A DNA stretch of 64,000 nucleotides, from the NCBI GenBank assembly GCA_963799845.1, contig CAWCYI010000006.1, positions 1,216,001 through 1,280,000 of the forward strand, in the 5' to 3' direction. A model generated the notes under the pieces. It searched no databases. It was not told where the DNA came from and saw nothing but the letters and a program-made list of their open reading frames with translations. The stretch comes from an uncultured Nitrososphaerota archaeon (GTDB taxonomy: Archaea; Thermoproteota; Nitrososphaeria; Nitrososphaerales; CADDZS01). This document shows, piece after piece, positions 1-64,000 of this stretch (position 1 is its first letter; every line of letters starts with the position of its first letter). A program made the position numbers and the translations under genes.

Positions 1-530
1 AAATTGTAAGCAATCAATTCATTAGTGTCCCAGCCGTCATAGAGCTTAGGCGCGGAAGATTCAAGAGACCGTTCAGCATCGTTGATAGCCTCTAGCGGTT
101 CATAATCTACGACTATTTTTTCGAGGGCGTCTTCAGCCAGATATCTGTCGGTCGCAAGAACAACTGCAACCGCTTCTCCGGTAAAGTACACCTTGTCAAC
201 TGCAAGCATAAATACGTCTTTTTTCTTCATCCAAGGGAGAGTCACAGACAGCGGAAGCGGTTTCGTTGCTCCGGCAATGTCCCGACCACTAAGGGCAAGA
301 ACCACACCGGGACTTTCCAAAGCCCTCGATAGATCTACTTTCCTGATTCTCGCGTGGGCATAATCGCTTCTAAGTATTGCCGCATGCAACATCCCTGAAA
401 ATTTTATGTCGTCCACGAAGACTCCGTGTCCAGACACCAGAACCGCATCCTCTCGCCTCTTCAGCGGCTTACCGACGAACTTCTTCCCCCTAGTGATTTC
501 AAGAGGTCTTTCAAGAACCGTACTGCTCAA
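1..530 (-). CDS. Xanthine dehydrogenase/CoxL-family molybdopterin-binding large subunit, N-terminal part (runs off window edge)
   Basis: Manual translation from TTG at 530: MSSTVLERPLEITRGKKFVGKPLKRREDAVLVSGHGVFVDDIKFSGMLHAAILRSDYAHARI...VDKVYFTGEAVAVVLATDRYLAEDALEKIVVDYEPL; classic XDH/CoxL N-terminus. Not in the ORF track. Confidence 0.9.
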   Translation of the reverse strand, partial: MSSTVLERPLEITRGKKFVGKPLKRREDAVLVSGHGVFVDDIKFSGMLHAAILRSDYAHARIRKVDLSRALESPGVVLALSGRDIAGATKPLPLSVTLPWMKKKDVFMLAVDKVYFTGEAVAVVLATDRYLAEDALEKIVVDYEPLEAINDAERSLESSAPKLYDGWDTNELIAYN

Positions 531-589
531 AATCGATTCAGCTCACTCTGAAATCGAATTTCAATCCTAGGTTAAGACGATATAGAGAC

Positions 590-1060
590 TCAGAGATGGC
601 CTTTGCCAAAATTCCAGCTGAGGATTTCAAAGTCATTGTAAGGTTTGACCCTGACGAATTTCCGGTTGGAAAAATCTTGAACCGGGGGCCTATTCGTCAG
701 CATCTTGTATTTGTCTGTCATCGAAGTTATGATTTGGTCCATCGTTTCTCTTTCTTCGACAAAACTCGCATCTCCTTGAATAATCGTCCCGACCAGGTCG
801 TCGTAGGAGTAACCAGTGTCAACAACTCCGCATACGTTAGGATTCCGCTCAATGTGCTGGAGTATCACGGATTCTGGATTCTCGTCAAAAAATATGGAGT
901 CACCCAACCTAACAAACTGAGTCGGCAGATTCCAAATCTGCTCCTTCGAATCCAGAGTTGCGAGTCTGAGCCAAATCTGAGAGTCTAGGAAATCTCTTGC
1001 TTGTTCGGGACTTAGCGCAATTTTGGAATAGTTCCTTCTTCTCTTGATAACTTCTGACAC
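590..1060 (-). CDS. Pyridoxamine 5'-phosphate oxidase (PPOX/split-barrel) family protein
   Basis: LRLATLD...HIERNPNVCGVVDTG.SY.DL.G..IQG and C-terminal SWNFGK, typical of PPOX-class flavin/F420 proteins. Confidence 0.75.
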   Translation of the reverse strand: MSEVIKRRRNYSKIALSPEQARDFLDSQIWLRLATLDSKEQIWNLPTQFVRLGDSIFFDENPESVILQHIERNPNVCGVVDTGYSYDDLVGTIIQGDASFVEERETMDQIITSMTDKYKMLTNRPPVQDFSNRKFVRVKPYNDFEILSWNFGKGHL

Positions 1061-1094
1061 GATTAAACTGACCCCTAATTATTGTATTTAGATG

Positions 1095-2492
1095 TTAAGA
1101 CGCGTTAATGAAGTGACACATAGCTTGGATCGCCCGGAGAGCTCTCCTTGGACTAGAATAAACCGGTACTCGAGAACCTTCCAGCTCAGCTAGCCATTTC
1201 TCCTTCACACTCCCTCCCTGAAGTACGAGGAAAACCGGTTTTCCGTTCGAGACTAGCTCGTCATAGATATTCCGTATCTCCGGAAAATCAGAGTTGGCGA
1301 CAGCCAAATCTATCATTAAGAGAGAGTCAACATTGGGATCGTCAATCACGGCCTGCATCGTTTTCCTTCTAATCTCTTTCCCCGAAGTAAGGGCAAATCC
1401 GATATCGAGTGGATTTCCTATTCTTTGATCTGGAGGAATCTGTTTTTTCAAAAACTCGATAGTTTCGCGTGTGAACGTGGGGAATTCTAGTTTGAATTCG
1501 TCTGCTGCATCAGCGGAAAGGGTTCCGTTTGCACCGCTCATAGTCACGACACCGATCTTTCTTCCCCTCGGAAAAGGCTGGAATGATATTGCTTTTGAGA
1601 TGTCGAAGAATTCTTCGATGTCAATAACAGGAATGATGCCCATTTGTATTAGGTAATTATCGTCGAATCTTGGGTCCTGTCCAAATGACCCGGTATGGGC
1701 ACGAGTCGACAGCCTGCCCATTTCTGTTTTGCCGCCCCGCAAAAACACTATAGGTTTTTGTTCTTTCTGAAGACGCCGAGCCAGCTCGAATAACTCCTGT
1801 GGTCTCTTTATCGATTCTAGATAAATTTGGATCGCCTTAACATGTGAAAGTGACCCGGCATATTCTATGAAGTCGACTTCGTCATAATCGGCCTTGTTTC
1901 CAAGACTAACGCTCAGATCGTAGCCGAGGCGCTGGTATTTTCGCGACATTATCTCGTCCATGTACGCACCTGCGAAGATGCCAGTTTGACCCCCGATAGC
2001 AAGATCTCCTCCAGTCCAGCTGTCAAAGTGGTTTATGCTTGCAACTAGGCTCTTCGGGAATGAAACAAATCCCGTAGTGTTCGGACCCAAGAGTCTGATT
2101 CCCAACGAGCGACACTTTTCGAGGATTTCTTGTTCGAGTTCAGCCCCTTTATCCGATGCTTCAGAGAATCCTGCTGATATGATCACGATCGCTTTCACAC
2201 CTTTCCGCCTACAATCGTCCAGCATCGGAAGAACGAGGCTTCCCGCGATCGCGAAAAATACGACATCGACATCAGATGGAATACTGCTGATCGAATCGTA
2301 ACATTCTAGGTCGAGAATCTCTTTGTATTTTGGATTGACGGAGAAGATGCCGCCTTTGTACCCATGAGATTTCATCGAGTCAATCAGAGTGAAACCAGGC
2401 CGGTCAGGATTTGGACTCGCACCGACGACTGCGACAGAATTCGCTTCGAAGATTTCCTTCAATTCGATTTCACTTCGTGTAGCCTGTCCCAA
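1095..2492 (-). CDS. ADP-forming acyl-CoA synthetase alpha subunit (CoA-binding protein)
   Basis: SVAVVGAS, VNPK, SAGFSE, LLGPNTTG, LGNKAD, phospho-His motif AHTGS, NPLDI. Confidence 0.9.
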   Translation of the reverse strand: MGQATRSEIELKEIFEANSVAVVGASPNPDRPGFTLIDSMKSHGYKGGIFSVNPKYKEILDLECYDSISSIPSDVDVVFFAIAGSLVLPMLDDCRRKGVKAIVIISAGFSEASDKGAELEQEILEKCRSLGIRLLGPNTTGFVSFPKSLVASINHFDSWTGGDLAIGGQTGIFAGAYMDEIMSRKYQRLGYDLSVSLGNKADYDEVDFIEYAGSLSHVKAIQIYLESIKRPQELFELARRLQKEQKPIVFLRGGKTEMGRLSTRAHTGSFGQDPRFDDNYLIQMGIIPVIDIEEFFDISKAISFQPFPRGRKIGVVTMSGANGTLSADAADEFKLEFPTFTRETIEFLKKQIPPDQRIGNPLDIGFALTSGKEIRRKTMQAVIDDPNVDSLLMIDLAVANSDFPEIRNIYDELVSNGKPVFLVLQGGSVKEKWLAELEGSRVPVYSSPRRALRAIQAMCHFINAS

Positions 2493-4058
2493 GTACCGTC
2501 TGTGTTGGTCGTGTACTCGCTGCGCACAATTTTCTTGGTTTGTTCTGTTTTTTTCAGTTCATCTACAAACTGGATAAATCTGGGAATCATAAATTTTGGA
2601 AATCTGGATTCACACCAGTTGATCAAATCCCCGGGAGAAAGCTCCGCGCCGGACTTTCGCGAAACAACTAACTTAATGTCATCGCCACCCATTTCAGGGT
2701 TCGATATTCCCACTGCTATGCATTCTTCAACTAGTGGATGTGTAGACAAAACGGTCTCGATCTGAAGGGGAGAAATATTTTCTCCGCGATATCGAATGAA
2801 AGTCTCCACTTTCCCCACATAATGAAAGTAGCCTTCCTCATCAACTCGAACAATGTCACCGCTCTTGAACCAGCCATCTTCCGTGAATCTGGCAAGACTC
2901 TTGGGAACGTCATTATAGTACAGGTCCTCAGGTTGCTTCTTTGCAAACTCGGACTTTAGGCGTGAAACCAGCTGGCCAGGTTTTCCGGGTTCAGTCTCGA
3001 CCCCATTATCATCCAGGATTCTGACCCTCAGCTGAAGGATACTTTAATCCAATTGTTCCTGCACGATTCGTTGGCATTGTGCCCGCTCCAAAAAAAGCTC
3101 CCTCTGTCTGCGCGTAGTGCTCGTAGATCTTGACTCCAAACCGCGCTTCAAAATTTAGCCACGCCTCTTCGCTTGGAACTCCCGCTCCAACAGACAAACG
3201 TGCATTGTGAGCTTTATCGTTCTCTGACACAGGCTGCTTCAAAAGCAGTGGAATTGAAGCACCCTGATGAACGAGGACTGTTGCATCGTAGCGCCTCACA
3301 TCATTCCAGAATTGGCTTACACTGAATCTATCCGTTATTGCGATCTTGCCACCGTTTCTCAAAGCTCCAATCACATGGACCTGTCCAAGAATATGATAAA
3401 GTGCGAAAGGGAGGTAGGTCGTATCTCCTGGGCCGAGGCCGATCGCATCCATCATCTGCTGAACGTAGGTCTCTTGATGCAATGGAAGGATTCCATAATT
3501 TTCATACACTACTCCCTTTGGTGCTCCGGTTGTGCCACTCGTGTAAATGATGCAGCACGGATCGGAATAGCTGAGTTCTATTGTCGGTATAGAATCATGC
3601 CCCTCAGAGATCAGAGAAAGAATCGAGCTATCCGCTTCATTCTCCTCGTGGTCTAGTAAGTAATGTTGAATTCTCTTGACACTGGCAGTTTGCGAGGCCA
3701 AGAATTCCCTTTCGTAGTTATTGTGAACGAATGCCAGTACGGTTTCGCTCTGAGAAAGCAGATAAGATAACTCGTGGGCTTTTAGCTGACAGTTGATTGG
3801 GACGCAAATCCCACCAGCCTTCCAAATCCCGAATTCGCATATCAGATACTCTAAATTTGAGTGGGAAATGATAGCCACCTTATCGCCTTTCTTTATTCCC
3901 ATCTTTGCGAGTGAACTTGAAAGGCGATTAGACTTGCTCTCCAGTTCGGCGAGACTGATAGCGCCATCTTTGTAAAAGGCAAATGACTGGGACCCGTTTT
4001 CCTCGGCTCGGATCCGAAGGAGCGAGCCGGGAGAAGTACATTCTTCTTCGGATTTCAA
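2459..4058 (-). pseudogene. AMP-forming acyl-CoA ligase (CaiC-like) interrupted by one +1 frameshift
   Basis: YTSGTTGAPKG and YAQTE in the 5' ORF. Removing one G from GAGGGTC (3025-3027) gives continuous AEVRILDDNG...GWFKSGDIVRVDEEGYFHYVGKVETFIRYRGENIS, joining ORF 2459..2818. May be an assembly error. Confidence 0.85.
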
Positions 4059-4125
4059 TTTCGAATCTAGACTGAGCTTAGCAACTGACGGAGAATGAAT
4101 TTTGATGAGCTGGTTGATTCTCGTT

Positions 4126-4653
4126 TTATTTCGTATTTATTCCCCTTATTGACTTGCCCTTTTCAAAATGAAATGCAAACATTTCGAGCGGTTCAACTTC
4201 TATCTTCACTCGCGGAAAGGGCTGCCGATGATAGTAAGTGTAGGACGATCTTAATCCGGCAAAGCTCTTTTCATTGATTGCATCGTACACCTTCCACTCT
4301 AGATCCTTATCCTGAATGACCTTGGCTTTTCCCTTCATCATGACACCCCTGGAATCAAAAAACGGTTTTCCACTGTTCCAGACCAGTGTTATCTTTCCAT
4401 TTCGTTGAATATTCTTGATTTTAACTGAAGCGGCATCAGCATCAAAATAGATTCTATCGCCGAGCCTGATGAAGTTAGAAGGAATATTGTGTAGTTTTCC
4501 ATTGAGTGAAATCGTTGCTGCTCTCATGAAAAACTGGTTGTCAATGTAGCGAAAGACCTGTTCCATCTTGACTGGTTCAAGTGCATCCTCTGTCCAATTC
4601 ATGACCTTGTATGCCTCGCAGATGGCTTTATCTGTTTTTTTCAAAGGAATCAA
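4126..4653 (-). CDS. PPOX/split-barrel family protein, paralog of 590..1060
   Basis: AATISLNGKLHNIPSNFIRLGDRIYF vs LATLD...NLPTQFVRLGDSIFF; KIKNIQRN; C-terminal FHFEKG. Confidence 0.75.
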   Translation of the reverse strand: MIPLKKTDKAICEAYKVMNWTEDALEPVKMEQVFRYIDNQFFMRAATISLNGKLHNIPSNFIRLGDRIYFDADAASVKIKNIQRNGKITLVWNSGKPFFDSRGVMMKGKAKVIQDKDLEWKVYDAINEKSFAGLRSSYTYYHRQPFPRVKIEVEPLEMFAFHFEKGKSIRGINTK

Positions 4654-4704
4654 ATTTTCAAACTATCGTAATATACTCCTCTCTCACTTTGAAATCGGAT
4701 TCCA

Positions 4705-5160
4705 ATGCACACGCGCAATCTCAGATCCTACCTAAAGATTCTAGATTCTTAGGGTTTGCTACTTCATATAGAAAAGAGAGTTGACCCAAAATTTGAACTC
4801 TCTGCTGTCGTAAAGGCGGTTGAAAACCTAGACAAGGTGATTATCTTTCACAATTTGAAAAGAAGTGAGTTTGATGTTGCGGCAAACATCGTAGTTTCGA
4901 AAAAAATGTTTTCATTGCTACTCAATACCTCCGAGGCTGATACAGTTCAAGAATATGTAAGGCGGGCAGAGAAGCTGATCAAACCAACGATGGTTTCGAC
5001 CGGTCCGGCAAAAGATCACATTTCCCGCTAACGCAGAAATAATCCTAGAAGTGAAGTCCCTAGCCAATGTCAGAGAAGAAGAGAGACATTATGGAGACAT
5101 GGTCCAATTTTACACCCCTCAATCAAAGAATCACGTATTTTGGCTCAAGGGTATCTGTCA
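4705..5160 (+). pseudogene. UbiD-family decarboxylase remnant (paralog of 42183..43541)
   Basis: MHTRNLRSYLKILDS*GLLLHIEKRVDPKFELSAVVK...; then jumps to PANAEIILEVKSLANVREEERHYGDMVQFYTPQSKNHVFWLK. In-frame stop, large internal deletion, truncated. Confidence 0.85.
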
Positions 5161-5209
5161 GCTCCTTTTGGGAGAGAAGAGCCTGTCATGAATAGACGAC
5201 AACACTATC

Positions 5210-5375
5210 CCGGTGGAACTAACGGTTCTTCAAAAAATGCAAAACGTGGAACTGTTCAATAAAGTGTACAAGGCGTACATCAAAGAGCCCAGATCCTGGA
5301 CGAAGCCTTGTCAGCGCGAAAGAACACCTTCACACACCTCTTGCGGGATGACTGTGACCGCACTGGTAATTTGAA
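5210..5375 (+). pseudogene. Possible RidA/YjgF-family C-terminal remnant
   Basis: PVELTVLQKMQNVELFNKVYKAYIKEP resembles the RidA FNEVYAEYFxEP segment; no start, degenerate. Confidence 0.35.
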
Positions 5376-5539
5376 TCCTACAAGTCGAGTATTTTTATGC
5401 ATGAATATAGGCCGCAACAAGTATCATAGGTCAAAGAAACCGGTGTTGCCGGTACTGTTACATCTTCGGTTGATGATGAATGGTAAGTCATCGCCAATAA
5501 CAGATAAAGTGACAGATCCGCGTAAACACACTTCCTGAC

Positions 5540-6550
5540 CTACTTAAAGGCGGGAATTATTTCTCTGCCGAATTGTTCTACGACTCCTTTGACTTCTTGA
5601 CCTACTCCATGTTCTCCTGTGAGTATAGCTATTTGATGAACTCCCGTTTTTGAAAGATCTTTCAGTTGTTCTATGCATTGGTCCGTCGTACCTGCAATTC
5701 CGAACTTTAGGATAAATTCCTCCGAAAGCATCTTCGTTATTTGTGTCATTTTAACAAAGTCGTGTTTGTTCAATGACGCCTCTTTGATGAGTTTGAGATC
5801 TTTTGTGCTGCTGTCGGCTATTTCTGCCAAGAAAGGATAGAGCGCGGGACTCCACATTGCAAGAGGCCTAACGGAGTCAACCGCGGCCTTCCTATCCTTG
5901 GCAAGACCGCAGAATGTCCAATTGACAAGTTTGATCTTTTGTGGATCACGTTTAGATTTTTTTGCACCTTCCTCGATCTTTTTCTTGGCGAACTCGATAC
6001 ACTTTGAATTAACACCCGTTGAAACTATTACACCGTCAGCAATTTCGCCCGAAATCTCGAGCATTTTTGGACCTGTCGCTGCAACATACAATGGTACCCG
6101 TCTTATTCTTCCAAATGAGAGTTTGGCAGGCCCTTTTGCTCCCGAAAACGTAACTGTTTCCCCTTCTAGCAGTTTCTTAATTTGAAGCGCCTTCTCCAAG
6201 AAGAAACCCGAAGGAACCGGAGCTCTGAGGCCAAGCTCAGCGAGATTCCATGGGCCTCCTGCTGAAATCCCGAGGATAGCTCTTCCGTTTGACAACTCAT
6301 CTATCGAATTGATAGCATTTGACGTGATTCCGACATGCCTACTGAGGAGATTCGTCACGCCAGTTCCGATTATTAATTTGTGAGAATTTAGGGCGCACAG
6401 AGTAAGATAGGGATAGCAGTCTCTTCCCTGCAGTCCTGAATCCGTAATCCAAACGGAATCAAACCCCGCCCTTTCAGTCGTCTTAATTAGGTCGATGAAC
6501 TCAGCGGGTGGCCTCTCGGTACTATGCGACATTGCGAATTCGACGGTCAT
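5540..6550 (-). CDS. LLM-class (luciferase-like, Mer-like) flavin/F420-dependent oxidoreductase
   Basis: ERAGFDSVWITD, IGTGVTN, DELSNGRAILGISAG, PLYVAATGPKMLEISGEIADG. Confidence 0.9.
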   Translation of the reverse strand: MTVEFAMSHSTERPPAEFIDLIKTTERAGFDSVWITDSGLQGRDCYPYLTLCALNSHKLIIGTGVTNLLSRHVGITSNAINSIDELSNGRAILGISAGGPWNLAELGLRAPVPSGFFLEKALQIKKLLEGETVTFSGAKGPAKLSFGRIRRVPLYVAATGPKMLEISGEIADGVIVSTGVNSKCIEFAKKKIEEGAKKSKRDPQKIKLVNWTFCGLAKDRKAAVDSVRPLAMWSPALYPFLAEIADSSTKDLKLIKEASLNKHDFVKMTQITKMLSEEFILKFGIAGTTDQCIEQLKDLSKTGVHQIAILTGEHGVGQEVKGVVEQFGREIIPAFK

Positions 6551-6587
6551 TAGATATTCTAATCCTTGTGTAGGAACATGTTTTCCG

Positions 6588-6956
6588 TCAACTTTTCGCT
6601 ATCACTCGATTGAACTCTGTGAGATTCACAATATTGTTGTCAGGATCAAGATATGCGGCGCTGTATCCCCATGGTTGATTCGTAGGCCTTTCGAGAACTT
6701 CTACTCGCTCAGCGATCAAGCGCTTATTATCTTCATCTAGGTTCTGCGAGGAAAATCCAAATTCTGAATGAGAAGGGGATTCTCCGTCTTTCAATCTAAA
6801 AATAATGAAATGTGTATAGGGGTTGTCCCACGAAAATTCATAATGGGATGGTTCATCACTCCGAAGAGGGATTCCTAGAATATCTCGATAAAAGTGCACT
6901 GATTTTTCAAGTTCGGCAACATGAATTGCGATGTAGTTGATTCTCTTGCTGCTCAA
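6588..6956 (-). CDS. VOC/glyoxalase family protein
   Basis: IAIHVAELEKSVHFYRDILG; PTNQPWGYSAAYLDPDNN. Confidence 0.85.
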   Translation of the reverse strand: MSSKRINYIAIHVAELEKSVHFYRDILGIPLRSDEPSHYEFSWDNPYTHFIIFRLKDGESPSHSEFGFSSQNLDEDNKRLIAERVEVLERPTNQPWGYSAAYLDPDNNIVNLTEFNRVIAKS

Positions 6957-7040
6957 CTTTTGGATTCTACTGCCAATTCGGAAAAATAACCATATAATTA
7001 GAATGTTGATAGAAGTTAGATTTTTTATGGTTGTCAGATG

Positions 7041-7748
7041 TTATTGCTTGCTTTCCGTTTCCCCACTCACTCGACTCATCGTGGCTTTTAAGGGACTCGC
7101 ACGGTTAGCAAAAAGGTAAACGAAAAGTGCGAATAAGAAGAAAAGTGGAACTAAGATAAGATCATTCAGAGAAATCAGGATTTCGCTAAACCAGAACGCT
7201 GAGAAAGATAGTAATAAAGCTGACACGACAACCTTCATGTTTGCTTGCTTTACCTTCCTCACTTGATTCCGTAAAACAAAAGTTGAGACAATAACAATCA
7301 CTACGCCTGTGATTATTCCGATTATTGTGGAAGAGAAATTATTCGGAATTAGGCCTACCAACACAATTGCCGCCTCAAAGGCTTCTATGGCACCAACAGA
7401 AAATCCTGTGTACATCAATCCTTTTTCAAACTCTTCCGCCTTAAAGCCTCCAGAGCGCGACTTGAGTACTGATCGTCTCGCACTGCGGGCTAATCTAATT
7501 CCGAAGTAGAGGAGCAGTAGGCCACCGATGAACTTTACATAAAAAAAAGGAAGGAGCGAAATCGCAGATCCTATCAGTATTGTGGGCACAAGGACAACGA
7601 CAACGCCGAGGGCAACGTAGAAGAAGGCTAATCTGTTTCCTGATTCGCCATATAGGGCCAAACCGACTGCTGCAGCTTCTACCATCTCCAAAGTAGTGAT
7701 TCCTGTAGCAGCCAAGAAAATGGCAGAATCGAAAACCAGAGGCCTCAT
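7041..7748 (-). CDS. Membrane protein, COG4280/TMEM165-GDT1-like (putative cation transporter)
   Basis: Two-repeat TM topology with paired LEMVEA / IEAFEA motifs. Confidence 0.6.
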   Translation of the reverse strand: MRPLVFDSAIFLAATGITTLEMVEAAAVGLALYGESGNRLAFFYVALGVVVVLVPTILIGSAISLLPFFYVKFIGGLLLLYFGIRLARSARRSVLKSRSGGFKAEEFEKGLMYTGFSVGAIEAFEAAIVLVGLIPNNFSSTIIGIITGVVIVIVSTFVLRNQVRKVKQANMKVVVSALLLSFSAFWFSEILISLNDLILVPLFFLFALFVYLFANRASPLKATMSRVSGETESKQ

Positions 7749-7892
7749 CTCCTGACATTAATCTAATTTCGTATGAATCCAATCATAATTCTTGACTAGG
7801 CTTAGCGTGCGATATTTCTCTCATCGGCCGACCTTTCCAAGTTAAATTGAGAATATCGCGGCATGCACTGACTACATAGTCTAGATTCGTTC

Positions 7893-8633
7893 TTAGAGTC
7901 TCACATTTTCCAATGAAGAATAGGACTCTTCCCTCACACCGTTCCGGTGAGCCACAGCAATACAATTGTCCAATAGATCAGAAGAAACGCTCAGTATGTC
8001 CTGCACAGATAAACTCGATCCGAGTTTAGTCATCAAATTTGCGTAGTTTTCCGGAAGGATGTTGAACATCTTTGCCTCTCCGAGTGAGTCGTATGAGAGG
8101 TAATACTTTCGATTGAGAAGAGCAACGAGTTGGGCCGCCAACGACTGGAATTCAATGCTGAAGAGAAGCGAGTCTGCTAACTTACCGTAACTTAATACCG
8201 CTTTCATATGATTCACATACTCACGTAACAGAACAATAATTACCCCGGACTGCTTTGCATACGCCTCATTGGGTATGGAAGAGTCGAACTTCTGGAATTC
8301 TTTTAGAGCATTCTGATCACCATAGATCACTTTAGCGGTGTGAATGTGCATCATCCAGCTGAACCATTCACTGTTCGACGGATCTTTGAAGATATTTTGA
8401 GCCTCTCCTTCAGTTATGAAAAAAGGTTCCGCAATTATGTCTTTGTAAACGAATTTTCGAGATTCGCCAATTTTGTCCTTGCTTGCAATAAGCATATCCA
8501 GATCAGCAAAATCACCATCTTTGTTGTTAGCAGTCATCCCTGCAACTGCTACAAATAGAATCTGATTATGATACTGTTCGACGGCTCTCTTGGCAATACT
8601 TTCAGCGAGCGCCCATCTTTCATCATGCTTCAA
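7893..8633 (-). CDS. Kanamycin nucleotidyltransferase (ANT(4'))-like nucleotidyltransferase
   Basis: MKHDERWALAESIAKRAVEQY...VAVAGMTANNKDGDFADLDM resembles the KNTase N-terminus. Probable TTG start at 8633, with TTTATATA about 40 nt upstream (ORF track extends to 8816). Confidence 0.7.
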   Translation of the reverse strand: MKHDERWALAESIAKRAVEQYHNQILFVAVAGMTANNKDGDFADLDMLIASKDKIGESRKFVYKDIIAEPFFITEGEAQNIFKDPSNSEWFSWMMHIHTAKVIYGDQNALKEFQKFDSSIPNEAYAKQSGVIIVLLREYVNHMKAVLSYGKLADSLLFSIEFQSLAAQLVALLNRKYYLSYDSLGEAKMFNILPENYANLMTKLGSSLSVQDILSVSSDLLDNCIAVAHRNGVREESYSSLENVRL

Positions 8634-8748
8634 TTCAAAAATTCCTTCGCCGTTCGCAAATTCAATAGAGTATATAAATTTCAAATATTGTGAAACGGAA
8701 TATTTTCTCCAGTTTGGCGACTTACGCAATTCGACTTTCAGAATGCGA

Positions 8749-8985
8749 TCAAGAATCCTTGGAATGTTGATTGTTGATCTGATGTTTTTCGGATGTCTCA
8801 ACCAGGATCCCTCCAACTGCCATAGCTAAAATTGATATTCCCGTCAATCCCAAAAAAAGTTCCAAATTTTCGCTCGCGGATGCCAAAAAGTAAATTGATG
8901 CGGCGAATCCTAATAGCATGACTACTTTACCAATTAGGAAAGTACTTGGCCACAAAACTCGCTTAATCACCTGATTTAGTCGCAA
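8749..8985 (-). CDS. Small two-TM membrane protein
   Basis: Two hydrophobic segments in 78 aa, co-oriented with neighbours. Confidence 0.45.
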   Translation of the reverse strand: MRLNQVIKRVLWPSTFLIGKVVMLLGFAASIYFLASASENLELFLGLTGISILAMAVGGILVETSEKHQINNQHSKDS

Positions 8986-9045
8986 AAGCTACTAAAATTA
9001 ATCACAGAAAGCTCGTTGCTGCTATCGACAGAATCATATTCACCC

Positions 9046-10260
9046 TTATGCGCGTCCCAAGTAATAGATAGCAGTCAATGCATAGCCTTCGGTAATAGTG
9101 ATTAGGTCCTCAATTTTCACCCATTCATTCGGCCCATGAATGTTTGCGGTTGAATCTCCAGGAGACCAAGTAATGGCTGGTATATGTGCGATGTTATTCA
9201 GATAACTGGATGGGCCAATAGGAGGTATCCCTTCAATTGAAGCTGGATGTCCCAATACATCTGTCGCAGCTTTCTGGACAGCAGTTACAACTGGAGAGTC
9301 ATCAGAAACATCGTCCCCCTCTACCCATCTTGTTTCCTTGAATTCCACCCGAAAAGTTGGATCGTTTTTCCTGAGATCTTCTACCGTGGTATCAATTGCT
9401 TTCAGGAGAGTGTCTTTCTTCTGGGTGGGCAGTAGTCTGAAATCTAATGTCGCAGTACAAGATTCGGCAGTCGCCGTGGGAGAGAAACCCCCCTTTATCA
9501 TTGTTCCGAGGCACATCGAAGGACCTTGCGGATGAAGCCTATGGGGTACAAAATCTATTTTTAAATGCTTTAGGGCAACTATCAGATCCGCCATTTTTTC
9601 AACCGCGTTGACTCCATTCCAAGGGAAGGCACTGGGAACGGCCTTTCCTATTGTAGTGGCCTCGAGCTGAAGGAAGGATTTGTGAGAAGTAGTGAGGCTT
9701 AAAGGGCCCTTTAGTGTCGGGCAACCAAGGATTATTGATTCAGCTTCAAGGTAACCGTTTTCCCATAGATATTTGGTTCCAGCATCCCAATTGACCTCCT
9801 CCCCCACGGGTACTGTAATTTGTATGTTACCTGAGAGTTTTATGCCCAAACTAATTAGCAATTTCGCGGCCATGACGGCTGATACGATTCCGGCTTTGCA
9901 ATCTGACGCTCCTCTCGCATAGATCTTGCCGTTTTCAATTTCTGCGCCCCATGGATCGAATTTCCAGAGATCTCTCTTCCCCTCGGCCACGACGTCGTTG
10001 TGAGTGTGAAAACCGAGGGTCTTGTCCCCATTTGTACCTCTCAACCAACTAACAACGTTGGGCCTTCCTTTTTCTCCTTCTACAACGATAGTTTTTTCCA
10101 TTCCAATTGATTGAAGTTCGTCTGCAATGAATTCGGAGCACCGCTTCTCATCTCCGCTTATGCTAGGAATTTTCATTATTCCTTGGGCAAAAGAAATAAT
10201 TTCGTCCCTCATTTTGGCAACTTTGGATTTCACTTCGTATAAATCGTCGGAATGTGTCAT
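9046..10260 (-). CDS. M20 family metallo-hydrolase (ArgE/DapE-like deacylase)
   Basis: HNDVV, RGASDCKAG, GEE, GVNAVEKM, IHGPNEW. Confidence 0.92.
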   Translation of the reverse strand: MTHSDDLYEVKSKVAKMRDEIISFAQGIMKIPSISGDEKRCSEFIADELQSIGMEKTIVVEGEKGRPNVVSWLRGTNGDKTLGFHTHNDVVAEGKRDLWKFDPWGAEIENGKIYARGASDCKAGIVSAVMAAKLLISLGIKLSGNIQITVPVGEEVNWDAGTKYLWENGYLEAESIILGCPTLKGPLSLTTSHKSFLQLEATTIGKAVPSAFPWNGVNAVEKMADLIVALKHLKIDFVPHRLHPQGPSMCLGTMIKGGFSPTATAESCTATLDFRLLPTQKKDTLLKAIDTTVEDLRKNDPTFRVEFKETRWVEGDDVSDDSPVVTAVQKAATDVLGHPASIEGIPPIGPSSYLNNIAHIPAITWSPGDSTANIHGPNEWVKIEDLITITEGYALTAIYYLGRA

Positions 10261-10355
10261 GGTTCATTTCGCATGTCTTGCTAGTATTTATCGTCACATT
10301 TGGAGACACAGAACCCTAAGAAATTCTGATGTCGAGACTTCAGCAGACTAGAGCT

Positions 10356-10396
10356 AAAAAGAAAGAGAAAACCGAGTGAAAGCTTAGACTCGGTTT
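10356..10396 (-). terminator. Stem-loop plus T-rich tract after the solute-binding protein gene
   Basis: AAACCGAGT...ACTCGGTTT inverted repeat (10369-10396) followed on the minus strand by TCTCTTTCTTTTT. Confidence 0.55.
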
Positions 10397-10403
10397 CCGT
10401 AAA

Positions 10404-11597
10404 TCACGGTCCAAAAATACCCGTAAATATGTTCGTCCACATTTGAGGATCTGAATATATGGTAGGAGGTCCAGCCGCTACGATTGACGCGTTTGCAGGG
10501 TATGGCCAAAACGAAAGATATTGGCCATTAACAAGAGGAAGGCCACTAGGTGTACCAGATGATGTGAGCGCCAACGCACCCGCATAAGAAGTCATGAATA
10601 ATTCAAACAGCTCCGATGAGTACGGGTGCGGCGCATCCTTGAGGACACCTATTGATGCAGGATCACCATAGGTCGGATCGATGTATTTGTAACCAACTGG
10701 AGGGTGACTGGAAAGACCCCCTGCCACGTCATCAATAAGCGCAATCCCGATTGACACTTGACCAGTAGACACATCTGTGTACGTGTCGCTTGTTCCCTGC
10801 GTAATCATGGGCTGATTTGCTTCTATATTTTTCATTAAAGTAGTCCAGGAAGCGTTGCCCATAGATGGCTCTAGACTAGAGAAAATCGGACCTGCGGTGT
10901 TAAGAGTCGAAGGATCGTCGAACGCTAATTGTCCCTTCCACTGAGGATCAGCGAGCTGTTGCCAACTTGTAGGCAAAGTAGAGTTGTCAGTGATCTTGTT
11001 GGTATTCCAGATCAAAAGCGCTGGATCGTAATAGAAACTCGTCTGATATTGATCGGAACCAGTCCAATTCATAATAGCGATATTGGGGTTATCAAAGGCT
11101 TGGAGTGCACCATTCTGCTCGAGAATTTGCAAGTCGCTTCTAGTGTCTACAATGGAGTCAGCAACGACGTGTCCAGCATCAAATTCGGTGAGGGCTCTTG
11201 AAGCAACATCGCCGAAGCCTAACTGAACATAATTAATAGTGAACCAAGGGAAAGAGGCAAGCATGGCAGCCTCAATTTTCGGAAATACCTGATTTGGACT
11301 GAAGAATGAATAAAGTGTGATTGTTCCGCCTTCGGCTTTAGCTTCGTCCACTAGAGAACCACTGATGTTCACGTTAACGGTTCCCATTGCGGACACTGTT
11401 GTCATAACAGTAGTTGTTCCGCTAGAACCTGGCGCTGTTACTGTTGTTACGCCGCCACCAGACCCCGTCACTGTGAACGTTGAAGTTATGGTCGAAGTCG
11501 ATGAAGGCCCCTTAAGGGTAACAGCATACGCCGACACACCGGCAAGCGCGAGTATTAATACTACAATTAGGGCTAATGCTGATCTGGCTACTGCCAT
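10404..11597 (-). CDS. ABC transporter solute-binding protein (FbpA/AfuA/thiamine-like)
   Basis: N-terminal TM anchor, S/T-rich linker, AKAEGGTITLYS, PTSWQQLADPQWKG, KDAPHP. Confidence 0.85.
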   Translation of the reverse strand: MAVARSALALIVVLILALAGVSAYAVTLKGPSSTSTITSTFTVTGSGGGVTTVTAPGSSGTTTVMTTVSAMGTVNVNISGSLVDEAKAEGGTITLYSFFSPNQVFPKIEAAMLASFPWFTINYVQLGFGDVASRALTEFDAGHVVADSIVDTRSDLQILEQNGALQAFDNPNIAIMNWTGSDQYQTSFYYDPALLIWNTNKITDNSTLPTSWQQLADPQWKGQLAFDDPSTLNTAGPIFSSLEPSMGNASWTTLMKNIEANQPMITQGTSDTYTDVSTGQVSIGIALIDDVAGGLSSHPPVGYKYIDPTYGDPASIGVLKDAPHPYSSELFELFMTSYAGALALTSSGTPSGLPLVNGQYLSFWPYPANASIVAAGPPTIYSDPQMWTNIFTGIFGP

Positions 11598-11784
11598 AAG
11601 TCGGCAAGAAGATTAGAGACTTTTATACTTTTAGTGCGCAGAAAGCAAAAACATCGCAGTGATTGTGATTCAGACTAAACTAATTTGTGAAATGTCTGTC
11701 GGTACCGACTAAAATCTATGCATAAAATCTTTTTTTAGGCAATGAAGTTCTAGCTTACGTCTTTGCGAACGAGAATTGCTTCAA

Positions 11785-13467
11785 TCATATTAGAACGACC
11801 TTTCTCTTTGACAACACCCGTATGACTGTGATCGCGCCCATCAGCATCAAACACATGAGAACAGACATCGCGGCAACAACGGGCAATGTTCCTCCACTAC
11901 TTGAGTAAGTTGTCAGGATTAGTGTACTGAGAAGAAGAGAAGAGGGCGTTGAAAGCAGGATAACGACTCCGATCTCCTTGAAAGAGTCGACGAACATGTA
12001 TAGAAACGAATTGACAACAGCGGGCCTAAGAAGCGGAAAGAGCACACGCACCATGGTCCCACTCCACCGCGATCCAGCAACACTTGCAGATTCTTCTAAC
12101 TCGTCAGCGAGTTGAACAAGGTTGTTCGCAGCAAACCGAATCGTGTACGGCAACCATACAACTATTAGGGCTAGTAACATGACCCAGATGGTTCCATAAA
12201 GTTCATTGAGACCAGGTAAAACTAGGAACATCCAAATCAATCCAATAGAATATACAATCCCAGGAAAAGCAAGGGGGAGGTTGCTAAGGTAATTCAGGAT
12301 CGCTTTTCCTCTATTCTTTCCTTTTATTAGGGCATATGCCATTATCGTTCCGAGCAATGTCGAAAGAGCAGCAGCGACGGTGGAGATTTCAAAACTGTTG
12401 AAGACGGCTTCTCGAAATGAGATAGTCTCCAGTGCATTTACAAAATTTGTCAGTGTCAATCCACTAGACAATGGTCCGATTCCAGGTGCTATTGTGTAGA
12501 ATCGAACCAGTGAGACTAAGACCAACGTACCGAACGGAAAGAAAAATACAATTGTTATAATCGCAACACAAATAGCGAATGCAACCCATTTCCATTTTCC
12601 CAAGTCGAACAATGTCGCAGTGCTTGCCTTCCCCGTCACAGTGACGAAACGATAAGACCTTCGGACAGCGAAGAGGTAGAGGCTAATGAGAATTAACGTC
12701 AGAATAAGATAAATGAGTCCGTAAGCCGCGGCTAGGCTGTACTGAGCCGTTACATCCATCAAGAGATACACTTGAGTCGCTAAGTTTGCAACGTGAACGC
12801 TGGCTCCGAGGATGAATGGGTATTCAAAGAGACCCACAACAAATAACATGCTAAGGAGTGAAACAGCTAGAATAGTAGGCGTTATTAGAGGGAGGGTTAT
12901 ATGACGCAATGTTCTTAGAGCACCGCCACCGCAAACTTGGCAAGCCTCTTCGAGCGAGGGGTCGATGGACTGTAGAGCCGACTCCATCATTAGAAACGCG
13001 AAGGGAATTGCCCCAGCTGCGGTGGCGAATATAAGACCCGCCATACTGAAAATATCGAAGGGTGCAGTGGAAGATCTTGTAATTGACTCCAGACCTAAAT
13101 TCAACAGACCTATTTGTGGACTAAGTAAGAATATCCATGCTATTGCAGCCACAAAGTTTGGCAAGATCAAAGGAAAGATGGGAAGCAATCTCAGGAATCT
13201 TTTCCCAGGGAGAGATGTCCTAACGACTAGCCAAGCATAGGGGGCAGACAGGCCAATTGCAAGAACAACAGTGCCGACTGCATATTCTAGGGTTCCTTCC
13301 AGAAGAACTGGAGTTCTAGGAGACGAAAAGACCTGAATCAAGAATGAGAGAGTATAATGCGTTGACCTGAAATTTGGTACAAGGCTTCCGTAGACTAAGA
13401 AGATTAAGGGAGTCACAAAGAAAACAGAGATCGCGAGGAAAATTGATGTTGGGATCTTGGTTCCCAT
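11785..13467 (-). CDS. ABC transporter permease (FbpB-like, duplicated domain)
   Basis: Two EAA-type motifs (LEEACQVCGG, LEESASVAGS), about 12 TM. Confidence 0.9.
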   Translation of the reverse strand: MGTKIPTSIFLAISVFFVTPLIFLVYGSLVPNFRSTHYTLSFLIQVFSSPRTPVLLEGTLEYAVGTVVLAIGLSAPYAWLVVRTSLPGKRFLRLLPIFPLILPNFVAAIAWIFLLSPQIGLLNLGLESITRSSTAPFDIFSMAGLIFATAAGAIPFAFLMMESALQSIDPSLEEACQVCGGGALRTLRHITLPLITPTILAVSLLSMLFVVGLFEYPFILGASVHVANLATQVYLLMDVTAQYSLAAAYGLIYLILTLILISLYLFAVRRSYRFVTVTGKASTATLFDLGKWKWVAFAICVAIITIVFFFPFGTLVLVSLVRFYTIAPGIGPLSSGLTLTNFVNALETISFREAVFNSFEISTVAAALSTLLGTIMAYALIKGKNRGKAILNYLSNLPLAFPGIVYSIGLIWMFLVLPGLNELYGTIWVMLLALIVVWLPYTIRFAANNLVQLADELEESASVAGSRWSGTMVRVLFPLLRPAVVNSFLYMFVDSFKEIGVVILLSTPSSLLLSTLILTTYSSSGGTLPVVAAMSVLMCLMLMGAITVIRVLSKRKVVLI

Positions 13468-13560
13468 TATCCCATTCCCCGCTTTGCTCGCCCGTAATAT
13501 TACGCCATAATAACCTTTTTTGAGACTTTCAATACCATCCGAAGATTTCCCCTTGACTGG

Positions 13561-14472
13561 TTAGGTGTATTTGATAAAATTAGTGACAATCTCATTGAAT
13601 TCATCAGGGTGCTCCCTAAATGAATAATGACCCGCGCAATTAAAAACGTGGAACTGGCATCGAGAAGCATGCCGACTGACGTTATCGAACAATTCCCACC
13701 CGCGTCTCACAGGGGCAGAAGGATCGTTCATTCCCCATAAAATGAGGGTAGGAACTTTGAGTTCGCCATTCTTGATTGCTCTAGTAATCTCAATCTTGCT
13801 CCTCTCCAGTTCGGGGAAGAACACGCGATCATAAAGCGACTCCATCTTTAGTTTAATAGTCCTCGTCTTCGGGAGTGTTGCGATTTCGTACATCTCGTCA
13901 ACAAAATCGTCAGTGATGTGAACAGTAGAATACGAATTTGCGATAGCCTCCCGTTTCACAGTTTCACGGGTTTCGCCCTCACCATCTTTGAGTCCAACCT
14001 TACTGTAAAAAGTTCTTCCAGCATCAAAATTGGGATCGTAGGGGGAAAGCGTATTAGTGTCAATGACTATCAAGCTCTTAATTGACTTAGGGCGTCTAAG
14101 AGCCAAACTTGCAGCGACAAAAGCCCCGCGTGAATGTCCAATTAAACTAACTTCGCCCAAATCTAATCTATCCAAAAATCTCTCGGCGTGACTAATTGTA
14201 GCTGACATTGTATGGTCTTCATTTGAGACGGGATTGTCTGTGTATCCCATTCCTAGTCGATCGAAGGCATAAACATGGAAGGACTTACTCAAAAAAGGCC
14301 AGTTGAGATTCCAGGAATAAGCGCTGTAATAGAGGCCGAAGTGTCCACCATGAATCAACACAATTGGTTCTCCCTCGCCCTTTTCAAAAAACCTAGTCTC
14401 TAATCCTCCCACGTTAACGAAATTTCCATCCACTGACCAATTGCATCGCCTCCTTTCTAGAATTTGTAACAT
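13561..14472 (-). CDS. Alpha/beta-fold hydrolase
   Basis: LIHGG, DRLGMGYT, nucleophile elbow GHSRG, WGMND, AGH. Confidence 0.9.
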   Translation of the reverse strand: MLQILERRRCNWSVDGNFVNVGGLETRFFEKGEGEPIVLIHGGHFGLYYSAYSWNLNWPFLSKSFHVYAFDRLGMGYTDNPVSNEDHTMSATISHAERFLDRLDLGEVSLIGHSRGAFVAASLALRRPKSIKSLIVIDTNTLSPYDPNFDAGRTFYSKVGLKDGEGETRETVKREAIANSYSTVHITDDFVDEMYEIATLPKTRTIKLKMESLYDRVFFPELERSKIEITRAIKNGELKVPTLILWGMNDPSAPVRRGWELFDNVSRHASRCQFHVFNCAGHYSFREHPDEFNEIVTNFIKYT

Positions 14473-14604
14473 CCATTCAAATTCGGATTTTTTTTAGCTT
14501 GCTAATATGTGGTCATAAAATAATTTTACTGTTCAAAAAATACAATTTTAAGATGAATATTCCTACAAAAAATATATCAAGAGTCGACAGATGCGTACGC
14601 TCAT

Positions 14605-15517
14605 TTGATAGTCGATATTCATGCTCATCATATTAATCCTCAGCTAGACACGTCTCCTCCGCTCTGTAGGCAGCCTGCTCTAATTATTCAATCTCGGTCT
14701 GAATCGAAGACTGATGTCATTGTTCTGAGCGACCCCTTCATATTGAAGCAAGCGGACGACGCAAATCTACATAGGCTAAAGGCGATACAGATGTCACATA
14801 GCTATTTCGCGGAATTTTGTAAATTAAATGATGAATATTTTCGCTACTTTGCATACGCTTATCCTCATACGAAAAGTGATTATTCAAAAGAACTGATCCG
14901 AGCTTTAGACAATCGATATTGTGTTGGTCTATTAATGAACTCAAACGTAGACGGAAAATATCCAGACTCGAAGAATTTTCGTGAAATCTTTGAAATCGCA
15001 TCAGATAAGAGGTTGCCCATTTTCATTCATCCAAACTTTAAGAGTATAGGTTATGAGAATCTTCTCGAGTACCACTTACTCTCCATACTTGGACGCCCTA
15101 CCGACGTCTCACTGGCAGCATTTAGGATGATTCTCTCAGGGGTTCTCGAAGAGTTTAGGCGACTCAAAATAATCTGTAGCTGATGGTGGAGGTGCGTTGA
15201 CAATGCTAAAATTAAGACTTGATAACCAGTGCGATACACCAAGGCATAAGTCAGAACAAAAGTACAATTTCAGTTTGACCAAGCCTCCGAGTGAATATTT
15301 CAAATCATTTTATGTCGACACTACAACTATGTCATCTGAGGCAATCCTCAATACTCTGAATGTGTTAGGGGAAGACCATGTTTTGCTGGGAACTGATTTT
15401 CCTCCTGGATCAATTTCGCCCAAACAATACCTTCACTTAATAGACGGCCTTCCCGTTTCCAAAGAGATCAAATCAGGAATTAAAGGCAAGAATGCAGAAA
15501 AACTACTCAGAATTTGA
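14605..15517 (+). pseudogene. Amidohydrolase_2 (ACMSD/PicC-like decarboxylase fold) interrupted by +1 frameshift
   Basis: DIHAH, PIFIHP, SGVLEEF. Removing one base near 15175 gives KIIVADGGGALTML and joins ORF 15197..15517 (FYVDT, LLGTDFP). Confidence 0.8.
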
Positions 15518-15566
15518 TATGCGGAGCTGCGTTAGACTCTAGCACGCCAGTCAAACAATTAGAGTA

Positions 15567-16541
15567 CTATTTTTGACTCTTAGCGATTCCACTCAAAATC
15601 GAAAGGCATGACCCCGTGTACTCTAAAGGTATTCCATCCGTCATGAGTTCGTCCACGTCTGAAAGGTTGGAAGTCTTTGCAAATGAACTCATTATTTGAA
15701 TCATTTCGCTCGGCTTAGGAACCAAAGAAAAATCGGAGAAAGTGATCGCGAGATATGTAAGTATCCCGTACACACCCCAGTCACACATTGTGCTGACAAC
15801 CAAATGATCGCATGATATTGATGTGATTATTCCTGATTTGCAAGGACAAGCGCAAACCATTTCTGATGGAATGACGCTGCCTATGACATCCTGGATGTTT
15901 CCCATGCCTACATCATTTCCAAGATCGGCGACCGCGACTGTGGGGGTACGCATTTCCCTTGCAACTTCGAAGAGGGAATCGCTCCATGAGACGAATGATG
16001 TCAACCTTTTTCCAAACGCAGTGTGATATTCACCGACAGAATTTCTTCCAGGTTTTTCGCTTGCTATGATTATCCCGGGCGAGTGCAAAGAAAGAATGTC
16101 AGAACATTGGTCTTTCACATCGCGATCTTTTGGCAGTTCGAGAATTGTTATCCTACTTTCATCGAAATCACCTGCCATCCCTCCGACGATGCTCGATTTC
16201 ATGATTGGACCGAGTCCGAGATCGGTTACAACTATTGCCTCGAGACCAAACTTTCCGGTGAGTCTGCGTATCATAGAAGCAATTCCGACCGGTCCATCAG
16301 AGTGAACTGCAGGCTTTTCTTTTGAAAAAGGGGAAGGAACTGGGAATCCTGTCAATAAGAGAACCGGGGCCTTTCTTCTCACCACTTCCTCTATCGCCTT
16401 CCCTGCTGAATAACACAATGGGAGTTCGTCTTGGTTCCTTGCCATTGAATAGAGCTTAGGGATAATTCCGTAAGAAGGCAAGTCAACGGTCGTGACCCTG
16501 TCGATAGCCTCACAGGCGTTCAATGCATTTGGTTGGAACAA
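15567..16541 (-). CDS. DUF4392 / D-glutamate cyclase-like protein (divergent copy)
   Basis: LLTGF, SDGPVG, EKPGRN..GEYH, DLGNDVGMG, CPCKSGI, DWG. Confidence 0.8.
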   Translation of the reverse strand: MFQPNALNACEAIDRVTTVDLPSYGIIPKLYSMARNQDELPLCYSAGKAIEEVVRRKAPVLLLTGFPVPSPFSKEKPAVHSDGPVGIASMIRRLTGKFGLEAIVVTDLGLGPIMKSSIVGGMAGDFDESRITILELPKDRDVKDQCSDILSLHSPGIIIASEKPGRNSVGEYHTAFGKRLTSFVSWSDSLFEVAREMRTPTVAVADLGNDVGMGNIQDVIGSVIPSEMVCACPCKSGIITSISCDHLVVSTMCDWGVYGILTYLAITFSDFSLVPKPSEMIQIMSSFAKTSNLSDVDELMTDGIPLEYTGSCLSILSGIAKSQK

Positions 16542-16675
16542 CTAGCTAGCGCAAGCTCCTAGAGAAGCGTATCTGGATTCAGCGTATTTTTCATTTTATT
16601 CAGTTTAAGAATTTCAGCGAAGCTTTCTCTTATCCTTATTCTTATATTGCCTCGGGATATTCAGCTTCGAGATAA

Positions 16676-17788
16676 GTGGTTGAGGGTTCATTGAGTGCGG
16701 TAACGGGAGGTTATCCTGGATTTCAAACACAAAGTCCGTACGTACTTCCACTATTGCTTGAATCCACAAGGAACTGTGTAGAAAATTTTTGCAAAGTGAA
16801 AGAAGGGGAAAACGTCCTAATTATAAGTGAATTCGATTCAGATCCTCTTGTTGTTTCTGCCTTCGCTGCTTCAGCTCAACAGATGAAAGCAAATGTAGCT
16901 ATAGTCTCGACAACTCCATTCAGTGCTGGAGGTTGGATGAAGGGAGGACCCAACAAAATGGTTGTTGGCGCCTTCGAAAATTCGGATGTAGTCATTTCCT
17001 GCTCATACTTTGAATTTGCCCACAATGAATTCACCTTCTTCAACAAGATCTTCAGTGGCAAGTACAGAGTCTGTTCTGTATTGACTGCTGCTAGCTCCGG
17101 ATGTCTAATTTCAGCTGGAAGGTTCCCGATACCACTTTTCACTGAAATCGGGGAGAGAGCACGTAAATTGATAGAGAATGCGCAGAAGATCAGAATTCTA
17201 ACGGATTCAGGTTCCGATCTTACATTCGAAGGACCGAAAGGAGTTAGATACAGCATGCCGCTGCAACCCGGGACGTGGGATAATTTCCCTCCGATGGGAA
17301 TAAACCAATATCCCACGAAAGCAAATGGCGTTATAGTATTTGATGAATCGACTATCACAGGTAAACCGTCTTCTCCAATGAAGATTGACATAGAGGACAA
17401 CTTCGCTACAGGCATTGAAGGTGGATCAGGTGCGGAAAGAAATGCGATAGAGTCTTTTGCAAATGGGAAATTGGCTGTAAGACACCTCATGATTGGTCTG
17501 AACCCAAAGGTGAGGATGGTGAATGCACCTCAATTCGAAAGAGCTAGGGCAGCAGGGACAGCCCACCTAGGCCTTGATGGGACAGGTTCTTCGACAACTC
17601 TTGATCGCAGCAAACCAGGGTTTTCTCACCTCGACATGATTATGGATACACCTACGATATGGGTTGACGAGAAATTATTTGTGAAGGATAGAAGATTGCT
17701 GATTTTGGACGATCCGGAGCTCATCGCCATTGCTAAACAGTATGGCGATCCTAAGAAAGTGCTGGCGCAAAATCCATTTCTGTGGTAG
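16676..17788 (+). CDS. M29/NicX-fold protein (2,5-dihydroxypyridine dioxygenase-like / leucyl aminopeptidase-like)
   Basis: VKEGENVLII, GSDLTF, ANGVIVFD, RHLMIGLNP, GTAHLGL, SHLDMIMDTPTIWVD. Confidence 0.7.
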   Translation: MVEGSLSAVTGGYPGFQTQSPYVLPLLLESTRNCVENFCKVKEGENVLIISEFDSDPLVVSAFAASAQQMKANVAIVSTTPFSAGGWMKGGPNKMVVGAFENSDVVISCSYFEFAHNEFTFFNKIFSGKYRVCSVLTAASSGCLISAGRFPIPLFTEIGERARKLIENAQKIRILTDSGSDLTFEGPKGVRYSMPLQPGTWDNFPPMGINQYPTKANGVIVFDESTITGKPSSPMKIDIEDNFATGIEGGSGAERNAIESFANGKLAVRHLMIGLNPKVRMVNAPQFERARAAGTAHLGLDGTGSSTTLDRSKPGFSHLDMIMDTPTIWVDEKLFVKDRRLLILDDPELIAIAKQYGDPKKVLAQNPFLW

Positions 17789-17795
17789 ACAAGAG

Positions 17796-18239
17796 CTATT
17801 TCGAAAGTGGACGGAATTTTGCAATAGAAACCCCGTTTATCGGCTCAAAATAAGCCTCTACTTTCAAACCGATCTGAATCTTATCTAATGGCAAATCCAT
17901 TACTTGAGCGACCATCCTGACACCTTCGTCGAGATCTAGGATTGCCAAGGCGTATGGAATCTCCTTTTCGAAAGCAGGACTGTTCATAACTACCTCTTTG
18001 ATAATAGTGAAAGAGTGTATCACTCCCTTACCCGAACATTTCAGCCAAGTAAGATCTCTTTTGCCACACTCTTCACAAGCTGTTCTCGGGTACCATTGCT
18101 TATGGTGACAGATAGAGCACTCCTGAATCATAAGATCACCTCTTTTCGTAGCATCCCAAAAAGCGGCAGTGAAGGGGAAAATAGTGGGGAGTGGCTTCGA
18201 GGGAGCACGCTTCGAATCAGAATTATGTGGCTGGCTCAA
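17796..18239 (-). CDS. DUF35 Zn-ribbon/OB-fold protein (thiolase partner)
   Basis: FWDA...CSICHH..YPRTACEECG, GVIHSFT, PYALAILDLDEGVRM; overlaps the thiolase stop. Confidence 0.9.
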   Translation of the reverse strand: MSQPHNSDSKRAPSKPLPTIFPFTAAFWDATKRGDLMIQECSICHHKQWYPRTACEECGKRDLTWLKCSGKGVIHSFTIIKEVVMNSPAFEKEIPYALAILDLDEGVRMVAQVMDLPLDKIQIGLKVEAYFEPINGVSIAKFRPLSK

Positions 18240-19426
18240 GGTTCATTCCCCAAAATTGCAACATTCGTGTAGGCTAGGTTCTTTGCATATTGCAAATTGC
18301 CCAAGCCTGTGACCATTCCATATTTTGCATTCTTAACCTGTCTCTCCTCCCCTTCTCCGCGGAGCTGTCTGATTGTCTCGATCAAGTTAACAAATCCCCC
18401 TGCCAAGCCCGGCTGTCCTGCTGAAATCTGCCCTCCGCCGGTGTTCACTGGCAGATCTCCTCCAAATGAGAGATCAGTTTTTTCGACAAATTTACCACCT
18501 TCTCCTTTCTTACAAAATCCTGCATCTTCAATTTGCATAAGTACAGCAATGGTGTAGTCATCATATGGCTCGAACAGATCAATGTCATCAATTCGAAGTC
18601 CAGAAGAGTCGAGTGCCGTCTTTGATGATGCCGTTATTCCGGTGTATGTAATGTCCGGGAGGTTTTTGGAACCATGATGGTAATTGTCGCACTCGCCCAA
18701 TCCTAGCACATACACGGGCCTTTCTACCGTAATCAAAGACTTCTCTGCTCTGGTAACAATGAATCCAGCACCTCCATTTACAGGCATGACAGTGTCAAAC
18801 ATCCGTATAGGATCCGCAATAATCCTTGAATTTAGATAATCATCAATTGATAATGAAGTCTTGAAAATGGCATTCGGGTTCAAAACCGCATGATTCCTTT
18901 GAGTCACGGCGATTTTTCCCGTTTGTTCCGGTGTGGTGCCATAAAGCTGCATATGTCGTCTCATTACCATCGCAAACGAGGAGTTCGGCCCCATAACCCC
19001 GAAAGGATTTTCGAAATCATTCCTATGTTGGCTAAGGGTCATTGGCCTAAAACTCATTGGTGAGTCGCCGCCTAAGCAAAGGACCCTGTCTACGATTCCA
19101 GACGCAACCGCACTGACAGCCTGTGACAACGCCGCGATACCACTCGCCCCGCCATGGGAAGGAGTAATGATACATCTGGGAGTTATTCCCAAATGCTCAG
19201 CAACTTCACAGCCGAAACAGATTGGATGATCTACGATTGGATGAAGAACAGCTAGGCCCTGACCGTCAAAATCTTTCATGTCCATGTGAGCGTTTTGCAA
19301 CGTTAGGTCGGCGGCCCACGCCAAGTATTCCCAGAATGAAAGGACGGGCTCTCCTCTCTCGCGCTTCGCCCTTGTTACAGGAGTTTCTGCGTACCCCGTT
19401 ATCACGGCTTTACCGCGAATTGGCAT
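18236..19426 (-). CDS. Thiolase-superfamily protein (SCP-x/Ltp2-like)
   Basis: IAVTQRNHAVLNPNA, SRIIADPI, YDDY, GFCKKGEGG, VNTGGGQISAG, QLRGE..ERQV. Confidence 0.9.
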   Translation of the reverse strand: MPIRGKAVITGYAETPVTRAKRERGEPVLSFWEYLAWAADLTLQNAHMDMKDFDGQGLAVLHPIVDHPICFGCEVAEHLGITPRCIITPSHGGASGIAALSQAVSAVASGIVDRVLCLGGDSPMSFRPMTLSQHRNDFENPFGVMGPNSSFAMVMRRHMQLYGTTPEQTGKIAVTQRNHAVLNPNAIFKTSLSIDDYLNSRIIADPIRMFDTVMPVNGGAGFIVTRAEKSLITVERPVYVLGLGECDNYHHGSKNLPDITYTGITASSKTALDSSGLRIDDIDLFEPYDDYTIAVLMQIEDAGFCKKGEGGKFVEKTDLSFGGDLPVNTGGGQISAGQPGLAGGFVNLIETIRQLRGEGEERQVKNAKYGMVTGLGNLQYAKNLAYTNVAILGNEP

Positions 19427-19775
19427 AGTTGAATTCTTCTACGATGGCCTTCAGAACCTAGATAATAAATCATAACCTTCTGAGATGAATCGGGTCTCAG
19501 ATTTCGAGTGTTCATTGCTGACTCTGGTTTCTTATCCCGAATCCAACATACAATTCTTTTTGCTGACTGAATGATTCAGGGGGTGCCAAAAGATGAGAAA
19601 AAGCCTGTCCAAGAAAAGTTGAGGAAGAAGACCAGCTTTTATTCATCAGATTTATTTAGGTTCAGCTCACGCGGCTTTTCCTAGTGAATCCAATATAGTG
19701 AACAATCAACGCTCGCTTTTGATATCATGTTCTTGTAAATAGGTCGCACTTTAGTTTGATGAGGAGATCGAAGGG

Positions 19776-20933
19776 TTGATTGATCTTGTTGGCGAGTCCG
19801 AAAAGCTAGATACTACCCGCTCGTCGCCTTACGTCATTGAAGTAAGAAATCTAACCAAGACTTTCATTAAAGGAAGCAACTACGCAGCTGTTAATGAAGT
19901 TTCATTCGAAGTTGGAAAGGAAGTTGTCAGTCTATTCGGTCCTTCGGGTTGTGGTAAAACTACAACCCTGAGGTGTATCGCAGGGCTGGAAAAACCTACT
20001 TCAGGTGAGATATTGATTGACGGAAAATTAGTGAGCTCGCCTTCCAAGAGAATATTCGTTCCACCCGAGAAGAGAAACGTGGGTTTAGTCTTTCAAAGCT
20101 ATGCTTTGTGGCCTCATATGAAGGTCTTTGATAATGTTGCTTTTCCTCTAAAAATTAGGCACATTTCGAAAGCTGAGACGAAGGAACGCGTCCGCAGAGT
20201 TCTAGCTCTAGTTGACTTGGAAATATTTGAAAGTAGATATCCGGCTCAGCTCAGCGGCGGACAGCAACAGAGAGTCGCGTTAGCTCGGAGTCTTGTTTAC
20301 GAGCCTAAAATCCTTCTCTTGGACGAACCGCTTTCGAATCTTGACGCCAAAGTGAGGGAAAGAACTCGAATTGAGCTCAAGAATTTATTGACAAAAATAG
20401 GTATCTCATCGGTCTATGTAACTCACGATCAGGAAGAAGCGTTTGTTATCTCTGATAGAATTTTGGTTATGAAAGATGGCCGAATCGTTCAGGCTGATAA
20501 GCCATACAATATTTATCGCCAACCTGCAGACGAATTTGTAGCCGCGTTTGTTGGAAGATCAAATATTTTGCACGGTACAATAGTGGCAATAAACGAAGGA
20601 AATTGCGAAGTGGTTATATTTGGAAATCGAAGGGTAACTTGTAAACTTCCATCAGAAATGGTCGTGGGTGACGAATGTCTCGTGATTATCCGCTCCAACC
20701 AAGTCAAGTTCGCAAATGCGGAGATCGGTCTAGAAGGCGCGATCCCTTGTGAGATTCAAGCAAAGGAGTACAAGGGTGCCGTGACAGACTACGTCGTGAA
20801 TGTGGGAAACGAAACTCTGACAGTAACTGTGAATGATGAAATCGGTATGGATCAGCAGGGGTATCCGGAAAGACATCAAGTCTTTCTTAAGCTTGCCGAA
20901 GATTCAGTAACGATAATTCCGAAAAAGAAATAA
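19776..20933 (+). CDS. ABC transporter ATP-binding protein (FbpC/PotA-like, TOBE domain)
   Basis: GPSGCGKTT, LSGGQQQR, LLLDEP, VTHDQEEA. Confidence 0.93.
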   Translation: MIDLVGESEKLDTTRSSPYVIEVRNLTKTFIKGSNYAAVNEVSFEVGKEVVSLFGPSGCGKTTTLRCIAGLEKPTSGEILIDGKLVSSPSKRIFVPPEKRNVGLVFQSYALWPHMKVFDNVAFPLKIRHISKAETKERVRRVLALVDLEIFESRYPAQLSGGQQQRVALARSLVYEPKILLLDEPLSNLDAKVRERTRIELKNLLTKIGISSVYVTHDQEEAFVISDRILVMKDGRIVQADKPYNIYRQPADEFVAAFVGRSNILHGTIVAINEGNCEVVIFGNRRVTCKLPSEMVVGDECLVIIRSNQVKFANAEIGLEGAIPCEIQAKEYKGAVTDYVVNVGNETLTVTVNDEIGMDQQGYPERHQVFLKLAEDSVTIIPKKK

Positions 20934-21024
20934 GCGCCAGGCGAATTTTCGTGATGAAATTTCTAAATCAGACTCATTTGTGCAGATTTAAATAATCCTC
21001 AGCAAACTCATTTCGAAAAAAAAA

Positions 21025-22212
21025 TTGGACTTTTCTCTTTCTGAAGAACAACAGATTCTAATCGAGACGGTCAAAGATTTTACGTCGAAGGAGGTTCAAC
21101 CATGGATTCGATATATCGAGGAGAACCAGACAACCGATTTAGGGCATAAGAAATCAAGGGAAATTTTCAAGAAAGCATCCAAGCTAGGGCTGACAGCCAT
21201 GGGATACCCTGAGGAGGTTGGCGGGATTAGTTCTGACCCAGTAACAATCGGATTAATTCTTGAAGTGCTGGGGATGTATGGCGGTTTACCGCAACTTGAG
21301 TCTGGTCAGCCTCTTTGTGGTCCTTCCGGACCAGGATCGGTGATTGCCGTTGCGGGATCTAAAGAGCAAAAGGAAGAGTGGGTGCCGGGCATTATTGCGG
21401 GAGACAAGGTTGTATCAATTGGTTCGACTGAACCACACTGCGGATCTGATGTTTCCCAGATCAAGACGACTGCGAGAAAGGAAGGAGACGATTATGTCAT
21501 TAACGGGGAGAAACAAATGGTCGGGGGAACTAGATGGTCTGACGCTCATCTCGTATACTGTAGGACGTCGGACGAACCGGGGGCAAAGGGAATCAGCGCG
21601 ATTCTCGTCGAAAATGATCTCGATGGAATAGAAAAGTACCAATTTAAGACACTAGGAGGATCTTTTTGGGAAATAGGTGGTATCCGATACAAGGACGTCC
21701 ATGTCCCCGTAACAAACCTACTCGGGCAGGAAGGCAGAGGTTTTTACCTTGCAATGGGTATGTTTGACTGGATGCGAGCATTAGCCGGCCCTTTTACGAT
21801 AGGTCTCGCCCAACGAGCTCTTGACGAATCGGTTGAGTATGCAAAGCAGCGTCAAGCTTTCGGCCAGCCAATCGGGAAGTGGGAGGCCCTCCAATTTCGT
21901 ATTGCCGAGGGTGCTACTCTGCTCGAGGCAGCCAGATGGCTCTCGTTCAGGGCGCTTTGGCTCGCAACTGCTCATAAGCCATACACCAAGGAGGCATCGA
22001 TGGTGAAATGGTGGGTACCCATGATAGCGTTTAACGTGGTGAACGATTGCATGCAGAATCTCGGAGCGACCGGCTATACGACCAACAGCTATGACGAATT
22101 AAGGCTCAGATATATTCGAGCACTTTGGATTGCTGACGGAACAATGGACATTCAGAAGATTGTGATAGGAAGAGAAATATTGGGACGAGAATTTGTGCCC
22201 TATAAGAAATAG
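21025..22212 (+). CDS. Acyl-CoA dehydrogenase
   Basis: TEPHCGSD, INGEK, RQAFGQPIG, LGATGY, IADGT. Confidence 0.93.
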   Translation: MDFSLSEEQQILIETVKDFTSKEVQPWIRYIEENQTTDLGHKKSREIFKKASKLGLTAMGYPEEVGGISSDPVTIGLILEVLGMYGGLPQLESGQPLCGPSGPGSVIAVAGSKEQKEEWVPGIIAGDKVVSIGSTEPHCGSDVSQIKTTARKEGDDYVINGEKQMVGGTRWSDAHLVYCRTSDEPGAKGISAILVENDLDGIEKYQFKTLGGSFWEIGGIRYKDVHVPVTNLLGQEGRGFYLAMGMFDWMRALAGPFTIGLAQRALDESVEYAKQRQAFGQPIGKWEALQFRIAEGATLLEAARWLSFRALWLATAHKPYTKEASMVKWWVPMIAFNVVNDCMQNLGATGYTTNSYDELRLRYIRALWIADGTMDIQKIVIGREILGREFVPYKK

Positions 22213-22239
22213 GAATTAGGAACTAGGTAGAAATAAGAT

Positions 22240-23019
22240 TTGGTTGAGTTTATAGAAGTCCAGCAAAACCAATCCTATACAATCATAACACTGAACCGTC
22301 CGGAAGTACTCAACGCAATAAATAATGCAATGAGAGCTGAAATGGTCTCTCTGCTAAACGAACTAACAGAGAAAGATGATTGCAGAGCAATCATTTTGAC
22401 AGGAAGGGGGAGATCCTTCTCTGTGGGTGCAGACTTGAAGGAGATGAGTCAGATGACTCCGACAGAATACAGGAAAAAGGCTGGGTTCGGAGCAAACGAG
22501 CCCTACAACACACTTTCTCGTTTTCCAAAACCCACGATAGCTGCAATAAACGGTTTTGCATTAGGCGGTGGTTGTGAACTTGCATTAGCCTGCGACATAC
22601 GAATTGCCTCAAGTGATGCAATGTTAGGACTGCCTGAAGTCTCTAGAGCACTAATTCCTGGTTCTGGAGGCACACAACGATTGCCAAGGTTAATTGGACC
22701 TGGACGAGCAAAAGAGCTCATCTTCACTGGCAAGAGAATCAGTGCAGCTGAGGCTGAGAAAATCGGCCTTGTGAATCATGTCTGTCCTCCCGAGGAACTT
22801 CTAAAGTCAGCATCCGATCTGGCATCAGCCATAGCTGAAAACGCTCCAGTTTCGGTGATGCTTGTGAAAGCTGCTATAGACAGGGGACTCGACATTGACT
22901 TGCGCTCGGGTTTAGCTTACGAGGCGGAGCTTGGTACAATTGCTCTTGGAACCGAAGATAGGCTAGAGGGCGGAAGGGCGTTCCAAGAAAAGCGTCAACC
23001 GAAATATTTGGGTAAGTAA
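22240..23019 (+). CDS. Enoyl-CoA hydratase (crotonase)
   Basis: FSVGADL, GFALGGGCELALACD, GLPEV, PGSGGTQRLPRLIG. Confidence 0.95.
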   Translation: MVEFIEVQQNQSYTIITLNRPEVLNAINNAMRAEMVSLLNELTEKDDCRAIILTGRGRSFSVGADLKEMSQMTPTEYRKKAGFGANEPYNTLSRFPKPTIAAINGFALGGGCELALACDIRIASSDAMLGLPEVSRALIPGSGGTQRLPRLIGPGRAKELIFTGKRISAAEAEKIGLVNHVCPPEELLKSASDLASAIAENAPVSVMLVKAAIDRGLDIDLRSGLAYEAELGTIALGTEDRLEGGRAFQEKRQPKYLGK

Positions 23020-23065
23020 TGTTAGGTTTCTCTTTCTTTTTTTGTATTTTTTCTTGCTGCTTTCA

Positions 23066-25183
23066 ATGAATGTGGTGCAAGAGACCTTGATTGAGACTAC
23101 TCTCCTAGATCAAATTTCGGCAGAGCGACTATTGTCGAAGTATGAATTGAAGATGCCGAGGCAAGGAATCGTGTACTCGGAGGAAGAAGCCGTCAACCTT
23201 GCAAAAGAATTCGGAAGCACAGTCGTGCTGAAAATTGCAGATAATAAGGTCCTTCACAAAACAGATGTCGGCGGAGTCAAACTCAATCTTGCAAAAGAGA
23301 TTGACGTACGGGCAGCATATTATGAGCTCGTCAGGAATTTTGGTATCGACTCATCGGAGCATTTCCATAGCTCAGTATTAGTTCAAGAGATGTTGCATGG
23401 AGATCCTCCAATTGAACTAATTTTTGGAGCAAAGAAAGACGAAACTTTCGGAATGATTCTTCTCTTCGGAGTAGGTGGTGTCCAGACTGAGATGTACAAG
23501 GATACTGCGATGTGCGTAGATCCATGGGAAGATCAAGATCTGAAGAACATGATCGGATCTATTAAGGCCCAGCAGTTACTAGATGGGTATCGTGGATCTA
23601 AATCCATTGAAAGGGAAAAATTGTTTCAATTCGCGAAACAATTAGAGCTGCTAGTAAAGGAAAACCCACAGATTGTTGAGATAGATCTCAATCCAATCAT
23701 CCAAACGCAAGGCAAGCTTGTGATCCTAGACGCGAAAATAAACACTTCCGGCAACGGATTTTCTGTAACCAAACAAAGAAGACCTACTTCATTAGAAGAG
23801 GTCAGTTTGCTTCTCAAGCCTAGAAGCATAGCCGTAATAGGTGCGTCCAATGACCCCCAGAAAATAGGTGGTATGATAATTCCTAGACTCGTAAAATTTG
23901 GATTCAACAGCAGCCTCATATTTCCCGTGAATCCAAATCAGGACAAAGTATCGGGACTAACTTGCTACAAGAGTGTAGACCTGATTCCTGAACCCGTTGA
24001 CCTCGCTTGTATTCTGGTTCCTGCTATAGCTGTGGCAGGCGTGGTCGAGCAATTAGGCAGGAAAGGAGTCAGATCCGCCCTTGTTTTCTCCTCGGGATTT
24101 TCAGAATCTGGGAAGGAAACCTTGCAGAAAGATCTGCAATCTAAAGCGGCGGAGTACGGAATAAGATTATGTGGACCAAACAGCGAAGGTATCGTTTCAA
24201 CGTCACACAAGACCTTTGTAAGTTTCAGCCAAAGGTTCGACTATCTTCAATCGCTTGAAAGCGGCTCGTCTTCTATTGTTAGTCAAAGCGGTGGAATATC
24301 GACATATGTAGCTCTCTCGTTAGCTGAACAAAATGCAGGATTTAGCAGTTTAGTTTCTACGGGAAATGAAGTAGATCTCGAGCTATCAGACTTTCTAAAA
24401 TTCTTTGCATTAGACTCTGAAACCAAGGCCGTTGGTGCTTTTGTCGAAGGGATAAGGAACGGGCCTCAGTTCGTTGATGCGGTGAAGGCACTAAACAAGG
24501 CCGGTAAGCCCTTGGTAGTTTACAAGAGCGGGAAGGCTTCTAAAGGCGCAATAGCGGCCGGCCTTCATACAGGGGCCCTTGCCGGATCATATAGTGTATT
24601 CCAAACTCTGATGCGTCAATTAGGAGTTATCGAGGCTCAAATGATTGGAGAACTCGGGGACATTCTCGGCGCCCTTTTTTTTCAACCTTTACCACGGGGT
24701 GATCGGCTTGTTGTCGCATCTGCTTCAGGTGGCGTCAACACAATAATTGCTGACTGGTGCGAAACTAGATCAATTAAACTTCAGGTGTTCGATGAGAACA
24801 AAAAAGCCCAGCTTGCAAAAATACTTCCCGATTTTGGGGCTGGAAGTAATCCATTGGATTTCACAGCTCAGGCGATGAGCAATCCGAGTATCATGAGCGA
24901 TACTTTAGAGCTGCTAGCTGACGAGGGGGACATCTTCGTCGTCGTGATGATAGGTGGAATAAGATTTGCAAAAGCCTATCTCGACATTTGTTCGCCGTTA
25001 ACTTCTCGAAATAAGACCGTAATCACATGCTGGCTTTCACCTAGAGGAGTCAATGAGGATACACGGCGCATTTTACTCGAGCAGAAGTTACCCGTGTATT
25101 CGGAGCCTACACAGGCACTCAGAGTCGTCGAGGCTTTACTCAACTATTCAAAATATTGTCGTGAAAGAGCCCCTAAATTATGA
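23066..25183 (+). CDS. Fused ADP-forming acyl-CoA synthetase (ATP-grasp beta domain N-terminal, CoA-binding alpha domain C-terminal)
   Basis: HKTDVGGV, VQEM, EIDLNP, then IAVIGAS, GPNSEG, SQSGG, LHTGA; start uncertain (23042/23066/23087). Confidence 0.9.
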   Translation: MNVVQETLIETTLLDQISAERLLSKYELKMPRQGIVYSEEEAVNLAKEFGSTVVLKIADNKVLHKTDVGGVKLNLAKEIDVRAAYYELVRNFGIDSSEHFHSSVLVQEMLHGDPPIELIFGAKKDETFGMILLFGVGGVQTEMYKDTAMCVDPWEDQDLKNMIGSIKAQQLLDGYRGSKSIEREKLFQFAKQLELLVKENPQIVEIDLNPIIQTQGKLVILDAKINTSGNGFSVTKQRRPTSLEEVSLLLKPRSIAVIGASNDPQKIGGMIIPRLVKFGFNSSLIFPVNPNQDKVSGLTCYKSVDLIPEPVDLACILVPAIAVAGVVEQLGRKGVRSALVFSSGFSESGKETLQKDLQSKAAEYGIRLCGPNSEGIVSTSHKTFVSFSQRFDYLQSLESGSSSIVSQSGGISTYVALSLAEQNAGFSSLVSTGNEVDLELSDFLKFFALDSETKAVGAFVEGIRNGPQFVDAVKALNKAGKPLVVYKSGKASKGAIAAGLHTGALAGSYSVFQTLMRQLGVIEAQMIGELGDILGALFFQPLPRGDRLVVASASGGVNTIIADWCETRSIKLQVFDENKKAQLAKILPDFGAGSNPLDFTAQAMSNPSIMSDTLELLADEGDIFVVVMIGGIRFAKAYLDICSPLTSRNKTVITCWLSPRGVNEDTRRILLEQKLPVYSEPTQALRVVEALLNYSKYCRERAPKL

Positions 25184-25545
25184 AATATGGGTCATTTCAG
25201 ATTCTGTTTTTTGCATGTTAACATAACTTGCTTTGTATTGGAGGTTTTCAGGTCATTTAGAATAGAAATAAGCTAGCCAATCTTCATCGGTGCTTTGTCT
25301 TTACCGGACTCGGCAGTTTTTTTCAAATTATTGCAGATCGCTTGGCTGGCATTCGCGAATTTTACTCGTTCATTCATCTGGTTCATCTGCCCGGCCATTT
25401 TGCGCATTGGTTTTGAGTATCTTGACCGGGCCGCGAAAGGCCAGTTGAAAGGAAGCGCAGACAAATAGATGAAACCCCCATAACGGCATTCCTGATTTTA
25501 GTCGGTCGACATCAATTGATAGAATATCGCGAAGTGTACTAACGG

Positions 25546-25553
25546 TTAAATAG
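25546..25553 (+). promoter_or_regulatory. Archaeal TATA box for probable leaderless transcript
   Basis: TTAAATAG 23-30 nt upstream of ATG 25576. Confidence 0.5.
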
Positions 25554-25575
25554 TATCTCAAGTTTTTAGGCGTTT

Positions 25576-26904
25576 ATGAATTCTCGCGTAAAGCATGCGA
25601 TTTCTACAACTGTTGTTATAGGTATAATCGTCATCTTAGTGATTGCCGCTGGGGTCGGCGTTTATCTTGCAACTAGTTCCAAAACTACTACGAGCACGTC
25701 TACGACTCCCACTACGAGTTCAACTCCATCCACAACTTCGACATCGACTACCACTACACCTACTTCATGCACTCCGTACAACATTGGTATTATGGAAGAT
25801 GAAGAAGGAGCGGTCGCATCCTTTGCAAATGAATCAATTCATATGGCTCAGATAGCAGTAAACCAAATAGATGCCCAGGGCGGTGTGAATTGTCACCCAC
25901 TAAAGCTCTTTGTGGCGGATGAAACTACATCCGCTTCAGCTGCTGCTAACACTCTCGTCTTGCAAGACAACATTAGCGCACTGGTCGGCATCACATACGC
26001 AGGCGATGCGGAAGCCATCTTTCCATTCCTTTCTGCTCATCATATAATTACGATAATGAATACTGCGAGCAACAATGCTCTTCTTGAGAATCTAACAACC
26101 GATTATACTGACTACCAATACTTCTTCAGAATAACACCCACTGATGCTGAGATGGCTCAAAGTGCGATAAACTTCACTGCGTCTGTGATAAAACCTTCCT
26201 CGGTTTACTTTGTGGCTGAAGATCTGTCTTTTGCGCACGAGTTGTTCCAGAACCTCTCAAACTTTGCAACTGCAGCAGGAATTAGTGTCGCTGGATCTAC
26301 TTTTGTCCCGCTCAGCCAGACAGATTTTAGCACTACCGCAACTACAGTCGCGGCAGCAAATCCTGGGTTGGTCATCGATTGTCAGACTGGATCTGGAGCT
26401 GGTTCATTCATCCAAGATCTAAGGGCGACTCCTGCAGGTGCCAACATGAAGGTTCTTTACATGTGCAACGGAGCATTGGCTGATCCTGGATTTCAGGGTT
26501 ACTTAGAGTCGTCCGACGCGACATTGCTCAATGGAGTGGTCTTTCAAGTCGAACCAAGTACTGCCTCAGTGGCGCTGAACAACGTCAGCACTTATGTGGC
26601 TACCCAGTACACCAAAGTCATGGGAAGCTTCTATCCATATTATTCATTCGTGTCTAATGACTATTCGTCAGTAGTCGTTCTTGCTGCTGCCCTCAAGCAG
26701 GCTGGAACAATTTCAAATGTGACCGCTATTGTTTCCGCGCTACAAACTGTAAGTGCAGTGGGACCAACTGGTACAATTCAATTCAATTCTCAGCACATAT
26801 GGAACCCTGGCTTTTGGTATACCCAAATCCAAGCACCCTACACGGAGAAAGTAATCTATCCAAGCGCCAATGCAAATGGGTCTTACAACGCTACCCTTTC
26901 GTAG
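25576..26904 (+). CDS. Branched-chain amino acid-type ABC solute-binding protein
   Basis: TM anchor, Thr/Ser linker, AVNQIDAQGGV, YFFRITPTD, GPTGTIQF; heads a liv-type operon. Confidence 0.88.
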   Translation: MNSRVKHAISTTVVIGIIVILVIAAGVGVYLATSSKTTTSTSTTPTTSSTPSTTSTSTTTTPTSCTPYNIGIMEDEEGAVASFANESIHMAQIAVNQIDAQGGVNCHPLKLFVADETTSASAAANTLVLQDNISALVGITYAGDAEAIFPFLSAHHIITIMNTASNNALLENLTTDYTDYQYFFRITPTDAEMAQSAINFTASVIKPSSVYFVAEDLSFAHELFQNLSNFATAAGISVAGSTFVPLSQTDFSTTATTVAAANPGLVIDCQTGSGAGSFIQDLRATPAGANMKVLYMCNGALADPGFQGYLESSDATLLNGVVFQVEPSTASVALNNVSTYVATQYTKVMGSFYPYYSFVSNDYSSVVVLAAALKQAGTISNVTAIVSALQTVSAVGPTGTIQFNSQHIWNPGFWYTQIQAPYTEKVIYPSANANGSYNATLS

Positions 26905-26929
26905 CAGTAAACAAGAAGATTCCAAGAAC

Positions 26930-26970
26930 GAGGGGGAATATTCGGGGTTCTCCCCCCTTCAATTTTTCTA
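26930..26970 (+). terminator. G/C stem-loop plus T tract after the SBP gene
   Basis: GAGGGGGAA...TTCTCCCCCCTTC followed by AATTTTTCT. Confidence 0.5.
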
Positions 26971-27071
26971 CTCAATTTTTGAAGAGCCTACTTAGTAGTC
27001 TAAGCTGAATAGGATTCTATGTTTAATTATTTGTAGTCGAAGAAAACGGATGATTGTAAGAAGGCAGTAAT

Positions 27072-27950
27072 TTGATCCCTCTGACACCAACGTTTGTCGA
27101 GCAGATATCAGTTAACGCAATACTCCTTGGCCTTGTTTACGGTATGGTTGGTCTCGGACTTTCTCTCGTCTTGGGAATAATGAACGTCCTAAATATATCT
27201 CATGGATCCATGTACATCCTAGGCGGTTACCTAACGTATTACATATCGGAGCAGCTTCACTATGCCCCTATTCTAGGCTTAGCTTTTGCAGCAGTTGTAA
27301 CTTTTGGCCTCGGGGTTGTCTTCGAACTCATATTTGTGGACAGGGTTTCAAATGATCCTACTAGGGTCATGCTAATCACCTTCGGAATAGCTATCATAAT
27401 AGAACAAGTTACGTTGCTAATCTGGGGTGGGACTGCCATACCGACACCTGCTCTCGTAAAGGGCTTTACGACAGTCGGCCGAGTCATCGACTTTCAGAAT
27501 GAGCAACTGCTGGCGGCTCTAACCGGCATCGGTGTCGCTGTGATTACATCACTGTTTCTTCGTTTTACTGAGTTTGGAAGAGCAATGCGAATGGTTTCGC
27601 AGAATAGCGAGGCCGCCCTTTCAATAGGCGTAAATTCCCGTTGGGTATTCGCAGTTGCGTTGGGAATAGGCTCTCTCTACGCTGGCTTGGCTGGCTCTCT
27701 TCTCTCGCCAATAACATTTGTTCAGCCGAATTACCAGTGGTTACCACTGCTCTTTGCATTCGTTGTAGTAGCAGTTGGTGGCCTCGGAAGCGTAATCGGC
27801 AGTATCATTGGGGGGCTTATTTTCGGAATCCTCGAGACTATTGGCGAAGTAGTCTTCCCATCGAGCGCGGATATCCTAGTCTTTGTTTTGATAATCGTGA
27901 TTATTCTTGTACGCCCACGGGGACTGTTTGGAGCAAAGGAAAGAATTTGA
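27072..27950 (+). CDS. livH: Liv-type ABC permease
   Basis: GLSLVLGIMNVLNISHG, FGRAMR, GGLGS..GSIIGG, RPRGLFG. Confidence 0.9.
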   Translation: MIPLTPTFVEQISVNAILLGLVYGMVGLGLSLVLGIMNVLNISHGSMYILGGYLTYYISEQLHYAPILGLAFAAVVTFGLGVVFELIFVDRVSNDPTRVMLITFGIAIIIEQVTLLIWGGTAIPTPALVKGFTTVGRVIDFQNEQLLAALTGIGVAVITSLFLRFTEFGRAMRMVSQNSEAALSIGVNSRWVFAVALGIGSLYAGLAGSLLSPITFVQPNYQWLPLLFAFVVVAVGGLGSVIGSIIGGLIFGILETIGEVVFPSSADILVFVLIIVIILVRPRGLFGAKERI

Positions 27951-28942
27951 TTAGATTCTCAAGAACAATCCTCTTCGTGGGAATTATTTTCTACGTGGCA
28001 TTAGGCGTGGTCCCTCTAATTACAAGAAATCAATTCTTTCTATCGTCGATGATCTTCGTCTTTGTATTCGCATTGTTTGCCGCAGCTTGGGATCTTAGCT
28101 ATGGAGTTGCTGGAATCATAAACTTGGGGCCCGGCGCGGCATACGGGATAGGATCTTACCTTTTTGTATATTTTGCTCTGGCGCACTACCCTCCATTGTT
28201 AGCCTTCATTGCGGCAGCGGCGATTTCGTCACTCGTCGGATTTGTTTACTGGATACCAAGTATCCGGACGTCAGGCTCCTATCTTGCTATCGTCACGTTG
28301 ATCTTGCTCCTTCTCGCCGGAGAAATAGCTCTGGGTTATACGGGTGAAGAAGGAATCTCTGCGCAAATTAATTATTACGCTCCTACGCTGATCCAATCGT
28401 ACTACATTACCCTAGCGATTGCTTTTGTTGGAAGCCTTGCACTCTTCCTTCTATCATTTTCAAAGTTTGGTTTAAGGCTAAAAGCGATGAGAGACGATGA
28501 GATCGCTGCGAAAGCTGTTGGGATAAATGTCTACTTCTACAAGTTAGTTACTTTGGTAGTCAGTTCTTTTCTCTTGGGCGTTTCAGGAGCTTCCACAGCA
28601 TTCTTGATCAATCATTCGCACTTCGACTACACAATTTTCGCGATTACTCCAAATTTTCTTGGAGTTGTGATTAGCGTCATCGGCGGGCCAGCTACAATTT
28701 TTGGCTCAATCATAGGATCGTTGATAGTAGAGCTACCTGCAAACTATCTGACATCGTACAGTACATATGCAGTAATAACATATGGTGCAACCCTAGTTTT
28801 AGTTGTCTTGTTCCTGAGAAGTGGAATACTCAATGCTATTGTCACACTCACAAGGCGCCTCGCCAAGATAAATGCAAAGGAGTTTGATTCAAATGGTACT
28901 GCTTTGGAAGAAAAGAGATTGGAAACTACACCTGCCAAATAG
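27947..28942 (+). CDS. livM: Liv-type ABC permease
   Basis: WDLSYGVAG, YLAIVTL, GLRLKAMRDDEIAAKAVGIN; TTG start overlapping the livH stop (ORF track overextends to 27641). Confidence 0.88.
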   Translation: MIRFSRTILFVGIIFYVALGVVPLITRNQFFLSSMIFVFVFALFAAAWDLSYGVAGIINLGPGAAYGIGSYLFVYFALAHYPPLLAFIAAAAISSLVGFVYWIPSIRTSGSYLAIVTLILLLLAGEIALGYTGEEGISAQINYYAPTLIQSYYITLAIAFVGSLALFLLSFSKFGLRLKAMRDDEIAAKAVGINVYFYKLVTLVVSSFLLGVSGASTAFLINHSHFDYTIFAITPNFLGVVISVIGGPATIFGSIIGSLIVELPANYLTSYSTYAVITYGATLVLVVLFLRSGILNAIVTLTRRLAKINAKEFDSNGTALEEKRLETTPAK

Positions 28943-28992
28943 ATCAAGTCAAGCAAGATTTGTATAAGAAAAAAGGAGTCTTAAGAGAAAAG

Positions 28993-29709
28993 ATGAGACT
29001 TGCAATTAACAACGTCGTAAAAAAATTTGGAAACCTCGCCGCGGTGAACGACTGCAGTATAGAGCTCGACAAAGATGGAATCTATGGGCTCGTGGGCCCT
29101 AATGGCTCTGGGAAGACTACTCTATTCAACTTGATATCTGGTTTCCTCAGACCTGATGAGGGGGGGATATTTTTTGAAGAAAAGAGGATCGGTGGAAAGA
29201 ATCCCATAAGTATAGTGAGGCTTGGGATCGCGAGAACTTTTCAGTTGCCCAGAGTATTTTCTAATCTTACTGTTCAGGAGAACCTCGAAGCGTCTATGTT
29301 TGGTCAGGGGAATAAAATACAAGAATTGATAGATGTCTTCAATTTGAAAGATGTAAGAAACTCTATGGCCTCCACAATTTCTTTCGGGCAAAAGAAGCAA
29401 CTTGAGCTCGCTAGGGTTCTATCAATGAATCCCACCCTACTACTTCTTGACGAGCCAACTTCCGGGCTCGAGCCATCTTTGATTAGAATCACAGTGGATC
29501 AAATAAAGTACGTTAGGGAGCTCGGAAAATCGATATTCATAATCGAACACAACATGAATGTGATAATGAATCTAGCGGAGAAGATATTTGTGCTTCACAA
29601 TGGCAGGAAAATTGCTGAGGGGATGCCAAGCGAACTCAAAGCAAATACTCTCGTAATTGATGCCTACCTCGGGGAATCAGCGAAAGAGGAAGAGCAAACT
29701 CAGCAGTAA
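28993..29709 (+). CDS. livG: Liv-type ABC ATP-binding protein
   Basis: GPNGSGKTTLFN, GIARTFQ, LLLDEP, IEHNM, AYLG. Confidence 0.92.
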   Translation: MRLAINNVVKKFGNLAAVNDCSIELDKDGIYGLVGPNGSGKTTLFNLISGFLRPDEGGIFFEEKRIGGKNPISIVRLGIARTFQLPRVFSNLTVQENLEASMFGQGNKIQELIDVFNLKDVRNSMASTISFGQKKQLELARVLSMNPTLLLLDEPTSGLEPSLIRITVDQIKYVRELGKSIFIIEHNMNVIMNLAEKIFVLHNGRKIAEGMPSELKANTLVIDAYLGESAKEEEQTQQ

Positions 29710-29734
29710 AAAATGATCGAGAGAGAGTCAATGA

Positions 29735-30523
29735 TTGATAAAACAGGAAAATTCTGCTTCCATTACACTGAGCCAATCTGGTCCGCCTGCGGAGCTGCAG
29801 ATCAACAATGTGGATGCCGGTTATGGTGAATTCATAGCGATTAGAAATGTATCGATCTCAATAAACAAAGCCGAGATTGTCTCGGTTATCGGCCCGAATG
29901 GTGCAGGTAAAACCACATTACTTAAGACGATAATCGGTTTGCTGAAGCCAAAGAAAGGAGACATCTATTTCGAAGGAAAGAAAATCTCCGGCGCTAGTCC
30001 TCGCCAAATAGCTAAATCTGGAATAGGATACGTTCCTCAGGGCCCAACGATCTTTCCACAGATGACTGTTAAGGAGAACATCCGCGCTGGAGCGTACGTG
30101 CTAAAAAATTCGAGTGTAGTTTCCGAACGGTTGGAGAAGGTCTTGAACCTCTTCCCGAGACTCAGGGAAAGAATTGATTACAAAGCGTTCTCGCTCAGCG
30201 GAGGAGAACGTCAAATGCTCCTTCTGGGGAGAGCGCTTATGCTCGACCCAAAACTCATTCTCTTGGACGAACCCTCAACGGGACTCGAACCTAAGTTACA
30301 AGTTGTACTTTATAATACAATTAAGGAACTGAATTCTGCAGGAAAAGCAATTTTTCTTGTGGAGCAGAACGTTCACAAAGCCCTCGATCTGTCAAATCGA
30401 TGCTATGTTCTCGAAGCGGGGAGAGTAGTTGAAACAGGTCTTTCAAAGGAGCTCAAGAGATCTGGCCGCGTTAGAGAGGCCTATTTAGGGCTTCCAGCGG
30501 AAGTAGGAACAGACTCAGTTTGA
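29735..30523 (+). CDS. livF: Liv-type ABC ATP-binding protein
   Basis: GPNGAGKTT, LSGGERQML, LDEPS, VEQN, AYLG. Confidence 0.92.
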   Translation: MIKQENSASITLSQSGPPAELQINNVDAGYGEFIAIRNVSISINKAEIVSVIGPNGAGKTTLLKTIIGLLKPKKGDIYFEGKKISGASPRQIAKSGIGYVPQGPTIFPQMTVKENIRAGAYVLKNSSVVSERLEKVLNLFPRLRERIDYKAFSLSGGERQMLLLGRALMLDPKLILLDEPSTGLEPKLQVVLYNTIKELNSAGKAIFLVEQNVHKALDLSNRCYVLEAGRVVETGLSKELKRSGRVREAYLGLPAEVGTDSV

Positions 30524-31905
30524 TTTCGTCTCTCTTTTTTATCTCCACTAGACTCGCACCTCACGGGTTTGCCTCTGCCAGCTCTTGCATTCACTTCTCC
30601 ATTCACCATTGTCAACTCTCCAGATGAAATTGTCATAACAGGCCATCCTTTGAATGTCCTCCCTTCGAAGAGTGAGTAGTCCGACCCATCGTGCATCATT
30701 GATTGAGTGACTCTCACTTCTTTTGAAGGATCAAAGAGACAAAAATCAGCATCCATTCCAATCTCGATTCGGCCCTTCCTCTCTAGCCCGTGGATTGCGG
30801 CGGTATTCGAAGAGGTTACCTCTGCTATCGTCTCGAGGGGTATTCCTCTTCGATGAAAGCCTTCGTTCAACATCACTGGAAGCATCATTTCTAATCCATG
30901 CAATCCCGGAATTGCAGTCCAGATGTCTCCTCCGCCAAGCCTAGTTTTCTTGTCGCAAGCGATATGATCTGAACCGACGCAGACGATTTGACCGTTTCTA
31001 ATTCCTTCCCAGAGGGCCTCTCTATGTTCCTTTCCCCTAATTGGCGGATTGACCTTGCCAAGGACTCCAAGTTCGTCATCATCCTTTGTGAAATACAAAT
31101 ACGCCGGGTTTGTTTCAAGACGTAGCGAAACTCCTTTGCTCCTTGCGAATTTCATCACCTCTGGGAATGAACTAATGCTGACATGCACCAAGTAGAGAGG
31201 AACTTTTGCAATAGAAGCAAGCAAGACGGCCGTAATCATATGGTCATATTCGCAGTACCACGGTCTGGCCTCTTCCCAAGCACTCAGATCATTCTTTCCC
31301 GAGGATTTCACCTCCTCAATTTTTCTTGCGATAATCTCATAGTTTTCTGCATGGATCATTGCTTGACCACCTAGCTTTGCGATCTTCCTGAAGGACTCAA
31401 GGATTTGTCCCTCATCAGGATAATTCCAACCAAGAAATTTCTCAAATTCAGGCTTACTCATGTAGTGCTTGAAAGAGACGACCCCTAGTCTGTAGCAGGT
31501 TTCAAGCTCGTCGATATGCCGTTGATTCATCACAACACCGATCAAACCGACATCTGTGAACGATCTCTCGGAGACGACTTTTTGCTGTCTTTCAATCTCC
31601 TTAGACAAGCTTTCTTTGATTGTGACGAAGTTCATTATCGTCGTTATTCCCCCTCCTAAGGCACTCCTCGTTTCTGTTTCCATATCAGCTTCTAGACCGT
31701 TGAAAGGACCAAGATGGACATGCGGTTCGATTAGTCCGGACATGAGGTAAAGGCCTTCTCCTTCAACCGTCTTTTCCGCAGAGAATTTGTTTGAAACAGA
31801 GCTGAATGCAGCTATCTTTCCATTCGAGCAATAGACGTTTGTGGGAGGAAGGATTCCTTCGGGCTTGACTATTCGGGCATTGTTTATCGCAATGTCGTAG
31901 TTCAA
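30481..31905 (-). CDS. Cyclic amidohydrolase (hydantoinase/allantoinase/dihydroorotase-like)
   Basis: PHVH, GGITT, SFK (carbamylated Lys site), HAEN, VHVS, KVNPPIR, GSDH, GMDADF. Confidence 0.9.
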   Translation of the reverse strand: MNYDIAINNARIVKPEGILPPTNVYCSNGKIAAFSSVSNKFSAEKTVEGEGLYLMSGLIEPHVHLGPFNGLEADMETETRSALGGGITTIMNFVTIKESLSKEIERQQKVVSERSFTDVGLIGVVMNQRHIDELETCYRLGVVSFKHYMSKPEFEKFLGWNYPDEGQILESFRKIAKLGGQAMIHAENYEIIARKIEEVKSSGKNDLSAWEEARPWYCEYDHMITAVLLASIAKVPLYLVHVSISSFPEVMKFARSKGVSLRLETNPAYLYFTKDDDELGVLGKVNPPIRGKEHREALWEGIRNGQIVCVGSDHIACDKKTRLGGGDIWTAIPGLHGLEMMLPVMLNEGFHRRGIPLETIAEVTSSNTAAIHGLERKGRIEIGMDADFCLFDPSKEVRVTQSMMHDGSDYSLFEGRTFKGWPVMTISSGELTMVNGEVNARAGRGKPVRCESSGDKKERRNQTESVPTSAGSPK

Positions 31906-31969
31906 ATTGAAAAAGGCACGTTAGGTAATGTATTTACATTTCACTCTTTTCAAATAAAGTTGTAAAGAA

Positions 31970-32641
31970 TTGGACTACAGCACTGTCATCCCTGAAAGTG
32001 ACCTTGAAGCTTACCGGAAAGGTGGCTTCGGGAAGCGCATGGGCTTTGGAAGAAAACCATGCGTTTTAGTTATCGATATGACTTACGGATTCGTTGATCC
32101 AAAGAATCCTTTAGCTCATGGGAGCATGGGGTTTGAAGCTGTAAAGAACTTGAAACCACTTCTCGAGAGAGCTAGAGCGTACGACATTCCGATCATCTAT
32201 ACAACCGGGCTAAACAGCATCTCAAACGGACAGCCTGTTGGGATTAGCAGAAAAGTCATCGTCAATCCGGAGCGTTGGGAGAATGAGATAGTCGAGATAA
32301 TCAAACCCGAGTCTCGCGATATTGTAATTCCAAAGGGAAAGGCTAGCGTTTTCTTTGGTACAACTATCTTGACGTTTTTGACTCATAATAATATTGACAC
32401 TTTGATCGTGACTGGAGCGACTACAAGCGGATGTGTCAGGGCTACAGTTGTAGAGGCTGCATCCTATGATTACTATGTTGTAATCCCGGAAGAATGCGTT
32501 GCCGATAGAGCGGAAGTACCGCATAAAGTAAATCTCTTTGACATGGAAATGAAATATGCGGACGTGATTCCTACAAAGGAAGTCATGGATTATTTTGATA
32601 CATTGAGCAAGAGTGAAACTTCACTCGTCAAGGGCTCTTAG
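31970..32641 (+). CDS. Isochorismatase family cysteine hydrolase (maleamate amidohydrolase / N-carbamoylsarcosine amidase-like)
   Basis: YRKGGFGKRMGFGRKP, VIDM, KASVFFGT, GATTSGCVRATVV, HKVNLFDMEMKYADV. Confidence 0.9.
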   Translation: MDYSTVIPESDLEAYRKGGFGKRMGFGRKPCVLVIDMTYGFVDPKNPLAHGSMGFEAVKNLKPLLERARAYDIPIIYTTGLNSISNGQPVGISRKVIVNPERWENEIVEIIKPESRDIVIPKGKASVFFGTTILTFLTHNNIDTLIVTGATTSGCVRATVVEAASYDYYVVIPEECVADRAEVPHKVNLFDMEMKYADVIPTKEVMDYFDTLSKSETSLVKGS

Positions 32642-32692
32642 ACTCGCTTCAACACTTTGTCGCATCGAGGTCACAAATCTTTCTATAGACGG

Positions 32693-32719
32693 TCATACAC
32701 TCCGAATCGGAGTGTATGA
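32693..32719. promoter_or_regulatory. Perfect 13-bp inverted repeat covering the GGAG and ATG of the FAD oxidoreductase gene
   Basis: TCATACACTCCGA-A-TCGGAGTGTATGA. Confidence 0.6.
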
Positions 32720-34176
32720 TCCGAAACAGCTTATTTGATCGACTTTGCTCTATCGCCGGTGAGGATAACGTGAGCATTGATCCTCGAAACTTGCAGGCAC
32801 ATTCCCGCGACCCAAGCCCATTTCCACCAATAACACCTGGAATTATTGTGACCCCGACCAGGACTGAGATCGTTTCTCAGATAATCGAAATGTGCAATGA
32901 GACAAAGTCGCCAATCCTACCCTTCGGAGCGGGTTACTCATTCACTGGCTTGTCGAATAGAAGAGGTAGCTCCACGATAGTCATGGACATGAAGAAGATG
33001 AATAGGATAATCAGGATCGACGAGTCTAATCAAACCGTTAGAGCGGAAAGTGGAGTCATAGTGGGAAATCTTTCAGATCAGGTCAAGCAAAGAGGGTATT
33101 ATCTGAATACTGTTGCTGTTCCATACTACAAAGACACTCTTGGAGGGATGATTAGCGGCGTAGTAGCAGGAGGTCATCCCCTTTACTCTTCTTCTGCTGG
33201 TCTAAATAACATGGACATAATTGGCCTAAAAGTTGTGCTCCCAAAAGGGGCGATTATCGAAACGAACGGGTTTGGAATCAGTGCTTTAGCAGGTACACAG
33301 AATCAGTTTATGAGGGGAACAAATTCGCCAGACATGACTGGGATGTTTGTGGGAGATGGAGGGATTTTTGGGATAAAGACAGAAGCGATGATGGCCATGC
33401 ATCCGATGCCACCTTTTTGGAAATCTGGTGCTAACCTCTTTGCAAAATTCGATGACGCGTACACCGCGATCTGCGAAGCTTCCTATTTCTCAAAGGGGCT
33501 TTTGTGCGATTATCTTACAATTCTGAGTCCTGAAATCACAGAGATATACACTCCGAATATTAGTGGTCATGCGAATAATTGGGCGCTGATCTACTACGTA
33601 CATGGGTTCACCGAAAATGACATAGATGTTAGAATTCGAAATGTTGAATCAATCTTCCAAAGGCAAGGAGGAAAAGAGGGAACAGATGCCTTGCAGGAGT
33701 TCTCAGAGGGAATAAGAACGGGTGAAGTTTACTGGAAGACAAATGAGTACACCGAGACCATGATAAGACGCGCATCTTGCGCGTTTTTCTCGAGTAGTAG
33801 CTCATTCAAAAACATATTCTTGAGGCTTTATTCTAATTTGCAGAATAGGCTTCAAAGCTCGAAGTCAACCAAAGAACTAGGATTGACAACTGCTTATGTG
33901 ATACATTCGGTTCTCCAAAATTGCTTGTGGGCAAATATCATACTGAATTATGATTCACTGGAAGCGGAGCCGATCGCTTATGAGATAATTCGAGATTTGC
34001 ATAAATTAGCCGCACAACTAGGGGCGACTTTCGAAACCCATGGGGGTTATGCGGCCGACTTAATGGGAGCTGCTTGGTCGAAGGAGTTTCGGGAAATGAT
34101 GATAACCCTCAAAAAGACGTTAGACCCAAACGGGGTGCTGAATCCGGGATTGTGGTTCACAGAGTTTGATTCTTAG
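32716..34176 (+). CDS. FAD-binding oxidoreductase (GlcD/VAO family)
   Basis: PFGAGYS, MDMKKMNRI, TLGG, GLKVVLPKG, GDGGIFGI, LKKTLDPNGVLNPG. Confidence 0.88.
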   Translation: MIRNSLFDRLCSIAGEDNVSIDPRNLQAHSRDPSPFPPITPGIIVTPTRTEIVSQIIEMCNETKSPILPFGAGYSFTGLSNRRGSSTIVMDMKKMNRIIRIDESNQTVRAESGVIVGNLSDQVKQRGYYLNTVAVPYYKDTLGGMISGVVAGGHPLYSSSAGLNNMDIIGLKVVLPKGAIIETNGFGISALAGTQNQFMRGTNSPDMTGMFVGDGGIFGIKTEAMMAMHPMPPFWKSGANLFAKFDDAYTAICEASYFSKGLLCDYLTILSPEITEIYTPNISGHANNWALIYYVHGFTENDIDVRIRNVESIFQRQGGKEGTDALQEFSEGIRTGEVYWKTNEYTETMIRRASCAFFSSSSSFKNIFLRLYSNLQNRLQSSKSTKELGLTTAYVIHSVLQNCLWANIILNYDSLEAEPIAYEIIRDLHKLAAQLGATFETHGGYAADLMGAAWSKEFREMMITLKKTLDPNGVLNPGLWFTEFDS

Positions 34177-34249
34177 AGGGACAATTCAAATTCCGCGATT
34201 GTCCAACCATTATTTTAGTAAAACCAGACATTGACACCTTCCAGATCGA

Positions 34250-34600
34250 ATTCTTGATCAGATTTCGACCGAAGGACTATTATCCAAATACGATCTTAGG
34301 GTTCCGAAGCAACGGATCTCAAGTTCCGAAGATGCTACAGAGGGTATCGCCGTAGATATCGGTAGTCCGGCAGTTCTGAAAAAAGTGGTGACGGTGTTGC
34401 TCAACAAAGTAGAACTTCGAGGAGTGAAACTCAGTCTTACAACTTATTTCGACCTTCGCAAATCATTCCACGAACTTGCCGGGAATTTTCCTTGTCTAAA
34501 GCTATTGGTAATAGATAGGGGGAACAATTAGTTCAGGAGATGGTCCAAGGTTCTCCCCAGTCGAGATCACCTTAGGCACTGAGAAAGAGACTTTGCTGGC
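34250..34600 (+). pseudogene. Remnant of ATP-grasp N-terminus of an acyl-CoA synthetase (paralog of 23066..25183)
   Basis: ILDQISTEGLLSKYDLRVPKQ...IGSPAVLK...GVKLSL...FHELAGNF and frameshifted LVQEMVQGSP vs LLDQISAERLLSKYELKMPRQ...LVQEMLHGDPP. Confidence 0.75.
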
Positions 34601-34654
34601 AAAAAGTCATTAACTTTGAAGAAGTGAGAGACGAATGGGGGACGGACTAGTGTT

Positions 34655-36232
34655 TTGGTAAAAGACATGAGAGATTGGATAGCCACTCTTGAAGCAAAAG
34701 GTCTGCTGAATAGACATCGAGAATCCATTGATGTTCGCAATTGTTCAGAGATAATTTCCCGAAATTACAAGAACGCAACATTTTTTGAACATGTCGAAGA
34801 TTATGAAAATCCCGTTCTCGCGAATTCAATCTCCTCTAGACGAATGATGGCTTTAGCGCTTGAAACAAGTGAGTACGAAATTCTCTCTGAATATCTTCTT
34901 CGAATTTCACATCCAATTTCGCCGTTGTTTGTCAACTCGGGATCTGCAAGGTGCCAAGAAAAAGTATGTTCCAAAGAATCTGAAGTGGACCTGACATCCT
35001 TACCGATCCTGCTTCAACATGAATATGATGGTGCGCCGTACATTACCGCAGGTGTCATAGTAGCAAAAGATCCGGAAACTTCTGCGTATAATATCGGAAT
35101 CTATCGGTTAATGTTTAGGACCAGAAATGAGCTTGGTATTAACATCACTGCGCCGCACAAACTTCGATGGTTTTACCAGAAGGCATTCGAAAGAAAAGAG
35201 CCTCTCAACGTTGCAGTGTGTCTTGGACTTCATTCGCTTGATCTTTTAGCAGCTGTCACATCCTCACCAGAAGGCGTAGACGAGCTGGCTCTTTGGGGTG
35301 GCTTGCAAAGAGATGCAATTAGATTGGTGAAGTGTAAGACTAGTGACTTGTTTGTACCAGAACATACGGAAATTGTGCTAGAAGCAACAATGGATCCAAC
35401 TGGTTGGGTGGAACCTGAAGGAATGTACGGTGAATTCCCTGGAACTTATAGCGGAATGAGAAAGAACCCGTTTCTTAAGATTCAGGCGATTACCTCGCGG
35501 AAAAATCCCATCTATCAAAGTGCGACGCATGGGGGAAAACATCTAGCTTATACTGACTTTTTCGTGATCATTCCACAAATCGAACTGAGTATCCTACAGG
35601 CACTCAAGAGTGCTGGCGTTAATGCGAGGCAGGTCAGAATAGTTGAAGAAAGTGCAGGCATGATTTGTTATGTATCGATTCAAGCTAGAGCAGTTGGAGA
35701 TTCTATGAATGCCCTCAACATAGCACTCACGGGTTCAAGACAAAACTTTCCAAAATACTGCGTTGTGGTGGATTCAGACATTGACGTGTTTGATAATGAA
35801 GCGTTAACGTGGGCTATTGCGACGCGCTCTCAGCCTAAAGAAGACTCAATAATACTGGATGGGTTGCGCATACCTTCGTCATCTGATCCGTCGCTCAGGA
35901 CCGGAGTGCGTACGATGTCAAAACTGGGAATTGATGCTACTGTGCCGTTTGAAGCGGAGCGAGCAAGATTTGTTCATTCAAAGCCGCCACTTCTGAAAGA
36001 GTATTCAGTGGATAATAAGGGAAACGAGGCTGAGAATGCTGAGCAGAGGATAATAGATTTCTTAAGTGAAATGGGTCCTTCTTTTTTCTACGAAATATCG
36101 TCTAATCTTCAAGAGTTTAGCTTTCGAACGATTTTGATTTCGTGGGGAAAACTAAGAGGAAAAAAAGAGATAGAGCAAGGTATGGATGGGAAATATGCGA
36201 TTGGAATTCGAGAACATTCTGTGTCGAAATAG
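34655..36232 (+). CDS. UbiD-family (prFMN) decarboxylase with C-terminal extension
   Basis: DGAPYITAG, NIGIYRL, EIVLE, EGMYGEFPG, VVVDSDID, WAIATR, KLGIDAT. Confidence 0.92.
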   Translation: MVKDMRDWIATLEAKGLLNRHRESIDVRNCSEIISRNYKNATFFEHVEDYENPVLANSISSRRMMALALETSEYEILSEYLLRISHPISPLFVNSGSARCQEKVCSKESEVDLTSLPILLQHEYDGAPYITAGVIVAKDPETSAYNIGIYRLMFRTRNELGINITAPHKLRWFYQKAFERKEPLNVAVCLGLHSLDLLAAVTSSPEGVDELALWGGLQRDAIRLVKCKTSDLFVPEHTEIVLEATMDPTGWVEPEGMYGEFPGTYSGMRKNPFLKIQAITSRKNPIYQSATHGGKHLAYTDFFVIIPQIELSILQALKSAGVNARQVRIVEESAGMICYVSIQARAVGDSMNALNIALTGSRQNFPKYCVVVDSDIDVFDNEALTWAIATRSQPKEDSIILDGLRIPSSSDPSLRTGVRTMSKLGIDATVPFEAERARFVHSKPPLLKEYSVDNKGNEAENAEQRIIDFLSEMGPSFFYEISSNLQEFSFRTILISWGKLRGKKEIEQGMDGKYAIGIREHSVSK

Positions 36233-36247
36233 GCGAAGAAATAGGGC

Positions 36248-37835
36248 ATGTCAAAACCAAGGGTAGCTGATTTTTTCCGGGCCAAATGCTACGGTTGCTA
36301 ACTCTCCACCCCTCGTAACAAGTAACAAAGCTAGACTTCCTGGAGAGAGATTAATTCCTGGTCGTTTCGATCATCTTGTTCCTCAGATACTTTATGAAAA
36401 AGTTAAGGTAAAAATTAAGAAATTTAGCGCGCATCCACTTGAGCAGGACGCGGCATCTGTTTATGCCGATGATAGAAAGGACTACTACGAGGTCGAACTC
36501 TCTCCCGACGATGGTCCCTACCTCCTTCCGTATATGGCAAGAAGATCGGATGGTACGAAGAACGGTACTCCCTTTGAGGCTGTCGACATGTGGAATCCAT
36601 TATTGGGGTTTGGCGGAAGGCAATTCTTCTATCCCGACGCTTCGCGAATTTTTGACGATATCAATAGGACGATTTCTGGAAGGGACGCAAATGGGGAGGC
36701 TAATGTTCTAGACCGACTGGCCGATTACGAATTCATCAGAGTTCTTCCTCCAGGTGGATTCACTGCCCGAGGTGAGATCTCGGGAGTACACTATTTCCCG
36801 TACAGACCAGAACCTATCGCAAAAATAATTAGAGCGGGAGACTTGGCGACCGCTGCAAATATAGTTCAAAGATCGATCTCGACCAAAGAATTCGAGGGCG
36901 GAATCTGGCTAGATGGAAGCCCGCAACTTGAGGAATCTCTCTACTGGCTATCGCTAATGATAGACACCGAGCTTCCTTTGGTAGGCGTTGCTGCCCAAAG
37001 GCCCCACGGCGAGCTAGCAAACGATGGCGATCGAAACATTGTCGATGCGGTAGAATACGTCGTGTCTGGCAAGGGAAAAGGCCTTGGAGGAGTTGGCGTC
37101 CAAGATCAAGTAATTTACGCAGCTCGGGAATTCAAAAAGGCAGATGCGCGGCCGGGAAATTACAAGGCAACTGGCGGCCACGGTGGAATACTGGGGTCGG
37201 TGAAGGCAGGGATAACAATCTGGTATCGCCCTAACTATAAACACACTTCAACGTCCGAGGTGAATTTGACGAGACTGCCAGACAAAGTGGTTTTTCAAGA
37301 TAAATTTGAAAGTTCTGACATGGTTTCGATTCAGATAAAAGACTCAGAAGGGTACCTTTTGAATTCAACTATTCCACGCGTCAGTATAATCAAGTATGCC
37401 AGCTATTCCCAAGATGATGAAAAGGGAGACCCGGATCAGGAGATAGAAATCATGGCGAGAATCTCGAAGATCGAGTCTGATAGATCAAATCCTCAGGCAT
37501 CGAAACTTCACGGCATTGTCTACGAAGGTCTATCTCCCTATGCGGTTGGTTCTGTCTCACAATTAAGAGCGCTGTGGATCGCCGCGTTCTCCGGGATCCC
37601 TGTAGTCAGAGTAGGCAGAAGTGATCCAGGAGGCCGAGTAATCACGGATCCTAATGATCCAACAATCGAAGGAAGTAACCTAGACTCGAACAAGGCACGA
37701 TTGCTCTTGATATCTTCCATGCTTAAGCTCGGCCGACTGCCGAGAGCAAGAGATCCGAGGAATCCTACAAATGAAGAGAGGAGAGCTGTGTCTGAGAAAG
37801 TCGCTGAATTCCAAGAAATATTTGAAACGCATTGA
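36248..37835 (+). pseudogene. Asparaginase-fold protein with +1 frameshift near the start (main ORF 36534..37835)
   Basis: MSKPRVA/xFSGPNATVANSPPLVTSNKAR continues in frame to 37835 after removing one base at about 36270; LEESLYWLSL, AQRPHG, DGDRNI, SNLDSNKARLLL, FQEIF. Confidence 0.75.
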
Positions 37836-37927
37836 CTAGATGCAAGACTTATTTCCAAAAAAGCTCTGGCCCTCATTTGCTCCTCTTTTGTTAGGGCATT
37901 ATTGTCGAAAAAATTTTCCCAAATTGA

Positions 37928-39016
37928 TAGGAGTTACGCGGTTGACCCAAGAAGATAGATTGGGTGTGCAATGTAACTCCTTATCGCATCTCTGACGATT
38001 CTCGCCTTCGCTTCGTACCAGCTTATCCCGGTCATCAATCTGCACAATTCTAGACGTATGAACGCCCTTATTGACATGTGGATGTGATTCAGAATGGATG
38101 TCGCCTTCCTGACCTGAGCCCTCTCAATGCCACAACACTGCTTGACTCCTCTGTGGTACTCCTCGATTCCCCATCCTTGGTCAGAGAGTTCATCTCTCTT
38201 TTCCTCATTCATCCCAACGTCATCGGTAGCCCAGTGTTCAATGTCTCCTTTCTTGGAGGCTGTCCTGAACACCCTGACCATTCCGAATCCCATGAGATGA
38301 ACCGTGGTTCCCTCAGGCGGGATCTCCACGTCCTTGATTGGTTTGTTTCCTTTTTTTCTGCCCGTTGGATTGACGAGCCTGTTCTCCTTGAGGCGGCAGA
38401 AGAAATGCCACCCGAGCTCCCTTGCGATGAGCTTCAGATTTTCCATGCTCGAGTACCAGCTGTCAAAGAGGACGTATTTTGGTTCCATCCCTCTCTGCTT
38501 TGCAACCAACAACATGTCCTGGAAGTGATCGTTCTTGGTGAGACCGTCTTTTGACGCATTGTAGAGTCTAAAGTCACATGGAATGAGGGCGTTACCATCG
38601 CTCCATAGTGTTGTGATGAGATTTATCCCCTTCACCACACTGTGGTGTTTTCCGCTCCAGTGGTACGTGACGTAATCCATCTTCTCCGCGTACGGTTTGT
38701 CCAGAGTTGAATCATCGACTATCGGTACTCCTCCCGCAGTAACGGCGATGATCCTCTTCGCCTCATCCCAGAGCGCTTCTGTATCCGCAGGCAGTCTCTC
38801 CAGAAGGCGGGTGAAGCTATCGTGTGCTGGCGGCGTGACTCCTGCATCATCATCAGGCTGACATCTAGCAGCTTCGGTGCAAGCGAATGATTTCTGGGAT
38901 GCTATCAGGAAGTCTATGTAGTCATTGTCATCGCATTTTGGAGGGTTCATGCAGCGTCTGATGAACCAGAGAAACAATCCTGGCCAAATTCTTTTCGGCC
39001 AAATGCGTAACTCCTA
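37928..39016 (-). mobile_element. IS701-family insertion sequence
   Basis: TIRs TAGGAGTTACGC (37928) / GCGTAACTCCTA (ends 39016), flanking direct repeat ATTGA (or AATTGAT with 1-nt shorter ends), single transposase. Confidence 0.9.
37934..38950 (-). CDS. IS701-family DDE transposase
   Basis: MNPPKC..DYIDFLIAS, HDSFTRLL, VDDSTLDKPY, FDSWYSS, WGIEEYHRGVKQCCG; stop lies inside the TIR. Confidence 0.92.
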   Translation of the reverse strand: MNPPKCDDNDYIDFLIASQKSFACTEAARCQPDDDAGVTPPAHDSFTRLLERLPADTEALWDEAKRIIAVTAGGVPIVDDSTLDKPYAEKMDYVTYHWSGKHHSVVKGINLITTLWSDGNALIPCDFRLYNASKDGLTKNDHFQDMLLVAKQRGMEPKYVLFDSWYSSMENLKLIARELGWHFFCRLKENRLVNPTGRKKGNKPIKDVEIPPEGTTVHLMGFGMVRVFRTASKKGDIEHWATDDVGMNEEKRDELSDQGWGIEEYHRGVKQCCGIERAQVRKATSILNHIHMSIRAFIRLELCRLMTGISWYEAKARIVRDAIRSYIAHPIYLLGSTA

Positions 39017-39152
39017 ATTGATTTAGATTTCTAAATATCAAGAAATGCGTTCTGTCAACTCGCACAGAGGACGATGATTCGATTGGCTCTGTCCACGAAC
39101 CGAGTATACTCTTATATCGATGGTACTGGCTGGTTCTCAGCGAATTTTGAAT

Positions 39153-40250
39153 ATGAGCGGAGTAATCGGAGGTTACCCTGGGCATCATACATCCAGTCCA
39201 TTCATCTTGCCTCTGGTGCTTGAGGCGACTAGAAATTGTACCATGAATTTCTGCCAAGTAAAACGCGGTGAAAGAGTGTTGATTGTATCAGAATACGATA
39301 CCGATCCGCTCGTCACATCTGCCTTTGCTGCATCCGCCGCAGAAAGCGGAGCAGAAGTTGCAATGATCACTATTCCTCCTCTCGCCGTCGGCGGATGGGT
39401 GAGAAATAGCCCGAACGATATGCTCGTGGGAGCTTTCGAAAATTCCGACGTTGTGATCGCCTGTACGTACTTTGAATTTGCCCACAACGAGAGAACTTTC
39501 TTCAGCAAGATATTCGGAGGAAAAAGCAGAGTCTGTTCTGTCCTGATGGGTTCAACGCCTGGCTCGCTGATCTCAGCGGGTCGATTTCCTATAGCACTTT
39601 ATTGTGAGATTGGAGAAAGAGCCATGAAGGTTTTGAACACTGCAAGCACCATTCGGTACACTACAGCGTCAGGGACCGATGTTACTTTTGAGGGTCCTCA
39701 GGGAATCTCCTATGGAAAGCCCCTCGAGCCGGGAAACTGGGCAATTTTCCCGCCGATGGGGATAAACCTCTATCCGAAGAATTCAAACGGAGTGCTAGTG
39801 CCTGATGAGACAGCACTGACCGGAAAGCTTTCTTCCCCGATCAAGTTTGTGATTGAAAACAACTTTGTTGTGAAGATAGAGGGGGCATCTGGGGCAGAGC
39901 GGGCCGCTATAGAGGCTTTCTGCAATGGGAAATACTACGTCAGGCACACCGTCATCGGGTTAAATCCCAAAGTGAGAATGGTTAACGCACCCGAGTTTGA
40001 AAGGGAAAGGGCAGCGGGAACAACTTACTTGGGATTGGACGGAACCGGCCTATCAGGACAAATTGACAGAACAAAGCCGGGGTTCTCTCACCTCGACATG
40101 ATCTTTGATACTCCAACAGTATACGTCGACGGAGAGCTTTTCGTCAAAGACCGAAGATTGCTGTTACTAGAAGATCGGGAGCTCTTAGAGATAGCGAAAA
40201 AATACGGAGACCCGAAGAAGGTGTTAGCGCAGAATCCTCTTCTCTTCTAG
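39153..40250 (+). CDS. M29/NicX-fold protein, paralog of 16676..17788
   Basis: High visible similarity (YFEFAHNE, ISAGRFPI, HTVIGLNPKVRMVNAP, KPGFSHLDM, YGDPKKVLAQNP); ATG at 39153. Confidence 0.7.
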   Translation: MSGVIGGYPGHHTSSPFILPLVLEATRNCTMNFCQVKRGERVLIVSEYDTDPLVTSAFAASAAESGAEVAMITIPPLAVGGWVRNSPNDMLVGAFENSDVVIACTYFEFAHNERTFFSKIFGGKSRVCSVLMGSTPGSLISAGRFPIALYCEIGERAMKVLNTASTIRYTTASGTDVTFEGPQGISYGKPLEPGNWAIFPPMGINLYPKNSNGVLVPDETALTGKLSSPIKFVIENNFVVKIEGASGAERAAIEAFCNGKYYVRHTVIGLNPKVRMVNAPEFERERAAGTTYLGLDGTGLSGQIDRTKPGFSHLDMIFDTPTVYVDGELFVKDRRLLLLEDRELLEIAKKYGDPKKVLAQNPLLF

Positions 40251-40341
40251 ATGGATCGCTATTTGGCATAGATTCCCCATTTGTCGGTTCAGTAACAATA
40301 CCTTAATTTGACGTTCCGGCACGACAGAATTCGGCCTTGGA

Positions 40342-41460
40342 ATGCTGAACCAAGATTCACTAAATCTATCAGAAATAATTGATCATCTCATTACAGTCCC
40401 AGTTTTTTCCGGGTCGTCCCTCGCCTCCCGACCTGTTGTATTGGACTTGTATGAAGCTGCCAGAGGAAAATTTGGAAGACCGCTTTGCTTTGATGCAACG
40501 GAAAAAATCCTGCTCTCTTCAGAAAAGGAAGCGGTCAAGACTGTCATAATCACAACCGGGTTTATCGTTCCTCCATGGTTGGAGGCAGAGACTGACGGCC
40601 CCGTCGGTGCTGTAACGCTCGCCAGATCGTTGAATCTTGCTTTCGATGCGGTTCCAGTTCTAGTTACCGAGAAACATGCAGTTCAGAAAACAAAATCGCT
40701 GCTCGAAGCGACGGGATTCAGAGTTGGTGATATCGAAAATGCGAAGAAACCACTTGGTAAACGTACTGGACTCGTTGTTGGCTTCACAACCGATGTTGGA
40801 CAAGCTGTTAGAGAGTCAGAAGATCTGATATCGAAAACATCTCCGTTTAGCATAATTTCAATTGAGAAAGCATCTCCGAACAGGGTTGGAGTTTTCCATA
40901 GCGGCGTCGGAGTGGATGTTTCAAAGCTTTCCGCGAAGGTCGACAAGCTCGTTGAACATGCAAAGAATACTGGCATTCTGACAGTGGGGATCGGGGATGC
41001 TGGGAACGAAATAGGAATGGGTTGCATTGAGAAAACCGTCAGAGAAATCCTCCCCACGGGGTCTGATTGTGGTTGTCCTTGTCACCAAGGGGTGGCATCT
41101 GCTGTAGCGACGGACGGATTGATGGTAACCGGAACGTCGAATTGGGGGGCGTCGGCAATCGAGGCCCTATTGGCATTTCATTATAAGGTTCCAGAGCTTC
41201 TGCATGATGGCGCCACTGAAGTGAACTTGATCAGAAGGTCCGCCGAGCTCGGGTTCATCGACCCAGCTTCGGGATTTGCAGATCCGGGCGTGGACGCGAT
41301 ACCAGCGAAAATGCACGGTGCTCTGATCGAGTTACTGAATTTCATCACAAACTCTAGGATGAAAGATTCCTACTATATCAAAAAGTACAGGGAATATACG
41401 AGAGACAAAAAGAAACTGGCCGAGGAAATTGAGAAAGCTGGCGAAAGTCAAGCAATCTAG
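40342..41460 (+). CDS. DUF4392 / D-glutamate cyclase-like protein
   Basis: TTGF, ETDGPVGA, IEK, GVFH, GIGDAGNEIGMG, CGCPC, SNWGA. Confidence 0.85.
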   Translation: MLNQDSLNLSEIIDHLITVPVFSGSSLASRPVVLDLYEAARGKFGRPLCFDATEKILLSSEKEAVKTVIITTGFIVPPWLEAETDGPVGAVTLARSLNLAFDAVPVLVTEKHAVQKTKSLLEATGFRVGDIENAKKPLGKRTGLVVGFTTDVGQAVRESEDLISKTSPFSIISIEKASPNRVGVFHSGVGVDVSKLSAKVDKLVEHAKNTGILTVGIGDAGNEIGMGCIEKTVREILPTGSDCGCPCHQGVASAVATDGLMVTGTSNWGASAIEALLAFHYKVPELLHDGATEVNLIRRSAELGFIDPASGFADPGVDAIPAKMHGALIELLNFITNSRMKDSYYIKKYREYTRDKKKLAEEIEKAGESQAI

Positions 41461-42182
41461 TATCTTGCGAGAAGAGTGCCGAGTCCGCTTACACTTCCCT
41501 TTCTCTTCAAAGCCTTAAGCGATCGCCACAGACTCGCCGCGTTGCTCGTGACGACCGGCTTCCCCAGTTCTTCCTCAATTCTTTGAATTACTGTCATCGT
41601 CTTTAGGTCTGTACAACTCAAAAAAATTCCCTCCGCTTCCGGGCTATCTACAGCCCGTGCTAGTTTCACCGTCGTCTCTGGCGGTTCTGCATGAAGCGGC
41701 GCTCCCTTTGTGTACCCAAGGCCTTTGATTTTTGTAACTTCCAATCCATTTTCTTCTAGAAACCGTACTTCCGCGTCGTTGAGCTCCTTCGAGTAGGGTG
41801 TTCCAACCGCTATCTTTCGAAGCCCGAGCGTACTGAATGCATCGAGAACCGCCCCCGCAGTAGTAATCACTGGAACAGATGTCGCTTCCTTCATTCGATG
41901 CTCTAATTTTTCCTCCCATTTCTTTCCTCCTATCAAACTCCCCGTAGTGCAGGCATAGAGAACAGCGCTAACATCCGCGGAGTCGAGCATTCTGCAAGCA
42001 TTTTCAGTAGCGTCTGCCATGTCAACCAGATCTTTTCTCGTTCCGCTTCTGAGTAAGAGTCTTGTCGCGTGTATGGACACGTCTTCGGGAGCGACCGCAT
42101 TGAATTCTGGTTCTATCGTTACGTTAAGAGAAGGGACTATGATGCCAAGTCGGTACTTGGTGTTGTATTTTGGATTTTCCAA
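41457..42182 (-). CDS. Asp/Glu racemase superfamily, maleate cis-trans isomerase/arylmalonate decarboxylase-like
   Basis: RLGIIVPSLNVTIEPEF, YACTTGS, TPY, FLSCTDL, LGKPVVTSN, GLGTLL; both Cys present. Confidence 0.88.
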   Translation of the reverse strand: MENPKYNTKYRLGIIVPSLNVTIEPEFNAVAPEDVSIHATRLLLRSGTRKDLVDMADATENACRMLDSADVSAVLYACTTGSLIGGKKWEEKLEHRMKEATSVPVITTAGAVLDAFSTLGLRKIAVGTPYSKELNDAEVRFLEENGLEVTKIKGLGYTKGAPLHAEPPETTVKLARAVDSPEAEGIFLSCTDLKTMTVIQRIEEELGKPVVTSNAASLWRSLKALKRKGSVSGLGTLLARY

Positions 42183-43541
42183 TTATTTCCCCGAAGTTTT
42201 CGCTTTTGCTTCTGAAACGTATTCTTTTAGATCGATTTCGTCTTGTCCTGGAACAAACTTTCGAACCTTTTCTTCCGAAGCATCCAGAGGTGCTGTTGCG
42301 TCGATCCCTACTTTAGACTGGTGTAAGTGATGGAGGTCCCTCGGGAATCCTTGAGCTTCTGCCACGATGAAGATTCCCTTGTCGGGCCTGCTTCTTGTTA
42401 CCATTGCCCACCAGACATCGTTTACGTCGTAGACATCCACATCCTCATCCACGACGACGCAATATTTTAGCCAAGAATAGGCACCAAATGCGCACATGGC
42501 GGCATTCTTCGGTTCGCCCTCGAACCTCTTCTTGATAGAAACAACGCACGACAATAACGAAGGCGTGTTGGAAACTGATCTGACGTCGTAACCCGCATAA
42601 TTCAAAGCTCGGTAGACCTTTGCCTCCCTAGATATGGCAAGGAGGTGAATGTCTTCCTTGCTTCCAGCTTGAATTGTGTGATAGATTGCGTTGTTTCGGT
42701 GGGTTATCGCCTTCAGCCGGAAGACATGATTTTTCGTTTGGGGGATGTAGAATTGAAAAACGTCGCCATACGGCCCCTCTTCCTCTCTGACGTTTGCCAA
42801 GACCTCGCCCTCAAGAACGATCTCTGCATTGGCCGGGACGTTGACATCAATCGTCTCGCACTTTACTGTCTCCACCGCTTCACCGGCCAGAGCGCCAGCG
42901 AGCTCAAAGTGATCAGTTCCATAGGGAAGGGTCGTGGAAGCTGCTATCATTTCAAAGGGATGAGACCCAATCACCACAGCAACTTCGAGATTACGTCCTA
43001 ATTTTTCTGCTTTGGACTGTATCACCCCTAGATGTTGAGGCGGCATCATTCTTATACCGAATTTCTTCGGTTCCTTGAATTGCATCCTGTTAAACGACAT
43101 GTTTGTGTATCCAGTTTCTGGGTCTTTGGCGATGGCCATCCCCGCCGTGATGAACGGTGCCACATCTCCGACCGCGTGTGTAACATGGGGGAGGACCCCT
43201 TCATCGGCATCGTCGCCAACGAATATCCTTTCCTTGACGGGGCCTGAGGATACCATTCTGGGCTTTACCAAATTTTCCGATCTTTTCACGAAATACGGAA
43301 CTGTCTCGGCCTCGGATGTTCCCAAAAGGAGTGCGAGCATCTTCCTCGAAATAACAAGGTTAGCGGTGACCTCAAAGTTCCCTCCCCTGACTTCGTGAAA
43401 CAAAACAGCCTTTCCTTCCTTTTCCGTCTGCTTTACCACGGCGGAAAGCTCGAACTTTGGATCAACTTCCTTTTCAATATGAAAGAGTAGGTCGTGCTTT
43501 TCGAGTAGATCCAGGTAGCTTCTAAGATCTCTTTTCAACAT
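42183..43541 (-). CDS. UbiD-family (prFMN) decarboxylase
   Basis: DLRSYL, DVAPFITAG, SFNRM, VPANAEIVLEG, EGPYGD, VVVDEDVD, KVGIDAT. Confidence 0.93.
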   Translation of the reverse strand: MLKRDLRSYLDLLEKHDLLFHIEKEVDPKFELSAVVKQTEKEGKAVLFHEVRGGNFEVTANLVISRKMLALLLGTSEAETVPYFVKRSENLVKPRMVSSGPVKERIFVGDDADEGVLPHVTHAVGDVAPFITAGMAIAKDPETGYTNMSFNRMQFKEPKKFGIRMMPPQHLGVIQSKAEKLGRNLEVAVVIGSHPFEMIAASTTLPYGTDHFELAGALAGEAVETVKCETIDVNVPANAEIVLEGEVLANVREEEGPYGDVFQFYIPQTKNHVFRLKAITHRNNAIYHTIQAGSKEDIHLLAISREAKVYRALNYAGYDVRSVSNTPSLLSCVVSIKKRFEGEPKNAAMCAFGAYSWLKYCVVVDEDVDVYDVNDVWWAMVTRSRPDKGIFIVAEAQGFPRDLHHLHQSKVGIDATAPLDASEEKVRKFVPGQDEIDLKEYVSEAKAKTSGK

Positions 43542-43728
43542 GACGACTGGCTAATTTAGAGTTTGATTCCCGTATTATCTGTTTTCGGGTGCGTCTATTC
43601 TTCTGGGATCCAAAAATCTTAGCATGTCGCACCACGTTCGAAGGAGATACGATCTAAACTCGTTACGGGTTTAAATCCCATCCATGTTAGAGAGTAGAAT
43701 GATGAAAATCGACTGAAAGTATGTGAAG

Positions 43729-43858
43729 TGTCGCTGGTGGGATTTGAACCCACGATCGAGAGGTGTCTGCTCTCACTCGAGAACCACAGCCTCCTATGCT
43801 AACCAAACTGCGCCTGGAGTGAGAAATTATCCACTTTAGCAGCCTGCACCATAGCCGA
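43729..43858 (-). tRNA. tRNA-His(GUG) with two introns (15/16: 43808-43843; 37/38: 43765-43783); acceptor stem imperfect
   Basis: T arm GTGGG-TTCAAAT-CCCAC, anticodon arm GGAGG-CTGTGG|A-CCTCT, D arm GTGC-AG|TTTGGTTA-GCAT; both introns fold into BHB motifs. Confidence 0.8.
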
Positions 43859-44015
43859 TTCGCGGGTTCACTTTTTTCTTATGCTCCACTCCTTTATCAC
43901 GATGCAGACTGCGGGATATCCGTCGACATCAATTGCCATCGCCCTGTGGTCGTGTGTATAGTGGAAGAGCCTTGGCTTCGATACTCTTCTCCCTATGCAG
44001 CGAAGCCTCTCGCCC

Positions 44016-44378
44016 TCAATCTGATTTGGCTGGGGTACGTTGCTCAACCCTATCCTCGCTCCATAGCTTTTCTAAAATTTCATTCACAAAAACGATGTCC
44101 AACTTGAGCTCATCAGCAATGTCGCTAGTGAGAGCCCGGTCGTGAACCTTGAGGTAATCAAGAATCTCTTTTCTTGCTTGCTGTTTAGGAACTTCTCGCA
44201 GCTTTACTACTTCAAGTCCCTGCACTTCATCTGAATACGCTCTTATTGCATCTCTGATTGCTTGCGCTTTTGACGTACCAGTTCTTTCGGATAACTTTTC
44301 AAGTAATTTGTTATCTTCAGCGCCAAGTGAAATGGGGTATACCACTCTCGTTTTCCGAGTTGTCGCCTTTTGCATCAT
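44016..44378 (-). CDS. Ribbon-helix-helix (CopG-like) plus C-terminal winged-helix protein
   Basis: YPISLGAEDNKLLEKLSERTGTSKAQAIRDAIR; EILDYLK...TSDIADELKLD..FVNEILEKL. Confidence 0.75.
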   Translation of the reverse strand: MMQKATTRKTRVVYPISLGAEDNKLLEKLSERTGTSKAQAIRDAIRAYSDEVQGLEVVKLREVPKQQARKEILDYLKVHDRALTSDIADELKLDIVFVNEILEKLWSEDRVEQRTPAKSD

Positions 44379-44641
44379 ATACGCTGGTATAGGATTGTAT
44401 AAATAACATTTTATCACACCGTCTTTGGCCTCTTCTAATTCGGATTCTTCGTGCGAAGTATACTCGTTTTCCGAGTGGAGGAATGTTTCTATCTAGAGTC
44501 TAATTCTCTAAACAAATATCGACTGACACTCAGGAAAAGAGGGCCACCGGTGGATTTGAAACCGATTAGGGGGTTATCGCAGTCGGTTGGTAGTGGATTA
44601 ATTGCCGAATCCCAGTCAAGCGATAGATACGCAATCACATT

Positions 44642-45004
44642 TCAATGAGTGCCCTCTCTTGAATTTGGAATTAATTTGTCTCTCTTTAAAAAAACCCACA
44701 CGATTACAGCCCCGGCAATGATCATGAGGAAGAAGAAGACGAACAGATAGGTCGGTATGTCAGATGGACTGGAAGAAAAGATCGATGAAACAGTTATAAC
44801 TGCCGATTGATCGATTAAAGAGAACTTCACAGTGTCACAACACTGCGTAATATATAACAACGGAATCCCATTTGAACTGTATGTAGTTCTCCAGACTGTG
44901 CAGCCTGTGTCGTAATCAGTAGGACAACTAGAATTCGAAGACAGTTCATTGGAGATCAGCAGAATTGCAATGATTATGAAAAGTGATGATGTATGATCTA
45001 ACAT
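44642..45004 (-). CDS. Small membrane protein with Cys-containing loop
   Basis: N- and C-terminal hydrophobic segments flanking a Cys-containing loop; no family recognised. Confidence 0.4.
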   Translation of the reverse strand: MLDHTSSLFIIIAILLISNELSSNSSCPTDYDTGCTVWRTTYSSNGIPLLYITQCCDTVKFSLIDQSAVITVSSIFSSSPSDIPTYLFVFFFLMIIAGAVIVWVFLKRDKLIPNSREGTH

Positions 45005-45122
45005 AACCTGATTCTTTTCGATAGGATTGCGCCCTAATTCTTTGGCAAACGTGTCTCCTGAGGCCGGCAGGAAATGTTCTTGTAACAGTGGAATAGAAGC
45101 ACTTCGAAATGAATCACATCTC

Positions 45123-45890
45123 TTAACAAAAATCCTGTGATCCCGATTTCTTATGAATCAACATAATTCTCAAATCAACTGCCTTACAGCCTTTTTCAAA
45201 AACAAGAAGAGGGTTAATGTCTATTGCCTCTATTTCCTTAACGATTGTAAGAATTCTACCGATGCTTTTGATCACTTCACCACCGCGCCAACATCAAGAG
45301 GTTTCGATCCTCGGAATCCTTTGAGCAATGGTGCCGCCCTGATCTCTTGCATCATTTTGAGCGCGTCTGATTTGGATATCGGTGCGATCCTAAAGGAAAC
45401 ATCTTTGTAGAGTTCTACATTGATGCCTCCTGCTCCAAATATTACCGCGGCCCAAACTGAAGATCCCTTATGCCACCCACGACGAACCCATACTTACTCC
45501 GAACCATTTCTTGTACGTAGACTCCCGGATGTCGGGATTTCTGACTGCGTCTTTTGCTTTACTAATTATTTCTGCATATGCATTCTTGGTTTCAGAGTCA
45601 GAATTGATATTGACTTTCACGCAGCCGATATCACTCTTATGAAGAATCTCCGAAGAGACTATCTTCAACACTACAGGATAACCAATTTTCTTGGTAGGAG
45701 CTACTGCTTGGACGGCAATCTGCACCATGCCACCTCTTGCAAGGGGAATACCAAAATGATATCACTTCTTCTGCCACATCTTCCACTAAGGTGAAACGGC
45801 CCCGATTCACCGCATCCTTTACAAGCGCTAATGCCTTTGCCAGATTTGTTTGTTTCACAGGAGCTGCTCCAATTGACTGAGATTCCCATC
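45123..45890 (-). pseudogene. Decayed ADP-forming acyl-CoA synthetase beta subunit (ATP-grasp)
   Basis: Across frames: KIGYPVVLKIVSSEILHKSDIGCVKVN, GGINVELYKDVSFRIAPI, LLKGFRG, IDINPL..AVDLRI, with stops and frameshifts. Confidence 0.85.
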
Positions 45891-46049
45891 GCATAATCTA
45901 TTTATTTTATTCATCTGGGCCTATGCCATGCCTATAGGGCTAAAACTGATCTACCTGACACTTGGCGAGATCAAAGCCGTCTGCTCAAAAAAACAAGGAG
46001 CGATTGAAGATAATTTGATTGTATCTCCGGATTCTTAAATCATCAGGAA

Positions 46050-46290
46050 ATTCGGCGTTCTCAAAAATTCCCCGGCCCATATATAACAGAGATTGGCTAA
46101 TCGTGAGTGGTCCCATGAATCTGAAAACGTTTTCATAATGGCCCAGGCATGCATCAAAAGTCCTTTCCGACATGATTCAAGAGGCGCTTGCTTTGCAAAA
46201 TAAGCCCGGAACCTCGGATTTCTCCGATGCTGCGAGATCTGTTAGCATCGTCTCGCAGTCTTTTCGTCACCTCTCTTTCCTCATTCAGAT
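46050..46290 (-). pseudogene. Class III aminotransferase C-terminal remnant
   Basis: IGEIRGSGLIL and GHYENVFRFMGPLTISQSLLYMGRGIFENA in different frames match the VRG.GL...GNVIRF.PPL.I signature. Confidence 0.65.
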
Positions 46291-46438
46291 TTGAAATATC
46301 TGTGGGCTAGTGTTCAAGACAAAGTATAGACCTAGGGTTAATGGCATAGTTGCAAAAGAGCTAGAATTAATTGCCAAGTCTCAAAACTAAAACATTCATA
46401 AAGTGGAATCAGAAATCTGAATAGATCACAAGCTTCGA

Positions 46439-47713
46439 ATGTATGCGACACCTGATCAAATGTATCTCAAGCTTATTCCTTATTCGGAAGTTTTAGATAA
46501 AATAACGAAGGAACTCGCCCATTATAAAATGGGTACTGAAAAAGTGTCAACAAGCGAAGCGTTGGACAGGATATGCGCGATATCAATAACATCTGAGAAG
46601 GACATTCCCAGTTGCGATGTCAGTGCCATGGACGGTTATGCGATACACTCTTCTGAGACTATCAATGCTTCATTATCTAGTCCATCTGAGTTCGCTTGCA
46701 AAGCGAATTCGGATGTTGTCTTAAGAAGAAAGCTCAATTCTGACGAGGCATGCTACGTATCAACTGGATCGAGGATACCCAAGGGAACAGATGCGGTCGC
46801 ACGGATTGAGGAAGTACGTGTTCTCGGTCATTTAATCATGATCGCTAGGCAAGTCGAGAGAGGACGAAATATCAATCCAAAAGGCATTGATATAAGAAAA
46901 GGTCAATCGATCGCAGAAAAAGGCGCAAATCTAAATCCGGCGGAAGTCTCGCTCCTGATATCGGCAGGCGTTAGATCGTTATTTGTTTTGAAACGTCCTC
47001 GTATCGGAATTCTGTCAATTGGAAACGAATTAAGGGATATCGACCAAAAGTCCGTTCAAAATAAGGCAACTATCAACAATTACGCAGATCTCGTTGAAGC
47101 TCTGATTGATCATGTTGGAGCGAGTTCAGAGCGCCTTGGAATAAGCAAGGACTATCCTCAAGAAATAATCAAAGTAATCAAAAAGAAAATACCACATCTT
47201 GACATGATTGTTACTATCGGGGGGAGTTCCATCGGGCATCACGACCTCACGATCCAGGCCTTCACAACGTCAAAGAGTTCTAGGGTGCTGTTTCACGGTG
47301 TTAGAATAGTTCCCATAAAGCCGGCAGGATTGGCTTTAGTCGAAAAAAAACCAGTTGCAATACTTCCAGGCAACGCAATTTCAGTTGCTTTATCTTTCTT
47401 TCTGATTGTGGTTCCAGTCCTGAATACAATTTCAGGACTGCCATTAGAATCAGGACAAGCTAGAGTTGTTGCTACAGCTAAAGAGGATATCTCAAATCAT
47501 AGATCTATTGATTCGATATATTTAGTGCAGTTGTTTCTTAAGGAGTACGGTTTTCAGGCTACGGCTCTTCCTTGGGGATCCAACCTTATGTCTAGTTTGA
47601 AGATGGCAAATGGTTTCATGCTTCTAGAGAAAAATCAGATTGTTAAGAAAGGGGACAAACTCACAGTAACCCTCCTCAGCAATAATGAGATCTTGAGAAT
47701 TCCCAAAGAATGA
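46439..47713 (+). CDS. moeA: Molybdopterin molybdotransferase
   Basis: SAMDGYA, TGSRIPKGTDAV..IEE, SIGNEL, GGSSIG..D, LPGN, ANGF. Confidence 0.92.
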   Translation: MYATPDQMYLKLIPYSEVLDKITKELAHYKMGTEKVSTSEALDRICAISITSEKDIPSCDVSAMDGYAIHSSETINASLSSPSEFACKANSDVVLRRKLNSDEACYVSTGSRIPKGTDAVARIEEVRVLGHLIMIARQVERGRNINPKGIDIRKGQSIAEKGANLNPAEVSLLISAGVRSLFVLKRPRIGILSIGNELRDIDQKSVQNKATINNYADLVEALIDHVGASSERLGISKDYPQEIIKVIKKKIPHLDMIVTIGGSSIGHHDLTIQAFTTSKSSRVLFHGVRIVPIKPAGLALVEKKPVAILPGNAISVALSFFLIVVPVLNTISGLPLESGQARVVATAKEDISNHRSIDSIYLVQLFLKEYGFQATALPWGSNLMSSLKMANGFMLLEKNQIVKKGDKLTVTLLSNNEILRIPKE

Positions 47714-47723
47714 CTCGCCGGAT

Positions 47724-48257
47724 TTGAAGATAATACAATTCTTAGGATATAGCGGTAGCGGAAAGACAAGTGCAATTTCCGCACTGACGACTGAACTTGT
47801 GAAAAGAGGTAACAAGGTAGGGACGCTTAAACACATTCACCACGATGAGCTCTCCATTGATCGAAAAGGAAAGGATAGTTGGATTCACAGAAAGTCCGGT
47901 GCCTCGGCCGTCATCATGATCACACCAAAGGAATTCGTTCTCATAAAGGAGAGAGCCAGTGAAGGAATCAAAATGAATGTAGACATTGAAGACGCATTCC
48001 AGTTTTTCAGAAACGAGGGCTTTGATTACGTATTCATTGAAGGATTCTACAAGTTCCTTAAGAATAAGCACCAAATCAAACAAATCCTTTGCGTAAGGAA
48101 CGACAGCGAAATACGCGAACTTTTAGAGCTGCACAAGAAACCTATTTGCATACTAGGGATTGTTTCAGATACCTATCAAGGCAAAGGCTCTTCTCAAAAT
48201 ATCCCACATCTAAACTTACGCAGAGACAAAGCTAAATTAATCGAAATAATTTCCTAG
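47724..48257 (+). CDS. mobB: Molybdopterin-guanine dinucleotide biosynthesis protein B
   Basis: GYSGSGKT, LKHIHH, DRKGKDSW..RKSGA, IEGF. Confidence 0.92.
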   Translation: MKIIQFLGYSGSGKTSAISALTTELVKRGNKVGTLKHIHHDELSIDRKGKDSWIHRKSGASAVIMITPKEFVLIKERASEGIKMNVDIEDAFQFFRNEGFDYVFIEGFYKFLKNKHQIKQILCVRNDSEIRELLELHKKPICILGIVSDTYQGKGSSQNIPHLNLRRDKAKLIEIIS

Positions 48258-48922
48258 CTCATGAGGAAGGACAGGTTGATGCTACTCATACCTTGTTCAG
48301 CTGTTCGAGAATCGCTTTTGGAATTGACATTGATCAACGAAGTCAATAAAGGATCGATCTTTCGAAGCTCCATTATGTCGACATAATTGACATCAGATAG
48401 AAGAGAAATCAGTTTCTTGCAACCGATCAGTCCTTTCTTAATTGCTTCAGTGCTAGCGGCACGTATTTCTTGGACGTTGTAAACGCCAGATAGAGGTTCA
48501 GAAGATCTGTTTTTGTCCGCACTGTCCCAAGTGACCACTGCAGCCGAATGATTCCGAGCCTTTTCAGCAAGTAACTCAATAACGTTGCACTTCATCAGCG
48601 GAGTGTCACAAGCCAAGAATGAAACATAAGGGTTGGACAAATGGGGGATGGCAGAAATCATCCCTCCCATCGGATTCTCGATGTAATATTCGTCCTCGAC
48701 TACCTTGACAAGCTTATCAACTACTGATTGAAACTGTTTCTTCTCTTTTCTTCCCACCATCACCATGACGTCCGCAGAAATCTTGAGCATTTCATTAGAT
48801 ATTATTTCGATAAAGGGCTGTCCATTATATTTGAGAAACGCTTTGTCAGAACCCATTCTGTTGCTTTTACCGCCCGCAAGAATGACGACCGACAAATCTT
48901 GTAAAAGCAGAACACTCTTCAT
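48254..48922 (-). CDS. mobA: Molybdenum cofactor guanylyltransferase
   Basis: ILAGGKSNRMGSDKA, PMGG, ACDTP, EPL, NVN. Confidence 0.92.
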   Translation of the reverse strand: MKSVLLLQDLSVVILAGGKSNRMGSDKAFLKYNGQPFIEIISNEMLKISADVMVMVGRKEKKQFQSVVDKLVKVVEDEYYIENPMGGMISAIPHLSNPYVSFLACDTPLMKCNVIELLAEKARNHSAAVVTWDSADKNRSSEPLSGVYNVQEIRAASTEAIKKGLIGCKKLISLLSDVNYVDIMELRKIDPLLTSLINVNSKSDSRTAEQGMSSINLSFLMS

Positions 48923-49323
48923 CTCCCGAGAGATTGATGCTAGCGTCGAGGAATTAGTCGAGTAACCATTTAATGCTCTAATTAAAGTAGTTTTCCCGAC
49001 TCCAATATATTTGGAATCCTATCAAGTTACTAAAAAATGTAGGAGATCACTGCACTTTTTTGCATTATCCGAATGAGCGTGACAAGGTTCTTCCAGAAAC
49101 GAAGAGATCCTTTCTTGCTATTCAGCCGCCTTATGATTGTTGAGTCTCTTCAGTCTCAAGCAATTTAATGATTAGCAGAATTAAATTGAGTGCCTAGTCC
49201 GATTCTTGGGCGATCAGAAATTCTCTTCGTTAATGTAACCAATGAATCATTGGGTCGCGTCTATTACTGGATCAAGAGTTTCATAGGACCGACCAGATTC
49301 TGCCGATCATGATTGTGATTTTA

Positions 49324-50499
49324 CAGTAGATGCGAATCAAGTATGCTTTTCTCGTATGTTAAATGACCCACTCATAATCAGACCGATGAGAGAGAGTTTC
49401 ATTTGTATTACTTCCACCGATTCGTTCGGATGGAGCAGCTCTTGGTTGGCATTGTACATGACCCACGAATTGTAGACAAGACATGCAAAGAGATAGTAGA
49501 ACAATCTTACCACGTAGTTCCTTGATGTTGTTTTTATCAGGAATTGATTTGACATTCGGTAGCTTGTCTCTATGCCCCAGCGGTTCTTGAATAGCCTTAG
49601 GATTGTTTCAGCTTTGTAGGGAAGATTTGTTGCAAACAGGTACTTGTAATCCTTTGTCTTGTCATATGCCACTACAACTTCAAACGAGGCTTGTTCAGAT
49701 TCCCTCCTCCTGTGTCCGCTAGTAGTGTACGTGAACCTCCTACCCTGCCAGAGCCTCATTTTCTTTGTCTTGTAGGTTGGAGCCATTCGCACGATGTACT
49801 TGAGTCCAGATTCCTCAAGAAATCTGAGTAGGTTTGTGTGAAAGAATCCGCCGTCAAAAACCAGATAGCGAATTCTTATTTTCAGCTCTTCTTGCAGTTT
49901 TCGCACAATTTGTGTGGTAGACGAGACAAGTTCCGAGCCTGATGCTAATCCTGTAACAGCTACGATCAGTCTTTCTCCATCTGCTAGAACAGAAGCTGTA
50001 AGGTACTTGAATGAATAATTGCTTCCGTCCCTGTGCATGGTTCCAATGACCATCGGTGTTTCTTCATGATTACCGTAGTACATGACATCATGCAGATCCA
50101 AAGCGACAGGGACTGGTACGCGTAATTTTCTTCTTTTTCTAAGATCCTTCACATTCCCGTCTATCAAATTATCGAAGATTTGTTTGACTCTCGCTTCTCT
50201 TTGTGATTTAATGTACGAAAGAAGAGTTTCTGCAGTCGGTGATTCGCCTAGAGATTTCGAAACACCTTCAGCAAATCCATTTACCAAGCTCGCCGAGATG
50301 AGCAGGTTTAGGTGTTCATTCTTGGAATAAATCGCTCTCTCCTTCAGCTCATATGTCAGCAGTCCTGAGATGTTTTTCTTTACGAATTCATACAGCTTTC
50401 TCGAATTGAACCTCAATTGGAACGTCGGAAACAAGCCCTAAGGCGGGCTGGCCATAATAATTGCGGCCGGAAATCGCCTAGATTCGTTCGCATCTACTG
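49324..50499 (-). mobile_element. ISH3-like (IS4 superfamily) insertion sequence
   Basis: 13-bp TIRs CAGTAGATGCGAA / TTCGCATCTACTG, 4-bp flanking direct repeat TTTA. Confidence 0.88.
49337..50434 (-). CDS. DDE transposase (ISH3-like)
   Basis: VALDLHDVMYYG, FDGGFF, FATNL, RWGIETSYR, TTSRN..VRLFY. Confidence 0.9.
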   Translation of the reverse strand: MFPTFQLRFNSRKLYEFVKKNISGLLTYELKERAIYSKNEHLNLLISASLVNGFAEGVSKSLGESPTAETLLSYIKSQREARVKQIFDNLIDGNVKDLRKRRKLRVPVPVALDLHDVMYYGNHEETPMVIGTMHRDGSNYSFKYLTASVLADGERLIVAVTGLASGSELVSSTTQIVRKLQEELKIRIRYLVFDGGFFHTNLLRFLEESGLKYIVRMAPTYKTKKMRLWQGRRFTYTTSGHRRRESEQASFEVVVAYDKTKDYKYLFATNLPYKAETILRLFKNRWGIETSYRMSNQFLIKTTSRNYVVRLFYYLFACLVYNSWVMYNANQELLHPNESVEVIQMKLSLIGLIMSGSFNIREKHT

Positions 50500-50818
50500 T
50501 TTAGTTGTGGGATTGATTAGTAACAAGTATGTGGGGGATCGGCGAAGCCGCGCTTGCGTCATCATTTAGAAACTTAATGTTCAAGAGGGCCAAAATTGAA
50601 TCATCGACTGCCGATGGCTTCTAGAATACTATTTCAGGAAGCTTTGTCGAGCGGGGAGACCAAACACGTACCTTCCAAAGCTGGCTTGAATTAGCTTTCT
50701 CAGCCGCTTTTTGAGCCTTAAGAAATTCTTTGGGAGCATTACCAGACTAGGCGGCCAAGGTTAGGCACTGACTTTTATTGTGCGTTCTTCCAATAATAAG
50801 TGAGATCGGAACTACAAC

Positions 50819-52300
50819 ATGCAATTGGAAGAGGAGAAAACGGACATCACTGAGTATTTGAATTACATCGATGGAGAGTGGTCAAAGTCCTCGTCGGAAG
50901 AAAAGTTTGTGACTATTGACCCAGCAACTGGTGAGAGAGTTTCTACATGCCAGTCAAGTTCTCCTGAAGACGTGAAGATGGCAATCGAGGCCGCAAGAAG
51001 ATCGTTTGAGAACTCAAAATGGGCAGAGGACATCCAATTTAGAACGTCGGCACTGGTTAAGCTAGCGAGATTTCTTGCTTCTCAAGACATGGAACACTCT
51101 GCTTATGTAATGACTAGGGAATGCGGAGCTCCCTATAAATATAATTTGCCTCAGTACGCCAGTTTTCCAATAGTTGTTGAGAATGCTTCGTTTAGGGCAA
51201 AATCGTTAATGGGTGTATCTATCAACACCGGCCATGGCATTCTAGATTTGGCTTTGAGAGATCCCATTGGTGTCGTGGGCATAATTGTACCGTGGAATGG
51301 TCCAATTATTTTGCTTGCTCGAACGATTGCTCCTGCACTCGCAGCGGGTTGTAGCGTTGTAGTAAAACCAGCGAGCGCTACAGCCGGCTCGACTATGGAA
51401 TTAATGAAAATGATTGCGAAGTTTGATGAGATCCCCAAAGGTGTAATCAATTGTGTGACTGGTGCAGGTACCTCCGTCGGGTCAGAACTTGCTAGAAATG
51501 ACAAGGTGGACATGGTCAGTTTTACTGGTGATGTCAACACGGGCAAAGAAATTGCACGTTTGGCAACATGTAATCTCAAAAAAGTAACGCTGGAGCTTGG
51601 TGGAAAATCTCCGAACATTATTTTTTCGGATTCAAACTTGGAGGCTGCTGCGAAAGAGGCGGTCTCGGGTGCCGGGCTGTACCATGCGGGCCAGATCTGC
51701 TTTGCTGGCACAAGAATCTTGGTTGAAGAATCTTGTCATGAGCGGTTCATCAAGGCGTTTCAGTCAGTTGTGAGCGGGATGAAGGTCGGACACGGCCTTG
51801 ATCCATCATCTGAAATTGGTCCAGTAATTAGTGGCGGACAGCTGAAGAAAGTGATGGACTACATCGAAATCGGAAAAGAGGACTCGAAACTCGTAATGGG
51901 AGGTTACAAACTCAATGGTCCCGAATATGACAAAGGGAACTTTGTGGCTCCGACGCTCTTTGATGAGGTAGATCCTAATTCAAAGCTTGCACAGGACGAG
52001 ATTTTCGGTCCAGTCGTTAGTGCAATCAAATTCACAGATCTAGACGATGCTATATCTGTAGCAAACAATTCGCGTTATGGTCTTTCCGCAGTAGTATGGA
52101 CGAATGATCTTAGTAAGGCAGTACAAGTTACCCAGCGTCTGAAATCAGGAATGGTTTGGGTGAATTCATCTGGCAAGGGTTCTGGCTACTTCAACATGTT
52201 TGGGATCGCGGGCGCACCTTACAAGGAAAGCGGATCGGGCTCGATGGGCAGTGTAGATGAGTACACTCTCCAGAAGAGAGTACACATTCAGACCCTTTGA
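50819..52300 (+). CDS. Aldehyde dehydrogenase
   Basis: PWNGP, KPA, SFTG, LELGGKSP, GQIC, DEIFGPV, YGL. Confidence 0.95.
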   Translation: MQLEEEKTDITEYLNYIDGEWSKSSSEEKFVTIDPATGERVSTCQSSSPEDVKMAIEAARRSFENSKWAEDIQFRTSALVKLARFLASQDMEHSAYVMTRECGAPYKYNLPQYASFPIVVENASFRAKSLMGVSINTGHGILDLALRDPIGVVGIIVPWNGPIILLARTIAPALAAGCSVVVKPASATAGSTMELMKMIAKFDEIPKGVINCVTGAGTSVGSELARNDKVDMVSFTGDVNTGKEIARLATCNLKKVTLELGGKSPNIIFSDSNLEAAAKEAVSGAGLYHAGQICFAGTRILVEESCHERFIKAFQSVVSGMKVGHGLDPSSEIGPVISGGQLKKVMDYIEIGKEDSKLVMGGYKLNGPEYDKGNFVAPTLFDEVDPNSKLAQDEIFGPVVSAIKFTDLDDAISVANNSRYGLSAVVWTNDLSKAVQVTQRLKSGMVWVNSSGKGSGYFNMFGIAGAPYKESGSGSMGSVDEYTLQKRVHIQTL

Positions 52301-52522
52301 GTTAATTTCAGTGTTAGAATAATTCCACGAAGCGAAGAATCTTCTTCCTCCCTTGGGTGCCAAACAGAATTTAGATTCTTGATTTGGTGAGTGGCTTAAA
52401 TTTGGTTTTCGACTATGCCATATTTCTATCGTGACGATCACAATCTAGGGAGATCGTCAAAGGAATAAATTACTGTCACCGAGCCGAACGAGTCACATGC
52501 GTCCAAGATATTAAACGTCTAC

Positions 52523-53068
52523 TTGCCTGAAGATGTTAAGTTCGATCTTGAAAGAATTAGTACACATGTAGACGCTTCGTCCAGCCGCTGTGTGTGTGGG
52601 AAAGGCTCCTTAGATCTAGTAAAGTCGAAGTCTTTCCCTTGGAAGTTTCGTATTATCGAGAGGGAAATTGGAATCTCTCTGACATCCTCCTCAATTCCCA
52701 GAACACATTATCTCGAATGGGGGTTCTGCACGCAAATGCACTCTTTGAGCGTATTGGGCAGTTGTTGGACTAAGAGAGGACTTGGACATCGCGACGCATC
52801 AGACGAGCTTTTCGGTTTGTTCGCTTCGAATCAGATTCCGACTTCAAACACCATACTGATGATAAGTGGAAGTGTGGGCTTCGAACTCGCTCTGAAAGCC
52901 GTACTGGCTGGCATTCCTTTCATTGCAGCTCTTGGGGCGCCTACTAACCTCTTCGTTGACTTGTATGAGATGGCATCACACATGTCGGTTTCTTCAGAGA
53001 GATTGCATTCAACATTTATTCCGAACCTAGGCTCATCAGCTGAGACTGGGCATCGTCTTTGCGCCTAG
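52523..53068 (+). pseudogene. fdhD: Decayed FdhD (molybdenum cofactor sulfurtransferase accessory)
   Basis: SSSRCVCGK, LGHRDASDELFG, ISGSVGFELALKAVLAGIP..ALGAPTNL are degenerate versions of CGxCG, GRHNAxDK, SGR..E...KA...GIP. Confidence 0.7.
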
Positions 53069-53192
53069 GAACAATTTTTGCTAGGATCTCGAGTGAGATC
53101 AAGAGGTTCGATGAATCATCAGCCAAGAATGACGGTCCTAGTCGCTTATCATCTTCAAAGTCTAAATAATCTCTGTCAGCACCAGGTTCACA

Positions 53193-53822
53193 ATGAGCCA
53201 ACAAGATCGTGACCTCAGATCCTTGATCGTACAAGCAAAAGGCCATGCTGCATTTGAAATCCGGCACGGAAGCATACTACGTATCTTCGAGACCGAGGGG
53301 CCGCAAGTCGCGGATGTTAATGCATACAATCTTCATGATTTCAGAGAGAAATTGCAGTCAGCACTAAGCGCCCAACTGAATGAAAGCTACGAGAAATTCA
53401 ACGTTCTTTACAGCAACTCACCCAAAATCAATCCTATATTCACTGTGGTTTCAGACACTGTTGGTGTTCATTTCTTGAGCGGATCGGTTGGGTGCACGAC
53501 AAAGCATTATGAGAAATGGGAAGGGACGAAGAATCACCCGAATTGCTTTGACAATCTAGCTCAGGCAGTAAAACCGTGGGGCCTCAGTCATTACGATGTA
53601 CACGGGCCTTTCAATGCATTCATGCGGGTCAGATACGATGAAAAGGGAAAAATGGAGATTTTGCCTCCAGTGGCAAAGAAAGGTGACTATGTAGATCTCC
53701 GCGCGGAAATGGATCTTCTGGTAGCAATCTCAGCCTGTCCCAGCGATCTCAATCCTTGCAACGGCGAAGATCGCAAGCCTAAATCTCTCGGAATAAGGAT
53801 CTTCGAAAGGGCTGCGACGTGA
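53193..53822 (+). CDS. DUF1989 (urea carboxylase-associated) family protein
   Basis: EGPQVAD, LYSN, DTVGVH, HPNCFDNL, FNAFM, GDYVDLRAEMDLLVAISACP. Confidence 0.9.
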   Translation: MSQQDRDLRSLIVQAKGHAAFEIRHGSILRIFETEGPQVADVNAYNLHDFREKLQSALSAQLNESYEKFNVLYSNSPKINPIFTVVSDTVGVHFLSGSVGCTTKHYEKWEGTKNHPNCFDNLAQAVKPWGLSHYDVHGPFNAFMRVRYDEKGKMEILPPVAKKGDYVDLRAEMDLLVAISACPSDLNPCNGEDRKPKSLGIRIFERAAT

Positions 53823-54000
53823 GCATTCTTATTGTTCCAATCAAGCCATGCATATTCAGGCGAATGGAAAAAAGAGCTATTGGATTTGAAACTTGAATAC
53901 CAATGTAAGTATTCATCAGAAAGCTATGAATACTTAAATGAGAAGATAGAAATTCCTTTCAGAGCCTAGCTGCAGTCGTTCCGTTTAGTGAAATATCAGC

Positions 54001-54702
54001 ATGTTTTTGGAAGTCAAAGATATTACAAAAAGTTTTGGCGGCGTGGTTGCTGTGAAAAACTGTGGCTTGAGCCTAGATCAAAATACTGTCTGTGGTTTGA
54101 TCGGGCCCAATGGATCGGGGAAGACAACACTGTTTAATCTCATAACTGGTTTTCTAAAGCCTGATACAGGAGCGATCTTTTATAAGGGCGAGTCGATAGT
54201 TGGTCTGAAGCCTAGGCAGATCGCTCTAAGAGGGATCGTAAGAACATTCCAGCTCACTCGTATCTTCCCAAAGATGACAGTGCTGGAGAATCTGCTCGTC
54301 GCTTCGAACTTAAGTAGCACATATGCCATCCAAAGAAGCAGAGAGCTCCTGAAGATGTCGGATCTGGATGAACTAGAGAATGAACAGGCACGCAATCTCT
54401 CATTTGGTCAGAAGAAGCAACTCGAATTCGATCGGATGCTCTTGATGGAATCTGATCTAATTCTGCTCGACGAGCCGATGGCCGGACTCACGCATGCTAT
54501 GATTCAGCGAATGATTTCGAACATCAACTACGCGAAATCGAATGGGAAGACTGTCTTGATCATCGAGCACAACTTGCCTATCATTATGAATCTGTGTGAG
54601 AAGGTTTTTGTGCTTGAAAATGGGAAGAAAATAGCTGAGGGAACGCCAGAAGAAATCCAGGCGGATGAAAAAGTCATAGAAGCATACATTGGTGAATCCT
54701 AG
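54001..54702 (+). CDS. livG: Liv-type ABC ATP-binding protein
   Basis: GPNGSGKTTLFN, RTFQ, LLDEP, IEHN. Confidence 0.92.
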   Translation: MFLEVKDITKSFGGVVAVKNCGLSLDQNTVCGLIGPNGSGKTTLFNLITGFLKPDTGAIFYKGESIVGLKPRQIALRGIVRTFQLTRIFPKMTVLENLLVASNLSSTYAIQRSRELLKMSDLDELENEQARNLSFGQKKQLEFDRMLLMESDLILLDEPMAGLTHAMIQRMISNINYAKSNGKTVLIIEHNLPIIMNLCEKVFVLENGKKIAEGTPEEIQADEKVIEAYIGES

Positions 54703-55428
54703 TTGATTTTGGAACTCGATAGTATAGCCTCGGGTTATTCAGGTTCGGAGATTCTTCACGATGTCACGATTCAAGTCCGCGAGGGTCAAATAGTCTCGAT
54801 CCTGGGTCCGAACGGAGCAGGTAAGACTACATTGCTCAAAACAATAATGGGTGTGGTGAAAAGCAATAGAGGTCAAATCACTTTCGCTGGGAAAGACATC
54901 ACTCGTTTTTCGCCCAACAATGTACTGCGATCCGGAATCGCTTACGTACCTCAGGGCCGAAGTATATTTCCATGGATGAGCGTTCATGACAACATAGAGA
55001 TGGGGGCCTACATCATCAGGGATCGTGGATTGATAAGTGAAAGGATAAACAACGTGTACAAGCTTTTTCCAAGACTCTTTGAGAGAAAGTCCGCCGATGC
55101 TGGAGTTCTAAGTGGGGGAGAGCGGCAAATGCTGTCCATCGGCAGGGCGCTGATGCTCGACCCCAAACTAATCATGCTCGACGAGCCATCGCTAGGCTTG
55201 GATCCTCGATTTCTTAGCGCCGTCCTTCAGAAGATTGTTGAATTAAACAGCCTTGGCAAGACGATAGTCCTAGTCGAGCAGAATGTCAAGAAGGCACTAG
55301 ATATTTCTGCATTCGCTTACATATTGGAGGGCGGCAGCGTCAAGCTATCTGGCACGCCTACCGAGATCAATTCTCACGAAATGATTCGAGATGTCTATCT
55401 TGGCGGAATAGTGAAGAAAACCTCTTGA
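54703..55428 (+). CDS. livF: Liv-type ABC ATP-binding protein
   Basis: GPNGAGKTT, LSGGERQML, LDEPSLGL, VEQN. Confidence 0.92.
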   Translation: MILELDSIASGYSGSEILHDVTIQVREGQIVSILGPNGAGKTTLLKTIMGVVKSNRGQITFAGKDITRFSPNNVLRSGIAYVPQGRSIFPWMSVHDNIEMGAYIIRDRGLISERINNVYKLFPRLFERKSADAGVLSGGERQMLSIGRALMLDPKLIMLDEPSLGLDPRFLSAVLQKIVELNSLGKTIVLVEQNVKKALDISAFAYILEGGSVKLSGTPTEINSHEMIRDVYLGGIVKKTS

Positions 55429-56413
55429 GAACTCTTTGCATCCGTAGTTGCGTCTGAGAAACTTCCGCTGTTTTTGTTCCCATTCTCCTCCGAGCTCTTC
55501 TCCTGACTAGTCCATAGATGTAGGGTAGTATACCCAGAGGGGCAAACGACAAAACAACCACAATTGATACCCCATAGATTATGAGATGATAAACACCCTC
55601 CCCTAAGAGCAATGATGAGGGAACGTAGAGTAAGAAAGTTCCAAGTATCGAGCCGATTATAGTGCCAACTCCTCCGACTACAGCCATAGTAATTGTTTGG
55701 AAGGTAAGCGTGTAGGAAAGAAAAGTGTTATCGACATGAGCTATGTAAAGAGTGATGAAAGAGCCTGCAACACCTGAAAAAAAGGAGCTCAACGAGAACG
55801 CGAACAACTTGTATCGGGTCGAGTTAATTCCGATCGCTTCAGCTATCATTTCATCGTCTCGAATTGCCTTAAACCTCATTCCGATACGAGACGCGCCGAT
55901 CAAATACATGGTTCCGCAGGAAACAATCATCAAGATAAACCCGAGATAGTATGAAGGCAAGGGCGCGCCGCCGAAGAGTTGCCGTATTCCTAGGCTAAGG
56001 CCTTCTTCTCCCGTTTTGATAATTGCAATTCCTTGCGCTACGATCGAAATTGCAAATGTTACAATCGAGAGATAGTTGCCCTTCATCCTTAGGCTAGGAG
56101 CGGCTAGCAACACACTAGCGCCCGTCGCAACGAGGGGTCCAAGAGCGAAAGCTGCCCAGTCAGGCAAGTTTGTGTGAATTTCTATTAATGCGGAGGTGAA
56201 TCCCGCTATTCCATAAGTGAATACCGTGCCTAGATTTACTTGCCCAGCATAACCATAAATTATGTCCCAGCTCGCGGCGAAGATCGAAAACGCGAATGCA
56301 AATGTAAAGACCTGAACCAAGAGTTGATTGTCATGGACAATTTCGGGAAAGATGCCGAAGAGAATGATTACCACAATCAGTGCGATCAATTTAACAGTGA
56401 TTCTTAGTCTCAA
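55367..56413 (-). CDS. livM: Liv-type ABC permease
   Basis: WDIIYGYAGQVNLG, LRMKGNYLSIVT, AIRDDE..AEAIGIN, GGVGT. Confidence 0.9.
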   Translation of the reverse strand: MRLRITVKLIALIVVIILFGIFPEIVHDNQLLVQVFTFAFAFSIFAASWDIIYGYAGQVNLGTVFTYGIAGFTSALIEIHTNLPDWAAFALGPLVATGASVLLAAPSLRMKGNYLSIVTFAISIVAQGIAIIKTGEEGLSLGIRQLFGGAPLPSYYLGFILMIVSCGTMYLIGASRIGMRFKAIRDDEMIAEAIGINSTRYKLFAFSLSSFFSGVAGSFITLYIAHVDNTFLSYTLTFQTITMAVVGGVGTIIGSILGTFLLYVPSSLLLGEGVYHLIIYGVSIVVVLSFAPLGILPYIYGLVRRRARRRMGTKTAEVSQTQLRMQRVLKRFSSLFRQDRHLESFREN

Positions 56414-56424
56414 TTTCTTTTCTA

Positions 56425-57312
56425 CTAGGCCCTTTCAATCAATGTCTTTCCAAAGAGGCCAGCAGGTCTTACGGATAATACAATTATCAGGATCGCAAGT
56501 CCGACTATGATATTATACTGCGAAATGTATATTGCAGCTATATTCTGAGCTAGGGCATATAAGATACCTGCCACTAGTGTTCCTTTGACGCTGCCTACGC
56601 CCCCCAGAGTGACAACCACGAGCGCATAGACGAGTATATTCCATCCGATAGAAGGATATAGCGAGTAGATCGGCGCGAGCAACGCACCAGAGAGGCCGGC
56701 TGTTGCTGCGCCGATTCCAAAAGTGAGCATAGCAATTAGACTCACATTGATTCCCAATATTACTGTAGACTCTCGGTCATAAGCGATCATCCGGATCGCC
56801 TTGCCGAGGCGCGACCGCAACATAAATTGAGAGATAAGAAATGATATGGTGATAGCGACTAAGGCACCCAAGGTCTGCTGCCAGCTTGCGTAAAGACCCG
56901 CAAATTGAATCTCGCCGTTCAGTAATGGAGAAATCGATTGAAAGACGCCTCCCCATTTCAACAGCGCCACTTGTTCTAAGAGATATGCTATGCCTACGGT
57001 CATGATGATTGCAGTATTGGGATCGCCTCGAACTCTTTCAACTGCGACAAGTTCTATTAGTATACCAAGGAAGAAGCACCCACCAGTCGCGGCCAATACT
57101 CCAGCCCATGGCGGCAGGCCAGCTGAGTACACTGTTGTGAACGCGAAGTACCCGCCGATCATGTAAAGGGCTCCATGAGCGCAGTTCAGCACATCCAGGA
57201 CTCCGAAAACGAGAGATAGTCCAACGCTCAATAAACCATAGGCGAGCCCGAGCTCGATACTGTCTATTGCGATTTGAGCCAGAAAGATTGGGGTCATTTT
57301 GGAAGGCGCCAA
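56425..57312 (-). CDS. livH: Liv-type ABC permease
   Basis: GLSLVFGVLDVLNCAHG, LGKAIR, GGVGS, RPAGLFG. Confidence 0.9.
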   Translation of the reverse strand: MAPSKMTPIFLAQIAIDSIELGLAYGLLSVGLSLVFGVLDVLNCAHGALYMIGGYFAFTTVYSAGLPPWAGVLAATGGCFFLGILIELVAVERVRGDPNTAIIMTVGIAYLLEQVALLKWGGVFQSISPLLNGEIQFAGLYASWQQTLGALVAITISFLISQFMLRSRLGKAIRMIAYDRESTVILGINVSLIAMLTFGIGAATAGLSGALLAPIYSLYPSIGWNILVYALVVVTLGGVGSVKGTLVAGILYALAQNIAAIYISQYNIIVGLAILIIVLSVRPAGLFGKTLIERA

Positions 57313-57337
57313 AACAGGCGCTAGTGGAATAGTTGTC

Positions 57338-58741
57338 TTACGGAGCTACATATGTTCCATCAGCGACGTTGCTTGGATATACTGTCACAGGACTGGCATT
57401 TTGCCACTCAAAGATCGCATCTGTTCTCGCGTTCGGTGATACAATCATCTGGTGCGAGTTATCAAATTGAATAATACCCGTGACTCCTACATAGTCAGTC
57501 TTCTCAAGGGCTGAGACGACTGCATCTTTGTTCTGACCTCCAGCTGCGGCAACAGCGTTGACAATGATATGTACCACATCCGCTGCGGCTCCATCGTCGA
57601 AGAGAGTCGAATTTTGGCCAGTTTGACTTAGGTATGTGGCCACATATGGAGCAGTTTTGTTACTTAAATTCATTGTATAATAGAGTGATTCGACAAGTAT
57701 TCCGTTGAGTAAACTGGGGTTTGACTTCTCAATGCTTGCGATCGAGCTTGGGTTTTCGAGTGGGCTACCAGTCGTGTCTATGAGAGGTATGTTTGCCATC
57801 TGAGGATTCTGCTTGTATTGCGTTGCGAAAGTAAGAGCATTGCTACCCGACATCACACATACTACTGCGCCCGGATTGAGACCTGCTAATTTTGTTATTT
57901 CGGCGCTATAATCAGGTGTGGATGGGTCGAAGTAATCTTGCGCTACCGCCGTTACAGTCCCGTTTGTTGCTTTGATTGTGTCGTTGACCTCTTCTGATGC
58001 ATAAGTGTAATCCTCTCCTACGAATGCTACGCTTTTAGCGTGAATGACTTGAGTCAAGACGTTAGCCATGGCTTCTCCATTCTGGGCATCGGTAGTTGCC
58101 ATCCTGAACATCCATTTGTATGACGAATAATTAGTTAGAACAGGATTGAAAAGTGAGTCCACAGAAGCAGTAGTCGTTATAACTATGGTATGAGTTTGAA
58201 TCATTTCTGGAAAAATTGCCTCCAAGTCTCCAGTAAAATCAGGCCCGATGATGTACGAGACGTTGTCTTGGCTCACAAGCTCATTGAAAGCGCTGATGGT
58301 TACGCTTCCCCCTGAGCCTTCATCGGCCGAGAAGATCTTGACCTGCATGCCGTCGACGCCCCCTGCGGCGTTTATCTGAGCCGCAGCAATCTGTGCGCCC
58401 TTCAAGATTACAGTGCCTTCTTCCGCAGCAGAACCCGTAAGCGGCTCCAGCACACCTATGTTGATTGTCTGTAAGCTAGGCGCGGTGCTCGACGAAGAAG
58501 ATGAAGAAGATGAAGAAGATGAAGAAGATGAAGAAGATGAAGAAGATGAAGAAGATGAAGAAGATGAAGAACTAGTCGCAGAAGAGGAAACGGTGGTGCT
58601 AGGCGTTGTTGAGGTCAAAGTTGAAGAACTAAGAGAAATTGCTGCATATGCACCCGCTGCAATTATGATAATAACTATTACAACTACAATTACTAGTGTA
58701 GTTCTACCGATCGCTTGCCGTAGTTTTCTTTTGGAAAACAT
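57338..58741 (-). CDS. Branched-chain amino acid-type ABC solute-binding protein with poly-Ser linker
   Basis: TM anchor, INIGVLEPLTG, INAAGGV, WMFR, GVTGIIQFD. Confidence 0.9.
   Translation of the reverse strand: MFSKRKLRQAIGRTTLVIVVVIVIIIIAAGAYAAISLSSSTLTSTTPSTTVSSSATSSSSSSSSSSSSSSSSSSSSSSSSSSSSSTAPSLQTINIGVLEPLTGSAAEEGTVILKGAQIAAAQINAAGGVDGMQVKIFSADEGSGGSVTISAFNELVSQDNVSYIIGPDFTGDLEAIFPEMIQTHTIVITTTASVDSLFNPVLTNYSSYKWMFRMATTDAQNGEAMANVLTQVIHAKSVAFVGEDYTYASEEVNDTIKATNGTVTAVAQDYFDPSTPDYSAEITKLAGLNPGAVVCVMSGSNALTFATQYKQNPQMANIPLIDTTGSPLENPSSIASIEKSNPSLLNGILVESLYYTMNLSNKTAPYVATYLSQTGQNSTLFDDGAAADVVHIIVNAVAAAGGQNKDAVVSALEKTDYVGVTGIIQFDNSHQMIVSPNARTDAIFEWQNASPVTVYPSNVADGTYVAP
58494..58571. repeat. 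Tandem repeat (GAAGAAGAT)x8 plus GAAGAA encoding poly-Ser on the minus strand
   Basis: Perfect 9-bp unit read directly. Confidence 0.95.
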
Positions 58742-58765
58742 AGCTTTCCCTCGACTCGCAAGGGC

Positions 58766-58773
58766 TATTTATA
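58766..58773 (-). promoter_or_regulatory. Archaeal TATA box (TATAAATA) for probable leaderless SBP transcript
   Basis: 25-32 nt upstream of ATG 58741. Confidence 0.55.
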
Positions 58774-58899
58774 CTTTGAAAAACTCTGAGGAAACTATCT
58801 TATTCAGCTATCAACTGATCTCCATCGAATGGAGATTTTCTCAGCTGTGTATTCCATGGATAGAGACTCGATCTTCTCAGTAGAGATCGCTCAGCTAAG

Positions 58900-59087
58900 T
58901 TAACATCTAGGCGGTTGATCTTTCATAAGTTCTTGGCAAGCTTCGCTTCAGACGCGATGCATAATCACCACTTCCAGCCTTTGTTTTGAATTTGTTCTAT
59001 GCCGCCGTGGATCAACACCACAAAGAGTTTCATCTCGTCCACGTTAAAGCTCAGTATGTGGAGATTTTCCTGTCTTCAGTAGTTCAT
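58900..59087 (-). pseudogene. Decayed copy of the small protein 59553..59750
   Basis: MNY*RQENLHILSFNVDEMKLFVVLIHGG...EACQELMKD vs MDYKRDGNTHVLSVDKDEMLLLIALVHAG...EGCRQLVTE. Confidence 0.8.
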
Positions 59088-59199
59088 CTGTCGTACTCGA
59101 TACCCAATGGAGTGATCGATGTTACTTAACTTTCATATCCTTGACCCAAAAGAATCGCCAATTTTCATTTCTCTTCGCCAGTTTTCGATGGCTTCCCGG

Positions 59200-59400
59200 A
59201 AGTGAGCCAATAGGAGGAAAGTGGATTTTCTTCTCCCACCCTAACCTTCTCGTCAAGGTCCGCCATTTTGAAGTCTTTGTACTAAGAATAAATGGATACA
59301 TCACGGTGTTTCAATTCAGTCTGGATCCGGCCAAAGGTACCTGATGAGGAGAGTAAAAAGAGCGTGGAAGAAGTGGTTAAACGGAGCCGTAATGAATAGG
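59200..59400 (-). pseudogene. Decayed copy of the C-terminus of membrane subunit 59842..60690
   Basis: LFITAPFNHFFHAL...RY/FGRIQTELKHR...*YKDFKMADLDEKVR vs LFVTAPFTHFFHAL...RYFGRIQSELKSR...YYKKLEMAGLAEKVR. Confidence 0.85.
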
Positions 59401-59403
59401 CCC

Positions 59404-59514
59404 GCCTATCTGAGCTGCCGCAATCTGCGCTCCCTCAAGTATTAGCATACCTTCTTCGCTTGCAAAACGAGTTAGAGGCTCCAACTCCCCAATGTTGATT
59501 GTATCTGAGCTAGA
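59404..59514 (-). pseudogene. Fragment copy of the SBP 57338..58741 N-terminal domain
   Basis: DTINIGELEPLT../EEGMLILEGAQIAAAQI vs QTINIGVLEPLTGSAAEEGTVILKGAQIAAAQI. Confidence 0.85.
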
Positions 59515-59552
59515 GAAAATATTCGAGCCATGCCCAGAAGATGACCAGTTCG

Positions 59553-59750
59553 TCAATTAGAAAGTATCTTGTGATTCATCTCGGTCACAAGCTGGCGACA
59601 ACCTTCAAACTTGGCTTTCTCGAAATCACCCCCGGATTCGGAGCTCAATCTGAACCGATCCAGGCCTGCGTGCACGAGTGCAATAAGTAGAAGCATCTCG
59701 TCTTTATCGACGCTCAGAACATGGGTGTTGCCGTCTCTTTTATAATCCAA
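59553..59750 (-). CDS. Small hypothetical protein (65 aa)
   Basis: Coding status supported by a diverged paralogous remnant at 58900..59087 and an upstream TTTATA box. Confidence 0.65.
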   Translation of the reverse strand: MDYKRDGNTHVLSVDKDEMLLLIALVHAGLDRFRLSSESGGDFEKAKFEGCRQLVTEMNHKILSN

Positions 59751-59841
59751 ACGACTTTCGAAAAGAAATCTTCTCTTAAGTCGGTATAAAGTCTAGTTAG
59801 ATTGGAAAAAAGTCTTGGGCGAGAGTAATGAATTATTAATG

Positions 59842-60690
59842 TTAACCCTCTGATTCTGGCTTATCCTTCACTTTGTTGCTTCCGTCGAGCCAGTCAGGAT
59901 AGGTTCCCTTTGTCTTCTCTGCTCTAACTTTCTCTGCCAGTCCAGCCATTTCGAGTTTCTTGTAGTAAGGATAGTCTGAGATACCTCGAGACTTTAGCTC
60001 TGATTGGATCCTCCCGAAGTACCTCATAATAGGAGTGAGCAAAGCATGAAAGAAATGCGTAAATGGTGCTGTGACGAACAATGCTGCTACCACTGCCAGA
60101 TGGAAAGTGTAGCTGTAGAGTGCTAGCGGGCCCGAGAATATTCTGGTAACCTCAGTTAGGAACCCAGAGATGATCGCCACATAGAGGGTCACCAAAAATG
60201 TTAGGTCTCCTTTTGGATGGTCTCTGAATCTTCCGATCACAACATACCTTATAACGATCGCAGTCACCCCAACTAGGACGAGGCCTCCTCCGAGATTTCC
60301 AATGAAGTTACCTGGGTTCTCGGTCGCGAGCGGCGGCGGAAGCGCGCCACTCCTGAAGAAAATGTCGTCCCATATAGTGGCTATTATGAGGCAAATGAAA
60401 CCCCAGAAAACAACAAGATGGGTCACGAGCCTAGTCTTTGAATCTGTTATGACGTTCCTCTGAGCGATGACTCTGTTGATCAACTCCGAAAAAAATATTT
60501 GGAGCAGACCCGCAGTCCCGATGTGCTTCTTAGCATCACTCTTAAGTTGCGAGGGCACGACCCTAAGCCAAGCTCTGAGCTTAAAGGATACGGAGGCTAC
60601 GATGATGACAACAAGAATCAGAGCGGCAAGATCGATAATGATTACGGGAATGAATGTATTGAACTGGATAAGCGTTGGGAAAATCACCAC
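59842..60690 (-). CDS. NarI/HdrE-like membrane anchor (cytochrome b-type) subunit
   Basis: About 5-6 TM; THLVVFWGF, SGFLTE..R, FHLAVV, PFTHFFH. Confidence 0.75.
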   Translation of the reverse strand: MVIFPTLIQFNTFIPVIIIDLAALILVVIIVASVSFKLRAWLRVVPSQLKSDAKKHIGTAGLLQIFFSELINRVIAQRNVITDSKTRLVTHLVVFWGFICLIIATIWDDIFFRSGALPPPLATENPGNFIGNLGGGLVLVGVTAIVIRYVVIGRFRDHPKGDLTFLVTLYVAIISGFLTEVTRIFSGPLALYSYTFHLAVVAALFVTAPFTHFFHALLTPIMRYFGRIQSELKSRGISDYPYYKKLEMAGLAEKVRAEKTKGTYPDWLDGSNKVKDKPESEG

Positions 60691-61355
60691 AGATAGGCGA
60701 CTTTGGGTTTTGTTTTAGCTTCCGGGCGCAAAATGAAAACTTGTCGACCTTTCTCATGAGCTTCTTCTAGATATCTCGAAGGAGGACTATTTTCTTTGTC
60801 TACATCTCCGAAGATCCTGCATTCCGCCGGGCAGGCTAGAACGCAGGCTGGAGTACCATCCCTATCAACTCCGGGCTCTAAACCATTGCTCAATGCATGA
60901 TTAATTCTATGCGAACAAAACGTGCATTTTTGTGCAGCTCCAATGCGATGCTTTTCATTTGCCTGCTTTTCGAGTGGAGTGACCGCACCCTCGTAGATCG
61001 GCTGAACTTCAGCGTCCCACATACTAATAGCGTCGTACGGGCAGGCAGTGATGCATGCCCTACTTCCTGCACACTTGTCTTCGTTGATTATAACCATGCC
61101 TTCTTTAGTTTGAGATATGGCCTTCGTTGGACATGATTTCATGCAGGGAGGGTCTTCACAGTGCATGCAGAGTGTGGGCAAGAAGGAGAGCTTTGCTTTT
61201 GGAAATTTCCCGATCTCGCTGTGAATTACAGGAGCCCACCAGATATTCCCTGGAGTTGCATTTTCGATCTTACACGCCACCGAACAGGCATCGCATCCTA
61301 TACACTTCGCAAGATCGATCAGCATTGAGAGTTTCAATTTGGGCCTACTCGACAA
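60684..61355 (-). CDS. 4Fe-4S electron-transfer subunit (DmsB/NrfC-like)
   Basis: CIGCDACSVAC, CMHCEDPPCMKSCP, CAGSRACITACPY, KCTFC, PACVLACP; probable TTG start at 61355 overlapping the upstream stop. Confidence 0.92.
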   Translation of the reverse strand: MSSRPKLKLSMLIDLAKCIGCDACSVACKIENATPGNIWWAPVIHSEIGKFPKAKLSFLPTLCMHCEDPPCMKSCPTKAISQTKEGMVIINEDKCAGSRACITACPYDAISMWDAEVQPIYEGAVTPLEKQANEKHRIGAAQKCTFCSHRINHALSNGLEPGVDRDGTPACVLACPAECRIFGDVDKENSPPSRYLEEAHEKGRQVFILRPEAKTKPKVAYLW

Positions 61356-63969
61356 AACCAGAGGGAGCCTTCTCAACCTTGACGAGGATACAGGCATCCA
61401 CCGCACAACCGACGTAGTCAAGACTGTCCTCGTCCAACGCGGCAAATGTGTTAAAGTCGATCCCCATCTTGAATTTATGCTGAGATGAAGCTATGACCTC
61501 CGGATGGACCCTTTCGGTAAGGTAAGCAATCCCTTTCTGTTTCCTTCCCTTCTTGTCGGAAACCATGACCGAGTCTCCGTCCTCTATTCCGAGCTTCGTG
61601 GCAGTCTCGGGGTGAATCAAAACGCTGTCCAGATGCTTCCTTGAGTTAATTAGTTGCATCGGAACTGGGTTGAATCTGCCCACCGCGTGGGCCATTATCG
61701 GAATTTTGTAATTTATCAGGAATAAATTGTATTCTTGATCTCTATTTGTATAAGAGGGGCATGGCTTCCACTCGGGGATTGCCAAATAATCAGAGGTATC
61801 CCACCAGTCGAGGTCTAGCTCTTGCAAAACTTCTTCCAACTGTTTTCGGGCAGTAATCATAAACTCGAAGTACAAATGCACCCTTCCTTCTCGAAAAGCT
61901 CCCTTGAACCTATCTTCGACCTTCGCATCTCGCAATATCAGCCCTCCTTCGTCGCTCATCAACCACTCAAGTCCTTTGTCAGGTCCGAGCCAGGTCTTGA
62001 GCCGTCTGTCTACGAGGTCTTGATAGGAATACTTGGCGTTGATATCCAGTTCGTATGAAGTATTCTTGAGCTTCCAATTCTGGTTAACAACATCGTACAC
62101 CTCGCTCAGGAACCTGGCTTTTTCAGCAATTGCAAGAAATATTTCTCCGTTGCTCACCATCTTGTCCCAAGGCGGTTCGAATGGAGGTCGCACTGCGGGT
62201 TTTGCAGCGTACCAATAACCCGGCTCGTTGACTCTGAGGAAAAGGCCTTCCCCTAGCTTTTCCAAGTGATGCAAATCAGGAAAAACGATGTCTGCCAGGC
62301 TATTCGCAGTCTCGTCTAGGTCGACATTAAGCGCCACGATGAAAGGAATCTTGCTCAAACCTCTCACTACTTCAGTAGGTGAATATGTATTCTTGACTGG
62401 GTTATCTCTGAATATGAACATGATTTCCGGCCAAACGAAATCATTGAGATCAATTCCAAATTTTGTCGGGTCATTTAGGACAGCCGGAATCATTGGAGTA
62501 GAGTAAACAGCCACAGGGAATAGCTCGTATAGATCCATGCGCTTGGGTCTAGATGGCTTTCGCTGAGGGTATGGTGGGCCAAACCAGGGTTCAGATACCA
62601 TCATTCCGTCGGCGCTAACTCTCTCCGGAGCCCGAGGATGACCGTGTATGGATCCTGGTACTTGGATGGCGCCTAGAATGGTGGGAATCATCATCATTGC
62701 AAGCCCTGACAGGAAGGAGTGTCGATGCGCGCTCAATCCTCTGTACCAGACCACCGACACAGGACGGTACGGGAGCTCTTTTCCGTCTATAGTAATCGTT
62801 TGTCCGATGCAAGCGGCCTCTCCTAATTCCCTTGCGACACGCCTAATTGTTTCCACAGGGATAGTTGTAATGTTGCTCGCTCTTTCCGGTGTGTACTCAC
62901 GCACGTGTTCCTTTACTAGTTGAAACGATGGCTTGCACTTTTTCCCTGAGACGGAATAACAGCCCCCCAGAGCAACATCTTTTGCAGAGGAGTCATCAAA
63001 GGTCTTTGCCCTAGCCGCCATGGAATCCCAAACGAGAGGCTTTCCCGTGACCTCATCCCTCACATAGAGGCCGTCTTCGTCGACGAGGTAAGGTGAATTT
63101 GTTTTCTTCTTTAGGAAATCTGCATCATAAATATCGTACTCATTGACCAGCAAGTTGATGATGGCGAGAACGAAAGCCGCGTCTGTCCCTGGCCTGATTG
63201 GCACCCATTCTTCTGCCTTCGAAGCAGCATATCCCGCCATAGGATCTACCGATACTACCTTGATTCCCCCCGGCCTCATCTCCGCAAAATGCCTGGCCAC
63301 GTTCATTGTGTCATAATGTATTATGGAGCCGGCCTGGGCGCCGATCAATAAGACATAGTTTGAATATTCAGAATCAACGGTTATCTCGAAAGTTGAGGTG
63401 TTCAGGTACGAGGGTGGGTGTACCGCGTTCCCACAAAAGCACGAGGCACTTAGAGAGCAAACGTATGCGTCAAGAGACTGCAACCACGCGAGATGTATAC
63501 CTCCGTAGAGTGTCCAATGATCAAAAGTATCGAACAAGATTCGTTGGGACCAAGGGTTTAACTTTGTGAGCCTCTCGGACGGTTGAGAGGAGAGTTTGTG
63601 ACCTAATTCCATTTCTGCTCTGTCTTTTACTTTCTTCAACCTTTGGGCGACTATGTCTATGGCTTCGTCCCACGAAATTTCTTTCCATTTTGGATCTACT
63701 CCAATGCCTTTTTCTGGATTTGTCCTAATCAACGGGGCCTTTACGCGCTTTGGCGAATATGCATTGATGAAACCAGAAAGTCCTTTTGCGCACAAATGTC
63801 CATGGTTCCGAGGATTGTCTGGGTCGCCTTCAAGCTTTACTACCTCGCCATCCTGTACGTAAGCAAAAAGCCCACAAAAATTCTGGCATAGACTGCATGC
63901 TGTGCGAACCTTGCCATTTTTCTTCATTGATTGATCTACGATGTCATTGGAGTTTCCCGACAGCTGCAT
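61345..63969 (-). CDS. DMSO-reductase family molybdopterin oxidoreductase catalytic subunit (no Tat signal)
   Basis: CSLCQNFC...LCAKG, ISWDEA, WVPIRPGTDAA, ADIVFPD..HLE, IHPETA..LGIEDGD. Confidence 0.92.
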   Translation of the reverse strand: MQLSGNSNDIVDQSMKKNGKVRTACSLCQNFCGLFAYVQDGEVVKLEGDPDNPRNHGHLCAKGLSGFINAYSPKRVKAPLIRTNPEKGIGVDPKWKEISWDEAIDIVAQRLKKVKDRAEMELGHKLSSQPSERLTKLNPWSQRILFDTFDHWTLYGGIHLAWLQSLDAYVCSLSASCFCGNAVHPPSYLNTSTFEITVDSEYSNYVLLIGAQAGSIIHYDTMNVARHFAEMRPGGIKVVSVDPMAGYAASKAEEWVPIRPGTDAAFVLAIINLLVNEYDIYDADFLKKKTNSPYLVDEDGLYVRDEVTGKPLVWDSMAARAKTFDDSSAKDVALGGCYSVSGKKCKPSFQLVKEHVREYTPERASNITTIPVETIRRVARELGEAACIGQTITIDGKELPYRPVSVVWYRGLSAHRHSFLSGLAMMMIPTILGAIQVPGSIHGHPRAPERVSADGMMVSEPWFGPPYPQRKPSRPKRMDLYELFPVAVYSTPMIPAVLNDPTKFGIDLNDFVWPEIMFIFRDNPVKNTYSPTEVVRGLSKIPFIVALNVDLDETANSLADIVFPDLHHLEKLGEGLFLRVNEPGYWYAAKPAVRPPFEPPWDKMVSNGEIFLAIAEKARFLSEVYDVVNQNWKLKNTSYELDINAKYSYQDLVDRRLKTWLGPDKGLEWLMSDEGGLILRDAKVEDRFKGAFREGRVHLYFEFMITARKQLEEVLQELDLDWWDTSDYLAIPEWKPCPSYTNRDQEYNLFLINYKIPIMAHAVGRFNPVPMQLINSRKHLDSVLIHPETATKLGIEDGDSVMVSDKKGRKQKGIAYLTERVHPEVIASSQHKFKMGIDFNTFAALDEDSLDYVGCAVDACILVKVEKAPSGFVE

Positions 63970-64000
63970 CTGTTCTCATCTCCCCGAGCCTGACCCATTT

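Follow-up and report, generated by a model that had tools for sequence, protein, structure and literature searches.

A NicX-like, UbiD and hydroxylase gene set as the best-supported core proposed for a mosaic island in a Nitrososphaerales archaeon

Several described systems resemble parts of the locus analysed here. In Pseudomonas putida KT2440, nicotinate is degraded through a maleamate pathway whose nic genes encode NicAB, NicC, NicX, NicD, NicF and NicE; in NicX, roles have been assigned to His265, His318, Asp320 and His105, Ser302 is an Fe ligand, and Glu177 and His189 bind the ring N and O of dihydroxypyridine (PMC7910607). The picolinate (pic) gene set of Alcaligenes faecalis JQ135 (PicA, PicB, PicC and PicD-G) combines hydroxylation, non-oxidative decarboxylation and then NicX-type ring opening (10.1101/530550). 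DUF4392, the family of TON_0340, is the C-terminal domain of D-glutamate cyclase and carries a six-carboxylate dimetal site (PMC5132392). HmfF and HmfG are a UbiD/UbiX pair, with HudA and InD as other heteroaromatic UbiDs. The furoate pathway uses a CoA ligase and then an XDH-type dehydrogenase that hydroxylates the acyl-CoA, and bacteria metabolise cyclic imides via maleamate with an imidase and a half-amidase. Our literature search found no archaeal case of a pathway of the nic kind.

The DNA analysed here (the window; 64,000 nucleotides) occupies the central part of a region some 145 kb long (C6:1.196-1.34 Mb) in the 4.6-Mb genome of a Nitrososphaerales soil archaeon, in which no amoA gene for ammonia oxidation was found. 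The closest homologues carry the names Nitrososphaerales or Thaumarchaeota, bearing out the archaeal origin proposed in the initial annotation. Pfam and NCBIfam scans covered 39 ORFs in positions 1-43541 and 18 ORFs further right, and recovered all the families named in that annotation within the former range, except DUF1989, which lies outside it at 53193. Six of the eight UbiD genes counted genome-wide lie inside 124 kb of the 4.6 Mb, and a 27-kb stretch contains the two NicX-like genes, the two DUF4392 genes and the genome's sole full-length maleate-isomerase-like gene, a clustering that exceeds chance. The genes of the region form a patchwork of small modules rather than a single operon. 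Both apparent frameshifts in the window are single-base assembly insertions: an AMP-forming acyl-CoA ligase gene (2459-4058) is split by a frame break at base 3029, which is missing from the short-read contigs of both covering runs, and an Amidohydro_2 gene reads as two ORFs (14605-15183 and 15197-15517), with a break at 15170-15197 that coincides with base 15182, missing from the contigs of runs X1 and X2.

Two forward-strand genes encode NicX-family metalloenzymes of 370 aa each with 67% mutual identity, copy 1 (16676..17788) being assigned by profile and alignment and copy 2 (39120..40250) by profile, AlphaFold model and fold search. They had no match in the Pfam copy used, and a 21-sequence profile of the family had a sole match in the PDB, NicX itself (7CN3; E 2e-21, full length). 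Similarly, the AlphaFold model of copy 2 (pLDDT 89.3) had NicX as its top fold match (E 1.6e-21, TM 0.64/0.69), with M29 aminopeptidases ranking behind it. In the profile alignment, NicX His265, His318, Asp320 and His105 correspond to H276, H324, D326 and H122, invariant or nearly so across the 21 sequences, so the three Fe ligands and His105 are retained, whereas Ser302, Glu177, His189 and Leu104 are replaced by Gly, Ser, Ile and Ala. Judged by their sequences, the two proteins are genuine NicX relatives, and they form a separate new subfamily because Ser302 is missing from them, as are Glu177 and His189, which bind dihydroxypyridine in NicX. Since these residues are not kept, substrate binding as in NicX is improbable and the substrate is probably bound differently; the NicX-type substrate implied initially thus loses its footing, the residues for 2,5-dihydroxypyridine being missing. 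The kinship with NicX suggests that these proteins are dioxygenases.

The neighbourhoods of NicX-like orthologues, counted at the eight loci whose flanks could be read, point to decarboxylases and hydroxylases as partners. At each of the eight, a gene for a UbiD, XDH-type, Rieske or Mo-bisPGD enzyme, or more than one, lies within 10 kb of the NicX-like gene. In three of four gammaproteobacterial genomes (L002, L003 and L004) a UbiD gene lies 27-391 nt away; with 4-14 UbiD matches spread over the 2.6-5.0 Mb of each of these genomes, chance adjacency would be below 1% per genome. The adjoining UbiDs are mutual orthologues (730-826 bits), and their best match in this archaeon (61.4-61.7% identity) lies at C6:1208969-1210345, 5.7 kb left of the window and 22-45 kb from the NicX-like genes. 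A second UbiD type (45-47% identity) is also common to the archaeon and those gammaproteobacteria. No UbiD gene lies less than 15 kb from NicX-like copy 1. It had been suggested initially that prFMN decarboxylation replaces NicC, and this idea gains conserved-synteny support because a UbiD adjoins the orthologues and has its own orthologue in the island. The absence of NicC was confirmed in that no FAD_binding_3 (NicC-type) match occurs among the 57 scanned ORFs; genome-wide there are two full-length matches, both far from the island.

Among the hydroxylases, L027 and L028 have an XDH-type large-subunit gene immediately upstream of the NicX-like gene and on its strand, and L003 and L004 have one in the vicinity. 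Genes for Rieske alpha subunits were seen near the orthologues in L025, L028 and L002, and those for Mo-bisPGD enzymes in L026, L003 and L004. The window has its own three-subunit Psr/Phs/Arr-like Mo-bisPGD oxidoreductase (alpha, FeS beta and membrane subunit; 59842..63969, reverse strand), whose alpha subunit shares 44% identity with the L026 counterpart beside the NicX-like gene and 36% with that of L004; molybdenum cofactor genes (MoeA, MobB and MobA; 46439..48922) and an FdhD-like gene (52523-53068) were also detected by the scans. NicX-like genes were not found in 12 other genomes of the host's family, and two actinobacterial records have a NicX-like gene with no UbiD, XDH, Rieske or Mo-bisPGD companion. 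No NicE-like or NicD-like gene stands beside the orthologue at any of the eight loci elsewhere, and a NicF-like gene does so at one. Furthermore, a search of the four gammaproteobacterial genomes with the window's two-Cys protein found no maleate-isomerase-like gene, their isochorismatases are located away from the NicX-like genes, and PF14336 (DUF4392) was not found in them, with the control search also silent. Of the single N-heteroaromatic island proposed initially, the association of NicX-like genes with UbiD and hydroxylase genes stood, and the link to NicD, NicE and NicF was weakened or found no support. Family membership, conserved Fe ligands and synteny across domains with UbiD and hydroxylase genes are established for the NicX-like genes, and the NicX-like, UbiD and hydroxylase set is the best-supported functional core of the region.

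The window encodes two UbiD-family (prFMN) decarboxylases, UbiD 1 (34655..36232, forward strand) with three UbiD domains and UbiD 2 (42183..43541, reverse strand). In the PDB search, the closest solved relative of both is by far the furandicarboxylate decarboxylase HmfF (6H6V; 2.9e-61 for UbiD 1 and 4.5e-88 for UbiD 2, the latter followed by AroY at 2e-44). UbiX, which would supply the cofactor, is present at C6:1383358-1383901, where it reads as split in the assembly, so that the likeness to HmfF/HmfG, HudA and InD extends to both partners; however, the archaeon has eight UbiD paralogues (about 27-38% mutual identity), beside ring-cleavage and amide-hydrolysing genes.

Another candidate decarboxylase lies at locus 1 (13561-17788), where PicE-, PicC- and PicD-fold genes occur within 4.2 kb, a likeness to pic. 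They are an alpha/beta hydrolase (13561-14472, reverse strand) with a GHSRG nucleophile elbow and, as its best NCBIfam model, the C-C hydrolase HsaD (98 bits, far under cut-off), the ACMSD/PicC-fold (Amidohydro_2) decarboxylase-type gene (14605..15517, forward strand; Pfam on both halves) and NicX-like copy 1. Unlike in pic, a DUF4392 gene lies between the Amidohydro_2 and NicX-like genes, the Amidohydro_2 protein matches its best PDB relatives, the decarboxylases IDCase, LigW and ACMSD, weakly (7.6e-9), and the decarboxylase that adjoins the NicX-like gene in relatives belongs to another enzyme family, UbiD/prFMN. The alpha/beta hydrolase also forms a reverse-strand run (9046..14472) with an ABC permease, a solute-binding protein and an M20 ArgE/DapE-type deacylase.

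The N-terminus of an XDH/CoxL-type Mo hydroxylase large subunit (3..530, reverse strand; Pfam Ald_Xan_dh_C) lies at the window edge, and the gene extends leftwards and is complete in the genome (801 aa; L060:326-2731). The NicAB role assigned to it was not upheld: its top model is glyceraldehyde dehydrogenase alpha (598 bits, cut-off 790), plus CoxL-type, with no cut-off reached and no fit to a nicotinate-type model, and it shares a same-strand run with two CoA ligases, the neighbouring genes (590..4653, reverse strand) encoding a PNPOx/F420-type protein, an ADP-forming acyl-CoA synthetase alpha, the AMP-forming acyl-CoA ligase and a second PNPOx-type protein.

There are three cases of a DUF4392 (GLUCM-like_C) gene next to a NicX-like one, two of them in the window and the third in L025. 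Copy 1 (15567..16541, reverse strand; Pfam 7.8e-43; CxCPC motif) is divergent from NicX-like copy 1, and copy 2 (40342..41460, forward strand; Pfam 5.2e-60), with invariant acidic residues and a C243/C245/C247 motif, follows NicX-like copy 2 after a gap of 91 nt. The match to TON_0340 (4.4e-22) and the conserved acidic residues fit a six-carboxylate dimetal site, whereas the archaeal proteins are about 100 residues longer, carry an invariant CxCxC insertion missing from TON_0340 in the alignment, and are paired with a NicX-like gene or a two-Cys Amdase-family enzyme. The latter, a maleate-isomerase family protein (41457..42182, reverse strand) abutted by UbiD 2 on the same strand, has maleate isomerase 4FQ7 as its best PDB match (1e-26), with both catalytic Cys of that enzyme aligned to Cys, and scores under the NCBIfam cut-offs for EutA and arylmalonate decarboxylase. 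In other Nitrososphaeria, DUF4392 lies within 3 kb of a maleate-isomerase-like gene at five of 13 loci. The neighbours at these five are SSF transporter and housekeeping genes, and tblastn with the window proteins found no NicX-like or UbiD gene in their flanks (1.7-19 kb each), which speaks against the NicE role.

A forward-strand Liv/Urt-type ABC transporter (binding protein, two permeases and two ATPases; 25576..30523) is followed by a cyclic amidohydrolase of allantoinase/dihydropyrimidinase/hydantoinase type (30481..31905, reverse strand; 243-265 bits against three NCBIfam models, all under cut-offs) and an isochorismatase-type cysteine amidase (31970..32641, forward strand) with the Asp, Lys and Cys motifs of the triad described in PMC5806882. 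The amidase matches N-carbamoylsarcosine amidase (26st, 2.1e-38), 4L07 (2.5e-36) and NicF (3OT4/3UAO, 5.8e-27), and by sequence it is equally near N-carbamoylsarcosine amidase and the maleamate amidases. In the archaeal relative L026, the NicX-like gene lies 5 kb from the isochorismatase and hydantoinase orthologues, the latter (74-78% identity) in the same divergent arrangement, and the ABC orthologues (67-83% identity) adjoin the pair. The NicF role is weakened by this ambiguity and by its travelling with the hydantoinase and transporter. A cyclic amidohydrolase divergent from a CSHase-like amidase, beside an ABC transporter and with a racemase-superfamily enzyme nearby, recalls the hydantoinase process and cyclic-imide degradation, but the amidase has the isochorismatase fold, not that of CN-hydrolases or M20, and no NCBIfam cut-off is reached. 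With nic, the region shares the NicX fold with its His/His/Asp Fe site and His105, an alpha/beta hydrolase, an isochorismatase-type Cys amidase, a two-Cys maleate-isomerase-family protein and XDH-type hydroxylases; in contrast, the host is archaeal, the genes are scattered over 30 kb in separate modules without NicC, and the partners of the orthologues are UbiD, Rieske and Mo-bisPGD, not NicD, NicF and NicE.

We tentatively read the region, at a little under an even chance, as a NicX-like/UbiD/hydroxylase catabolic core with maleamate-type amide genes possibly downstream; what we infer here is the class of substrate and the entire lower part of the route, the maleamate-like one. The core would comprise the new NicX subfamily (two paralogues), HmfF-like prFMN UbiDs and Mo or Rieske hydroxylases. 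A carboxylated (N-)heteroaromatic or phenolic acid would be taken up, hydroxylated, and decarboxylated without O2 by a UbiD or the ACMSD-type enzyme at 14605, and the Fe(II) NicX-like enzyme could cleave the ring of the resulting diol. The DUF4392 dimetal enzyme, the isochorismatase-type amidase and the two-Cys isomerase could then take a maleamate-type product to fumarate and ammonia.

It is doubtful, though a substantial possibility, that there is no common pathway and that the island is a hydrolase-rich accessory region of independent modules for cyclic amides, ureides, hydantoins, imides and amino-acid derivatives, the resemblance to NicD, NicF and NicE being a coincidence of very common folds. 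Its units would be the hydantoinase, isochorismatase-type carbamoyl/half-amide amidase and ABC transporter, kept together in L026; the alpha/beta hydrolase, ABC and M20 genes; and DUF4392 with the two-Cys protein, for example as a racemase/isomerase on a small dicarboxylate or oxoproline-like compound. The top PDB match of the isochorismatase, the recurrence of the DUF4392/two-Cys pair without NicX-like or UbiD genes, and the bacterial route from cyclic imides through maleamate all agree with this, as do two-Cys homologues that follow a HyuB-type hydantoinase/oxoprolinase gene (G069) or an Amidohydro_2 gene (G058), and window flanks that contain HyuA/HyuB, CN_hydrolases (two), M24 creatinase-like proteins (two), DUF1989 (two), aminotransferases and a second isochorismatase. 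Such independence leaves unexplained the cross-domain adjacency of NicX-like genes with UbiD, XDH and Rieske genes, the concentration of UbiD genes in the island, and the triple DUF4392/NicX-like adjacency, with DUF4392 copies merely 28% identical.

The NicX-like proteins are unlikely to be M29-type hydrolases (peptidase or amidohydrolase) instead of dioxygenases, acting together with the DUF4392, racemase-superfamily, asparaginase-like and M20 enzymes on peptides, D-amino acids or lactams. M29 peptidases, too, have the H...H.D motif, the next fold matches are PepS, AmpT and AmpS (E 1e-14 to 1e-12), some members of the family are called aminopeptidase T in one source, and the NicX-specific Ser302, Glu177 and His189 are lost; moreover, distant archaeal homologues (25-30% identity) adjoin ABC-transporter ATPase genes, and a Streptomyces gene has a GntR regulator and an MFS transporter as sole companions. 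However, Pfam Peptidase_M29 does not match these proteins and the family profile reaches no M29 structure, both even at E up to 1, the NicX fold match is better by seven orders of magnitude, and the eight orthologue loci have aromatic-catabolism genes and no peptide genes. Very unlikely, in our view, is the degradation of furan or phenolic acids in place of pyridines, with HmfF-like UbiDs acting on furandicarboxylate-like acids and a CoA ligase and XDH-type dehydrogenase hydroxylating the acyl-CoA. The HmfF matches, the edge XDH followed by AMP- and ADP-forming ligases on one strand, and an enoyl-CoA hydratase, an acyl-CoA dehydrogenase and a further CoA ligase at 21025-25183 fit it, but the furoate route requires no ring-cleaving dioxygenase and lacks the amidases abundant in the island, and the HmfF bit scores (299 and 211) indicate a family branch rather than orthology.

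Lastly, an asparaginase-like amidohydrolase (36270..37835, forward strand; Pfam Asparaginase), 44% identical to the product of an L001 gene located 3 kb from a NicX-like gene, shows homology from about 36270 in the upstream frame, with the first canonical start at 36534. It is separated from NicX-like copy 2 by an IS701-family element (37927..39016, reverse strand; NCBIfam 390 bits; transposase 37934-38977) whose boundaries were set from nine genomic copies (99.5-99.8% identity). A GlcD-like flavoenzyme (FAD_binding_4/FAD-oxidase_C in the Pfam/NCBIfam scans; 32716..34176, forward strand) is encoded between the isochorismatase and UbiD 1.

The two NicX-like proteins of the window (copy 1 at 16676-17788 and copy 2 at 39120-40250, both on the plus strand) share 67% identity with each other, and their kinship to NicX becomes visible only through profile and structure. 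A Pfam scan of both gave no match in a copy of the database that does not hold PF26233, the family on record for their homologues, and a single-sequence search of the PDB with copy 2 returned nothing. A profile of 21 members, in turn, matched one PDB entry only, Pseudomonas putida NicX (7CN3, E 2e-21), over its full length (positions 17-349 of 365). Additionally, the AlphaFold model of copy 2 (pLDDT 89.3) retrieved 7CN3 as the first Foldseek match (E 1.6e-21, TM 0.64/0.69, 18% identity), followed by M29 aminopeptidases (E 1e-14 to 1e-12) and then by CgnB and CgnE. Residue roles were transferred from NicX onto the HMMER alignment of the profile with 7CN3. According to the NicX structure paper (PMC7910607), Fe(II) is bound by His265, His318 and Asp320 with Ser302 as the fourth ligand, His105 guides the substrate, Leu104 also belongs to the substrate-site set, and Glu177 and His189, which form hydrogen bonds with N1/O1 of 2,5-dihydroxypyridine, are said to set specificity. 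The first three ligands correspond to H276, H324 and D326 in the NicX-like alignment, where all 21 sequences have H324 and D326 and H276 reaches a conservation of at least 90%; His105 is kept in the same set as H122, invariant or nearly so. Ser302 is not kept, its aligned residue being the invariant G305, a position where a local shift is possible at about 18% identity, and an invariant aspartate (D307) stands two residues further on. Glu177, His189 and Leu104 are not kept either in this alignment of about 18% identity, and read Ser, Ile and Ala in the window proteins. Because these four residues are replaced, we file the NicX-like proteins as a putative separate subfamily of the NicX family and not as 2,5-dihydroxypyridine dioxygenases, an assignment that a local alignment shift could alter.

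This subfamily is rare. A search of 5.8 billion entries returned 74 proteins at E ≤0.001, which fall into thaumarchaeal metagenome proteins (80-95% identity), gammaproteobacterial proteins (about 55-60%) and actinobacterial proteins (about 38-41%). Close orthologues were found in none of the 12 other genomes of the archaeon's family and in a single one of the 301 genomes of the order of G403, with no further one there, and a class sample of 401 genomes held only distant M29-like relatives. Archaeal NicX/M29-like homologues that are distant (25-30% identity; 12 regions) and adjoined by ABC ATPase genes were treated as a different subfamily and set aside.

A narrower family alignment (A2) gave four genome loci and 14 metagenome loci, among which eight had flanks that could be used: four in gammaproteobacterial MAGs (L001-L004) and four on metagenome contigs (L025-L028). 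Their flanks were read by tblastn with the window proteins and with Pfam; conserved surroundings were the test that the initial annotation had named for its proposed N-heteroaromatic degradation island. All eight loci carried at least one of a UbiD decarboxylase, an XDH-type hydroxylase, a Rieske oxygenase or a Mo-bisPGD enzyme within 10 kb of the NicX-like gene. In three loci (L002, L003 and L004) the UbiD and NicX-like genes are separated by 27-391 nt, and in one (L001) the distance is 8.3 kb; an XDH-type large subunit stands directly upstream on the same strand in two (L027 and L028) and nearby in two others (L003 and L004); a Rieske oxygenase alpha subunit was found in three (L025, L028 and L002), as was a Psr/Phs-like Mo-bisPGD enzyme (L026, L003 and L004). 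The four bacterial genomes have 4-14 UbiD matches each, and by simple arithmetic a chance UbiD neighbour within 0.5 kb would be expected in fewer than 1% of genomes, the four being kin and not independent events. A rare NicX-like subfamily with a conserved UbiD neighbour therefore offers a directly testable enzyme pair. Two actinobacterial records have the NicX-like gene without any of these partners. A GntR regulator, an MFS transporter and the NicX-like gene form a compact three-gene unit on a Streptomyces plasmid (L058, NZ_CP107961.1) and at L001:6590-11098.

The adjacent UbiDs of L002, L003 and L004 are mutual orthologues (730-826 bits), and their best archaeal match is a gene 5.7 kb to the left of the window (C6:1208969-1210345, 61.4-61.7% identity). 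The two window enzymes, UbiD_1 (34655-36232, plus strand) and UbiD_2 (42183-43541, minus strand), score at most 273 bits against these three bacterial proteins. Both have the Pfam domains UbiD_N, UbiD and UbiD_C, score 291 and 335 against TIGR00148 (cut-off 245) and find by far their best PDB match in 6H6V (4.5e-88 for UbiD_2 and 2.9e-61 for UbiD_1), the furandicarboxylate decarboxylase HmfF (PMC8988006). A second UbiD type common to the archaeon and the bacteria lies at C6:1296586-1297947 (45-47% identity), and six of the eight UbiD genes of the genome fall between C6:1.209 and 1.333 Mb. Furthermore, L001 carries, 3 kb from its NicX-like gene, a homologue (44% identity) of the asparaginase-like gene of the window (36270-37835), and the window Mo-bisPGD alpha subunit (61345-63969) is 44% identical to that of L026 and 36% to that of L004. 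The set shared across domains hence comprises the NicX-like enzyme and two UbiD types and, less regularly, the Mo-bisPGD and asparaginase-like enzymes; it is compact in the bacteria and spread over about 90 kb in the archaeon. Psr/Phs/Arr-like three-subunit Mo-bisPGD oxidoreductases were located at window 59842-63969, L026:11149-15727, L004:12460-15186 and L003:13150-15554. The only good match in the genome to UbiX, the prFMN synthase, is 103 kb away (C6:1383358-1383901, TIGR00421, 180 bits) and reads in two frames with one stop between them.

Within the window, 57 ORFs were scanned against Pfam and 39 against NCBIfam, and the families listed by the initial annotation were all recovered where it had placed them, the DUF1989 gene (53193) lying outside the range of 1-43541 that it had given. 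The absence of NicC also held, as none of the 57 ORFs carries FAD_binding_3 and the two full-length FAD_binding_3 genes of the genome are far from the window. The Pfam/NCBIfam scan identified the minus-strand gene at the window edge (3-530) as the N-terminus of an XDH/CoxL-type large subunit; the complete gene encodes 801 aa and exceeds no NCBIfam cut-off. Two CoA ligases follow it on that strand, an arrangement that looks more like an acyl-CoA hydroxylase than a nicotinate dehydrogenase. The Amidohydro_2 protein (14605-15517, plus strand, with Pfam matches on both halves) has IDCase, LigW and ACMSD as its best PDB matches, which place it in the decarboxylase branch. NicX-like copy 2 is today parted from the asparaginase-like gene by a 1090-bp IS701-family element (37927-39016), whose nine genomic copies share 99.5-99.8% identity, a sign of recent activity. 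Prior to this insertion, the isochorismatase, FAD oxidase, UbiD, asparaginase-like, NicX-like and DUF4392 genes of 31970-41460 followed one another on one strand, and no other single observation argues better for a common pathway in the archaeon. Another DDE transposase gene occupies 49337-50434.

The lower half of a maleamate pathway fared differently. The NicX-, NicD-, NicF- and NicE-like genes, which had been proposed to belong together, sit in separate modules between 13561 and 42182, and beside the eight NicX-like orthologues an isochorismatase was found once and a maleate-isomerase-like gene or an alpha/beta hydrolase not at all. The alpha/beta hydrolase (13561, minus strand) opens a series of genes on its strand that also includes an ABC transporter and an M20 enzyme (9046). 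The isochorismatase (31970, plus strand) scores higher with N-carbamoylsarcosine amidase (135 bits) than with 4L07 (129 bits), which we take to be the maleamate amidase of P. putida S16, or with NicF (3UAO, 98 bits). Its sequence shows the Asp, Lys and Cys motifs of the triad described in PMC5806882. With the cyclic amidohydrolase (30481) it forms a divergent pair, flanked by a Liv-type ABC transporter, and this unit is kept at 67-83% identity in L026, 5 kb from the NicX-like gene of that contig with the Mo-bisPGD enzyme in between.

The two-Cys protein (41457-42182, minus strand) has as its best solved relative the maleate isomerase of P. putida S16 (4FQ7, 1e-26, 97 bits), with both Cys positions aligned, followed by a Sulfolobus Amdase-like protein (90 bits) and arylmalonate decarboxylase (83 bits), and it stays under the cut-offs of the NCBIfam EutA and Amdase models. 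It is not single-copy in the genome, because a second maleate-isomerase-like gene, in two pieces and 32-37% identical to the window copy, lies at C4:1640145-1640833. Twelve other Nitrososphaeria genomes, all outside the amoA-bearing families, have homologues of 41-44% identity, and the window query found none in the four gammaproteobacterial genomes. Of 13 Nitrososphaeria loci, five have a DUF4392 gene within 3 kb of the two-Cys homologue: the two are adjacent in four genomes (G095, G081, G031 and G370), and in G375 they are 2.4 kb apart; the neighbours there are SSF transporters and housekeeping genes, and the flanks read contain no NicX-like or UbiD gene. Elsewhere the two-Cys gene neighbours a HyuB-type oxoprolinase/hydantoinase (G069), an Amidohydro_2 gene (G058) or a succinate dehydrogenase/fumarate reductase flavoprotein (G285). 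A sodium:solute symporter is often near the recurrent DUF4392 and two-Cys pair (L077, L078, L079, L067 and L084).

A DUF4392/GLUCM-like_C gene adjoins each NicX-like copy of the window (15567-16541, minus strand, and 40342-41460, plus strand; 28% mutual identity). Altogether, DUF4392 has a NicX-like neighbour in three cases (two in the window and one in L025) and a two-Cys neighbour in six, and the latter pair is a second, independent lead on DUF4392 function. The domain is also found in the human C14orf159 protein, and TON_0340, a solved relative, has a six-carboxylate dimetal site and only weak phosphatase activity (PMC5132392). The archaeal proteins keep invariant acidic residues and add an invariant CxCxC (C243, C245 and C247) where the alignment to TON_0340 has a gap; this motif may serve as an additional metal site. 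A predicted complex between NicX-like copy 2 and DUF4392 copy 2, with alignments as input for both, scored 0.00 and is uninformative either way.

Gene neighbourhoods thus support a functional link among the putative NicX-like ring-opening enzymes, UbiD decarboxylases and hydroxylases, whose steps would run from hydroxylation through decarboxylation to ring opening. As described in 10.1101/530550, the pic pathway also hydroxylates, decarboxylates and then opens the ring, and the island would follow the same logic with prFMN chemistry instead of PicC or NicC. The earlier idea that prFMN decarboxylation replaces NicC is thus backed by the conserved synteny of UbiD and NicX-like genes. A pyridine substrate, dioxygenase activity and a place for the NicD, NicF and NicE look-alikes in the same route are putative assignments, and the amide-hydrolase-rich surroundings are equally in keeping with an independent cyclic-amide or ureide metabolism.

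A joint reading would go further and propose a module that non-ammonia-oxidising Nitrososphaerales have in common with soil Gammaproteobacteria. In this module, prFMN-dependent UbiDs would supply hydroxylated carboxylates of pyridine (or a related heteroaromatic ring) to a new ring-cleaving dioxygenase of the NicX family, and the archaeal DUF4392 dimetal enzyme would act as a new (N-formyl)maleamate hydrolase that passes maleate to its two-Cys isomerase partner. We consider this combination unlikely as a whole. Degradation of pyridine and other N-heterocycles is known from bacteria and fungi, and a literature search found neither an archaeal maleamate-type route nor a UbiD enzyme tied to dihydroxypyridine or picolinate catabolism. 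If true, the joint reading would describe the first archaeal route of pyridine-ring degradation, give a physiological role to DUF4392, the orphan C-terminal domain of D-glutamate cyclase (which human C14orf159 presumably is), and imply that soil Nitrososphaerales without amoA mineralise N-heterocycles to ammonia.

The host genome (4.6 Mb in 9 contigs, 86.7% complete), of which the window covers C6:1216001-1280000, has its closest homologues under the names Nitrososphaerales or Thaumarchaeota. Of 40 other genomes in the order, 11 contained the archaeal amoA family, which was detected in none of the four genomes of the archaeon's own family, itself included (completeness 70-94%), and therefore this archaeon is probably not an ammonia oxidiser. 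XDH-type large-subunit matches number 19 genome-wide, and Pfam analysis of 80 kb of flanks revealed more XDH sets, HyuA/HyuB, two CN_hydrolases, two M24 creatinase-like genes, aldehyde dehydrogenases and aminotransferases. The same flanks contain another isochorismatase, which adjoins a UbiD, and another DUF1989, which adjoins two. MoeA, MobB and MobA (46439-48922) and an FdhD-like gene (52523-53068) also lie within the island, where these molybdenum cofactor genes fit its molybdoenzyme load.

Two window genes, the AMP-ligase (2459-4058) and the Amidohydro_2 gene, contain a frame change each. Comparison of window positions 1-20000 with short-read contigs of two soil runs gave exactly two indels, an extra window base at 3029 and another at 15182, absent from both covering runs and coinciding with the two frame breaks; by arithmetic, their removal leaves 532 codons for the AMP-ligase and 303 for Amidohydro_2. 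Since the short-read contigs omit the frame-breaking bases, both genes are most likely intact and their reading as pseudogenes was discarded. The assembly probably holds more such errors, and by analogy the other split genes (UbiX, TPP enzymes, one XDH and PrpD) may be artefacts of the same kind. Homology of the asparaginase-like ORF to its relative in L001 begins at about 36270, directly after a stop at 36264 (region 36234-36600) and 88 codons before the first ATG/GTG/TTG (36534), and its start is either non-canonical or masked by another assembly indel. A 307-aa ORF (7893-8816) weakly matches an ANT(4')-type nucleotidyltransferase (E 6.6e-11, 42 bits against a cut-off of 350), a match that concerns the fold alone and gives no grounds for assuming a role in resistance. 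Lastly, proteins with ParB_N/HTH_ParB domains occur three times in the island flanks (L051:16222-18061, L052:7457-9560 and L053:16923-18068), twice beside a TrmB-type regulator and close to XDH-type genes, with one fused to a SnoaL-like domain, and they may be island-specific regulators.
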